The notes: generated from the sequence alone by a model not told the origin. A stretch of DNA of 64,000 bases from Bugula neritina (GCA_964035545.1 OZ037773.1:8089751-8153750); one strand, 5' to 3'. Shown: positions 1 to 64,000, numbered from the stretch's first letter. Numbers and translations are program-made.

Positions 1-2315
1 GGGCTGAGTAACTAGAGATGCTACGGCAGTTTTGAGGTTAGGGGTAGCATCTCTGGGAATATAAAAGGTGTGGTTTCATAAAACTGCTTTATCATTTAAT
101 CTGATATTTCATATAATTATTATAATGTTTCAAAAATCAAGGGTTAGTATTTAATAAACAACATTTTGCTGCACTTATCAAACTAGCTTGCTCCTTGATT
201 TATTTTAAATAAATAAATAAAAATAATTTAAAATTGTAGTGCTTTGCTCTGCAAGTAGTTTGACTGATTTTATAAATATATGCATATAAGTTTTTGTAAA
301 CACAAACATAACAATAACAGACATGCTAACAAACTCCATAATAATATAATTATCTTAAGTACCACTTCATTTTATATCAAATAGTACTTCACATATTAAG
401 TAGTACTTACAAAGTTTGATCCAATTGCAAGTAAAATATGCGAGCAAGGTTAGCCAATGAGAATCTAGGGTCATCAGGTTCATTTACGGAGTTGTGGATC
501 CTGTGTCTCTCACTGATCAGGGTGGCGCTGAAATACCCCGCAAAAAGTTATACACTATCAAATAAACTCATAAGCTATCATAAGAAACTTTCTTAAACTA
601 TTTTATATTTGTTGAAAATCTTGTATTTTGATAGTTTTTTAAACTAAACTACTTACTTTTTGTTTACATAAGACGTCTTAAGTTTGACTTATTAAACAAG
701 AAAATCAAAAGTGACCTTTTTATATATTTCACTTAAATTTAAAATTCCGTAAAAAAATTATAAAAATAAAATAGCTGTGTGTCAAGTGTTTTTCTAAAAT
801 TTGATTAACAATTACTTTTTCTAAACTATTTTGTGACAAGATTTACGCAAGTATATGTGTGATTTGATTGAGTAAAATAATTACAAAAATAACAAAATGT
901 AATATTCTAAATATCAGAGGCACTATGAGATGCTGTGCACAATAAATAATGTGGAGTACTTACGAGCAAGATGATATAATCAGAGCAAGCACAAGAGAGT
1001 TTGAGAGTGCCTTAGGGCACCTGCTAACACCCTTCATATTATTACTATAATATTAGATATAAAGACAAGTAGTCAGTATTTAGTATATAGAAAGCTGTTA
1101 TTCTATCTGTGGATCAGATTTCAAATGAAAGACAAACTCTAACAGACACCTTTTATACTCTGTTCAATGAGGAAATGCCATCTCTTGCGTTTTAGCTCTG
1201 ATGTCACTTTTCTAGCTACTGTGGGTTCCCATTTCCTAATCGTAGCAAACAATCATAGCAATTAATCACCAAGCTGATAAATTATTGGCTAATTGAAACG
1301 ATGTGGTAAAATGGTCTGATGGGTTGATTCTAAAGCTATATTATATATCTTTCAAACATAGAGCAAAGTGTAACACACTGCATACAAGCAGATAGTTATT
1401 CTAATTCTATATTCATTACAGATATTACTATTCAATTTATGATTTTGAGTTCGACTTTGTCTATTTTTATACAGTGCACTACTTTGGCTAAAACGTTAAC
1501 CCCATTATGATATATAATTTGCTAGATTCTAGTGTGAACTAATTACATAAAATAATAACTACTGCCAAGCTAGTGTGAGGCCGATTAGCTGTGATAGACA
1601 GCAGACGCTTCAGCTTATGCCTTCCCCCTCCATGCATCGGCATAATATATTGCACATCATGCTAAGGTAATATCTGAAAACATCAGAGGTTCATATTTTG
1701 AAAAAATAAACCTTTCTCCAAGGGTTGTGTCTGAGGTATTTAAATACTTCAGGGAAGGCAAGTTATTGAAAAGGATGTAAAAAATAAAGCTACAATTTAA
1801 TTTCTTTTATGTTTGCATTGAAAAACAAGTTAATTAATCACGAGCAATAATATCAGTAGTTAGTCTTTTGACATACCAGGGTGGCCAAACTTGACAATGT
1901 CTATCAAAAAATTGAGACTTGAAGCCTTTCAATAATAAATTCCATAACTTAAATGCCAAAACCTGTGTTTGCGTGGTTAGGAAATGCTTTGGTGAATTTT
2001 TTCATATCCTGGAGTGAACTAAATATAGTCCAAGGGGGTGCCATTAAGTGATAGTCTGAGTGTCACTGTATATCAGAGAGACCGTAATATGATGTATTCG
2101 TTCTTCCTGGTTCAACAAACTATTGGAAGTTTTCTACAGACTAGTTATTCATTGTGAAGGGCTCCAAATTTAAACTGATAGATGTGAAATATCAAGTATA
2201 CTAAAAAAAGAATAAAAAAAGGACTAAAAAAAGAATAAAAATTAATGAACCTTAGTGTATGCTTGTACATATAGCTAACCCTTCTATTTAGTTCAACCAT
2301 ATAATACTATTCCAG

Positions 2316-2521
2316 GAAAAGGGAAGCATGGAAATACACATTCAGCTTAAACCTAAACTCTATTTCTTGCCAAACTACCCAGAAATGAAACCCAAAACCT
2401 TCTTTTGTATTGCACCACTAGAAGTACCAGCCCTGCCACAAGGAAGCATGAAGTACACAGAGGAAAAGCTCCTCATCCTTGCCAACTTCATGCACACAAA
2501 CCAATATGTTAAACTCAGAAT
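2316..2521 (+). CDS. Putative internal coding exon of an unidentified plus-strand gene that starts left of the window
   Basis: ttccag| acceptor and |gtaagg donor flank a 206-nt open, relatively GC-rich frame: EKGSMEIHIQLKPKLYFLPNYPEMKPKTFFCIAPLEVPALPQGSMKYTEEKLLILANFMHTNQYVKLR. No firm homology recognised. Confidence 0.45.
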
Positions 2522-2885
2522 GTAAGGAAAAGCCTCGTCTGTACAAGTTGGAGTAAAGCCTTTAGAATAAGTAAATTGTTGCACAAAGGGAAGAATGCAT
2601 TAAATTATCACAACAATATTGCAGCTTTTTGATAATAGTAGTGGCACCTGCTGTAGGTGTCAATTTTCTAAAATTATGAGATATCTAAAAGTAATGAGTA
2701 TTCACCAGCATACAGCATTGCATCATGATGTTGTAGGTGAACAGGTGCACTAATCTAATCAAAGTTTACAATAGCATTAATTATGCAATGCATTTGTTTA
2801 TGTTGACATCTACTGCATTTTACTCTTAATAATCTTACAGCTCATTTCAATTGTAGTTAATATGGCAAAGCAACTATTGAGATGT

Positions 2886-3232
2886 TGTACTATATATACT
2901 ACAGTAATGTTATACTATACTATAGTAATGTTATACTCTACTACAGTAATGTTATACTATACTACAGTAATGTTATACTATACTACAGTAATGTTATACT
3001 ATATACTACAGTAATGTTATACTATACTATAGTGATGTTATACTCTACTACAGTAAACTGCAAGTACTATTCTACAATACTACACTACTACACTACTACA
3101 CTACACTACTACACTACACTACACTACACTACACTACACATTATACTACAGACTACACATTACACTACACTACACTACACATTACACTACACTACTAAAC
3201 TACACTGCAATACACTACTACACTACACTACA
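2886..3232. repeat. 21-bp minisatellite grading into (CACTA)n microsatellite
   Basis: TACTACAGTAATGTTATACTA units followed by ACACT repeats; source of the spurious 134-aa ORF. Confidence 0.9.
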
Positions 3233-5086
3233 TATATGTTGTCGGCCCACTCAAACACAGAGAGAAAAAAATTATTCAGAAGCTAATTCCATCAAAGATA
3301 AGGAAGTCATGGCTGGAAGTACAAAGATGTAATGAAATACTTGATTAATACTTTTTGCTCATGTCCTGGCTGGTGTTGATGGCCTATTCTTAGAGTTGAC
3401 GTTTCATAACTCTGATTAACTACTTTTCAGTAATTAATTAGATTATTTTCCCCCAATTATATCTACTCACAGAACAGATAAGCTTTTACTCAATAAAAAC
3501 TTAGTATAGACACAGTTTAGTTATTATTATTTTATCAAGAAAGTGCCATTTTCAGCTGCTCTTTCCCAATTTCAACTTGTTAGAATTTATTATTGAACTT
3601 GAAATTTCTGTGTTATTTGATACAAGCATTGTCACCTAATAAAGTTTATCTAAAACACTTTAAGCATTACTTCTACATATAATAGTGTTAACATCATTGT
3701 GGTCATAATCAAACTCCATACTAATTAGTCTTAAACATTTATACAAACAATTTGATGCATAAGAGTGCATTGTTCACTGATTCAAAAACTTACATAAGAG
3801 GATACACATTGAGCATGTGCAATAAGAACTAACAAAGTGCGAACTGAATATTTTGTTTATCCCATAATTATGATGACATTAGTGACGCTACGCCTCGTGC
3901 ATTGTTTTAGTTTCATGTCTCACGTGTTGGTGATGTTGGAGCTCTGTTAGTAAACAAAAGGGGAAGCAGTTGCCTAATTCCATACAAGTGTAATAAGAGT
4001 AATGACTCACCTGTGATGGAAACATACATGCTCAAAAAGTATCCAATTACACACCTTTACACATCCACATATGTATTGCATTAGCTTTTTTGTCATAGCT
4101 GCATAGCTTAAGTATATGTGTGCTTGTGTGAGGTAGGTGCAGTAATGGAAAAATTGAAAAAAGCCTGTGTTCTAAATTATAAATGTAGCAAAAGAAGTTA
4201 TCTTCTTGCAAGAATTTCACACGTGCCCTAAACTACAAATAAATAAGAAAAGTAAAGAACTTAGGCTATCTCAATTTCTCCGCTACTGCTCCTAAATGGC
4301 TTGTGTATAGTTCAAATGAAAATTTAAATGTCTCGACTTCAGCTGCTTGATAACTGAACTATAGTGGGTTGATTGTGAGCATTACTCCACTATTAGCCTG
4401 TGATCATCACAACAATGTTAGCCTGTGGGTATTACTCTCCTGTTAAAATTTGTAAATGTGTAAACTCTTGATAAAGGGATATAACACTTTAATGTTTAAC
4501 CCAGATTTGAAAAACTGATAAATAAAAATTTAAACTGAGCTAAAAGCTGAATTCAAGCAAACAGTGTTATTATATGAACAACAAAAACATTTACACTGTT
4601 TTGCGTCATGAACGATTTATTTTTACTGATAATAATTGCAATACTAAATTTACAAGTACTGCACAATATTATCTTAAGCTGCTAGAAAAGTAGTCTATTT
4701 AGTTTTACAGTCATGTAGATATAATATATATTGTGTATTTGGTCTGTATTTTATTTTATATGTGTAAAAATAGTCAACTATTGTCAAAAACATGTTCAGT
4801 AGATAACAGAATTATTTTTTGAAGATGAACTCTAAAGATTAGTACAGCCTGTCACATAACAATCACCTATGAATGTAATGGGGAGTTTACTAAATAGCTG
4901 GAAAACTTAATTCTGTCATACAAATGCAACTTTGCACTAGCACATGACAAATTTAGCAATAAATAGAATATCATATATTATGTAAAGGTGTATAGAAGAT
5001 TTCTAAATTATTTCATGTATCAAGATAACAAAATTACTGTAAAAATAGTTCAACCCGTCAAATGATGATTAATGTTGCTCTTTTAG

Positions 5087-5216
5087 TACCCTCTTCAAGT
5101 TTACCAGCTTTATGGGCACCTGTCAAAAGTTCAGCAAAGAAATGGCAACTTTTCAGGAATTTCTCCAGTTGCATTTGGGCCAACAAGGAACTCATTTAGT
5201 ATCTGCAAATAAGTAG
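5087..5216 (+). CDS. Putative terminal exon of the same plus-strand gene
   Basis: ctcttttag| acceptor. Phase-compatible with the 2521 donor, giving ...KLRI-TLFKFTSFMGTCQKFSKEMATFQEFLQLHLGQQGTHLVSANK*. The segment is open in several frames, so frame and strand are uncertain. Confidence 0.25.
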
Positions 5217-6550
5217 AACGGAGTTTTCTAGAAATACATAAGAGGAACACATTTGCATATGCACAGAGTATTTAGCTGTATGTTTTTGCACATATATTTA
5301 TATATGTGACAGCTATTTCAACAGAGTAAGTATTGCAAAATGTTCAAATTTGCATTATTATTCATTTTATATTCATAAGAATTTTTATTCTGGGTTTATA
5401 TAAGTTTATTTTATGTTTGAAGCACGTCTATCTACCCTAATTCATTTTTATCTATAAATTCTTTTAAATCTTAGATTTCCATGTGCAAATTTCCAATCAA
5501 TCAATGTTAATCATTCATTTGCATTTACTTTAGATAATTTTGATAAAGTTTAGTGTTAAACTACTGATTACACTATGGGCTTCAATCAGTAGCTGTAATT
5601 TAAAGTGAAATAAGACTACCAAAGCTAAAAATGGAACTAATTCAATTTTAGATGGATAATATAAAAAGTGGAAAGCTATAAAAATGCTATAAATGTATAG
5701 GTAAACATATTTTTAATATAACATCAGTGTTTGTAAGTAAACGTGGCACCGCATGCAAGGCAATATATATAGCATACTTATGGCATCCTTGGCATGTAGG
5801 CATAGGGTTGAAAAGCTGTATGTTTAACTTTTCAGCAGTTATTGAAGGTCAACCTAGTATCAAATGCAAGCTGTGTACATATAGCTTATAGCTAATGTAT
5901 TATTGGTCAACATGAGCTGACGTTTTTTAGTGCAGATAAGAGAAAAGATAAAATTAATGAGAGCTGTGTGTGTTGTAAATCTTGTTTAATTCTTATCTTT
6001 CGTAATAGTTAACTGAGGCTTCTTTTAGCGGAGGAAAACAATAATTGTGTCAATAACATTTGAAATTTATTTCAATTTTGTTGATCAGTCAACAACTGAT
6101 AACATATAAGAGTAGAAAACAGGAAAAGTACCAAGTTCTCACCATAACAAGAATGTGTAAAGAATGTTATAACATAATAACAATACAAATCATGATGAAT
6201 AAGATTACAGGATGTAGATTGCAAGAGTACATGAATATAATATAGAAAGTCCAATCTCGCAATGTCTTGAAATTGTTTCTGCAAAAGTTATGCAAATAAG
6301 GAAATTTTCAACAAAATAAATACCCGAGTATCGTTTTAATGTTTTGTATGTCATATCTGGGAAAAACAAAATCTTGCATAGCATTGAGCAAACAAATTCT
6401 ACCACCATTTGATAAGGATAGTTGCATATAGCAGAGTAGTAGTATAGTAGTGGTAGTAACATAGTAGAATTATTCATCATGTGTTTGTAGTAGGCATACA
6501 GACTTTAACCTTACTGTGTTGTCAGCCATTGTACTGTAAATAGATCTAGC

Positions 6551-9500
6551 TCATACTGTAGTCCATTTGCTTATGTCTAGAGATGGAATGCTACTGCAAG
6601 CCAGTTCCTCATTTCTACAATGTAAAAACAGGTTCTACTAACAATTGTAGGTTCCTGATCCTTCCCATTAGACTTTTATTGTAAGCCCTAGAAGTACTGC
6701 TGACTCACATTCAGATAGCATACATAATAAATGTTGTCATTTGTCAAATTACATACTTTGTAAGTATTTTCTAAAGGTTTTCTACTAGTCAATCATGCGC
6801 AGACGCACAACTCCTAATCTATGTTTTGTAAAAAACCACTGACTAATAATGAAATTAAAAGCATTTTCAAAAGTTTCCCTATAATCTTGAGATTGTTAAG
6901 AGCTATAAATTCATGAGAGTGAGTCATGTATACCTAACAAAGATTTGGTAAAAAAAACTCTGCATTCCGTAGGTGTTGGATGTAGGTAAATATTGGATGC
7001 AGGTAAGTGTTTGATGTAGGTAAGTGTTTGATGTAGGTAAGTATTTGATGTAGGTAAGTGTTTGATGCAGGGAAGTGTTGTATACAGGTCAGCATTTAAT
7101 GTAGGTAAGCGTTTGATGTAGGTAAGCGTTTGATGTAGGTAAGTATTTAATGTAGGTAAGTATTTAATGTAGGTAAGTATTTAATGTAGGTAAGTATTTA
7201 ATGTAGGTAAGTATTTAATGTAGGTAAGTATTTAATGTAGGTAAGTATTTAATGTAGGTAAGCGTTTGCTGTAGGTAGCTTTTGGAAGCAGGTAAGTGTT
7301 GGATTTGAGTAAGTATAGTATGAAAGCTGACTTACCCCACATCTTGCACTAGGAAGAGAGACGGTCTGGAGGTAGTGACATCCACGTTGGCACAGTAAAG
7401 ACTGGCTAATGTAACTTTTCTTATCTCTTTCAACTGATCTGTAGCAAGACTCAACATATAAATATACACATCATTATATTACATGAAAATAGCACAGCTG
7501 TGGTCTTTTAGTTAGACTGCTGGCGAGCAATTAGACATATATTATTATATATAAAAGCACAGCAGCATTTTGGTAATGTTTTAGCTATTTCAAACTAGCT
7601 TCATAGGGGCAGATTATTTAATGCACTACTTATCAACCTTGCGAGTAAATGTACTCTCACTATACTTATTACTACTATAATCAGAGTCAAATAGCATGTC
7701 TATGATAAGCATTTCATTATTGCACATTTTTACGCATTCATGTTACGCATCCATTCTGTGTATATATACACAAGTTCCCCCTTTCTTGTACTAACTAAGC
7801 TACACAAGATGCAGCTACCACGCAGCTACTACTCCAAAGAGTCAGTGTATTGGTCTACCAACCTCTGGTGAACCTTGTTGTAGGGTCATCAGTCTCATGC
7901 CAGAACCTGTCTCCATACTTCAACAACTCAAACTGTTTACCAATGATGTTAGCAAATGTTGGGCCGACAATTCCACCGTCCAGAGGAGTTTCAGACAAGC
8001 CTGGTAACAAGTGCATTAGATATTAGGCTAATGCAAATGATAGGTATAAAAATAGTAATATAAAAAAGAGTATATTTTAGCTGTGATGATGTATAAAAAG
8101 TAGTTCCTTACCTCCTGGAAACAGTTCTACGTCTTCTGTTCTTCTGTAAACCTGTCTGAGGGCCTCCATTGATGGCATGTCATGGGTGCCTCCCTGAACC
8201 AGCTGGGTGAAGTTAGTCGCTACCCCTAAGTGGAAGTTCCTCCTACAATGTTGTGCAGTACACTGAATAGACTGGTGCAACTTATGAACTTATTGCTTGT
8301 ACATTCATAGATAACTAGTTGGGCTTCTAATGAAAAATCCTAAATGGTGCAAATAGTCATAAAAAGCTCTCTCTGATCACTTTAAACTAGTTAATACTCT
8401 GCTAATTCCATACAGTTGTTACCCCTTTCAATTTATGCTAGTTACTACCCCTCCTACCTGACGTCATTGTAGCTGGCTATCCCATGGTCTCTTCCTCTTT
8501 GGATGTTCAGAGCTGGGAGATCAAGATGGCCACCAAACAAAGTATCTCTTATCTACCATAACACAGAATATTGTCTGTTATTTGCCATAACATAAGATAT
8601 TATATGTTATCTACATTACATAGAATATCTTTATAGAAAACTTACTTAGTGGGTTGTAACTAAAACCATTTAGCCAGTTAAACTGTAGGCTGTGAAAAGT
8701 ATCATATGTAGTTAAGTAAAGTGGTTAATATGAAATCTTTAGGGACATATAGTATATATAAAGTGGCTTGGTAGTTAGATACTGTGTATATATAAAGTAT
8801 AGGTAGTTAATTACTCTGTATACTATAAGTGTATATAGGTAGCTATTTATACTGCATGTGCATGTATATATGGAGTAATTTGGTTGTTAGGTACTGTGTA
8901 TATATGGAGCAGATAGAAAGTTAGTTACTCTGTATATTATAAGTGGGTAGGTACTTACTCCGGTGGTCACAAATCTGTCACATCCCCTCATATTGTCACT
9001 GGACAGACCTTTTAGCATGGCGTGACTTCCTTTAAAATAAATAACAGAATAGAATCAGATGTTAGCCAAGGCGTCATATCTTATACATTTGTTTTGAGTA
9101 ATGTATACATATACTAAGCAGCAAACATATTTGCTTAAAAATTCAGTGTGTTGTAGGTATAATATATATAACCTACCATATGAATTCAGTGTGTTGTAGG
9201 TATAATATATATAACCTACCATATGAATTCAGTGTGTTGTAGGTATAATATATATAACCTACCATATGAATTCAGTGTGTTGTAGGTACTAAACATGTCT
9301 CCAATGTCCACAGAGTCAGTATCTGACCGAGAGAATGTTTGTCTGACCAAAGAGTGACCAAATCTGAAGGCGGCCGTGGAAAACTCATTTCTACAAAACA
9401 TTCCACAACAATTTGTTACTAGAGCTTGGCGTTAGGAAATATGTAACCTACACCAAGTTTACAATACTATTTAGTAGGCTTTACAATATATACTATAATT

Positions 9501-12500
9501 TTATATGCATGCAATTGCGTTATATAAATATCATATATTCGTTATTTGGTAGCATTTCATTATTTATATTATAATATTAAGGCATAGCAGTGTATTGTCT
9601 TTAACAAGTCATTATTTCCAACCTGTTACAGAAAAAAAACATTGTTTAAAGTTTAGCAATTTTGTGGTTAATGTCAACATATATTTTATCACATTCAAGT
9701 GTTTATAAAATTGAAGAATTCTCATTGACTAGTTTTAGAACTAAGCTTCATATAAGATTGTTCAGTAAACTTATTCTATAAGTCACACTTACAATATTCC
9801 GGCATCCACAGTATTAGAGTAGTCTGTGAACCTTCCACTCTGTAAGAGATTCAGATTGTATTTTTGCATAATTTGAGGACCCAAGACTACTGGTAAAAAC
9901 TCGTTGTAGGTTATCCGTTGTAGAATGGCTCCAATGATCTTTCTTGTAGTCTAAAAAAACAGCTCAAAAATCTACATTGTGCTCAGTTTGTACATTGTAA
10001 ATCATATATTATGGTATGAAATTCCTTCCTTCATTAGGTCATAAATTGCTTTTTATTTAAGAAATTCTTATAGTAACTTGGACTTGGAGCTTTACTAACA
10101 AATATAGCTCATTAAACTCTGAAACACTGAAATTATTTTATCAAGTTTTAGATAACTCAAATAATTGTTAACCTCTTTAATTTAAGACAATAAAAGTCAA
10201 CAAAATTGGTGCAGGTTTTACCTGATATGTCAGTTCATCATCTTGCAGAGTAGGTTGAAGTAGATCTGCCAGTCTGTTGTGTTCTCGAAGGAACAAAGTG
10301 TGGAGGCTCGTTAAAGCAGCTAAAAATGTAATCGATCAGCATGTCAATGATATTATACGTATAACATGTCATGATATTACACACTTATATTATATATGGT
10401 ATTGCAAACGGTATTACACATAATATAATATATGACATAATCACTGTCTCATACAGTAATACACATACAATATATGATGAAAAGCATGCACTCAATGATA
10501 TTATCCTTGTAAAATACCCAAGGCGTACAATGTAACTATAAACGCATACAGTGTTCCACTACATTATTTCACTTGGATTGCATCTTTTTACAAATATAAG
10601 TATCATGAAAACACAATCAGACTCAACTTTAAACCCACATTTCTAGCACATCTTTTTAGTTCAACTACTTTTTATTGTGCTTTACAGGGTTCAGTAGTAA
10701 ACAAGCTGTTAAAATGTGCTAGTTTAGAATTGCCTTCCCTTTCTCAACTGGTTTCAAGGATTTACCTTGTTCACTGTTCCTCACATCCCCAGCATCAAAG
10801 TGGCACTCATTTTCAGGGTCAGCTGAGCAGCTGGGCAGATTGTCTTTAGCCAATGGCAGTCTTTCTTGACCATTATGAAGCTACAACACAGATTAGAATT
10901 GTGTTGAATTTTATTGTTTATCATAATAATATATTATATAATGTAATATAATATATTATATATTGTAATATAATATATCCAATGTTTCATTGCTCCTTGC
11001 AATATATTATACCCTAATCTATCACTATAATAATATAATGTATTATATAATAAAATATATACAATATAGTATAATGTAATATATATAATAAAAAACATTA
11101 CAATATAATGAACGCTGTCTCATCATGTAATGATACAATATACAATGTTGCACCATTTTCTAATATGTTATACATACAGGCTTGTGTTATTTACAATATA
11201 AATATTATGCCATGCACTAAAACGCTTGTAATCTACTCACACTGCTGTTCAACTTTCCTCCCACAAAGGTTCGGAGTGAGTCAGCCTTGGTATTGCTGCT
11301 GCCGTAAACTTGAGAGCCGTCAACGTAAGCTGTGATGTCATTCAGTTGGTACCTCTCAACTAGATTACAAGTAATACAATAATTATAGTATGACTTTTGA
11401 TAGCAAGGAAATTCACCAATAATTACCATTTTTCGTCGACTGAAAGTTCTAACTTTTCCATAGATTTACTTTTAAAAAGTCAATTCCATTTATAGACGTT
11501 TTATATTTGACTTGATTAGATATTTTGTACACTGCCTGGGTGCATATATAGCTGTGAATTGGATGCTTATGCAAAACCTCTACTTAATCCATAACGTACA
11601 ACAAAGGTTTGCCGTAGCACCAGCACATTATCTTTCTTGGCAGATATTACTACCAGGAGAGGGTTTACCTGGGTCGTTAGGTAAACCAGGAACAGGGGCG
11701 GATCTAAAGAACTCCATACAAGTGACGTCAGGTCCAAATACTGCATCGTTGGATATGGAGATGGGGAAACACTCCTTTTGGGCACTTGTCCATTGATCCT
11801 TTGGTAGAGTGCAACAGGTTTCTCTGTAATATGAGATATTGTGCTTCAAATTATATAAACATTATATTAATTAAAAATGCATCACGTATACTATACATAC
11901 TATAAATATTACATGTATATCAATCTAATGTAATATATACTTTATTATGTGTATATAATATATTATGCATATTGCATTATAGAATATAACATAATATATG
12001 CAATGTATTATAGTTTATGCTGTGATATATTACATATTGCATATAATATATTACACAATTTACATAACATGACATAATTTGCATAATGTATTACATAATT
12101 CATATATTGCATATGATGAATTACATAATGTAATATTACATATATTGTATATAAAACATTACATAATGCAATACTATATAGTTATAAGTTCAAGTTTACA
12201 AGTACATTCAATTAGTTTATCAAACAATGGAGTTGTCTACTTTTTCTAAAATACCTCTCTGCCAACATACCTGACATGCTCAATCTCTTCAAAGGCTTCA
12301 GGGGAAAGAGTGATGTCATGATCAAGAAACTGTCCGTAGTTCATGAGGAGATGCGTGAACTTAGTGCTGTCAATAGTCGTCGTCTCATGGACGGCTACAG
12401 AGACCTCTCTCGCTGACTTCAGGCTTCCACTTGAAAGGAATGGAGAGGTTCTTGGCTTGTTTATACCTGCATGCAGTAGATAGTAAAAAGGGTTTTTATG

Positions 12501-14094
12501 CCTGCATAAATTAAATCGCAGATGAAATATTTTTATTCTCCTATATTAAATAATAATAATGAGAATTACAAACATGTATTGATCTTTGCATCCTCTTTAT
12601 TTTTAGCTCATTTGAATTAAATCTTGCGTGTCAATTAAATAGTAACTTCTCACTTAATTTACAGCTATGATACCGGCATACGAGAATGACTATAATCACA
12701 AATTATTCATATGCCATAAAATTATTTTTCTCTTCATGTAAAAGTATGTATTATTTTCATACAAAGACTAATAGATATGATAACTGTAAGATACTCACCG
12801 TCTTCATAACGAGAAATAGCTAGTCTGTTGAGAGGTGTTTTAGCTGCACCATTCAGCGGGCGGTTAACATTATTACAAGTTCCATCAATAGTTCTAAAGC
12901 TAGTTGTTTGGTCACACTTCTTAGTGAGAAGAGCTGCGTATGGATTGACAACTAGAAATAGTATAGAGGTTAAAGTTGACAAAATAACATTTTAATACTG
13001 AGGCAATAATATAATTATACAAGTATTGTATTCAAGTAATGTCCATATTTAGTTGCTTTTGCTCTTCTTGGAGGTTTAGCTCCACAAAGCAGCGTAATGC
13101 AATACTATTAGATATTTTTAGCAGATAAAAATAATTATAGCAAACTCACGTGGTGGTCCAGGAGAAGGTGGGCCAGGTGGAGGTGGACCACTTGGAACTC
13201 TGTTGTAAAAGCATAATAAAGGTTATATTATAGTATGTGAACATGTTGATCTAGTAGCATAAATAACTGTTTAGTAAAAGGAACAGCTATTACTACTTTA
13301 TAAAAAGCACTTGGTAATAATTATATTTCTAGCTAGGCTTTACACAACAACTTTAATATTTTTTATTAATTTTAGCCAACCAGCTGAAGGCTAATCTTCT
13401 ATAGAATTGTTTTTGTTTTGTCAACAGTAGAGCTTTAAGTTTGTGTTTTAAATTTATTGTCAGCATTACAAAATCCTAATAATATATTGTTTACAAGTAT
13501 TTTTTCGTTTTGTATAAGCATTGCATTTAGCCTTAATGCATGCAGATGGCACAAGTAAACATTTGAAATTCTTTTTATTCTTTTTAAGCCATGCTACATA
13601 AACTTCTAAAGATAGAAAGCTGTGATTGTCACAATTTTAGCAACAAACATATATTTTATCCTGAAGACATGATTTGTTACCTTTTCTAGCCAAATTATGC
13701 TAAACTTTACCTAACTTCATAAAATAGAATGTGCTCCTAAGAGGCAATACTCACCGACTTAGCTGATCATATGCTACATTGGCCAGATTCTCTAAAGTAA
13801 AGTCTGTATCATCAGGAGGGCTGGCAGAGTTGTGCGCTCTGTGTCGTTTTCTGGACCTATTGGCCCTAAAATATTGAGAGTAAAACACGATGTGGTATCT
13901 CGCTCCATATGGTATATGGACTATTTTCGCGAAGTACTTTAGGATGAAGACACATAAAAAGAAGAGCTTGATTATGATATTAAAAGTTTTTACTTCATAG
14001 CAACAATGAAGGTAAGTAAAGCATTGTGTACTTACATTGGTGTAGTGACAGCTAAACTCAGGCAGAGAAGTAGAAAGACGTGTTTGTTGGCCAT
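6551..14094 (-). CDS. Secreted animal heme peroxidase, paralog A (peroxinectin/peroxidasin-like catalytic domain), 17 exons, ~647 aa
   Basis: Hand-assembled exons in transcription order: 14036-14094, 13755-13865, 13150-13199, 12799-12951, 12271-12466, 11669-11823, 11241-11359, 10766-10880, 10222-10319, 9793-9950, 9263-9390, 8959-9029, 8458-8552, 8112-8242, 7863-8000, 7336-7438, 6551-6614. Total 1944 nt, open frame, all introns GT-AG. Signal peptide [18 protein letters not shown]. Family motifs: RTIDGTCNN, distal GQFLDHD, Ca-binding [22 protein letters not shown], proximal [23 protein letters not shown]. Confidence 0.95.
6968..7315. repeat. 17-bp minisatellite (TGTAGGTAAGTATTTAA)n, ~20 copies, gene A intron 16
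   Basis: Direct reading; homogeneous core at ~7131-7260 with degenerate flanks. Confidence 0.95.
8700..8958. repeat. Degenerate ~35-40 bp tandem repeat, gene A intron 12
   Basis: Recurring GTATATATAAAGT..GGTAGTTA..TACTGT units up to the exon 12 donor. Confidence 0.55.
9140..9288. repeat. 43-bp perfect tandem repeat (~3.5 copies) spanning the gene A exon 11 donor
   Basis: AATTCAGTGTGTTGTAGGTATAATATATATAACCTACCATATG at 9140, 9183 and 9226, partial at 9269. Confidence 0.95.
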
Positions 14095-14199
14095 TTTCCT
14101 CTTCAGATTTATGGAGGTGCAATTACTGGTTCTGTATAAACTGTTAGTGCTGTCTTGTATGGAGCAGAGATAGAAGTCAACTGTATTGTATAGAGTTGA

Positions 14200-14239
14200 G
14201 ACTGCAAGTGATGTTTCTACATGCTGACTGCCGTTTATA
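14200..14239 (-). promoter_or_regulatory. Probable TATA box plus Inr-like core promoter of peroxidase A
   Basis: TATAAA on the minus strand at 14234-14239, with GCAGTC about 30 nt downstream (~14200-14205), about 110 nt before the ATG at 14094. Confidence 0.4.
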
Positions 14240-16360
14240 TTTGATCTGCTGATGTCACAATACTTACATAATTATATTGCTCAAGTTTTTAGCTGTGTAT
14301 TGTAAATATTATAATGTTCATACACATTAATGATAATGTCAACTTTAATGACTTGAGTAATTGAAATCTAACGTCAGAGTGCTGCGCATGAGCAGTCATG
14401 CTTAGCAATGCTCTGCTTGACTTTACAAATTAACCTCCATTTTTACTTTATACTTGACATTACACACATAAATCTCAACTATCTAGATTGATGTGACGCA
14501 GGGTGTGTTCACATGTCAAATGGAGAAGACGCCAATAAATAAAGATAAGCTGCTACAGTTAGCTAAAGTTAGCTTGTTTTGCTTTGCATGAGGTAACCAG
14601 GAGATTAGTGAAGCCATTCCTGGCATCTGTGGTTTCTGTCTGGTGGATAGAGTTTGCATTACGCAGTTTATGTGAAGCCATAAAAAGTATTTTTGTTGCA
14701 TTTGCTGATCCACCCTTTTTTAAACATTGACTGAACGTTTATGAGAAAAAATTTATCTTTGTGAAAAAAGTGCCAGCAAGTAAAAACTTCTGCTTTTTAG
14801 CAAAAAATATTTTTTTGGGGAAGAAAAAGAATTATATGAAAGCTGATTATGTAATATTTTTAGAAACTCATCATTTCAGTAAGAAATTGAAGAAAGCAGT
14901 AAGTGTACATTGCACGCTAAATTAAGCTTGAGAGAGACAATAGTAGGTATTATTAGGGTATTCTTATATACGTACATTTTTAGCTAGTAGTTGGAGAGAT
15001 AACAATAAATTTCTAAATCCTTCTATACTCAGAACCTCAATATAAAGTGTTTGAAATCCGTTATAACTGTCAGTTTACTAAGTACAGCCATCAAAATATG
15101 ATACAATTAGGATTTACTCGCAAAACTTCAACATAAATTAGTATATGACTATTTGACAGACCAAAAAACCTATAATTAAATGCTATTAAAAATTAAGCTC
15201 CTTACTTTATAGGTTTGTGGTTCATAGGCTGTTTTTAAAAGGAAAATATTACTGGCTTTAGCTTTGACGTTGAGCAAGTAGCTAAGTTAAGTAAAAAGAT
15301 CATATTTGCTATTTGCTATCAGAAACACAGCTGTTGAGAGTTAATTAGGCATCTAAAGATGTTTATTTATTGCAGCAAACGTAATTAAGTAGAAATTTAA
15401 CTTAAAATTAAATGAATATAATATGCCTAATGAACATATGTATGTAAATTTCACCCATGCATTTAAGAGTTGAAGCATAGAATGAAACTAAACAGTCAGT
15501 ATAATGCGTCTACATTGTTTAGAGTTGTTAGTTTTTATTAAAAAGCAGAATTGAACTTGTCTTTCGCAAGAAAGTGTGTTGAAATTTTGTTCAGAGATGA
15601 CCTCATGTTATAGTCTCAATTCTTTTTAGATATGCTTGTACAAGCACCAGCTAAAGTTTGTTGTATAAATTAAATAAATTTATAAATTAAATAAATTTAT
15701 AAATTAAATAAAAATAGTATATACAGTAGTTTTTAACATCTGTTACGTAAACAGTTGTATAGCAGAGTTGCACCATTCTGCATGCTTGCTATTTGTTGTT
15801 TATTTCTCTATTCAATTATTTTGCAATATCCTCAGCAATTTAATCATTATCCACAATGAATATATTACTATATTGATTTTCATTCAATTTATTTCCTATT
15901 TTGATTTTTTGAATACCTTTTGCTGTGTGTTCTGAGTTTTTTCTCTTTTCTAGGTTAGTTACTTGCACATGTAGTATATAGTAGGTTGCTCTGTATTAAC
16001 AATTATTTCATCTGCATCTGTATGATTATTAATTATTCATGCATGCAAGAAGGTGGGTATAGATTCAAGAACAAAGACATGGATAGTAACCTATAAAACA
16101 TGATATTATATTTTATAACTTCAATACCAAAAAAATCTTACTTCCCTGAAAACACCAAAAAATTATGTCACTAATATCAGCATCAACAATAAAATATATG
16201 AACAATGTATCAACAGTTATTCCATTATTTCCTTTTCTATATCAAATATGTAATAAATGCCACACCACTAAAATACAATTTTATTTAAAATGGAGAACAA
16301 CAGCAAACACTAGTTACAGCAATTGAAGTATTAAACTGTAGAAAATATTGCTTCTATTGT

Positions 16361-19300
16361 CTAATAGCTAGGGCTGAAAAATTTTGATCGAATGTTCATG
16401 GGAGGTAGATTAAAGTTGAAAGGTCTGAATCTGAAGGGGTTTCTTGTGCCACGTGGTGTATGTATGGGGCCGGAAAATGGTCGAGGGTGAGCAGATCCTT
16501 CTCTCCAATGGTTTAGGTTCAACTTGGGGATGGTGTCACAGCGAACTGGTGGGTTACTGCAATAATAGAATATATAATTACTATCATGCACTTCTTAGGA
16601 TGGCCTGCTTAGTGTACTTAGTCACATGTGATAATTGTCACTAACTCTAACGCTATATTGTAACTAATCTCAACAGTTCAAATATTATACACGTGATATC
16701 TAAAATATAAAACATAAAAGTCATCTTAAATACAAGAAATAGAGCAAACAGCTATAGAAAACACCTGCTTTAATTGATATGCAAAATTTAGAGTCAAAGT
16801 TACATCTCAAATATAAAGTTTAGAGCACATTAAATACTTCAAGTATATAAAATATGAAATATATATGCAACATGCAAGATTTTAGAAACTAATATAAATA
16901 TAAATATATCTTACGTTGGTCCCTCAGCTTTGATCAGTTGTTTGCGAACTCTGGCGTTTGGTACATGCTCGCAAAACAATGTGGAAAACGTGACTTTTCG
17001 AATTTCAGCCAACTGAGCTAGTAACAAAAGTTGAAATTGAATCAATAAAAATTTAAAGCTATGTACAAATTCACAAACTAAAGAAGTTTTTAAATCTAAC
17101 CGTAGATATATTATACTAGCTATGCAAGTATAAAAAAGTGATAGTAGCGTAGGAAACAGGCCATAATTTGTTAGAAGTTCCATCATGAATTTATAATTCT
17201 TATTGGATGCTACATGTCTGGTGTATAGGCAATGAAGCATATGACCTTCACAATGTTTGCTTTATGCTATGATAAGACCTGAGCAAATGGGAAGCAGAAT
17301 GTAGTTCATTTTTCACATCATTTGTTTGGCATGTGAGTGTAACAATTATATTCACAATAGAACACTTCTGGCACTTACCATCAGTGAATCCAATTTTCTG
17401 GTCTGTAGTCTCATGCCAGAACCTGTCACCATATCTCAGCTTCTTGAACTGCATGGCAATGATGTGAGCAAACGTCTCTCCTACAACTCCTCCAGGTACA
17501 GGCGTTTCTGTCATACCTGTCAGGTACACGATTATGTTACCACGGTGAGGGTTTGACAACTAGTGTGTTTATTGGCAACTAACAAACAGTGCATTAAGAT
17601 GGTCTGGCAGCCATATTGTAATCCAGCATAGACACACTTTTTACAGAGCACAAGGAATTTGATGTTTCAATAGAGAACAATTAGTAATAGAGCACAAGTC
17701 TTAGTATTAGCTACACTTTCTCAAAGTAGAAAACTACAATATTAACTGAGCTCTCTTTCTCTCAGGAGAAGGAAGATTGCTGCTTCATAAAAATTACCTC
17801 CTGGAAAAGCCTCAATATCCTCCGAATGTGGGTAGATTTTCTTGAAGTCATTGACCATAGTCAGAGAGTGAGTGCTGCCAACCATAGCATTCCAGTCTGT
17901 GTAGACATGTAACCTGAGTGCCCTCCTAAAAGAGTGGTAACGTTTGTTAGCTATTGAATCAAAATTTATAGAGTCACTATTTAGTAATAAGTTTATATAG
18001 CTGTCATCATTTATAAAGTGGCTACTGTCTTATTTTAAATAGCAACCCATAGTTTCTTCTTTTTCAAAACCATAAGCCAAAATAAGTTTTAATAAAGTCT
18101 CTGTGCTTTAGTCTGTAGTTAGTATACAGAAAGGAAAACATTTTCTGTTTAAAGCGAATAATTCATATTGACTACTATTTCACCCAGTTGCTACAATTAC
18201 TCTATGCGGTTACTGCTTTATGTATTTGATAATAATCGTCGACCTCCGACTTCCTTAATGATGTTTTCTACTAAGATTTACTACTTTACTAACCTGATAT
18301 CATTGTAGCTGCTAATACCATGATCTCTTGCTCTTTGAACATTGAATGATACGAGGTCCATTTCCATTCCAAACAATTCATTCCTCACCTATAAGAAATA
18401 ACCAAACATCTATTATCATAAATGGTGGTCTAGACACTCTGACTTTCACTGCGTTGCTATTCCTCCACATTATATGGATGCTCAATGAATTTGTAGTTGT
18501 GGTTTGCATTAACTTAAGGTTGCGGTTGTTGCAACCATTTTCAAACATCAATTAAAAAATTCATTTGTATAAATGTGAAACTTGGAAATCTAGTGAATAT
18601 CGCCTGGTGATCCCATAGAAGAGTGCCAAATTAACTTTCTCAAAAGCCAGTGAAACCAATCTTGATCATTAGTACGAACAGCATGTGAATAATATAGTAT
18701 ATAGCCTAGTGGCTGAAACATCTATATGATTGGGTCAATGTTCTATTTTTAGACGTTGTTGTGATACTCTAGGGCATCTGTTAAGAGTGTTCAGGCTATG
18801 AAGCAATCCTTTAGAACTCACTGAATGAAATGCAAGTCAATGAGGCATGACATCGTATGATGTCATATGTAGGTTACTAACTGGGACTATTTTAAATATA
18901 AATCTGCAAAATAACAAAATATTTGTTCTACTAAAGTTTATAATGATGTCAATGTAACTGTTACACCACATGTTTTGATTAATACACGTATTGCTACGCA
19001 CTTTTGACTTGTGTCATAATATAATGCAAATTGAAACTTTAGCTTGAACTTCCAACTATTGAAACTTTTGATCTGTGAATTGGGAATTGCAAGTTCCCAG
19101 GCTAGAGTTTGTGTAATGTATGTCAAAAATTGATAATTCTTACTCCTTTGGTGACGAATCTGTCACAGGCTTCAATTCTGTCGGAAATAACACCTCGAAG
19201 CATGCCATTCGTACCTAAAAGCAAAGAATATAATGACTGTTTGCATGAAATATCAACTAGTGGTATATTCAGTGTATTCAAGCTGCTTATAGTAAGAGTT

Positions 19301-22300
19301 GTAACCTAATTTACTGGAGCTATACGAGGGCACAACTCCTTTACAGCTCTGTCAAATCCTACTGTCTGCTTTTGTACAAATTGGATTAGGTACATAAAAA
19401 TTTTATAATTAAAATCCGTTCAAATTAGAACAAGAAAAAATGCAAAAACTATGTGTTGTTGACTTTTTCATGAATAAATTTTATAATTCTAATTTAAATT
19501 TACTTTATTTTAAAATTAAATTTCAAAAGAAAAGGAGTTGTCCTAACAATGTTATAATAGAGTAGAAATGATCTTAAGCAAAAAAGATTCTATAAATCTT
19601 AATACTTATTTATATTTTCAGACTTTTTAAACTATGAAACTAATTATAAGTAAATGAAATTGGTTTATTTTTAGTAAAATATTATAATTATCAAAGTTAT
19701 CAAGTTTTACACATAGTTGGTCAAATTCTTCTTACCGTATCTCTCTGTAGTTTTATAAGCCTCGAATATGTTTTCGAGATCCAAATGGTGGCCAGAGTGA
19801 CTGAAGGTCTGTCTTATCAGAGAGTGCCCAAATCGAAATGCGACAGAAGAAAACTCTGTCCTACAGGATAAAAATGTTTGTCACAATCTGTAGCCTAATG
19901 CAAGCCCTACACATCATAGAGTTGACTTCGATCAATAAACTAACAGACTATAACTTGGCAAATTGTTAACAGGATCTAAAAAGAAATGAAACTCAATGTA
20001 AATTTCACTCTTATAATAATTAGTACTTCTAGACACTTATTTTTCATCACAGTTGTCTTGTAATAACCAATCAGAAACAGGCTTACAACACTGATGTGTC
20101 CTCGTGAGGCGAATAGCGATAGAATCGTCTTCTCCCTTCCTCAAGTTCGAGTCCATACTGTCTCATGTGTCTTGGTCCAAGAACCACAGGCAGGAACTCC
20201 TTGTAAGTAATTCTCTGTATTATGGCCCCAACAATCTTCCTTGTGGTCTATTGAATATATTCATGTGAATATTTATTATTTTAGTTGTCTTTTAGAGGTT
20301 AGTTAGATTCACACTTTTCTGTTTTGTCGTTGGTAATGAAAACAGAGTTAGCATGTCAGGCTAATTGACTTACTTAGGTGTAAAGTTGCATATTTTATAC
20401 CTTATAGTTGGTGCATACTTTATAGTTATGCTAAAATTTGATTGTAGGACTAAATAGCTTTATTTTATGAGCATATATATTCTCAAGTTACCAACACTTG
20501 TGATAACTGAGACTATTTGAAAACCCATGCATAAAAATCTTATGTTTGAAGATGGCAATTCTGACAATTTATTGACTATATTATCCAGGATTATAAATAT
20601 CAAATAGCACTTTCAATGTCAAACTTCACGTTCTGATTGTCTGTGAAGGAATTTTCACTCTTTAAAGAATTTCTGGCTATATACATTAATCATGGAAATT
20701 GAAATGAGTTACACATCCCTGTTTACACTATTACTAGCCTTTATTTGATGGTAATATTAGAATCTTCTTGTATTACTGCAAGCCTTGGTTCTAAAAGTTT
20801 AGACACCATTTAGCAGCAAATATGAACAAACCTGGTATAATCGCTCATCAGACCAGTGAGAGTTCATTTTTTCTAGAACGGAGGCTATTTTGTTGTGAGT
20901 TCGAAGTAGGAGTGTATGTATACTAGTGAGACCAGCTGTAAGAAATAGAAAGTTATGGCTTATTATATATAAACATAATATTAGAATGATATCTATTACT
21001 CATATATGTAAGCAAATGTTGTGCATATACATATGACATAAACATGTAAGTATATAGTGTGAGTGTTACTCGTATAAGCATGTGTTCTTATACAGTGTAT
21101 GCATCATCAATATAAGCATGTATACATATGTGTATAGTAGCATCAATGTAAACACCATACGAACATATAGGCTAATAGATTGAAGTAAATTATTCTTTAG
21201 TACAAGGCAATTTATTTAATTGTCTAAATGCATTAAATTCCCTGACATAAACTTGCTTTTTAAGAAGATAATTTAAGCTCATGTTGATATCAGACATTCT
21301 GTGTTGGGGATTTGAGTTTCTGCAGCTCTATTAGACAGTATGACTAGTTGGTAAATCGTTTGTTGCAACTGACAAACGTGGAGGTGATGAGGAAATTAGA
21401 CGGACATAAAAACCAACATTGTCTGATACAGAAAACTGGAAATTAAAGGGAAGGTCATTATTTAATATCAAATGGATTGATGAAAAGTTAGACAATGTTT
21501 AACAAATGACATCAGTAAAGAAACTGCACTGTAATGGTTGTGATTATTAATAGCACCGGCTGTAAGCAAATAATTTCATACCAAAATGTTCGGCACTGAA
21601 GGTGATACACTGTAAACTATATGAGAGTTTATATGATGGACTGTGTCCTGTTTTGAAGGCATACAGTGGTAACCTTTGCTAAGTATGAGTCAGTTTGGCA
21701 GCGTTACCTACCTTGTTCACTGTTTCTCACATCTCCAGCAGCGTAGCGGCACTCCTGCCCGCTGTGGAAGCAGTCTCGTGGGTTGCCATTCTCGTCTGGA
21801 AGTATCTCCTCATTTCTTGAAAGCTTCATAAAGTATAGCAGACATTAGATGAATGTGTAATAATGGCGGTGTGGTAAAAAATTCACAGTCATAAAAAATT
21901 AACAATTAGTCTTTTAGTATAAATGTAATGTGTACATGCTGTATTGTATGGTAATTTTTACCTGGTGTTTAGGCAAAAAACACTCTCAAATATGCGCAAT
22001 TAATAGTTTTAGCCAAAGTGTGGCAGTTACAGGCTCGGTAGTGAAATATTTTGATAAATCACATATTCCTGTACATTTTTATATTGTGCTGGTATTGAAT
22101 ATAATAATATATTTAACACTTGTGTTATTTATAAACAGGAAACCAGTAAAATTGAATGTGCTGTCAACGAGTAGAGAAAATAGAATGATGTGCCAGATGT
22201 TGTGGAGATATATTTCATTACCTGTCAATCCAAAGGCTTTATTATTTCAACTAATATATTGTATATAATGAGCATGTTATAGAGTTTATATCTGCCAGTG

Positions 22301-25300
22301 TATAGAGACATTAGGCTGCTGTAGATTCAATTAGTCATTTTTCATATTGAATAACTTTGCTTTTTGTTATACTAACAGGCAAATTTACTCATTTCTACAT
22401 TTTTTTATTTGAATTGAATTTATTTTATAAACTTTGTGACAATCACATTATTAGCATTGAGTAAGAGATTTTACGGAGTTGTCTTACTTTATACAGCTGA
22501 GCTTAGAAAATTGTAAGTTAGAATTAAAAAGTACTGCAAATTGTGATAAGGTTAATTGTGGGCTTCAAGCTGAGGCAATCTATCAAGAGTTAATAAACTG
22601 GAAGACCAAAGAGATTTTGCACTAACAACACAAAGTATGAACTTTAAAAACATTTTCAACTAGCATATATAATTTATTTCTCAAAAATATAGCAAGTAGC
22701 AGAAAATCGTAATCTTGCCCAATTAATTTCTTAATGCTTCCTTTTTTAAAGATTTAAGTTTTTTGCATATGATTGCCACAAAACCAATATAAACGGATTA
22801 AAACTGAAATAGATTAAGCTGATGTTAGTTGATAACTTAATCCCTTTAAAATAAAATTTATGGAAGGAAATATTACTCATTAAAACCATTCCTAATTAGT
22901 TTATGGGAATTAAAAGCGTGCTCGGGTATTAGCATGATAAATAGCATACCTTAGAAAGAAGTTTTCCACCTTTGAAGCTTCTCAGCACATCTGACTTAAG
23001 TTTAGTGCTGCCATACACCATTGAGCCATCAATAAATGAGGTCAGATCATTCATCTGGTATCTCAGAACTGTAAGACGACTCCAAACATGTAAAAACTCA
23101 GAAATTGCAACATGTTAAAGATTTTTGATAAAATTTCAACTGCTCATGCATTTTACTGCTGCATTCATTTTAACAGTAATTAATTTATGTTTTTTCATTA
23201 AAAAAATGTTATTGGTGAAAAGTTTGAAATATACTAATTTTAACTAAATCATTATTTTGTGAACTGCAAAAGTATAATGCACAACTTGAGAATATCAACA
23301 TTTTTGGAACCTTTCAATAAAGTATCATTTAATCTTACATAATGACTTGAAATAATACTTTCTTATATAACACTATCGTTCCCTGTTTAATACTCATGAA
23401 GTTTTAAACTATACAACTGAAGTTCAGCAGACTGCATGCTCTATAATATCATGAGAAATTGGTAGAATGGGAAAATCTGTTTTAAATTTCATTTAGTTGT
23501 GAGTTTTGCTAGTTTTAAATTAGGTTTCTTGAAGTTTATAATAAAACTGAGCAGATAAACATCTAGATATTTTCAGGGTTCCTGTTTTTGGCAATCACAC
23601 TTGACTGGAATGGTAATCTGATAGCATGCCATTTCCTATACACTACCGGTTTGTATCTATTATAAGTATAGAACATGTAAATCACATTAACCAATGCATT
23701 GTGGCTGATATTATACAGGTAAACGTAGATGTTGAATATTAATTTAGCTTCATTTGCTAAGCAAGTATTGTCAGATTCTCACCCACTATAAGTTTATACT
23801 ATTGTTACTTTGTTATGAAGGAACTGTGAGAAAAACCTGTAAACGTGCCAATTCAGCTTTTCAAGTAAACAAGGCTTTGTGTTTTGAATAATTGCTATAA
23901 GAGGTTTGGTTTAACGTCTAGTATAAAATATAGATGTCACCAGAAAAAAAGTTAAAAAACTAGACACAAAATATGTTACCAATCTTAGTAGTTTATCAAC
24001 TACATATAATCATTGTATCATTAAGCAATCTTGCATTTGCATAAAAATTAGTTTTTGAATAAAAATTACTATAACCCAGCAAATAGTATTCATAGCCTAC
24101 GCTTCTCTAAATTTCTAAATATAAATATAATGATGCATCTTGTGGTATGCAATGTGCCCTATGAGTAGATTGCTGAAAGACGCCCTGATACATTTTATTC
24201 TAGGTTAGACGACACTATTTTCTTTATCAATTTATTAAACAGGTTAGCATAGTCTGTTAAACAGCATGTAAAGTATGTTAAAAATATAAAAAAATTTACA
24301 TAAAGATGTTTGTACTTTTCCTTGTCAATTAATTTGTACTTTGTTAGTGCGTTCAGAAGGTAGTAGATATTGTTATATAGATAAAGATTTGTACAGATGC
24401 AAAGTTATGTATAGACAGAGTTTTATATGTTTTATATATGTTTGTATAGAGATAGAGTTATATAGAAGTAGTGTTACAGCAAGAATGTTAAATAGAAACA
24501 ACTGTACTGCATGGTTCTGAAGTGAAATAAAAGAACAAATCTTCTACTAACCTGGTTGATTAGGAAGGCCAGGAATTGGAGCTGAACGCAGGAATGGAAT
24601 ACATCCTCGTCTGTAGACAGGGTCATAGGAGGTGGAGATGGGAAAACATTCATGGAGGTTGTCGGTGTTTGACAGGAATTCACAGCATCTTGTCCTGAAA
24701 CATACAGGTGTTACTTTAAACTAAGCCTTCTCTTTTCATATTGATATCAACTGAGCAGTTTTAGTAGTCTAACAGTAAGAATGCTGGTCTAGCATGAACA
24801 TGAGTGTATATATACTGCATTCTGTGCTACGGAAAGGGAAGGGTGTCCTATCAGCCTGTGCAAATACTGCTTGCAATGTAGGAAATTAGGTGAAGAAAAT
24901 TTTGTGATAAACTAAGAAATTTAAAGAAATCATTTCATGAACTCACGCAAGTTAATAGTTGCCATCCCAGTGAGAAAACCCCTGATGAAAAAGGTTTTTG
25001 TTAGATTGGGCTAAGGACTTATTCAGATAGGGCACAGGAGCAATTATGACTGGATGCTCTTCCTAACACCACCAATTGCCTATACTAGGGTTCGAACCCA
25101 TGACTTAGTGTTCACTAAGCCAAATTCTCTAACCCCTAGACCATGGCTGCTCCTCAATGAGTCTAAAGACATCTTTATAATATTTCTACTAATGTTTTTA
25201 TGTACTGCAACATCACACAATATACAAGTAGTTATGGTAAGAAAACTTAAATCATCTTCAATTGAATAAAGAGATGTCTCATGTTCCTTTAGTGCAATTA

Positions 25301-28300
25301 TTAATGAAATATTTGATATCACTAGCAATGCAGTAATGTATGCATAGTTTGAAAACGAAACACCCATTTATCATAAGCTATGGAAAACAGTAAACTTCAT
25401 ACCAGATATAATTATAGCCATTGCATTAGGATCTATCACATGACAGGTTCAACATTCTAAGCGTGTCAAGGTTATTTATAGCTTCTAATAAGCTTTAAAA
25501 TCAATTAATTAAAAATATAGTTTGATTAGATATTGCATTAGCATATGAAATTAATATAAACCTATTTACTATGCCATATAAATAATTTATTGGTTTACTA
25601 ATGTAATAATGCAGCAGGACACACTTGTGCACTTTGAACCGTTAATCATGATAAACGAAGAAGATAAGCTGACATTTTCTTAAATGTTTATGAAAGAAAA
25701 ATTAATTTAAAGTTTCTGGTCATGATGATTTATGACTGAAGTGTGTCTACGGCTTAGCGTTCTTTTCTGATCTAATAATGATTAACATAATCTTGTGGAA
25801 ATGAAATTCACTTCCAGTTTCCTGGATACACTCATTTACCACGTTTTCAATATTTTAATGCCCAGAATGGTTGGTAGGAACCAATGTGGTTGATAAGGCT
25901 GACCATTCCAGCTAGAGAAATATTCAATAAAACCATTGCCATGGCAAGTTGTAGCAACTACATCAATGCATTTCGTTAGCAACAACATGGTCATTGGCCC
26001 TTGTTACTTCACAGATGCTTTCTATAAATATTGCTCTTTATAGCTGTATTTTTATTCTTTATTGCTAACTTCTTTTTAAGTTGAGGAAATCTAAATTTTA
26101 GCTACTAATGTCAGCTTTTATTAAATTACATGTCAATTAATATTTTTGACTCATTATTTAAGTCTCATATATAGGTTCATATAAATAGGCATTGCTTTCA
26201 GCATATTCATTATAAAATTTATCCTATAACATAAAAGTAATAATCATTGCACACAGTAAAAAATCTAAGCGGCTGTGTAAAATAAAATGCTCATGATAAA
26301 ACGTTATGACTGCCTAATGTAAAATATTCTTATGTAAAAAGATGGGAGGAAGAACCATAGCCATTTTTATGAATCTAAAGCTACCCTTAAAAACAAGAAT
26401 AATTTTACAGGCAGTTTTGATTTGAGGGCGACTGAGCGAAATAATTTGGGATTCTTGAGTTTGGAGCTGGGCGTTCCAAGTTCCAACTTCCACTCCCAAC
26501 TCTAAACTTCAGAATCAAAACTACTGCACTCAGTTACCTCCAACTCAAAGCTACTTATAAAACAATCCAAAAAAACAAGTTAACAAAGCGCTTATTTTTG
26601 ATGAGTAGTGTTCTATCTAAGCTCACCCGCAAGATCTCTACACACATACAAATAACTTTAACTATCTTACTTGTTGATCTCTTCTCCTCCTTCAGAACCA
26701 GATTCAGGACTCAGAGTAATGTCATGGTCAATGAACTGACCCCAGTTCATAAGCAAGTGGGAGTGGTCATTGCTGATGTTAGATGTGGTGAGATGGATGT
26801 CAAGAGATACCCTCCTTGCGCTGGGTAGTATGTCTTTAGAGTAATGGTACTTTATACGTGGAGAGTTGAAACCTGTAGGCAAATTTAGAAATATGTAAAC
26901 AATAGAGGAGAGGCATGCTATACCACCCATCCTTGGAAGTGAGTATCCTCATAGGTGCTTAAGCTATGTAAGGGTAAGGTTCCTAGAAGTCAGCTGTTGT
27001 AATACAGCGTATGGTCAAGGGGAGCTGCTCTAGGTGCTACCAAATTTGTTTGAAATTTAAATCAGTGTCTAGCCACTGAAGCAATAGTTATACGTGTCAC
27101 TTTTTAATCTGGGAAGTAAAAGCAAAAGTTAATAAATTTTGAACTCATCAATTTAGAGCACTTTTAGATAAATAATTTATGTGACATTTGAATAAATTCA
27201 GTAATCTGCTTGCCAAGTGATAGACATAGATTAACAACATGTGGCAAACAATTTTTTAGTATTTTCAACATGGCACTATTTAGTTCAATTACTTTTTGAA
27301 CCCTAGCTAATCAAAATATAGATTAAATGAGTTTTTCTTCACATTGGTACTCCATACAGTTGACCTTCCATTTTTGTTGCCAGGGTCATTTGGTGTATTA
27401 GCATCTTACCATCCTGGTATCTCTGTGGTGACATTCTAATAAGAGGAGTTTTGGCAGCCCCCCTCCAAGGGTGGAGTAGGTTGTTACACGTGCCATCAAT
27501 TGTCCTGAACTCGGCGTGAGGATCACAGGCTGGGCGTTTGAAGAATGGGTTTTGGCTGGCTGCAAACACCAAATACAGAGTTCCAAACATGTCAACAGAC
27601 ATCTTCAAAGATGACATTTTGGTTAGTGGCCAAAACCTCTTTTGATAAAAGCTGTTAAAAGTAGTTAATTGATATAAATGCATCTCATAATAATAGACTA
27701 ATAGACGTCTAGCCATATTTTATGTGAAAATAAAATTTTGACCAACTGTTGAGATTAAAAGTCGCTTTATTTTTAGATATGAAAATTACTTACATAATCT
27801 GGAAGGTCGTCCATGTCTAAAACATAAAATACACAGAAAAACTATAATTCCAACAGTGAGAAATTTTGACAAAGAAATATTTTTACTTATTTTCAAAATC
27901 AAATTATTTTTGTCCCCTCTAGTATCATTTGATAACACAAGAGCTATTCAATTAGTGTCAAGTTTTGTGAATTCTTGACAACCAGCTAATACGTATCACG
28001 CTATAAAAATCGGAAAAGTTTGGGCTCCAATGAAATTACTTGCTGTAACTTTCTATAGGCTGAAGCTTATTTTTAACCAGTTTTTATAGTAACAGCTATT
28101 TTTATAGAAACTATAGATAAACAATGTTGAGCAATTTAAGTTTTCAAAGCATAAAAATGATGCCATAAAACATTTTCAACGCCTGTAAATAATCAGACTT
28201 TTATGGCCCATTAAATAGCTTGTCACCTGTTTTGATGAATGTGGCATGTATACAAACAGTAGGAAGACATTAAACCTTAATTTATTAATTTTTACCACCA

Positions 28301-29825
28301 AATTTCTACTAAATATGATTCAATGTATGTCTTTGAAAGAAAATAAAAAGATAATCTGAAGTAATATGGAGATCAAACAGTGCGGAAGAGCATTAAAATG
28401 AAACCAACTAAGCTTCTAAGAATCCAGTACATAACTCAATCTTGTGTTGCTAGGGAAGTATTAATAACTATTTTTTAAAGCAATGGTTTAGTTTACTATA
28501 TAAGCTATGTTACATCATTATGCTTCTGCCAATTACTTTTATATATCTGCAGTAATATATATTATATTATGTAAAATTTTAATATTCAAAAATGCTTTTT
28601 TGAAACGTAAAGTCACTGCAAATACAAAACTTATAGTAACCCCAGATGCTACAAGTAGGCTTTTTAATGGTCTATAAAAGTTTGCCTCTTAAAGCATTAC
28701 CAATTTTGATGGAACTACCTCTGTTGCTATATGTGTAGAATATATGCCACCACCAAAAGTTATAGTTTTGCAGTTTTTACATTTGCAAAGCAACTTGCTA
28801 CAAATTACACTATCTAGCTATTGGGGAATCACAACACAATGATACAACAGTTATCAATTGAAAAACTATTAGTTACTTATATCAAATCACTTCACAAAGG
28901 GTATATGGGAAGGATGAATTGTGTTGTTTATAGAAACTCTTGCTAAATTCACAGGTTATAATAATAAAAGCTGTAGCCTGTGTTCTTTGATTTTACCTTT
29001 TAGCATCCAACATTTCATTAGCAATTCTCTCCAAATTGTGCAGAGCAAATTCTGGATTATCAGGTTCATTTTCAGAAAGATGGATACTGTGTCTTTCATC
29101 TATCAAAGAGGCCCTGGAAATGAAGTCAAAGACTGTAGAAAAAGCAGCAAATTGCTATAAAGAGTAGAAGTTGAGAATGACTTAGTGAAATATTTGTATG
29201 CACATAGTTGGCACAACTCCAAAGGAGGCCTCCAAACTAATGCACTCAGTGACTATCAACTCAGTGCTGTCTTTATCAATTTCTAAAGTAGCACTAGTAA
29301 ATTGAAACTCAAGCTGTACTTATACTAAATTGGCTTTCAATTACAGAGATCAACGTTTATTTTAAAGTAAACTACAATTTAGATATTACCTATTTTTTGC
29401 TAAGCTAATGACATTTCACATGTTTGTTTAGATATCAAGAAGCCTAAAGTCCTTTCTCAAAAAAGCTTTTTTATCTTGCAAAAATTTATAGAACTCAAAC
29501 TTAGATGAGCAAAATATTTTATGTTCTGTTTTACTTTATGTTACAAAGGTTGACTACTAATATTTTGATAATATTAAAAGTTAAAATCAAACATAGTAAT
29601 ATATAAAATCCTTAAATACATTATCAATATCACCATAAAAAGCTTCAGTAATTTTTGGCATAAACATTATTTTCTTATTGTATTGAAACTTTTCTAATAT
29701 GAGAATAAAGATTTCTAGTTTACAGTTCACATACAATGCATGGCAATCTGGTTTACCTACCATGTTGTAGTCAGTAGAAAAGCAGCAAGAATTACTCCTT
29801 CAGCAAGAAATTTCCAGCCAGCCAT
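16361..29825 (-). CDS. Secreted animal heme peroxidase, paralog B, 17 exons, ~683 aa, Pro/Arg/Phe-rich C-terminal tail
   Basis: Exons: 29761-29825, 28997-29113, 27794-27816, 27410-27559, 26671-26872, 24552-24694, 22950-23068, 21712-21823, 20832-20935, 20087-20247, 19736-19860, 19144-19214, 18294-18388, 17798-17925, 17379-17516, 16915-17017, 16361-16556. Total 2052 nt, open frame. Signal peptide [23 protein letters not shown]. Motifs: [56 protein letters not shown]. Confidence 0.94.
24948..25152 (-). mobile_element. tRNA-derived SINE, copy 1 (gene B intron 5)
   Basis: Minus strand: GAGCAGCCATGGTCTAGGGGTTAGAG (A box), GGTTCGAACCC (B box), then GGTGTTAGGAAGAGCATCCAGTCATAA and tail CATCAGGGGTTTT..GGGATGGCAACTAT. 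Related copy at 37552. Confidence 0.7.
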
Positions 29826-31061
29826 TTTAGAGAAAAGCTATAACAATGACTAAATCAAATCTCACTGCTCCATATTAATATACTCTGCAGCAAACAACTT
29901 TCATCCAATAGCAGCTCTTGTTACTCCTGTTGCTCCTAGCAACCACACTGTTTGTTGCAATCCAATGTTAATTTACAGGAAAATTCTATCTCGTGCAAAG
30001 TTAATGTAGGAAGTAATTATAATAAATAACACTCTATGCACACTTTTTGTATCAAATATTTTAATAACAGGTTTGGACTAAACATTTGGTAGACAGTAAA
30101 CTGTAAGTTTAATCTTCTAGCTACACTAAGAAGGATCAGCTGCCAGAAGATGGAACTTGTGAATTATTTCCATGTAATTTATGTAAATCTGATTAAAAAC
30201 ATGGTTGGAAATATTTCTGATGCTTAATTAGAAAATAGGTCATGATCATTAACTGTTTTTGCAGTGGTACTCTCTAGCTACTGTTTACCCATATATAAAT
30301 TAATTTATAATTACCAGTTATGAAATTAAAAGATTTTTCAGGACAGTGAATATAATTACATGCTATTAATTCAAACTTGTTTTCAGCATGGTGTTCTTAT
30401 CTGTCAAATGTCTTTCATGAACAAGTTTGCGCACAAACGAAGAATTAGTACAACGGAAAATATATTTAAATTCATATGAAGTCAACTTTCCCTGTTACCA
30501 AACTGGGTTCTGCATCATAAATTGGATGTTTTTGCTTGCTTAAGTTTTCCAAGAAGTTGAATTAAGTTTCAAGTTGTTGTGTTTCAGTATACAGAAATGT
30601 TTATTGTTGCAGACTGAAAAAAAGTAGCAATGTGAAAGAGTTATATCATAAGTTACAAGTGTAAAACACAAGTGTGAAGATAAGTGAAAATGCTAGGTTG
30701 TTATATCAGTCAAAAAGGTTAGCTTTTGTGTGGTAGCCATTATGAATTTGGAAAAAGCCTAACATAGCTGGCATAGCTGAGATGATGTGTGAAAAGCTAT
30801 CATGAATTAGAGAAAAGCTTTCCCAGCTTAGATAAAGCCCTAACATAAATAATGGTGAAGTTTCCAAGAATAAAGACGAGTTTTTGTTTAAATAATAAAG
30901 GTTTAGTTGGAATTATTCTTCTACGTAATAATTGTTGCAAGTTTTTAATGTTTAATTACTAAACATTGATTGACAATATTAATATATAACACATGCTTAG
31001 ATTATTTCTGACGCAAAGTGTAAAATTTAGAAAACAAATTTATGTATTCTATCTTATATAT

Positions 31062-32081
31062 AGAGATGCCGTATGTTATTGTGAGTGAAGATCATTTTAT
31101 ATGTAATGAGAACTTAGGTCAAAAATTATTATAAATGTTGGGTGGAAAGAAAGTTGAAAGAGACATTATGCTGTTATATTATCTTCACTTTATATTTACT
31201 AGAAAGCAAAAAAAAATGTTTCTTTGCATAATATACCCAAACATCAAATTAAAGAAGTTAAAAGAGCTGATTCATAATTCAATTTTTTTTTATAAAAGTA
31301 AGTCAAGGTACAAGCTTTGGCAAAACATAAAAAGTTTGAGAGTAGAGCCACGAATGGTTAGCTGCAGCAGTACTTACTAAGGTACAATATAATTGGCTTG
31401 TTACTTACCATAGTGTAATGTGATTGGTTGGCTAGTTAATATAGTACCTTTCACTGGCCTGGTCTAGACACAGATAAAAAGATATATCATTTTGTTTCCA
31501 AGAAAAATGATTTGGATAGGTCTATTTGTGACTCTGTAACATGACTTGACTGACGGGAGGCCAGCCGTCTTTTTTAATATTCCTCAGCAGTTTAACAGGA
31601 GTCAGGGAAATTATCCCATTACTACTAAATCAAAAAGACAAGCTAATTACAGCATTTTTTATCCCCAGATGTGTGGTTGGTTGAGTGTTTTTTGCAAGTT
31701 TTCCTAATTTGTTTTGACAATAGGCGTTCTAAACAGCGCCTCTTAAATTTTAAAGCCTTGTTAAATGTGAGAGAAACTGCCACAAAAAGCTTGCCAATTA
31801 CATAAAGCTGTCATGTGCCAGACTTGACAACTATGTTTGTTGTTTTGAAATGAACTCCCTGGAACTTGCAGAATATTTAAAAGCTGCAATCTGAATTCAT
31901 TTATAGATTACATCTACTGCAGTTAATACCAGGAAACTAATACCAATATTTTAGCTGTTGGACGTTTGAGGAAGTTTAGAAATGTGTATATCAAGATTTT
32001 TAAAATGTTATGCAATCGTGGAATGGTAGGAATGCAGTAAATGTATTTATTATGCCGAGTAAAGTGGGGTGTACCTCTTAG
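31062..32081 (+). mobile_element. Possible decayed non-autonomous Helitron-like element
   Basis: A|TCTTATATATAGAG start and a GC-richer degenerate hairpin (GCCGAGTAAAGTGGGG) shortly before CTTAG|T. Termini imperfect. Confidence 0.2.
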
Positions 32082-35000
32082 TATAATATAACAATTGTAG
32101 ATGCTCTAAAAATGGCTTTGTGTAGTCATAAAACAAACTTGAATAGTTTTCCGAGCCAAGACTTTCGCAGGTTCAACAGCATATAAAACAACCATTAATA
32201 ACTTTTAGTGTTGCATTTTGTAATAATTGAGCAAAATTTATGTTGTTTTAATGAATATAATGTTCAAAATAATGCCATGTTTTTGACTAGTGACAGGTGA
32301 ATTAAATTTAGTTTAGCTAAATTCTTTTAAGCAAAAACAAAGCATATTATAAACAAACTTACTAAATGTTGGGACTTGGGGCAAGACTCTGGTTAATTTA
32401 TGTATGTTGTTTGTGTTTGGCTTAATGAAAAATTATTCTGCAGCGTATACAGGCTGTAAGAATTGTTGCAACATCAGCTGCAGTAGTGTCTTCACAAATA
32501 GTCCATAGCAAAAAGTGTTTCGTGATCGCACATTTCGAAAACAGCTATAAGTCGTTTTTAAACTAATACAACCTACAATTTTAATCGTATTTCAAAAGCA
32601 ATTTGTTAATTTGAAAAGCTTCTAAATCAATTTGTGCTGAAATATAGCTTGCAGTTAGCTAATCATGTAATATAAAAAGCTCCATTTTTCTACTCTATGA
32701 GAGTATTGATATATGCTAGACTACAGCAACGTAATTTACTTAATTTACTATATTATTATATAAAAGCATTATATCTGCAGAGAGAGGCTGATGAGAAATA
32801 TTCCAATTGTCAATATAGACACACAGAGGTATAAATAGCCATGGAAGTGGGTCTGGCTATGAATCAGCTTCTACATATGTGGACGTTAACACTGCAAAAT
32901 TGGCATGGATTTGCCACGAGTTATACAACTCAATTACAAATACTGTAACTTTGAAAGCAATTACATCACATGTCAACTTCCTAAACCATTTCAGCTGAAA
33001 TAAACAGGAAAACTTCATAAACCTTTATTTACTAATAGCCTACATAACTTAATGTTATTAATTAAAAATGTTTTGCAATATGCTGTAATTAGAGAATTGT
33101 TGGCACCTTTGATCAATGATATTAGGCTATGTTAGATGGTAACATTGGCCTGTGCTGGAAACTAGGTGCTGTACTCAATATATAGAAGTCTTATTAGTCA
33201 TCATTATTGCCTGACATACAATGATGGTAGGAAAAAGCTGGTGAACGATAACTGGAGTTAACAGTTGAATAAAATCTGAATCTCAATGCATGCCAATGAA
33301 ACTAACCAAAAGTTATTAAACATTGGTATAAATTAAAGTGAAAATTCCTATTTAGTTATGCATATTATTTCCGATAAAAAGCAATTTACTAGTTCTAATT
33401 TTAGCAAGTTCTAATTTATGTTCACCTGTATTAAAAAGCATTATTAATATTAACATATTTCACAGTTTATATTATGCTAATAAATTGCAGCAGTCATAAA
33501 TTTGGCTTAATATTACTGAAATTAAAGCTGGCCTTAAGGGTCACAAGTCACCAATCATGTTGAAATTATCAAACCAATCATTATATTTACCAATAACTTT
33601 AATTAGAATAGTTTTTTTGCATATGACATAAATATTATGTTCTAAATTATAAAATAACAAAATAGTATAAAAATCTAAAAACTTTTTTATCATATATAAT
33701 ATTTTCATGTTATCTGCATTTTTCTAAATATTAGAATTTGACTGTGTGATAGGTATGTTTCTACTTGAATTATATTTTATTAAACACAATTCAAATCGTA
33801 AGATGATCCTTAATTATAGGAATGATTAGAAAATAAATGGCTATAAAACACCGGCAAAATTTTATTAAAGATTTCAGAATTATAATAGCTTTTTTTTCAA
33901 GCTTAATGCAGATGTTGAAGTGTCGCAATACTTCATCTAAATTCTTATTATTTTCTATTCACCATTAGCTATCCAGCTCAAATAAAATGTGTACTTTTAG
34001 CAAGCAAACTCAAAATGAAACCTGAATTTAAATATCTGAAATTGAGAATCTTTAAGCATACCAGACAAGTTGAAGGATGTATCCCACTTTAAACTTTTAT
34101 TTAAGCTAATAGATGCGCTTGATAAATTATAACTGTTTGATCTATCTAAATCCCAAAAAAGGCATTCAGCTAATAATGATAAATTCAATAGATAAATCCA
34201 AATATAATTTATATCTGAATTCAAATCTCACAATGTATAAAGCCTTAAGCTAAAATATATTAGGGTGCTGCTTTTTTGCTTTTAGAAAAAATAATTTATG
34301 TTAATTTTGATGATAAATCATTATTATATTTATACTTCAATCAAAATTTTTCAAGATGGAGGAAATTTCTCGTAATTCACAAGCAGTTCAATAACCCTAA
34401 AAGTGACAGCAAGCATATTAATGGTAATTTTATCAAAAGATAAAATAATTTGATGTTTGTATTGATGACTAGTATCGTCCTCTATCACAGGGTATATATG
34501 CCCTCATGCATTGAACTATATAGAAGCTCAATATTACAATACTACATCGTAAATATATATGGGCCTGCTGTTTTTATTGTTATACATATCTTTTTGGTTT
34601 CCTTTCAAAAAAAATTGAGCGGTTACTTTCAAAATTTAAAATATTTATGTAAACTTGCCTTTATCGCATCTACAATAATATAGTGTTTGTATAATTTTGT
34701 TTTGTTTATTTGAATTGTAATAAAACAAAATCTTATAAAAGTTACATGTGCTAAAACAAGTTCCAAGTTAAATTTTAAACTCTTGCAGGCTTTATTTTGA
34801 AGATTACAAAACAACTTCGTTTTGCCAAAAAATATTGCAGCAGCGGTTCAGTTGTATTCTCTTAACCCAGTGATGCCAGTTATACAAATTCTAATTTAAG
34901 CCTATAAATATCTAAACTTTATCACCTACTTTGATACTTTAAAAAAGATTGAAATTTAATCATTGTAAGCTTTACATCATGACTCATGTAAAAGCAAGCT

Positions 35001-35726
35001 AATGACCTAGATTCAAAAAATTTGGGAAGGCTTTTAATTAACATTAAAACTCTTGAAAACTACCAGCTATGCTTTTTCAAAGTTTTAACCTACTATTGAA
35101 ATAACTCAGTTTCTGCTTCTAAATGGTCAAGGTAGAAGTTATTGTAAACTTATCCAATGTTGAGGATTTTACTCTAGTCCCAGTTGTAGTTTTTGTGTTA
35201 CAATCACTCAGTTGCACAACTTGTTATTGTTGTTGTTATTTTTGTTTTACTAATTGCTTGTAACAGCGGGCTATTGCAACAGGAAGTAACATTCTTTCAT
35301 ATTGTTTCATAATAATGTATAATTGTACAACACCTATATAAATGGTTTAGTTTATAGAATAAAATAGTTTTATGTTATATCAATACTGCTGTGTGTTGTG
35401 TCAACTGTAATCGAACCACATGCATGCATAGTATAATATAATAGAAATAACATAACCAATATATATAAAACCAGTCAGCTCAACAAGATAATATTTTGGT
35501 ACTCAAGCTAATTTGAGATAAGCTGGAAAGAAAATTATTTTGTTACTAAAAAACTAAACCAGTTGAGTAAATCTACAAGGCGACGTCACTGTTTTTATGC
35601 AATAAACAGAAAAGCATAGTACATGCTCACCGATTATTTAGAAAATAGCAAAAGTTAAAACAATACAAAACAACAGAAATATGCAGGTTTCACAATAGTT
35701 TGATAGTTACTTACTGGAAAACATTT

Positions 35727-35800
35727 GCCCCAACTGGGAATCAAACCTCAGAGTTCTAAGCTCCAAGTCAGCTTGCTACTCACCATGCTATAGAGGCTAC
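35727..35800 (-). mobile_element. Degenerate tRNA-like (SINE head) fragment
   Basis: Minus strand GCCTCTATAGCATGGTGAGTAGC..GGTTTGATTCCCAGTTGGGGC: A/B-box-like with imperfect acceptor stem; not a functional cloverleaf. Confidence 0.4.
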
Positions 35801-37551
35801 TAGAATCACATTATTCTAATAAGATATCGAATCAAATTACTCCAAGTACTACAAAGTAATGGAACTGTAGATTGGTGTTATAAATTGTCATCAAATCCGC
35901 TTTTATAAATATGTTTTAGTGTCATCATTACTTTTAAGAATATCATAGCTACCTAAATCCTCTTCCCACCCACGTGAAATTTAATTTCTTTCTTAATTAG
36001 TTAGCAGTGTGTTTAATAACCTTATAGTAATTTACTTGTGTGCTGCTTATGCAATTTTATTGTTTTTATTACTTCTGCTAGTAATTAAATTAATCTGAAT
36101 TAAAAGCTCAAATTTTAGTTCACAATTTTAGTAATAATAAAAAAATTAAAATCCATCTTACAAAATTGAAATATTCTGTTGACTGAAAAATTTTTTTGGC
36201 AAAAACAAAAAAATTGTTAACTATAATGTTTTGCCAAAACCCTTGCATGCACTTACTTGTGAATCAATAAAATATTATTCAAAGAATTTCATTTTTAAGT
36301 TGCGAAATCTCCACCATCATAATTTATATAAAATCTAAAACATGCCGGCTAGTATTTTAATTTCATATCTTTTATCCAAACTGCCAGTACCTAAGCTCCC
36401 TCAATCAGGATAACAAGTAATTTTAACAAAACTCGGTTTAATTATAAGCAACTGAAACAATCAAGTTTTACTTGGGTTAGGGTTTGAAAACAACAAAAGT
36501 GTTTGAAAAGTTGAATGCAAAATTACCTGAAACTTTGACAGTGCTTCTATTGTTCAGAATTTGTAAGCAGAAATTTAAAAAGTAAAAACCTAAACTAGCT
36601 TCGACCTGCAGTGCTGAAGCAAATAAAATTATCCGATTGTAAATTAGGATGATCCAAATTTTCCCTTATTTAATTTTCTTCCAAGCATTTTTATCATTCA
36701 CTCACTCTTGCTTTTTTCAGTCTTTACCCACATTAGTTTCTCTTAGAGAGTGTTTGGCTTTTACTGCACAATAGTGTATAGCTGCATTAGCTGTGCAAAT
36801 CAAACAATGAAAAAGGAATGTGACTTTAATAGCTTCCTAGGTAAAAAAGAAGTATATTTATGTAATATACTCTTCATAAAATAACAATTAGTAGCATTGA
36901 AAATTCTTTTAGATTTGTGACAAGATCACCATATCGCAATTTAGTTATCAACAGTATATATTGACTATCATATGATGAGCCCAATGGCATTGGTAGAGCT
37001 ATGTTTTGTAGTTTATCATAGGTCACAGTTTAGTTACATAAAAGTAGGCAATGATTAGGTTTCCACTTTATGACCTGTTATATTAGATATTAGTCAGCTA
37101 TTAGGTAGGTAAATCACTCAAAGCCTATCAGCTATTACCACGTGGAAGTGGAGAGATGCTAACGGAGACAGAGGAGATAGAGTTATATTAACACCTACAT
37201 AACTACTCCAGCACCTGTCAACATGCTTATAGGTGACCTTGTTGTCAGAGTAACTGACTGCTGCCTAATTTGACACAGCATGGTACTATTAGCATCAGTT
37301 TTAGAAGAGAGCAGAGAAAAATCTCAGAGAAAGAGTTTCTAGTTGCATTTAAATGCACTTGAACAACTTCCAATTAGAAAAAGTAAATTTGATTATTAGT
37401 GATTAGTAATTACTAATTAGTAATGATAGATTTATGACCCTAGAAATATTCCTTAATGCCATGAATCAGCATAAGTTTAGCAACACTGCTATGGTGGCAC
37501 TGCGGAGACATAACACAAAATATACTTGACTTTATGGAGTCTTGTGAGGTA

Positions 37552-37737
37552 GAGCAGCCATGGTGTAGTTGTTAGAGTGCTGGCCTAATAAGAACGGGGT
37601 TAGTGGTTTGATTCTAAACACGGTGATAATGTTAGAAAAGAAAGAGCATTTACTCATAATTCTTAAAGTCATAATTTTTTAAGTATTAAAATGTTTCCTC
37701 ATCAGGGGCTTTTACAGGGATAACAATTATAAACTCC
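37552..37737 (+). mobile_element. tRNA-derived SINE, copy 2 (more decayed)
   Basis: GAGCAGCCATGGTGTAGTTGTTAGAG..GGTTTGATTC..AAAGAGCATTTACTCATAAT..CATCAGGGGCTTTTACAGGGATAACAATTATAAACT, colinear with copy 1. Confidence 0.6.
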
Positions 37738-38963
37738 TTTGACTTTTATATAAAGCCTTAAAGAGTATCATGAAAAAATGTGCTTTCTTTAGCATGCAAA
37801 TGTTTCCACTTTGATTGTAAATACGTTGTTCAAATATGCAGTTTTTAAGCAGCAAGTTAACAGGAAATCCCAATACAAACTGTGCATGTAAAATGACTTC
37901 AGCTGGAAAATCTCATAATATAGTGTCGCTGGAATGCAAGAGCAGCTAACTCCCAATGCAATATTTTCGAAATTTATTATCTTCAGCCATGATTGCGTAT
38001 AGAAGTGTGGAGACGATAACCACCCTACCTATAAGCTGAACATGTAGATTTCAATCTATGTAGCATGTTTGAGATTCTGTGTAGATGAATCATGAAATAT
38101 TGGAAATATATCCGTGTCAATTCAAGATAAATGACCTTGTAATAGCTTGTAATGGATGATTATAACTGACAAATTTGTGAGGATAACACTTAATTACAAT
38201 TTAGTTTGCAGTGTGATAAACATTGATATGTGTAATTAAGTGATGCTAATCAAAAAAACTAATTTGTACACTAATATTTTGATTTATTGTAAATATATGC
38301 AAGTAAATGCCACAATGATCATTTTCTAGTGTGTCAAAGCTTGTCAGAATGTACATTTAATAAGCAAGATGATAATATGCAGACTATTGTGTATAAGCCA
38401 ATGTATAATAGCACATAATACTATAATTGTGTGATAAATATAAAAAATATTGATGTATGTTCAATAAGGTTGTTATTTTTACAGCTTGTGTTATGTCATT
38501 ACATGCATCACTAGTAGATGTTACACTATCAGCAACTGGCTGTCTGTAATGTGGTTGACCAATAGAATAACTCCTAGTGTTGCTGAGGAAAGACATAGTG
38601 AACTGCTGTTGAGTATTGGAATTGTACAGGTGTAGGTGATGCCAGCCTTCTGAACTAGTTGGCAGGGAATCCTATATTAATTAAGTTGTAGTTTAAACAA
38701 TGAGTTCAATGATTTGTGCATGCAAGTGTATATATTAGTTTATACTAAAGATAACAAATACATGTTCCAAAGGCACGTACGCGTAACATTTATATATTTA
38801 CAATAAAATTATATTTTAAGAATAATTCTCTAAATTGATTACATTTCCCAAATAACTGTTCACTCTATATACTATGGCAGAGTTTATATTAAAAAACTCC
38901 CAGTTTAACAAATAACATATGCTTCTTTGGTTTATGTCACACAAGATGTGCAAAGCTTCTTAT

Positions 38964-41900
38964 TCAGAACAACTTAGACCTTCGTCGCTGTCTACGACGC
39001 CTGTTGGCTCTTCGTGAAAGCCTACCATTAAGTTTCTGGTTTTGTCTTCTCCTGCGATTCTGCCTCCTTCTGGATTGAGTCTGCTGCTGCTGCTTTCTTC
39101 TATTAGAATGTTGATTCAACTGCTGGTTTAGCTGGTCAGTATTACGAATATTACTCCCTCCGTATGAGCCAGCTCTCCATTTTGTCAGATCAATTCTTGG
39201 GATATTTTTGCAGTTGATTGTAGGATTACTAAAACACCATATGACATTTCACATTGCTTCTTATTGATCAATAATACTCTGTATATTCTAAGCGTTTAAT
39301 TATATATGGATTAAGAATATAATTAATTTAGGGCATATAATGTGCAAAAAAAATCTTAAATCGATAGCTAGTTGTGAAAATTTAGTGTCTAGAAGTCATC
39401 ATTAAAACTTTGCGTCTAAACAAATCAATCATCTGTCAGGTTAAATTATTGAACATAATTAATTTCTTCTGTAGCACTGAACAGAAACTTGGAAATTATT
39501 GCAAAACTTAGTCGGCTAAGACTGATATGGAAATGCCTTCTAATAAATTATGTGTGCATATAAAATATGTCAATTGCTTTCATCTAAGCAGCTGCAACAA
39601 GCAATTGCAATTAGTCAATTCTCTCTCTCTCACACGCACGCACGCACGCACACACGCACGCACACACGCACGCACGTCTTTTATAAATGCACTACACAGA
39701 TGCTATAATTTGATATTGAAGAAATGTACCTGGAACTTTGTAGAAGAAACAGCTTCCTTCTCACTTGAGCACCTGGCACATTGTCGCAATAAATGGCTGC
39801 TAAAGAAATTTTCCTGATTTCTTGGAGTTGGTCTAAAATATCAAAACACATTTATTTACATTATTATCATGCAGGATCAGAAAGCTTGCAATATATAGAT
39901 TGTGTTTTGCAAATGCCATTAGGTAGTTCTAGTTCTACAGGTAAACGGTAGGATTGAATTTACTTGCAAAGTAAAACCCCTTGACAACTGCTATATAAAG
40001 AAAAATTGGTTTTCACAACTTGACTAAGTTATCATTATATCGAACTTATTAAACATTTTATTTTTGTATAGTTTACAAAAATAATGTAAAGTGAAATTTG
40101 AAAAACTTGAAAAACAGATTTAATGTTATTGGAGCCAAATTATTTTCTATAACCATGTATAGTAATTATAAACTTGGTTTAGTAGAAATAGCAATTATCA
40201 CCCCAATGGAATAACAATTAGGAAAGTGACACCTTCTAATGGTTTTTAGATTAAAATTAAAGTAATCTTAGATAAGCAGGGACATAAGGTGATACAATAT
40301 TACGTATACTTTAGCTTTTTCACCTAATCTAGCTATTAATTTTAACATTAGGCAAATATTACCTCCGATCTGTATTTTAATTATATTGCAATAATGCCTT
40401 AAATTAGACTGAAACGCTATAATGTGTTAATTAACATACCATCAGTGAATCCAACAAACTCATCAGGAGTTTCATGCCAAAATCTGTCTCCGTATTTCAG
40501 CTGATGGAACTGTTTGCCGATGATGTGACCGAATGTCTCCCCAACCACTCCGCCTTCCAACACCAGCTCAGAGAGACCTGGCAGGAGAGTAAGAGGTTCT
40601 AGCTCATGTGACATGTGACATTTATTATAAGACATGTGAAATACATCATGTGACATGTGACATGTGAGATCTCTTATTTGACATTTGAGATGCATTACGT
40701 CACATGCATCGTGTGACATGATGCATGTGACATTTGACAATCATTGGGTATTATACCACGTATGCCATGTGACATGTGCCGTGTGACAGTAAGTCTCTGT
40801 CATGAAAAATCTTGTCCTCTGTGCATAATTGTTTAAGCCATTTGCAATTTTCTATTTTCTGCTTGACATTTATTGCTTTGGTTTTATTATGACCATTATT
40901 ACAATACGTTACACTATCACTGGTACAATAAAGAAATTCAAATCAAATATCAGACCACCAATGTCATGGTCATTATCCAGCTTGTATTATGCAGCTGAAA
41001 GAGTGGTAATTTTGTTCTTGTTTAAATAAATCAATCATATTTGGACAAAATGCTTAATTAACAAAAAACCTCTAAGAATGAAAATTCTAAATTAATTTGA
41101 AATATAGCATCCCATTCTTAGGTTAGTAGAACTTTTTACATGATAGTTTTCAGCTCTTTTAGTTATGACTGTAATCTTTAGAATCTCTGAACTGTGAACT
41201 TTTTCAAATTTCGTTATGCTGCTAAAATTACGTTGCTAGTTATTTATAGACATATCAGTATAGGCATTTACCTCCAGGAAATCCTTCTATATCTTCAGGA
41301 TGTGGGTACACTTTCTTTAGGTCATTAACCACATCAAATGGGTGAGTTACCCCAGCCATATACTCATATTGGACCACCGGTGGTAGATGTAGGCTTCGTC
41401 TATCAAGTAATGCATACAAGAGTTGGTTATGCAAGACAGGTATTAAACTTAATCTTTTAATTTTGTTGAGTATGTTTTGTGTGTAATAAATTCATTTATA
41501 TAAATAGCTTATGTAGAATTAGGTTTATGTATAGATATTATTGAAAATAGAAAATATATTTTGTTCCTATATACTCGTATGTATACATTGAGTTAGCATA
41601 TAGCTATTTCAAGTGCTCATTGTTTATATTAAGTCATGGCAGAGCTATTTCAAATACTCAAATGTCTATACTATGGCAAGATCAACTACTTCTACAAGCA
41701 CAATGAGTCACCAGATTTCTATAGTCTTGGTTCTCTGTCGACCCCCCTTTGCCCCATTGACTAGTATACCCCTGTCTGCTGTAGATATAGCCCTGTTGAG
41801 ATTTCTGAGTGAATCCATTTAAAGTAACAGCAATGGGAATTATAGCATACAAACACAACATGGCAAACTTAGCATACCTGATGTTATTATAACTGTCCAT

Positions 41901-44900
41901 CCCATGGTCTCTGCCTCTCTGTATGTTAAATGCCTGCAGGTCTGCCTCATCCCCAAACAGTTTGTCTCGTAGCTGCATTAAGAACACAGTCTTATTATTT
42001 ATAGCATTACACTATAGTTCTTTAAGTTGCAAAGTAACAAAGGCTTTAGGCTGCTTTAAAAAGTAACATATTATATTCTACATAAAGGGTTTTAGTATAA
42101 TGTATAAATTTGGAATAAAACAGAAGTTTAAGGTTTTTATCAGTGGTAGAACAATATAAGATGTAAATATTTTGTTCCATTATTTCAACCAACCCAGAAG
42201 TAATAGAATATTTTTATATTAACTTTGGAGTTATCATCACTCTCAAATCAGTGTTTGCATGCGTATAACTATAGACTATATATGCTGACTAACCCCCATT
42301 GTAACAAATCTCTCACAAGATTCCATGGGATCTCTAGTTATTCCTTTCATAAAACCATCAATGCCTGGCAATACACACATGCACACATGATATAATAATG
42401 TTAGTGTGATACACCCATAAGGTATATACTGCGCATGATACTATAAAAAGTATGTTGTAAATATAGTACATTTATTCAAAAGTAAAAATGCTAGTCATTT
42501 TAAGTACACATTTTTTCATTTGGATTAGTATTTTTTAGAAATCGCAGAATTTATTTCCATTGACATGTAATATGAATGTTTGTAATTAGGGTAGTGCTTG
42601 CATGCAGTTGTAACCTAATGTTATTTCTAAAAAGACCTAGTAGCATTTTGAGAAAATATTAGTCATAAACTGGATCACGCATTAAATTTTTATACATAGT
42701 CATATGTTATATAAGGCATCAGAATTAGGGCTATAAATTAAATTCGTTCTCACAATATTTAATATCTGTGAGCTCAGATAACAACAAATAAAAATAGCTG
42801 TGGGTACTTTAGCATCGAATAATACAGCTTCTGTTGACCAATAAAGCGTGACAGATTACAAGCTATGCAAATGACAGACAACTCCCAAACCTACAACCTA
42901 CCATACTTATGGGTTGTTTTAAAGGAATCAAACATCTCCTCCAAGTCTGTCTGCTGGGATGCCGAGTGAGAGAACATCTGTCGGACCAGAGAGTGACCAA
43001 ACCGGAATGCTGCCGTACTAAACTCCATCCTGTAAGTCAGCATACAGTGGATGATTATACTCAGCTTTGGAAAGTTTTAAATGCATTAGTAAGATTTGTC
43101 TTTCCATGACATAGATAGAGTAACTCTGGTTTACCAATTGTATTAATATTGTTTCTAAATTAACATAAGCAACTGTTTCCTTAGTGTTTAAAATAACTAG
43201 CACCAGTTTATAGTGACTATTCCTGTGAGAATCACTGAAACTTTCTTTTTAACGAGTTAAAAAAATTTTCTAAAATGGCACAATTGAGCAATTTCAAGTG
43301 AATGCTCTTTCTAACATCACCGCTGAACTCGTGTTTACTAGATCAGCACTTTAGCCTCTTCCAATGTTTGAAAGTTGAAATAAATGTTACTCACAGCACA
43401 GAAGGATCGGCATCTTCAGAATAGCCTTGGAACCTGCCATGCTCTCTCAGAGAGAGACCATAGAACCGCATCAACCTTGGACCAATGATTAGCGGTAAGA
43501 ACTCTCCGTAAACCAGCCTCTGCATCATGCCAATCATGATCTTTCTTGCTGTCTGCAATTGCATGACTTCCATTATGACATCATGCTATATAGTCACATG
43601 ACTTCCACTATGACATTATGCTATATGGTCACATGACTTCCATTATGACATCATGCTATATGGTCACATGACTTCCATTATGACATCATGCTATATGGTC
43701 ACATGACTTCCACTATTACAAGTTTATGATTACATGACTTAAACTATTATAATATCATATCATGTGACGACTTTTGTACGGTGCAACATGTGTGTGGAAA
43801 GATTTTGAGAACAGCTTGCATTGCAATAATAATATAAGAATATAAAAGCCTTATTTTTTGTGATGCACCACTGGAGGAAGGAATTACAGTTTACTCATAA
43901 CCACTCTTTGTTAATTAAGCAAAATCTTATTGATTAAAAAACACAATGCATCTGACAATTTGCGCTACATTTTCTTTTTATTACTGTGTAGTTAGGTTGA
44001 GACATACTTGGTAGAGTTCTTCATCCACCCAACCAGGGTTTAGTTTGGCGAGTTCCACAGCTATGCGGTTATGTTCTCTAAGGAAGAGAGTGTGTACACT
44101 GGTCAGCCCAGCTGTAACAAAACATGACACTAATTAATATATATATTATACGAAGTATATAATATATATACTCAGTTATATATCATATACAGCACATATA
44201 CTCAGTTATATATTATATACAGTACATATACCCAGTAATATATACATATATTATATACAGTACATATACTCAGTTATATATTATATACAGTACATATACT
44301 CAGTCAAATAGTATGTACCATATACAGTACATATATTATATACAGTACATATATTATATACAGTACATATATTATATACAGTACATATACCCATCTATAT
44401 ATATATTATATACAGTACATATACTCAGTCATATATCATAGACAGTACATATACTCAGTTATATATTATATACAGTACATATACTCAGTCATATATCATA
44501 TACAGCACATATACCCATCTATATATTATATACAGTACATATACTCAGTAATATATCACAGACAGCACATATATTATATACAGTACATATACTCAGTTAT
44601 ATATTATCATATACAGTACATATATTATATACAGTACATACTATACAATGACTTACCTTGCTCACTACTTCTGACGTCCCCGGCAGCAAATTGACACTCA
44701 GCCCGTGCTGCCAGACAGTTTTTAGGGTTGTCTTTCTCTTGGGGAAGTAACTCCTCTCCCTTCACACGCTGAAACATGAAACTTCAGCATCAGTATAATG
44801 TTATATATATTTGACACGAACAACACCTGGTATAGCTCTTCTATATTTATTATAACAATAATGTTATTCACTGGTATTAGAATGGTTTTAAATGCATGAA

Positions 44901-47900
44901 TATGTATGAATTTTCTGCCAGTTGTGCATATCATGTAATAATAATTATGACATGAGAGGACAATTTCTTCAGTATTTTGATTACAATAAATTCAATGATG
45001 CGCTACATGCAGATTGATGAATCAATGTTATTTCAAAAGATATAACTTTTTGCTGCAGCTTTTGAATTTCCTGCAGTTGATTAAAAAATAACTAAACTAA
45101 ATACTGCATAATTATAGTCATTCAAAAAAAGTCATTTGCCCTCTAATGAAATAGTAACTTACATTAGACTTGAGTTTTCCTCCAACATAACTTCTTAGCA
45201 CCGCTGCCTTCAGTTTGGTGCTGCCATAGATTTGTGATGCATCAATAAACGCTGTCAAGTCATTCAACTGGAATCTGATGGCTGCAATTTATCAGATTAG
45301 GAAATTATATCACTCGAACAGACAATATAAGAACATCAATAATCGAACAAAAAAATTCTTTATGAAATATTGTGCACACATTTTATGCATATTATATAAT
45401 TAAATAAAAATCATTGGTTCATAGTAAGCAACTTCCATACAACGTGTAAGTTTTATTAGGTAGCTTTAAAGTGGTAAGTTTCCCAAATAGGACAAAACAG
45501 AGATATACATGTAGGTGAGGAAATAAAGTGTAAATTAGGCAAACTACATAGCCTAATAATAAAATAATGGTGAATCTAAAATAAATTATATTATTTGTCA
45601 CTAAGTTGTACCTTCAGAGCCGGGGAAACCGGGTACTGCTGCAGATCTTAAAAAAGGCACACACGTTCTCTTAAAGATAGGGTCATGAGGAGTGAATATG
45701 GGGAAACAGTCCTTTAGGTTCTCTTTAGCATAATCTTCTGGAGAAGTCTTGCAGCACTGCTTCCTAAAAGTTGTAGAACGCAGCAAATAAAAAATAGATT
45801 CTACTGCAACATACCAACTTTGTAAAGCTGATTTACTTGTACTAGATAAGCAAGATGGCCCCCTGGTGTGTGTACGAATATCTTTAGCTATAGCTTATAT
45901 GTAGTATGAAAACCTGCACAAATATTTTTCAATTAAATGAGTAATTTTTCTAACATGAAACAATTTAGAATGTCTAAATTCTAGGCATTTTATGCGCTTA
46001 GGCTTGACATTTTTTATTAGAACTGAAATGCAACCACTTGCAACAACTTGTTTTTTGCATATTTGTTTGGGTGTTTATGTGTCTGCCTATTTATAGTATT
46101 AGCAATGAAATATGCAAGTGGAAGTTCACTGCAATAAACAATAATCCTTCAGTCTCAAAGTGCACTGATAGAAAGGATCTCGTTTACCAAGTGTCACTTT
46201 CAGCTCTTACTACCAAATCTATGATCATTGCTAGCCCTATGATGCTCTGACTCATAGACTTTCTAATATATTAGAATTAACACGTAAAGTCATTAAACTT
46301 TAGGTAAAGAGAATCAGCTTTTCAGAGTAAACCTTGAAGCAATCTGACTATAAACTATCAAAACCCTACAGCAGAATGCGTTGAATTAAAGAACATTACT
46401 ATTTAACAAAGTTTGGTGAGAGGAAGCATAACTCCATAATAAAGTAAGAAGTGGATAGAATTCTTACTTCTCAGCTTCCTGTCCTCCTTCGCCTCCTGAC
46501 TCCGGTGACAGCGTGATGTCGTGGTCGACAAATTGGCCGAAGTTCATCAGCAGATGTGAGAAGGTATTGCTGATGTTGCTCTGAGTCTTGATAACGCTGA
46601 GGGAGACTTTCCGAGCTGTTGGCAAGTCTCCAGGTGAGTAGAAGTAGGTAGTTCTTGGTGTATTTACTCCTGTAACACATCGTTATTGTAAGACAGCTCT
46701 GTGTGTGTCAAATGTTATACTAGTCCAAGAGTTTATTAAACAGTATAACAGAGCTGGTAGCTGGGAAAGCCTGAGAGTATGTAGACATATAAAATATAAT
46801 ATACATATAATATCAACATATAAAAATACCTGCACACCTATCCATGCATAATATAGACATATAAATATGCATGGATACATAATATGTATACATGCATATT
46901 TATATATTATACATACATGATACATATAGACATATAACTAGACATATATATATCTACATAAGCATATAGACATATATGCTTATGCATAGTATAGTCAAGT
47001 CATGTATCCATATATGCAGCTTAAAAATAATATTTACTTATCACACTTTAAATATATTAGCAAGTATTATTTGTACAGTGTTCAAGTGTTCAAGTGTAAC
47101 GATCATTACTCAAATTTATTACAAAATTACTATTGTATGCTCATGTTTAAAGGAATGTTTCTTGGTGGTAGGAACAATTTTTCAGGCTTAAATAAAGCGT
47201 TTGAATGCAGTTTAAATTGACAAGCCATTGGTTAAATATTTAAAAATTCAAACCAAAAATTTTTTAAGCTCTTGCTAGTCAATAGAATGCTTTTAGAGTT
47301 GTTTGCTAAAAAATACAGTATTCTAAAAGACTTTATTTGTGAAAAAATCAATGCCGTTCATCTTGATAATGTCATGAATATATAAATATTGAAGCATTTT
47401 CTATCAAATATGTAAAACATTGTAATTACCATCTTCATATGTGTTGAGGGTCATTCTTTGCAGGGGGGTCTTAGCAGCCCCTAGCCAGGGGTCGGGTATA
47501 TTGTTGCACGTCCCATCAATTGTCCTATACTTAGACCTAAAATTGCAGCTTGGGTCTGTTGCATAGGGGTTGTTGATATCTAAAAATTTCAAGAGCACTA
47601 ATTGAATATAAAAATTAAATTTTAAAAAAATGAACTTAATTTATAGGCTGATTTGATTTAATTGCTTCATTAAGCATTAATTTCAAGTGGTAAATACTGA
47701 AGCAATAAAAGTTTGAAGCAATCAAATGCTGAAGAGAGTTTATTATATTTATCTCCAAATTAGAGTTTAGTTTCTTTGAATAACTGCGAAGTAAAAAAGT
47801 AATTGCTGTTATATTGCTGCTTGCAGATACACGGATAACTCTCCTAAAGTTTACTTACCCAAACCTCCAGTTCTTGGGTTTCTAAAACAAAATAAGAACC

Positions 47901-48733
47901 CAGTTGTTAATCGAGGCTTTAAATATCTACTTTCTCAATTTTTAGATGCATTTTGGTAAAATTTAGTTTTATAATATTTACATAAACAGAGCTGTTGGGA
48001 GCATAAACATTTTTACTGAGCTGGTTTATGCTTGTGAGAGTAAGCATAATATAAAATTTAGGCAGCTAGTATTTGTTTTTTTATTCTAAGTACAATTATA
48101 TATTAAATTTTGAATCTGGTTATAAAATATTTCAAAATCAATAATATAATAAAATTTTAATGTAATTTGCAAACTTTTTATAAAATCTATTTTGGGTACC
48201 TAATTTGTTTCTTACATTAACAAAATATTTACTTTACATTATGCAGCTTACGCTTGGACTATAACAGTAAATGAAATAATAATTTTTTTAAAAACATCTA
48301 TGTATGTATCAATGTGTGAGTGTTGCCAAGAGTGAAATATTTATTTAATCACCCCAAATAGAAAAAGTTAAAATACTATCTGAAGCTATTATTAATTAAA
48401 ATGTGAGTATAAAATAAATTTCATTATTGCAATTAAAATATTTTTGAAAATAAAATGAAGAACTCTGTAACAGTCTTTTTCCAAATAATTGAATAACAAA
48501 AATATTGCGCCGACACAATTTGATGTTATGTAACAAAGCAAGAAGTATTTTAGGCAAAAAGCAATAGTAACCTACCCACTCTTGAGTACCCTCTCAAACA
48601 CTCTGTCCAGATTCTTCAGAGATAAGGCATTGTTGTCTGGTTTATTGACTGTCAGGTGGACACTGTGTCGGTACTCCAAATCTCTGCCCCTGAAAATATG
48701 CAACCGCATTTATAGGGTCTAAGTCTATAGCTG

Positions 48734-48809
<76 letters not shown>

Positions 48810-48814
48810 TTATA

Positions 48815-48867
<53 letters not shown>

Positions 48868-48877
48868 ATATATATTT

Positions 48878-48910
<33 letters not shown>

Positions 48911-49075
48911 TATATTACTATAATAGTATATTTGGTGTGTTCATCAGATAAATTATAGCTGGTCTAGTAACCATTAGATATTTTATTCTACTGATGACAA
49001 GTTCATACTGCATGTGACTCACCATACAGTAAGAGCAAACAGCACCATCAGCCATGTTGTCTCAAGTCCCTTCAT
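38964..49075 (-). CDS. Secreted animal heme peroxidase, paralog C, 17 exons, ~704 aa, Arg/Gln-rich basic C-terminal tail
   Basis: Exons: 49023-49075, 48576-48689, 47859-47881, 47430-47579, 46468-46669, 45612-45763, 45163-45281, 44657-44768, 44008-44111, 43395-43552, 42902-43029, 42294-42364, 41878-41972, 41272-41399, 40440-40577, 39730-39832, 38964-39228. Total 2115 nt, open frame. Signal peptide [19 protein letters not shown]. Motifs: [62 protein letters not shown]. Confidence 0.94.
39620..39675. repeat. (CT)n/(CACG)n microsatellite
   Basis: Direct reading. Confidence 0.85.
40605..40790. repeat. Degenerate (CATGTGA)n repeat, gene C intron 14
   Basis: Many CATGTGA/ACATGTG units adjacent to the exon 15 acceptor. 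Confidence 0.75.
43562..43740. repeat. 35-bp tandem repeat (~4.5 copies), gene C intron 9
   Basis: CATGACTTCCATTATGACATCATGCTATATGGTCA units starting at 43562, 43597, 43632, 43667 and 43702. Confidence 0.9.
44140..44645. repeat. AT-rich minisatellite filling gene C intron 8
   Basis: ATATACAGTACATAT(ACTCAGTTATAT)ATT units of ~18-30 bp. Confidence 0.9.
48736..48913. repeat. (TA)n microsatellite, gene C intron 1
   Basis: Direct reading. Confidence 0.95.
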
Positions 49076-49183
49076 ACTTTTCACACTTCAAACGCAAGAA
49101 ACTTTTATCCAAAGAGTTTAAAACAAGAACTTCATTCACCAACTGTTTGGTCAGCTGTGAGTGCATTGACTTTACCTTCTGGC

Positions 49184-49241
49184 TTTTATTTGGTGGAGAG
49201 CAATTTGCAACTATTCTCCACCCTTCAAATCAGCCAATCAG
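49184..49241 (-). promoter_or_regulatory. Probable proximal promoter of peroxidase C (CCAAT box, TATA-like AATAAAA)
   Basis: AGCCAATCAG (NF-Y consensus) at 49232-49241 and minus-strand AATAAAA at 49184-49190, about 110 nt upstream of the ATG. An 8-bp inverted repeat (GGTGGAGA/TCTCCACC) lies between them. Confidence 0.35.
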
Positions 49242-50275
49242 CTTTCTAAGAAATAGGGCATGACTTACTAAAACCTAGGAAGTGAGGCGTTAACAGGAGT
49301 CTAAATAATTAATTCTCTATTAACTTATGGTTACTCTCAAACCCTGATTCATCTATAATATCTCAGTAGAATAGGCTGGGTTTACTAAAATTGTAACACA
49401 AAATTAGTATTTGTTACAACACCACTGAGTTAGCTGGAGGGATTTAAGTTAGATCCCTACATTCTTTGCCAACATGAAACATTCTGAAACTTCCTTAGAA
49501 TATAGCCCAAGTTTTTTCATACAAAGGTTTATAGTATTACGGAGGTTGGTGACACTGCATCATTAATTCACAATAAATATTGTAAAACTTTCCTGAGTAG
49601 TTTTCTTATACCATTCTAAATGTAATCAAGGAAATATGGAAACAAAAAATATAATACATCACTTCAGCCGACTTAGCGCAATAAAGCTAATAGTAATTAT
49701 ATTATGAACGTCTGTTTCACTTCCTCAATTTGCCACCAATTGTTATTTTCCCAGAACTGGAACCGCACAATGAGCATTATTAATTATCACATGTTGCATT
49801 GGCTATTGAATCTGTAATGCTGCAATCTAACAGGAAAAAGATTCATAATACAATAAAGTATATGATATATTGTGTGACATGGTAATATGATATAGTAATA
49901 AATCATATAACATAGTCTTTGATATGGTAGTATTATATAGTAGTAGAGCATGTTATGCTATACAGTATAGTGTAGGATATCGCATTACAACCTAATAGTG
50001 TAGAATATAATATAGTGTTTGCTATAGGAATATGATAAAATATAGTGGTACAATATAGGCATGTTTAATGATAATTAGTAAAATTCAACTTTCAAAAGAA
50101 ATTCTGCAGCAGCAAAAGGCTTCATTATTTGTGTATAATGTATTTTTAATTATTTGACAACAAATCTAGAAAAATTCCTTTATAAATTATCCATAATAAT
50201 TATTATAGTGCATCAGGTAATTGAGCTCCTGGTGTTTAGACTTCAATTGACTTTAAGTTAACTGGAGTTATGAAG

Positions 50276-50565
50276 CTGACACATTCATACTGACACATTC
50301 AGACTGACACATTTATACTGACACATTCATACTGATACATACATACTGACACATACATATTGACACATTCATACTGACACATTCAGACTGACACATTTAT
50401 ACTGACACATTCATACTGATACATACATACTGACACATACATATTGACACATTCATACTGACACATTCAGACTGACACATTTATACTGACACATTCATAC
50501 TGATACATACATACTGACACATTCATACTAACACATTTATACTGACACATTCATGCTGATACATG
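50276..50565. repeat. 14-bp minisatellite (ACTGACACATTCAT)n with 84-bp higher-order period
   Basis: About 20 monomers; the variant order recurs every 6 monomers (50289, 50373, 50457). Confidence 0.9.
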
Positions 50566-51927
50566 CAGATCTACCATTGAATGTACAGCATAATGCTAGC
50601 TCTTCATATTGCTTATAAAGATCATTTATCTCAATAAGGAAGAAGTTATTTGTTAGACACACTGTAAAGTTTGAGTTTTGTAATAGCAGTGGTTATATAA
50701 CGGAAAACAATCAGTATAACTTTATAATCTCTCTCTACGTACTGATATACTAATAAATTAGCATATTGTCTCATAGTTGAAAATGTATATGAATGATAAA
50801 TTACATAATTAAGGTAGAGTAAACTGGTTGTAGAATGCAGAATATAGATTATATAGCACTTGCTGGAATAGAAATAGTGGATTATATAAGGCAGCGGCTG
50901 TAATAACCTATCCTATTATATCAATTATTCATGTTGTATACTGTGGGTTATTTTGTCTCATGATAGTAGGTGATTAAATCTTGTGACTTGAAAATGTGGG
51001 TAATGACTGGTTAATCCAATACGTAGGTATACGAATTAACACAATATACAAACTAATATACACTATGATTAGTTACCTTTATTAATCTGATTATTGTATC
51101 AATATAATTAATATATGTGTATTTAAGTCGTTCAGTAGCGCAGTGTGGTGTGTATATGACCTCCGAAACATGCTTCTATTAAAAAGTTGAAGATTAAACG
51201 ATGCCTGGTTTTTATCTCTAATGCAATGGCCACCTTGTATGCTATACAATTTAGGCTAAAATGGTACAAAAATTTGAGTTGTGTAAGAAAAATATTTTAT
51301 TAAAAAAGGCATAAGTACTGTCTAAGATTGAATACATATAGACAAAAATAACAACTAAGAGTATTATATCAAGTGGTGGGCAGTTTTTTTTGTGACTACG
51401 TCAAACTTGGTTAAACAGAAGCCAATTTTAAATAGTAAAGCGTTCATACAATAGCAATGCAATGTCTTGCGAGTCTATAGCAACAATATGCAATACCTTA
51501 CGAATTCACACAGTCTTTAGAACTACAGCAAATTCTCCAATCTATGACATCATCTAACTGTCAACTGCACCTCAAACCATCAGCTAGGTTTTGCAAGAAG
51601 TGAACGATTGAGACATCCAGATATATTAGAAGCCGCTCGATTGCTTTAAGCAAAAAGCTCACATTATGTCTAATGTTTTCACCTTCTACAATAACAAATT
51701 TTCCCTGTAAATGTCAAGCAGAAAACATAATGAAGAATTAATTTTACGACTATATGTTAGACAGGATGCCTAGAGAAATGCATAATGTTAATAAATAGAA
51801 ATAATGCTAGTCTAAATTCTCATTTGTTATCATATGTCATATTAAAACTGACTGACAAGTGCTAGAATACCTTAAATTTGCAATATGACAATATTTATAT
51901 CACCTTAAGATCGATGTGTATCTAGGT

Positions 51928-52207
<280 letters not shown>

Positions 52208-54222
52208 ATAATATTTTCCTAATATCAAATTTAACTCTTAGTGTATGACATATACTTATTCAGAATAGCAATGACAGCTACCAGAATAGCATTTTCAGCT
52301 ATTATAAGGGGGTTTATTAATATTTTAATACCACTAAATACTGGGTACAAATCTCTAGTGAATCAGAGCTTAATTGGAAAAGCCCACATTGCCAGGTACA
52401 TCTGAAGACAGACTTAATAAAATCTGGCAGATTGTCAGTTGCTCAGTAATTAATGGTTCCTGTTACAAGAGCCATTGTTGCGTCACAACAACCAGCTTTG
52501 TGTAGTAATGATTCAATAATTATTATTATATTGAGGTTCAGCTACAGTTTTTGCATTAGTTTAGAGCGAAATAATTAAATGACGTTTCTAACAGTTTCCT
52601 TCCTTTTAAAATTGACGATTAAATAAACAAAAGGATGAGTCAGTCCAGCTTTGGTAACTTACCAAAATTGTTTGTAGAGTAAAACATACTTTTTGCAGTT
52701 GAGATTCTTATTTGTATCTGTTTACAATGTTGTTAATGCTAATAGTAAGTTAAAAATTGGAAATCATTATCTCTATCTTGTTTAATGGGGCTGTGCAAAG
52801 ATAACATGGCTGCCTATAGTCATGCTTTGATTCTGAAGTCACAATTATATGTTGTCCAAGTAGGAAGTCTACTAGGATTTCCAAAAGCCACTCATATCAA
52901 ACCAACCCAGGAAACTGCGGCTAAGGCTCTCGAGGCTGTAGCTATTCTTCCACAAAAAATATCTGTTTTGAAAATTCCATCGTGCCATTATTGTTTTGTA
53001 TATAATCAAAAAGTTCATCGCATATTGGTTCATATATAAAGCTTCTCGAATTAACTTTATTCTCAAAATGAAAATATTTTCTTAGCAAATTACACCATCA
53101 TGCAAAACTGTAGCAATCACTTATAATTATAAAACTTATCTACATATGCGTAATTATAATATGCAAATATTTTTAACGTACTCAAGTGTTCATGTTATGG
53201 CTGTTGTTTATTATAATGAGTACTTTTTCAACTTGGCAAAAACTGCTGCACCTGGAAACTAATATATATAAAAAATGTTTGCTGTTGGCCAACTGTAACT
53301 GAATCGGCAATTGAGTACCTTGAACTGAGTGACTGACATTTGTTTCTGCACTACTTCCTCTAAAAGTTCTCAAATATTTTGCCAAATGATTGAGCCCAAG
53401 TTACTAATATTCAATTGGTATAATTAAATTTAAGTGTATTACAACACATAAAATGTAATTATAAGGCATGATAAAAAAACTTTTGGTACAATACCTACTT
53501 CAGTGCTGAAAGATGCACAAACATAATATGTTCTAGACAGATGATTACTGATATAAAATTTACTCACCTAAATTAAAACAATTGATCAACCTTAGATGCA
53601 GTTTAAAGTAAAGTATCAATATCTGTGTTTAAGTAGCACAAAAACAATTCTGATTGGATGCTCTTTCTGACATCAGTATCTATGCTGCTATGGTTTGGGT
53701 TTTCATGTTTTAGTACACACAATAGGCCATGTCTGCTCAATTAAAGTAGCATAGATTCACAAACATAAATACCATATTATATCATTTTACATTATATTAA
53801 TTTATATTATATAACGTAGTATAAGTTTATAGTTATATACTGCAGCACATGTTGCAAACTGTACCCAGTGTTTTAATATAAAAGTATTTAGTTTAGAAAA
53901 CATACAACACTGAGACTAGGATGTGTTTTAATATTCATGTAGACGAGTTTCTAGTAAAGCAGCTTTGTGGAGCAGTTTAACCTCAGCGAGTAAACAAGAC
54001 GGCCAACCAAATTTAAGGAACTATGTCTAGTCTGGGAATAATCTATGAGCAGTATATGAATGCTTCCTCGGTCTCACCAAACCTTTCATCTCAATACAAT
54101 CACAAAAATCAGGCAGATATTTCAATTTGGACAACTCAATCAATGAATCATTTTGGAAAGATTCTATATTCTTGAACCGGTTTATTTTGGCCATTTCCTT
54201 GACTTGATATTGTCAATATGGA

Positions 54223-55975
54223 TTAGTGGGGATTTTCATGACACCCTAAGCCATATGAGATAATTAGTCTCCATGGAAATATCTGAATTTGCATATTTTC
54301 TTCTTTTACACTAAACTAGCAAAGTTTCTTCAATAGAAAAGTGTTATTACGAGTATTTGATGATAAGCAAGGGAAGTTCAATGAAAGCTGATCTCATACC
54401 AAATCTTCTATTGCCATTGTGAAAAGAAATTATAAATTAATAAGCATTGTTATGCCCTTTAGACAATAAAGCACACATTATATTTTAATAGAGTTTAAGC
54501 TGAGTTTGTGATCACAAATCCCTGGGAAAACTGTTATATTGGTAGCTTTAAATCCTTACCTGCAGTGATACAGCCATACAGACCTCAATGTATCTTAGGA
54601 GCAATTGTGATAGGCCATCTAATAAACTAAAACTTCCTAATGGGGGGTTATAGTTCAATGAGGCCATCCTTCCTGGTACCACTGAGGGCACAACATGGCT
54701 TAGGCTAGACAAGCACCTTAAGCACTAATAAATGTATGCGTAACCTAACCTGTGTATCTAGTATATGAACTTCCTGCAGCAATTGTACCAACAAGCCTAC
54801 ATTTTATTTGACAGCTTTACAAGCTTCTAGGCAAAGGGTGTTGTATAATTTTAGCATTGAGTTTTACTTAAATTACTAATAGTAACCACAGTTAAAGTAC
54901 ACATAAAGTGTGGTGCAGTGCAGAGCACTGTGGCGTGCTGTAAAATGACTCAGAAAACCAAGTAGCTTGATATTTACTACAAATCTAGCAAAGCATATAG
55001 TTGATAAATATAATACATATATTTTAAATTGCTTTGATAGTAACCTAATTATAGGGTTTCCCTTTTAAACAAAAGGCCAAACAAGGTTTTTCAACACACT
55101 TAGGTCACCAGGATCAATGAAACAAAAGTGAATTATCGTGCATAATATTCTCTGGCTATGGTATTGCTGCAGGAAAAATAAACTCATGTCAACAGTTGAC
55201 CAAATATCAAATCACAAAACAGAAGGGACCCCTCTTTAGGTAGAATGCACAGATTCTGACCCAAAATACCAACTCTACACTAACTTATTCTAACAATCTG
55301 ATTTTACACTAAATTTATTATCTTTCTAGACATTAAAGTTGCTGGGAGGCCACAGCATCTAAACACATGTTCGTCAATAGCAAAAGCCAATGCTGATCAT
55401 CTTTGAAATTCAGTTTAAAAATGTACATCAGACCAAGAGCTTTTTCCGTTAATGCAAAAGAAATGTTGATATAAGCTGAAATCCTGTTGAACAAATGAAG
55501 TTTCTTTCTTATAAATTTTGCTTTATAGTATCTCTCACTAGATAGTAGCAGGGTTATTGTGTCCAACAATACTGTGCAACTGTTTATGCTGTAATTTCAT
55601 CTAAGTATATTTTAAGCAAGTACACCATTTATAGTTTTATGATTAAAACATAATATTATGTTCTTCGTTCATATTATATAGGTACTCTAATTCTTCCATC
55701 AGTAAGTTTTAAGCAACACCAATTGTGTGTAGTAGAATTATTCTATTACCGAATCCTTAACACTTCTCCAACTCCTCCATCAGTCAGTTTACCACAAAGT
55801 GTTTGTATTTTTTATTAAACTTGTGCTGTCTGAACTGTTAATACAAATCCCTACTACTATATTTAGATAATAATAACAGTACCACCCTGTACTGATGAAT
55901 ATCAAGCAGAGTAATTACTTTATAAATTCCTTGAGAGACAAGAAAGTCTATCAGTCAGGTGACTCACTCAGCCAT
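54223..55975 (-). CDS. Candidate small spliced ORF (44 aa) or lncRNA exons
   Basis: Exon parts 55968-55975 (gaaATGGCTGA|gtgagt), 54560-54626 (ttttag|...cag|gtaagg) and 54223-54282. TATATAA at 56101-56107 and TCAGT Inr at 56076-56080 upstream; AATAAA at 54181-54186 downstream. The third exon acceptor is weak. Confidence 0.2.
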
Positions 55976-57715
55976 TTCCTGGTTCCTAGCTGTGGTTTGC
56001 TGAGGTTAACAGCTTCGGTAGTTCTACGGTATTTTGTGTGAAGCTTAAGGCGTATTTATTTAACATTCAATAACCACTGATACTTCCTACTGAAAGTCAC
56101 TTATATAAATATTGATTTTGTTTTTGCAGTAACAAATATGCTTATTTTTGCTCAACAAACAAATGAAGTTCTATAAATAACAGATTTACCATTAGGAAAT
56201 TTTCACTTTTTTTATTACTCATTTACAGTTTTTACGTAAACAAATATATAAGTTTATTTTTCAAATTTTGAGTAATGAATAAAGATCAGATCTTCTACAG
56301 CTGTTTTTCAATATCAAGTATAACTTGAAGAATAAAAATAAAAAATGGCGGTTGTCAGTAAACACAACTATGATGAAATAATTGAGAAAGAAAAGAAAAT
56401 AAAATATGGGTTTCTTTTTCAGCACTCGCGAATTAAATCTAGTCTCAGACCTGAATAATTATATGAAATTAATGCAATATGTAAATATTTTCTTGTTTTA
56501 AGCAGACCCATCAACTCCATCCTATAATAGTGCATGGTCAAACAAGTTTTTAGTCAAAATAATTGTTATGAACTTTATAATAACTTTATCAAATGCATGC
56601 ATATTTATAAAATTTAGTAGTAGATTAATGCAAAAAATAGTTCAATATAGCATGATGCTCAGTTAGCTTTTGAATCTTCTTGTAAAATTTTAAACTGATA
56701 TAGCCTAATTATATCAAAATATTCAAAGTTCATAGATTCAACGTACATTATTGTTTGTGTTATTGTTTGATACAAATAAAAAAAATTAACAATTCTAATT
56801 TGGTTTAAACTACTATATTTGTTTTTAGTGTTTTCGATTTTTCTCAATATCAATTATGTTCGTGGTTTCGTGTTTGTGTGTTTGTTTTAGTGTGATTTAT
56901 TCTCATATGCCAAGTTATCCCAAAAGTCCATTTTAATTTGTGACTTCATAACTCTTTTTGACAATCTTGAAATAAGTTATTCAAGACATGCAGAATTGCA
57001 AGCTTACAGATGGAGGGAATGCTGCCATCACATTGTTTGAGAAGTGCAGCACTTCCTGTCAGTTGTAAGCTGAAATGAACTACATGTTTAAGGACAGATT
57101 TTTCTAAAATGTTTTTATGTGGTATTTTGTTTTTATTTTGAATGGTTTCACTGGACACTCATTAGTTTAGGATAATAATATATAGAAGGTTTCCAAAATC
57201 TTGATTGATAGCGTTGGTAACAGATTAAGGTGACGCCAATTGAGAAAAAAAATGTTAGATTGACAAAAATCTACCAGACTCAAGCTACATGCTTCTTGAA
57301 AAGCAGGACATTGAAAAGCTGCATTTTTTGTTAATTTGTGACAATTCCGTGTCACATATTATTAAAATACTTCACAAAATAATATAAAAATATTAAGATA
57401 TTTAGACTAAATGCATTAAGCTTCATGTTCTAAGTTTGTAGTATTCTCAACAATTTTTTCATTTCTGAACATTTTTAAATAAACATAATATTCATGGATC
57501 CATGAATTGTAACAACCAAATTTTCTCTAATACGATTGTTTTTTTATACCAAATCTTGGATTAAAGTAATTTCAGTAACACATCATAATAATGCGTTGAT
57601 ATCTACAGAGTAGCAAGACCTAGTTCTCATATACACATTTATTCATCGCGAAAGTCGGTCACATGGACTTGACATTTATCTGCAACTGATGGTTTGTATA
57701 CAAATTTCCTTTTTC

Positions 57716-57845
57716 TACATCTGCCTTGCAAATTTTTACAATCATAAGTTCTTCTATCTGCATTTACTTGCAAACACCTGCACTTACTTGCAACCATCTG
57801 CAACTTTCTGCAACTATATGCAATCATCTGCAACCATCTGTTTAC
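57716..57845. repeat. Degenerate ~11-bp CATCTGCAA repeat
   Basis: Recurring (A)TCTGCAA(C/T) units. Confidence 0.6.
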
Positions 57846-58165
57846 CAATTAATAAAAGAAATATTGTAAGATTACTGTATGATTTTATCATTGATTACTG
57901 TATGTATGCATTCCATTCATAACCAGTGGCCATTAGCAGCACATCTTATATATTTTCACACAGCTTCAGTAAACAGAACTGAGATGAACTGCTAGTTCAA
58001 TCAGATGAGCAGTATATAATTATTATTAAATACAGGCTTAATTTCCAAAATACAATTTAACAAATATTTCATAACTTCCACTTTGCGGATTATTATCACG
58101 GTCTGCATGGTGTGACAGCTATTAGCATGTCTGCATCTACATGACATTTACTAAATATAACCTCA

Positions 58166-59613
58166 TAGTCTAGAAGTAACCTCCCAAAAAGTGCTCAAAA
58201 AATTGGCTTATTACACTTTACTAGGTGGCCACTCAAAAAAAGTTGTTTATAGATCAAAATTTTGTGCTGATTCTGAATCTACAAACTCTAGAATTCTATC
58301 TCTACCCAAACTCAAGATATTGCAAAAAACAAATCGGCATTTGTGAATTGTGCAAAATAGTATCCAATTTTATCAAGCTATCTTGAAGAAAAAATATTTG
58401 TTGAAATACCAAAAATAATTGCCTCTTACTTAGAATTCTACGCTGATACTGAATTTAAAGACTGCAAGAGGCTATCTCAAATTATAACCAAGTTGTTTAT
58501 ATAAACATATATAGTCTAGAAGTAACCTCCCAAAAATGCTTAAAAAATTGGCTTATTACACTTTACTAAATGGCCACTCAAAAAAAGTTGTTTTTAGATC
58601 AGAATTTTGTGCTGATTCTGAATCTACAACCTCTAGAACTCTATCTTTACCCAAACTCGAGTTATTGCAAAAAACAAATCGACATTTTAGATGGGGGATA
58701 AAAATAAATGTGGATTGTGCAAAATAGTATCCAATTTTATCAAGCTATCTTGAAGAAAAAATATTTGCTGAAATACCAAAAATAATTGCCTCTTACTTAG
58801 AATTCTATGCTGATATTGAATTTAAAGACTGCAAGACGCTATCTCAAATTATAACCAAGTTGTTTATATAAACATATATAGTCTAGAAGTAACCTCCCAA
58901 AAAGTGCTCAAAAAATTGGCTTATTACACTTTACTAAATGGCCACTCAAAAAAAGTTGTTTTTAGATCAGAATTTTGTGCTGATTCTGAATCTATAACCT
59001 CTAGAACTCTATCTTTACCCAAACTCAAGTTATTGCAAAAAACAAATCGACATTTTAGATGGGTGATAAAAATAAATGTGGATTGTGCAAAATAGTATCC
59101 AATTTTATCAAGCTATCTTGAAGAAAAAATATTTGCTGAAATACCAAAAATAATTGCCTCTTACTTAGAATTCTATGCTGATATTGAATTTAAAGACTGC
59201 AAGACGCTATCTCAAATTATAACCAAGTTGTTTATATAAACATATATAGTCTAGAAGTAACCTCCCAAAAAGTGCTCAAAAAATTGGCTTATTACACTTT
59301 ACTAAATGGCCACTCAAAAAAAGTTGTTTTTAGATCAGAATTTTGTGCTGATTCTGAATCTATAACCTCTAGAACTCTATCTTTACCCAAACTCAAGTTA
59401 TTGCAAAAAACAAATCGACATTTTAGATGGGTGATAAAAATAAATGTGGATTGTGCAAAATAGTATCCAATTTTATCAAGCTATCTTGAAGAAAAAATAT
59501 TTGCTAAAATACCAAAAATAATTGCCTCTTACTTAGAATTCTATGCTGATATTGAATTTAAAGACTGCAAGACGCTATCTCAAATTAAAACCAAGTTGTT
59601 TATATAAACATAT
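58166..59613. repeat. Four tandem copies of a ~368-bp unit equal to the transposon terminus
   Basis: Units start with TAGTCTAGAAGTAACCTCC at 58166, 58512, 58879 and 59247. The first copy has a ~22-bp deletion; copies 3 and 4 are nearly identical. This explains the three repeated 63-aa ORFs. Confidence 0.95.
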
Positions 59614-60029
59614 GTGTTTGTTATGAATCGACATATATTGCATGAGGCATAAGCATGCAGAATAATCATGTATGACCAAGCTATTTATACAAAAATAAAA
59701 ACAAAGTCATGCTGATGTGTGAAAAAACTATATTTATAAAATTATAGTACAAAATAAACGTTGAAATGAATAAATATTGAAATCTTTTGAGCTCAGCCCA
59801 AGTGAACCATTTGCTATATAGTCTGTGGGTAGCCGTTAAACGTCTGCAAAAATCAACAAGATTTTGTAAAATTATTTAGAAGAACAGAAGCATGAGAGAT
59901 TATCAAAATCAAATTGGTTGCAGCAAAATATATAACAAATGTCTAAAAATAGTGCTTTATTATGAAAAAGTATTCTCGTCACCATTGTCACTGCCATCAG
60001 TCTCATCAGCTTCTTCCCCAATATAGAGC

Positions 60030-61400
60030 TTTTTCTCAGACAATCCTTACATTGACAAACATCAGTGTATGCACTGCATTTGAGATTTCTGACATCCACA
60101 TCTTGATATGTTCAGCTGGTCTTACAGGAGCAGTTTAAACTTTGCAATATACATGTTCAGGTACGAAAGCTTGAATAATCCACTTTATATTTATGTTCCC
60201 ATGATTCTCAACAATCTTTTCATAATGTTCTGGGGGTGGTGCATCAATATAGGCTGTTGTCACTCTTCTCCAAATGGCTGCCTGATAATTTGCTCTTTTT
60301 ACATGCAAATTTAATTAATCTTTTGTTGGAGGCAAACTCTATTAAGTTATTTTAGACGGTGAACGAAATACAGTGTATCAGACATTATCTATATATGGAT
60401 TTCCTGCTCCATAAAGCTTATATAGACAAATTGTTCTACTTCAGCCGATGTAATGGCTTACAGCTTAAAATACTTCCCATGCAAGGTGTTCAAAGTTTCC
60501 CATACATTATGGAAAATTTTTCAAAAAAGAGTTGGCTGTGAGCTATCTTTTTCCATAAAAAGCACTATAGTCGAATAAAAACCTGTTAAAGCATGAACTC
60601 TACCAAGTGCTGCACACAACTGCGGTTTGGATTTATTTGCTGCAATGCTGACATCCAAATATCTAATATGATTATGGTTTCCTCCCAGCGAGACGCGGTT
60701 TTTATTTTGTTACCATATATATTAATATTACCTATATAACTGATGAATTGATTGCTAATATGCTATAATAGCTATATGTAGCTAATACATAATATATACT
60801 AATACTAATACTAATATAGTAATACATTAATAATAGACACTATCTTTAATGGATACTTATTAGCAAAATATATTTTTAAACAACAGACAAGATGTATAAA
60901 ATAATATACAAAATTAATAAGTTAATGCAAATCAAAGGAATTTATTTACATGCTAAATAACAAGCAATTGATCCAAGTTTATTTAAATATACATATATTT
61001 CAATAATATTAAAATAAGTTGCACATGAAAATACATTTTACCAAAATAAATAACTAGCGTCTAAGTAGGAAATTTAGTCTATCCTCTATCTGGCATGACA
61101 CCATGATTACCACACCAGTGAAAAAATATAATTGGTAAGAAGGTAATGTTTTGCAAATAGCGAGACTTAGGATGAAAGACTGAGATTTGATTATTACACG
61201 TGAGATTATGATGTTCATAAGATATTTTGCATGTAACAAAGTTTGTGTATCTGCTTCCTCGTGATCTAATTGTAAGCATTTGAGTTGTGCTTCCTTAGGA
61301 ATTCCACCATGTTTGGTAAAATTGTAGCGAACGCAATTTTTTTTGGTATGCATCAACTATAATAACAATATTGTTCTCTAAAATATTTTTACTCCATGTT
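60030..61400 (-). pseudogene. Academ transposase C-terminal remnant with stops and frameshifts
   Basis: HEEADT motif (~61240-61270), HALTG (~60580-60620), LPPT..H.KRANYQA.IW (~60230-60340) and CQCKDC (~60040-60070), with in-frame stops, frameshifts and an internal insertion. Confidence 0.75.
60676..61102. mobile_element. Non-autonomous TIR element (MITE) nested in the Academ transposase
   Basis: Flanking direct repeat ATGATTA at 60668-60674 and 61103-61109 (8 bp with one mismatch). Imperfect TIRs GGTTTCCTCCCAGCGAGA versus reverse complement GGTGTCATGCCAGATAGA. AT-rich interior; its removal rejoins GNH-IRYLDV. Confidence 0.6.
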
Positions 61401-63654
61401 TCACACAAAAATGCACCAGTCTCAAACTCAGCTTATTTTATTTGCTGATAAGAAATTATTATTTTTGTAACAAATGGCACACATGAAAAAAGTACATGCC
61501 TATGATCTTTGAATGAGGCAGCCCAAGATCATTTTTCTAATGGGTGGTCTAAATATAACCATATATATTAAACATTATAGGAAAGCTTTAGGGTATTTCT
61601 TCTGTAACTATAACTGAGATAAATTGGCTCTATAGTCATTATATCAAGATAGTATAAAAATATGCATTTTAACCAATAGCATTGTTTTAAAAACTAAATT
61701 GCTTATGTATATATATATATATATATATATATAGTTCAGCCTAAATTTATTAGCAAAGCTCAATTGTACACATTTAAAATATTATCTTCCGGAGTCCAGA
61801 TCAACCAGCTCATGCTTCTCATTACTTATTTTGTAAAAATAATTATTATATAATAAAAATGGTGAAGAAAATCATTATCAGACACAGTTTTACTTATAAT
61901 TCGCCTTTTTTATAGCTGATCAATAATAATGTTGCCTTATAACTGATAAACCCATTCCTTTGCTTGTTTTCGTCCAAATAATCCACTTTTTTCAGATTTT
62001 TTCGCAAGAAAATCACTAGAAATAAACTCAGAGAAGTGAAAAACACATCTATGATTATCTGCAAAAGTTTTTACTTGTATATATAATAAACTAGCTTCAA
62101 TAATTTCAAGATAATATTTAATGGATTTGGACAAAGTTGTGGGGAAACAACTCCTGTAACATTTAAAAGAGTTTTTGTGACTAACCAGGTGAACAGAAAA
62201 ATTTAGAGTTTTTATAAAAGAAAAGTGAAAAAAGTATCTATAATTATTAGCAAATTTATTTTGCTTATATAAAATAAATTAGCTTGAATAATTCCAAAAT
62301 ATTTAGCCGATTCACAAAAACGTTAAGAGAAAACAACTCCTGATCAATTTTAAAAGTTTGAAGCGCTTTTGTGGCTAACTGGGTGCACAGAACTGTCTAG
62401 AGTTTTCACAGATTAATTAGGACCCTTCAAACTTTCCATTTCTAAAAAAATTGCGTGGCCACCCCTCGAAGTGTAATGAGTGAAAGATAATTGGAGGTTA
62501 CTTCTAGACTATCAGTAAAGAAATAGGCAGTTTAAATTTCAGTCAACATTACAATATGAAACGAAATATCTGCATAGTTTTACTCTCTTACATATTTTCA
62601 TTTTATATACCCTGTTTATTGCAGGATTGATATTTGAATAAGTAATATACAATAGAATTTCTTAACAATTGGTGAACTTTCAGACTTGTAAAAAATAAAA
62701 ATTCGTTGTGCATGTAATACTTTATTAATTTTAGCTCAAGCTAAGTCAGCTTATCTAAAGTAAACAATCTGTGGAAATACTTTTGGTCTTTACATAACAG
62801 TTTAATAATTACCAGCTTTACTTAAGGAACAGTTCAATAGCTAATGATTATTACTAAATAAACGAATACATATAACCACTAACCTCAGGCTACAGGCTAT
62901 TTGGGTTCTTAGTAACAGTTGTAGTTGTGCACCAATTGAATTAAAGTTGCATGTAGTGTAAATATTTAATTAGACACAATTATCTAATGCTATGGAATAG
63001 CTTTAGCTAAAACAATGTTTTACAAAGAATAATACTGCCACTAAATCTAATTTTTAATGCATAAAGAATATTTTTATTTTAATGCCTATTTAGCTGTTGC
63101 AATAATAACTATATCTGAGGTCTTGCCAGTTTATAGTCTGTGCTTTGCATTGGTTCCTGCTAATGGGTTAATCTTAGCAGGACCACTGGCTTGAAGTATG
63201 TGTAGAGTATATAATAAAAAAGTAAATTTTGTGTGCTAATGGCAAAAAAAACAACAATACATCTCATTTTAACAATTACACTGCAGCCTAATGTCTATGA
63301 ACTACAATAAAAAGCAGTAAGCAATTATGATCATGATTAAATAATTCGTTAAACATTTAAAACCACTTAAATCACTGTGATGTGTGAGTTATACCCTATT
63401 GTTTTTAAACAGAGACAAAAAATACTAAGGAAAACTGATAAACCTGGAAGTGTTTGGCTAATTAGTAGATAACCACAGAAAGCATTAGCACAGCACGTGT
63501 TACGTGTGACGGAGGAGTTTAATTAATGAATCAGGTTTAAATCTTAATGCAGCTAATGAGTTTAAAAACCTGGCATTGTAAGACACGGGAAGGCTTTAAT
63601 TCTTCATTGTGTGTGTATTTGTGTGAATAATCACACACTTATTCAGAGATGGGC

Positions 63655-63909
<255 letters not shown>

Positions 63910-64000
63910 CAGACAGACAGACAGATGTAGAGATTAGTTGAATAGCAGTGCGTTATGTGTGAAAAGTTACCAGGTGACACTCAGTGAGAGTAATTAAATG

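Follow-up and report, generated by a model that had tools for sequence, protein, structure and literature searches.

The window analysed here, a 64,000-nucleotide stretch of DNA from a bryozoan belonging to the Bugula neritina group, encodes three intact animal haem peroxidases, A, B and C, which form part of an ancient tandem array coding for secreted, single-domain enzymes of the peroxidase-cyclooxygenase superfamily (Pfam An_peroxidase, PF03098). Each gene retains every residue of a predicted lactoperoxidase (LPO)-type active site, namely the distal Gln, His and Arg, the haem-linking Asp and Glu, the residues of the calcium site, and on the proximal side the His and its partner Asn. The explanation preferred for the whole, and considered a probable one, is that of an ancient array of at least five genes for intact secreted LPO-type peroxidases, with the C-terminal tails of B and C acting as retention signals. 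The array is a well-formed expansion of a known family, and not a new kind of system, enzyme class or mechanism.

Exon models were rebuilt independently, by self-comparing stop-free segments, choosing GT/AG sites and phases jointly across five paralogs, and assembling the result. Exons 1 and 3, whose sequence is unconserved, were placed from splice sites, phase and hydrophobicity, and the models including them can be aligned over their whole length to one Watersipora model from RefSeq and one Bugula model from GenBank. A preceding sequence-only reading had described three intact head-to-tail paralogs of 17 exons each, and the rebuilt models match its outer coordinates, show zero internal stops, and give exactly the intron phases that it listed, the same in A, B and C (2,2,1,1,2,1,0,1,0,2,1,0,2,1,1,2). 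Its gene number was nonetheless too low, the array continuing to the left of the window with two further paralogs: gm1, with 17 exons, the same phases and 698 aa, extends left to about -6465, and a fifth paralog lies ~18-28 kb left of the window. One paralog left of the window carries a single KGD motif. Proteins A, B and C share 49-55% identity, and their exons have a G+C content of 45-47% vs ~31% for the window, while blastn with exons masked found no similarity between their introns, in agreement with the earlier view of unrelated introns and an old duplication. Divergence had also been placed in exons 3 and 17. The paralogs do differ chiefly in the stretch that links the signal peptide to the domain and in what comes after the last fold element (...DLxxW), but exon 1 (23%) and exon 2 (34%) are as divergent as those two; within the core, identity is lowest in exons 14 and 16 (41-42%).

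Table 1. Positions of the array genes and their parts, counted from the first letter of the window (exons 5' to 3'; protein lengths are those of the assembled models).
Feature	Position	Strand	Description
Gene A	6551..14094	-	17-exon secreted An_peroxidase, 647 aa, without C-terminal tail
Gene A exons 1-9	14094-14036, 13865-13755, 13199-13150, 12951-12799, 12466-12271, 11823-11669, 11359-11241, 10880-10766, 10319-10222	-	
Gene A exons 10-17	9950-9793, 9390-9263, 9029-8959, 8552-8458, 8242-8112, 8000-7863, 7438-7336, 6614-6551	-	
Gene B	16361..29825	-	17-exon secreted An_peroxidase, 683 aa, Pro/Arg/Phe tail
Gene B exons 1-9	29825-29761, 29113-28997, 27816-27794, 27559-27410, 26872-26671, 24694-24552, 23068-22950, 21823-21712, 20935-20832	-	exon 3 is a 23-nt micro-exon placed from phase and splice sites only
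Gene B exons 10-17	20247-20087, 19860-19736, 19214-19144, 18388-18294, 17925-17798, 17516-17379, 17017-16915, 16556-16361	-	
Gene B tail	16364..16504	-	47 aa, net +7; 9 Pro, 7 Arg, 7 Phe
Gene C	38964..49075	-	17-exon secreted An_peroxidase, 704 aa, Arg/Gln/Asn polycationic tail
Gene C exons 1-9	49075-49023, 48689-48576, 47881-47859, 47579-47430, 46669-46468, 45763-45612, 45281-45163, 44768-44657, 44111-44008	-	
Gene C exons 10-17	43552-43395, 43029-42902, 42364-42294, 41972-41878, 41399-41272, 40577-40440, 39832-39730, 39228-38964	-	
Gene C tail	38967..39176	-	70 aa past the ...DLxxW fold end, net +23, three R-x-[KR]-R sites
gm1 5' end (fourth paralog)	1..1037	-	exon 1 1037-964, exon 2 527-411, exon 3 start 52-1
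Exon 5, distal signature G-Q-F-x-D-H-D	C 46468..46669; B 26671-26872; A 12271-12466	-	

Phylogenetic analysis places the five array genes and two Watersipora proteins, the 'chorion peroxidase-like' XP_067938459.1 of Watersipora subatra (P0002) and a 'peroxidasin-like' protein of 710 aa (P0168), in a bryozoan-only clade (support 100/100), which also holds B. neritina EB796_012537 (P0287), EB796_012540 (P0169) and 'Pxd' (P0286). P0286 and P0287 are fragments that include the tail exon of C and that of B, respectively, whereas gene A is matched along its whole length by B. neritina EB796_012540 (P0169), 95% identical end to end and with the same start and stop. Gene C groups with Watersipora XP_067938459.1 (P0002; 57% identity over residues 8-635) with support 100/98, B joins this pair with 99/98, and the AU test rejects a clade of Bugula genes only (p = 0.0115). 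Because C is sister to this tail-less Watersipora gene, the split among A, B and C must predate the divergence of Bugula and Watersipora, and within cheilostome bryozoans the paralogs thus fall in separate old clades with orthologues, an outcome that the sequence-only reading had itself named as refuting its view. The earlier idea of a lineage-specific set therefore holds at the level of bryozoans, but not at that of the species. No orthologues were found beyond bryozoans, and the clade, set off by a long stem of 0.83 changes per site, stands apart from all arthropod, mollusc, brachiopod and amphioxus proteins sampled; the non-bryozoan rows of the trees are automatically named invertebrate proteins only. 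Public records for the clade are likewise automatic annotations, those of Bugula B and C being one- or two-exon fragments, and a literature search found no paper on the bryozoan clade, the array or the tails.

Regarding domain content, the exons of gene C run collinearly with the Pfam An_peroxidase profile from position 1 to 500 (of 530). Ten of its exon segments were scanned and eight matched PF03098 in order (E <=6e-4; seven of the eight above the 25-bit cut-off), and a whole-genome scan gives exon-level PF03098 matches for all three genes. Neither Pfam domains other than PF03098 nor any transmembrane segment past the signal peptide were found in A, B and C, exon 2 and tail translations matching nothing, which upholds the initial claim that peroxidasin, TPO and Duox modules are missing. 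PF03098 is also the sole Pfam domain in precomputed annotation of P0002, P0168 and P0169, with the same result upon rescanning P0168 and P0169.

The distal signature of the superfamily, X-G-Q-X-X-D-H-D-X, comprises the halide-binding Gln, the ester-forming Asp, the catalytic His and a Ca-binding Asp (PMC4420034), and appears as an invariant G-Q-F-x-D-H-D in A, B, C, both flanking paralogs and three database relatives. Similarly, G-D-x-R-x-S-E-Q, with the distal Arg and ester-forming Glu (X-R-X-X-E-X), is invariant across the bryozoan clade, as are the predicted proximal His in A-F-R-F-G-H and its putative Asn partner in F-N-(I/V)-Q-R; in LPO the proximal His351 is hydrogen-bonded to Asn437 (PMC3533774, PMC4420034). 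Residues were placed on LPO numbering by counting along the structure alignment (E = 8e-82 to LPO, the fold being covered to its last residues). The T, F/Y, D and S of the calcium motif Thr-x-Phe/Tyr-x-Asp-x-Ser, to which the second Asp of DHD also belongs, are kept in 8/8 clade members, and catalytic residues are invariant in all eight. On the other hand, only A retains a conserved Asn that lies ten residues ahead of the proximal His, so that catalysis may differ between the cores.

The closest solved structures, those of bovine/caprine LPO and human MPO and EPO (2ips, 5mfa, 8ogi), match the whole catalytic domain of a Watersipora clade member with E ~1e-81, sharing the distal Gln-x-x-Asp-His-Asp, the Arg-x-x-Glu, the proximal His and Asn, the calcium site, and a fold ending at the same ...DLxxW motif. 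Identity is nonetheless only ~35%, the bryozoan genes show no chordate orthology, and B and C run on as basic tails. All bryozoan members have Gln where MPO has the Met of its sulfonium link, which makes the site LPO-like; this replacement, together with the failure to find the transmembrane anchor and CCP/EGF modules of TPO, led us to reject membership of chordate family 1 (MPO/EPO/LPO/TPO). Peroxidasin (family 2) was discarded as well, PF03098 being the only domain and the intergenic stretches of 9-kb and 2.3-kb being without any sizeable coding-like ORF; considering this content, 'peroxidasin-like' and 'PXDN', as used by RefSeq, are misnomers. Dual oxidases (family 7), with their transmembrane region, EF hands and NADPH-oxidase domain behind a degenerate peroxidase domain, do not agree with proteins of 647-704 aa that end at or near the fold end and keep the proximal His, and among PDB structures DUOX1 matches far less well (1e-29 vs 1e-81).

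Family 3 of the superfamily comprises peroxinectins and invertebrate chorion and salivary peroxidases (PMC4420034), and the array resembles it in consisting of secreted single-domain invertebrate An_peroxidases, frequently duplicated within genomes. Moreover, the best non-bryozoan matches are invertebrate 'chorion peroxidase / peroxidase-like' proteins (35-41% identity), which, with the KGD motif of the paralog left of the window, would fit A, B and C being peroxinectin-type cell-adhesion or opsonin proteins that act mainly by integrin binding, and not by catalysis. Such a role is highly improbable, however, considering that (i) RGD, KGD and LDV motifs are absent from A, B and C, (ii) their catalytic residues are all intact, and (iii) the nearest structures are LPO, MPO and EPO.

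Both tails are encoded past the fold end, within the same last exon as the conserved fold end itself, while gene A stops 3 aa after the fold. Their composition is as first described (none in A, Pro/Arg/Phe in B, an Arg/Gln polycation in C), that of C including 21 Arg, 13 Gln and 9 Asn. The tails are real coding sequence. Both, along with the gene A orthologue, are found on one 216-kb contig of the GenBank B. neritina assembly, where the exon 16-17 junction of C is identical in P0286 and the first 52 aa of its tail are 87% identical. Comparison of last exons between the two Bugula lineages gives 87% for the tail vs 100% for the core in C, and 67% vs 83% in B (against P0287). Tail evolution runs two to six times faster than that of the core, several changes altering charge. 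In addition, the GenBank model has 5 other residues in place of the last 19 of the C tail (~+11 charge), its most charged block. Replacement of this block and the fast divergence fit weak constraint as well as function.

These observations bear on whether the tails might be neutral or near-neutral low-complexity run-ons, produced by a stop that drifted downstream, disordered and devoid of targeting, the paralogs differing instead in expression or core. The rapid divergence with its charge shifts, the different C tail end in the two assemblies, and the lack of a tail in A, gm1 and P0002, the sister of C, which ends a few residues past the fold, would all agree with this origin, as would the finding of open runs of at least 46 codons at 5% of random local non-coding positions. 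Runs as long as the tails are nevertheless uncommon in such DNA (1.9% and 5%), and both tails have exon-like G+C. In the C tail (G+C 0.46, with the other two frames closed) Arg is encoded by five different codons without any tandem DNA repeat, and the B tail keeps its length and stop position, gap-free, in P0287 despite 33% divergence. Furthermore, two members that are not orthologous to each other, one from each genus, acquired or retained strongly basic tails, Watersipora P0168, which is not orthologous to C, having its own Arg-rich tail. Altogether, an origin as run-ons appears somewhat unlikely.

The enzymes would act outside the cell, using H2O2 to oxidise halides, thiocyanate or phenolic substrates. 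According to the retention reading that we prefer, the B and C tails would be disordered electrostatic elements holding them on polyanionic matrix or surfaces. Extracellular superoxide dismutase (EC-SOD, SOD3) is a secreted redox enzyme with a short C-terminal polybasic heparin-binding cluster and convertase sites. Its fold is unrelated and the C tail is much longer and Gln/Asn-rich, the analogy being a functional one drawn from sequence features; by this analogy, it is plausible that the tails steer the enzymes to different targets, and the furin-type sites of the C tail may permit release, as with the SOD3 C-terminal heparin-binding tail. Counting against such steering, which the sequence-only reading had proposed, are the tail-less Watersipora sister of C, the fast change of the tails and the replaced end block of the C tail.

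The same sites, R-x-[KR]-R, three in the C tail and one in that of P0168 but nowhere else in any paralog, would also suit C-terminal propeptides or cationic peptide precursors, from which convertases would free a tail-less enzyme and Arg-rich (C) or Pro/Arg-rich (B) fragments of antimicrobial-like character; the Pro/Arg/Phe makeup of B does resemble that of proline/arginine-rich antimicrobial peptides. Nonetheless, the B tail contains no such site, the tails match no peptide family, and their sequence is poorly conserved, making this use of the tails rather improbable.

An extension of the retention reading, put forward tentatively and as unlikely, is that strongly basic disordered tails are a recurrent selected add-on, present in C in Bugula and in the non-orthologous Watersipora paralog, that would anchor the enzymes to polyanionic surfaces, be they cuticle, adhesive or microbes. 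Tails would have come and gone on an array whose tandem arrangement predates the split of the genera and has persisted, and replacement of the Asn in all but A would mark a haem chemistry that shifted in parallel.

Among fouling animals bryozoans are a major group, with cuticles that are tanned and in part calcified and with larvae that use adhesives; the oxidative chemistry outside their cells is, to our knowledge, almost unstudied. The models presented here correct public annotation, both the fragmentary Bugula records of B and C and the 'PXDN' and 'peroxidasin-like' misnomers. The gene set spans one acidic tail-less peroxidase and neutral-to-basic others with tails of different charge; if the extension of the retention reading is true, the array would amount to a natural series in which one catalytic core is combined with different localisation signals. 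It offers defined, intact and closely comparable genes for asking how enzymes that generate oxidants are placed in the extracellular space.

The window, positions 8089751-8153750 of contig C9 in a 216-Mb assembly, is AT-rich, non-human eukaryotic DNA (G+C ~31%), and self-comparison of all its stop-free segments yielded three collinear minus-strand series of ~15 conserved segments each. The rightmost series, gene C, was collinear along the Pfam An_peroxidase domain (PF03098; profile positions 1-500 of 530), and in one exon the stretch around the distal W-G-Q-x-x-D-H-D motif matched chains of eosinophil peroxidase, myeloperoxidase and lactoperoxidase. Two more paralogs were detected in the 30 kb to the left, one straddling the left end of the window (hereafter the left-edge paralog) and the other further left, and the five genes were modelled jointly. 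For this purpose, GT/AG sites were scored near the ends of conserved blocks, taking as intron phase the one with the best total across the five genes, which was ahead by a wide margin in every intron. The phases obtained for A, B and C were 2,2,1,1,2,1,0,1,0,2,1,0,2,1,1,2. Exons showed a G+C content of 45-47%, and the A, B and C proteins are 49-55% identical pairwise. The three 17-exon genes of the sequence-only reading, with their phases and outer coordinates, were reproduced identically in these independently rebuilt models, and its impression that introns look unrelated concurs with blastn, which found no similarity between introns of different genes once exons were masked; its three-gene cluster stands as an observation, the array itself comprising at least five genes.

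The 5' part of the models was then resolved in each gene. Exon 1 is an upstream ATG exon encoding a hydrophobic signal-like peptide with a phase-2 donor at its end, and the exon 2 acceptor is of phase 2 in all genes. The true acceptor of exon 4 is of phase 1 and lies just upstream of the coding N-P-Y/F...C block in each of them, thus requiring a short exon 3 of length 3n+2, for which each gene offered a single good candidate, of 50 nt in gene A and of 23 nt in both B and C. A direct exon 2 to exon 4 join was discarded, its conserved phase-2 "acceptor", present in all five genes, being a Phe-Arg codon pair that mimics T-T-Y-A-G within the conserved N-P-Y...C...F-R block. Exon 3 is considerably longer in the left-edge paralog (179 nt versus 23-50 nt in A, B and C), where it encodes an Ala/Pro/Thr-rich linker of ~60 aa.

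Features of the peroxidase array and its surroundings, in window coordinates
Feature	Coordinates	Strand	Description
Gene A	14094->6551	minus	Predicted model, 647 aa, 17 exons, no internal stop
Gene B	29825->16361	minus	Predicted model, 683 aa, 17 exons, no internal stop
Gene C	49075->38964	minus	Predicted model, 704 aa, 17 exons, no internal stop
Left-edge paralog, exon 1	1037-964	minus	Gene of 17 exons, phases as in A, B and C
Left-edge paralog, exon 2	527-411	minus	
Left-edge paralog, exon 3 (L015)	52 to -126	minus	Linker exon
Gene A, exon 11	9390-9263	minus	Exon with the position ten residues before the proximal His
Gene B, exon 11	19860-19736	minus	As above
Gene C, exon 11	43029-42902	minus	As above
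Tail of B			47 aa, net charge +7; 9 Pro, 7 Arg, 7 Phe; same last exon as fold end
Tail of C			70 aa, net charge +23; 21 Arg, 3 Lys, 13 Gln, 9 Asn; same last exon as fold end
Gene A, exon 11/intron 11 repeat	9140-9288	minus	Tandem repeat of a 43-bp unit, perfect (100%) over 3.5 copies
Gene A, repeated 5' splice sites	9263, 9220, 9177	minus	Three identical sites
Gene A, last intron repeat	6969-7316		17-bp unit repeated in tandem ~20 times; super-unit of 51 bp
Gene B, G+C-rich intron patches	24751-25178, 26405-26555, 26894-27082		
Gene B, ORF among the patches	25080-25367	minus	95 aa
Gene C, intron 1 microsatellite	48736-48915		(AT)91, between signal-peptide exon and exon 2
14/84-bp repeat	50276-50564		Right of gene C
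(AG)n tracts	51928-52205, 63655-63925		Right of gene C, two long tracts
368-bp satellite	58342-59613		Right of gene C, 3.5 copies, 98%

Several non-coding features accompany these models. The 43-bp repeat of gene A spans the last 26 nt of exon 11 and the first 17 nt of the intron, so that the gene has the identical 5' splice site three times over. Use of the first preserves the reading frame, whereas the second and third would add 43 or 86 nt and lead to a stop. The repeat may have arisen by very recent duplication or else be an artefact of assembly. The tandem array in the last intron of the same gene begins ~20 nt past the exon 16 donor, and since its plus-strand unit contains GGTAAGT, the gene A transcript carries ~20 copies of ACTTACC, the complement of the consensus donor site. 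Introns 4 and 5 of gene B are unusually long (537 and 1976 nt) and contain the G+C-rich patches, which resemble nothing in the other paralogs and may represent insertions of mobile or other elements, or exons that are not used. The region to the right of gene C is gene-poor and carries the satellite and repeats listed in the table.

Regarding domain architecture, PF03098 was the sole domain detected in full-length relatives, no Pfam domain was found in the exon 2 and tail translations, and no 19-residue window outside the N-terminus reached transmembrane-like hydrophobicity. A search of the DNA between genes (2.3, 9.1 and 5.5 kb) for other genes or domains found no coding-like ORFs. RGD, KGD and LDV motifs are absent from A, B and C, the only KGD of the array being in the left-edge paralog. 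All these observations together set the genes apart from peroxidasins, thyroid-peroxidase-like proteins, dual oxidases and classical peroxinectins, in line with the earlier statement that no peroxidasin, TPO or Duox modules are present.

The catalytic signatures are conserved throughout. The superfamily signatures, namely G-Q-x-x-D-H-D, R-x-x-E, the proximal His with its Asn partner, and the calcium site (PMC4420034, PMC3533774), are invariant in A, B, C, both flanking paralogs and the three closest database proteins. The proximal pair was mapped by counting lactoperoxidase (LPO) chain numbers in the structure alignment, LPO His351 corresponding to the His of A-F-R-F-G-H and LPO Asn437 to the Asn of F-N-I-Q-R, both invariant. 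The same numbering ruled out two other assignments: the His of L-T-S-x-H-T-L as the proximal one, and the Asn ten residues before A-F-R-F-G-H as its partner, which would have left B and C seemingly partnerless. That Asn is present in 41 of the 49 outgroup rows, while within the bryozoan clade described below it is retained only in A and its B. neritina counterpart EB796_012540; the position is occupied by Thr in B, both flanking paralogs and XP_067938459.1, by Met in C, and by Leu in a 710-aa Watersipora protein. The residue following the ester-forming Glu is Gln in the array genes, as in lactoperoxidase, in contrast to the Met of myeloperoxidase.

Database queries consisted of single exons or database proteins, the joined models entering only local analyses, namely alignment, BLAST against retrieved sequences and tree building. 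When an exon 5 profile of the five paralogs was searched against a representative library, the best full-length match was RefSeq XP_067938459.1, a "chorion peroxidase-like" protein of the cheilostome bryozoan Watersipora subatra. It aligns nearly end to end with all five models at 46-57% identity (residues 8-635 of C with its 10-639), which lends support to exons 1-3 as inferred. In a word search, this protein retrieved only two further close relatives, all remaining matches falling to 35-41% identity: the 710-aa Watersipora protein, encoded on the same 66.6-Mb chromosome as XP_067938459.1, and B. neritina EB796_012540. The latter shows 95% identity to the gene A protein and begins and ends at the same positions, indicating that the host is B. 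neritina sensu lato or an animal very closely related to the one sequenced previously; a protein difference of 5% would point to a separate lineage within the B. neritina species complex. Our literature search found no paper on the bryozoan clade described below, and bryozoans are described as having no orthologue of the brachiopod/mollusc "mantle peroxidase" among lophophorate biomineralisation genes (PMC9484238).

Phylogenetic relationships were explored with a quick 57-row tree and a careful 33-row tree (LG+C20 PMSF), in which the database rows were automatically named invertebrate proteins only; nine further An_peroxidase loci from this genome were approximated from chained tblastn matches. 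In the careful tree, the five array genes, EB796_012540 and both Watersipora proteins form a clade (100/100) whose stem measures 0.83 changes per site. Within it, A pairs with EB796_012540 as the sister group of all other members (99/99), C groups with XP_067938459.1 as its sister (100/98), and B joins these two (99/98). The remaining peroxidase loci of this genome were placed outside the clade, the nearest being on contig C2 (85/88). Forcing an all-Bugula clade cost 47 log-likelihood units (AU p = 0.0115), for a group defined after the tree was seen. The tree, together with rejection of the Bugula-only clade, indicates that A, B and C split before the Bugula-Watersipora divergence, so the array would have been kept in tandem since before that event. 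At least a dozen further An_peroxidase genes are present elsewhere in this genome. Four of them stand in tandem on contig C3 (1.186-1.239 Mb), three being almost the same in sequence, and contig C7 carries a near-identical pair (9.24 and 9.275 Mb). A genome-wide scan for plant-type peroxidases (PF00141) gave no match on the contig of the window.

The proteins also differ at their C-terminus. Lactoperoxidase ends a few residues past the motif aligned with the ...DLxxW fold end, and A and the left-edge paralog stop there too; B and C continue into tails. That of C is not a DNA microsatellite, as no tandem repeat was detected even at low threshold and its Arg codons are mixed. Five different Arg codons occur in it, its G+C is 0.46, and neither of the alternative frames is open. 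In this region, open runs of at least 67 codons start at 1.9% of random non-coding positions, and those of at least 46 codons at 5%. Moreover, both tail exons match fragments in GenBank B. neritina, on the same 216-kb contig as the gene A counterpart. For C, the fold end is identical (18/18) and the first 52 tail residues agree at 45, after which the GenBank model has 5 more residues and the window 19 more, including the densest Arg block. For B, the whole exon aligns ungapped to the same stop, with 15/18 fold-end and 31/46 tail residues identical. In Watersipora, an Arg-rich tail of ~50 residues is present in the 710-aa protein, which is not orthologous to C, and is missing from XP_067938459.1, the sister of C. 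These coding signals, the GenBank counterparts and the Watersipora comparison together point to tails that are real and heritable, as well as fast-evolving and easily gained, lost or resized. They may nonetheless be a neutral run-on past the fold. R-x-[KR]-R sites occur three times in the C tail, once in the tail of the 710-aa Watersipora protein, and nowhere else, and the tails may alternatively be released peptides. The predicted isoelectric points of the cores run from ~5.5 (A) through 6.7 (C) to 8.2 (B), and the tails make B and C clearly cationic. The simplest mechanistic reading would be that the tails act as electrostatic retention signals on polyanionic matrix or surfaces, with retention of C possibly regulated by convertase cleavage in its tail. 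Extracellular superoxide dismutase, which carries a C-terminal heparin-binding tail, offers an analogy for both.

As the required residues are all intact and the sequences resemble lactoperoxidase, the cores are predicted to bind haem covalently and to catalyse H2O2-driven oxidation of halides, thiocyanate or phenolic groups outside the cell. The proposal of a lineage-specific extracellular oxidation toolkit is upheld in part: among the sampled taxa the specificity is found at the level of bryozoans, as reflected by the fully supported clade, and not at that of the species, C being closer to a Watersipora protein than to its own neighbours. Altogether, the array adds an unusually tidy set of new members to a known enzyme family, with a tail variant that is modestly unusual.
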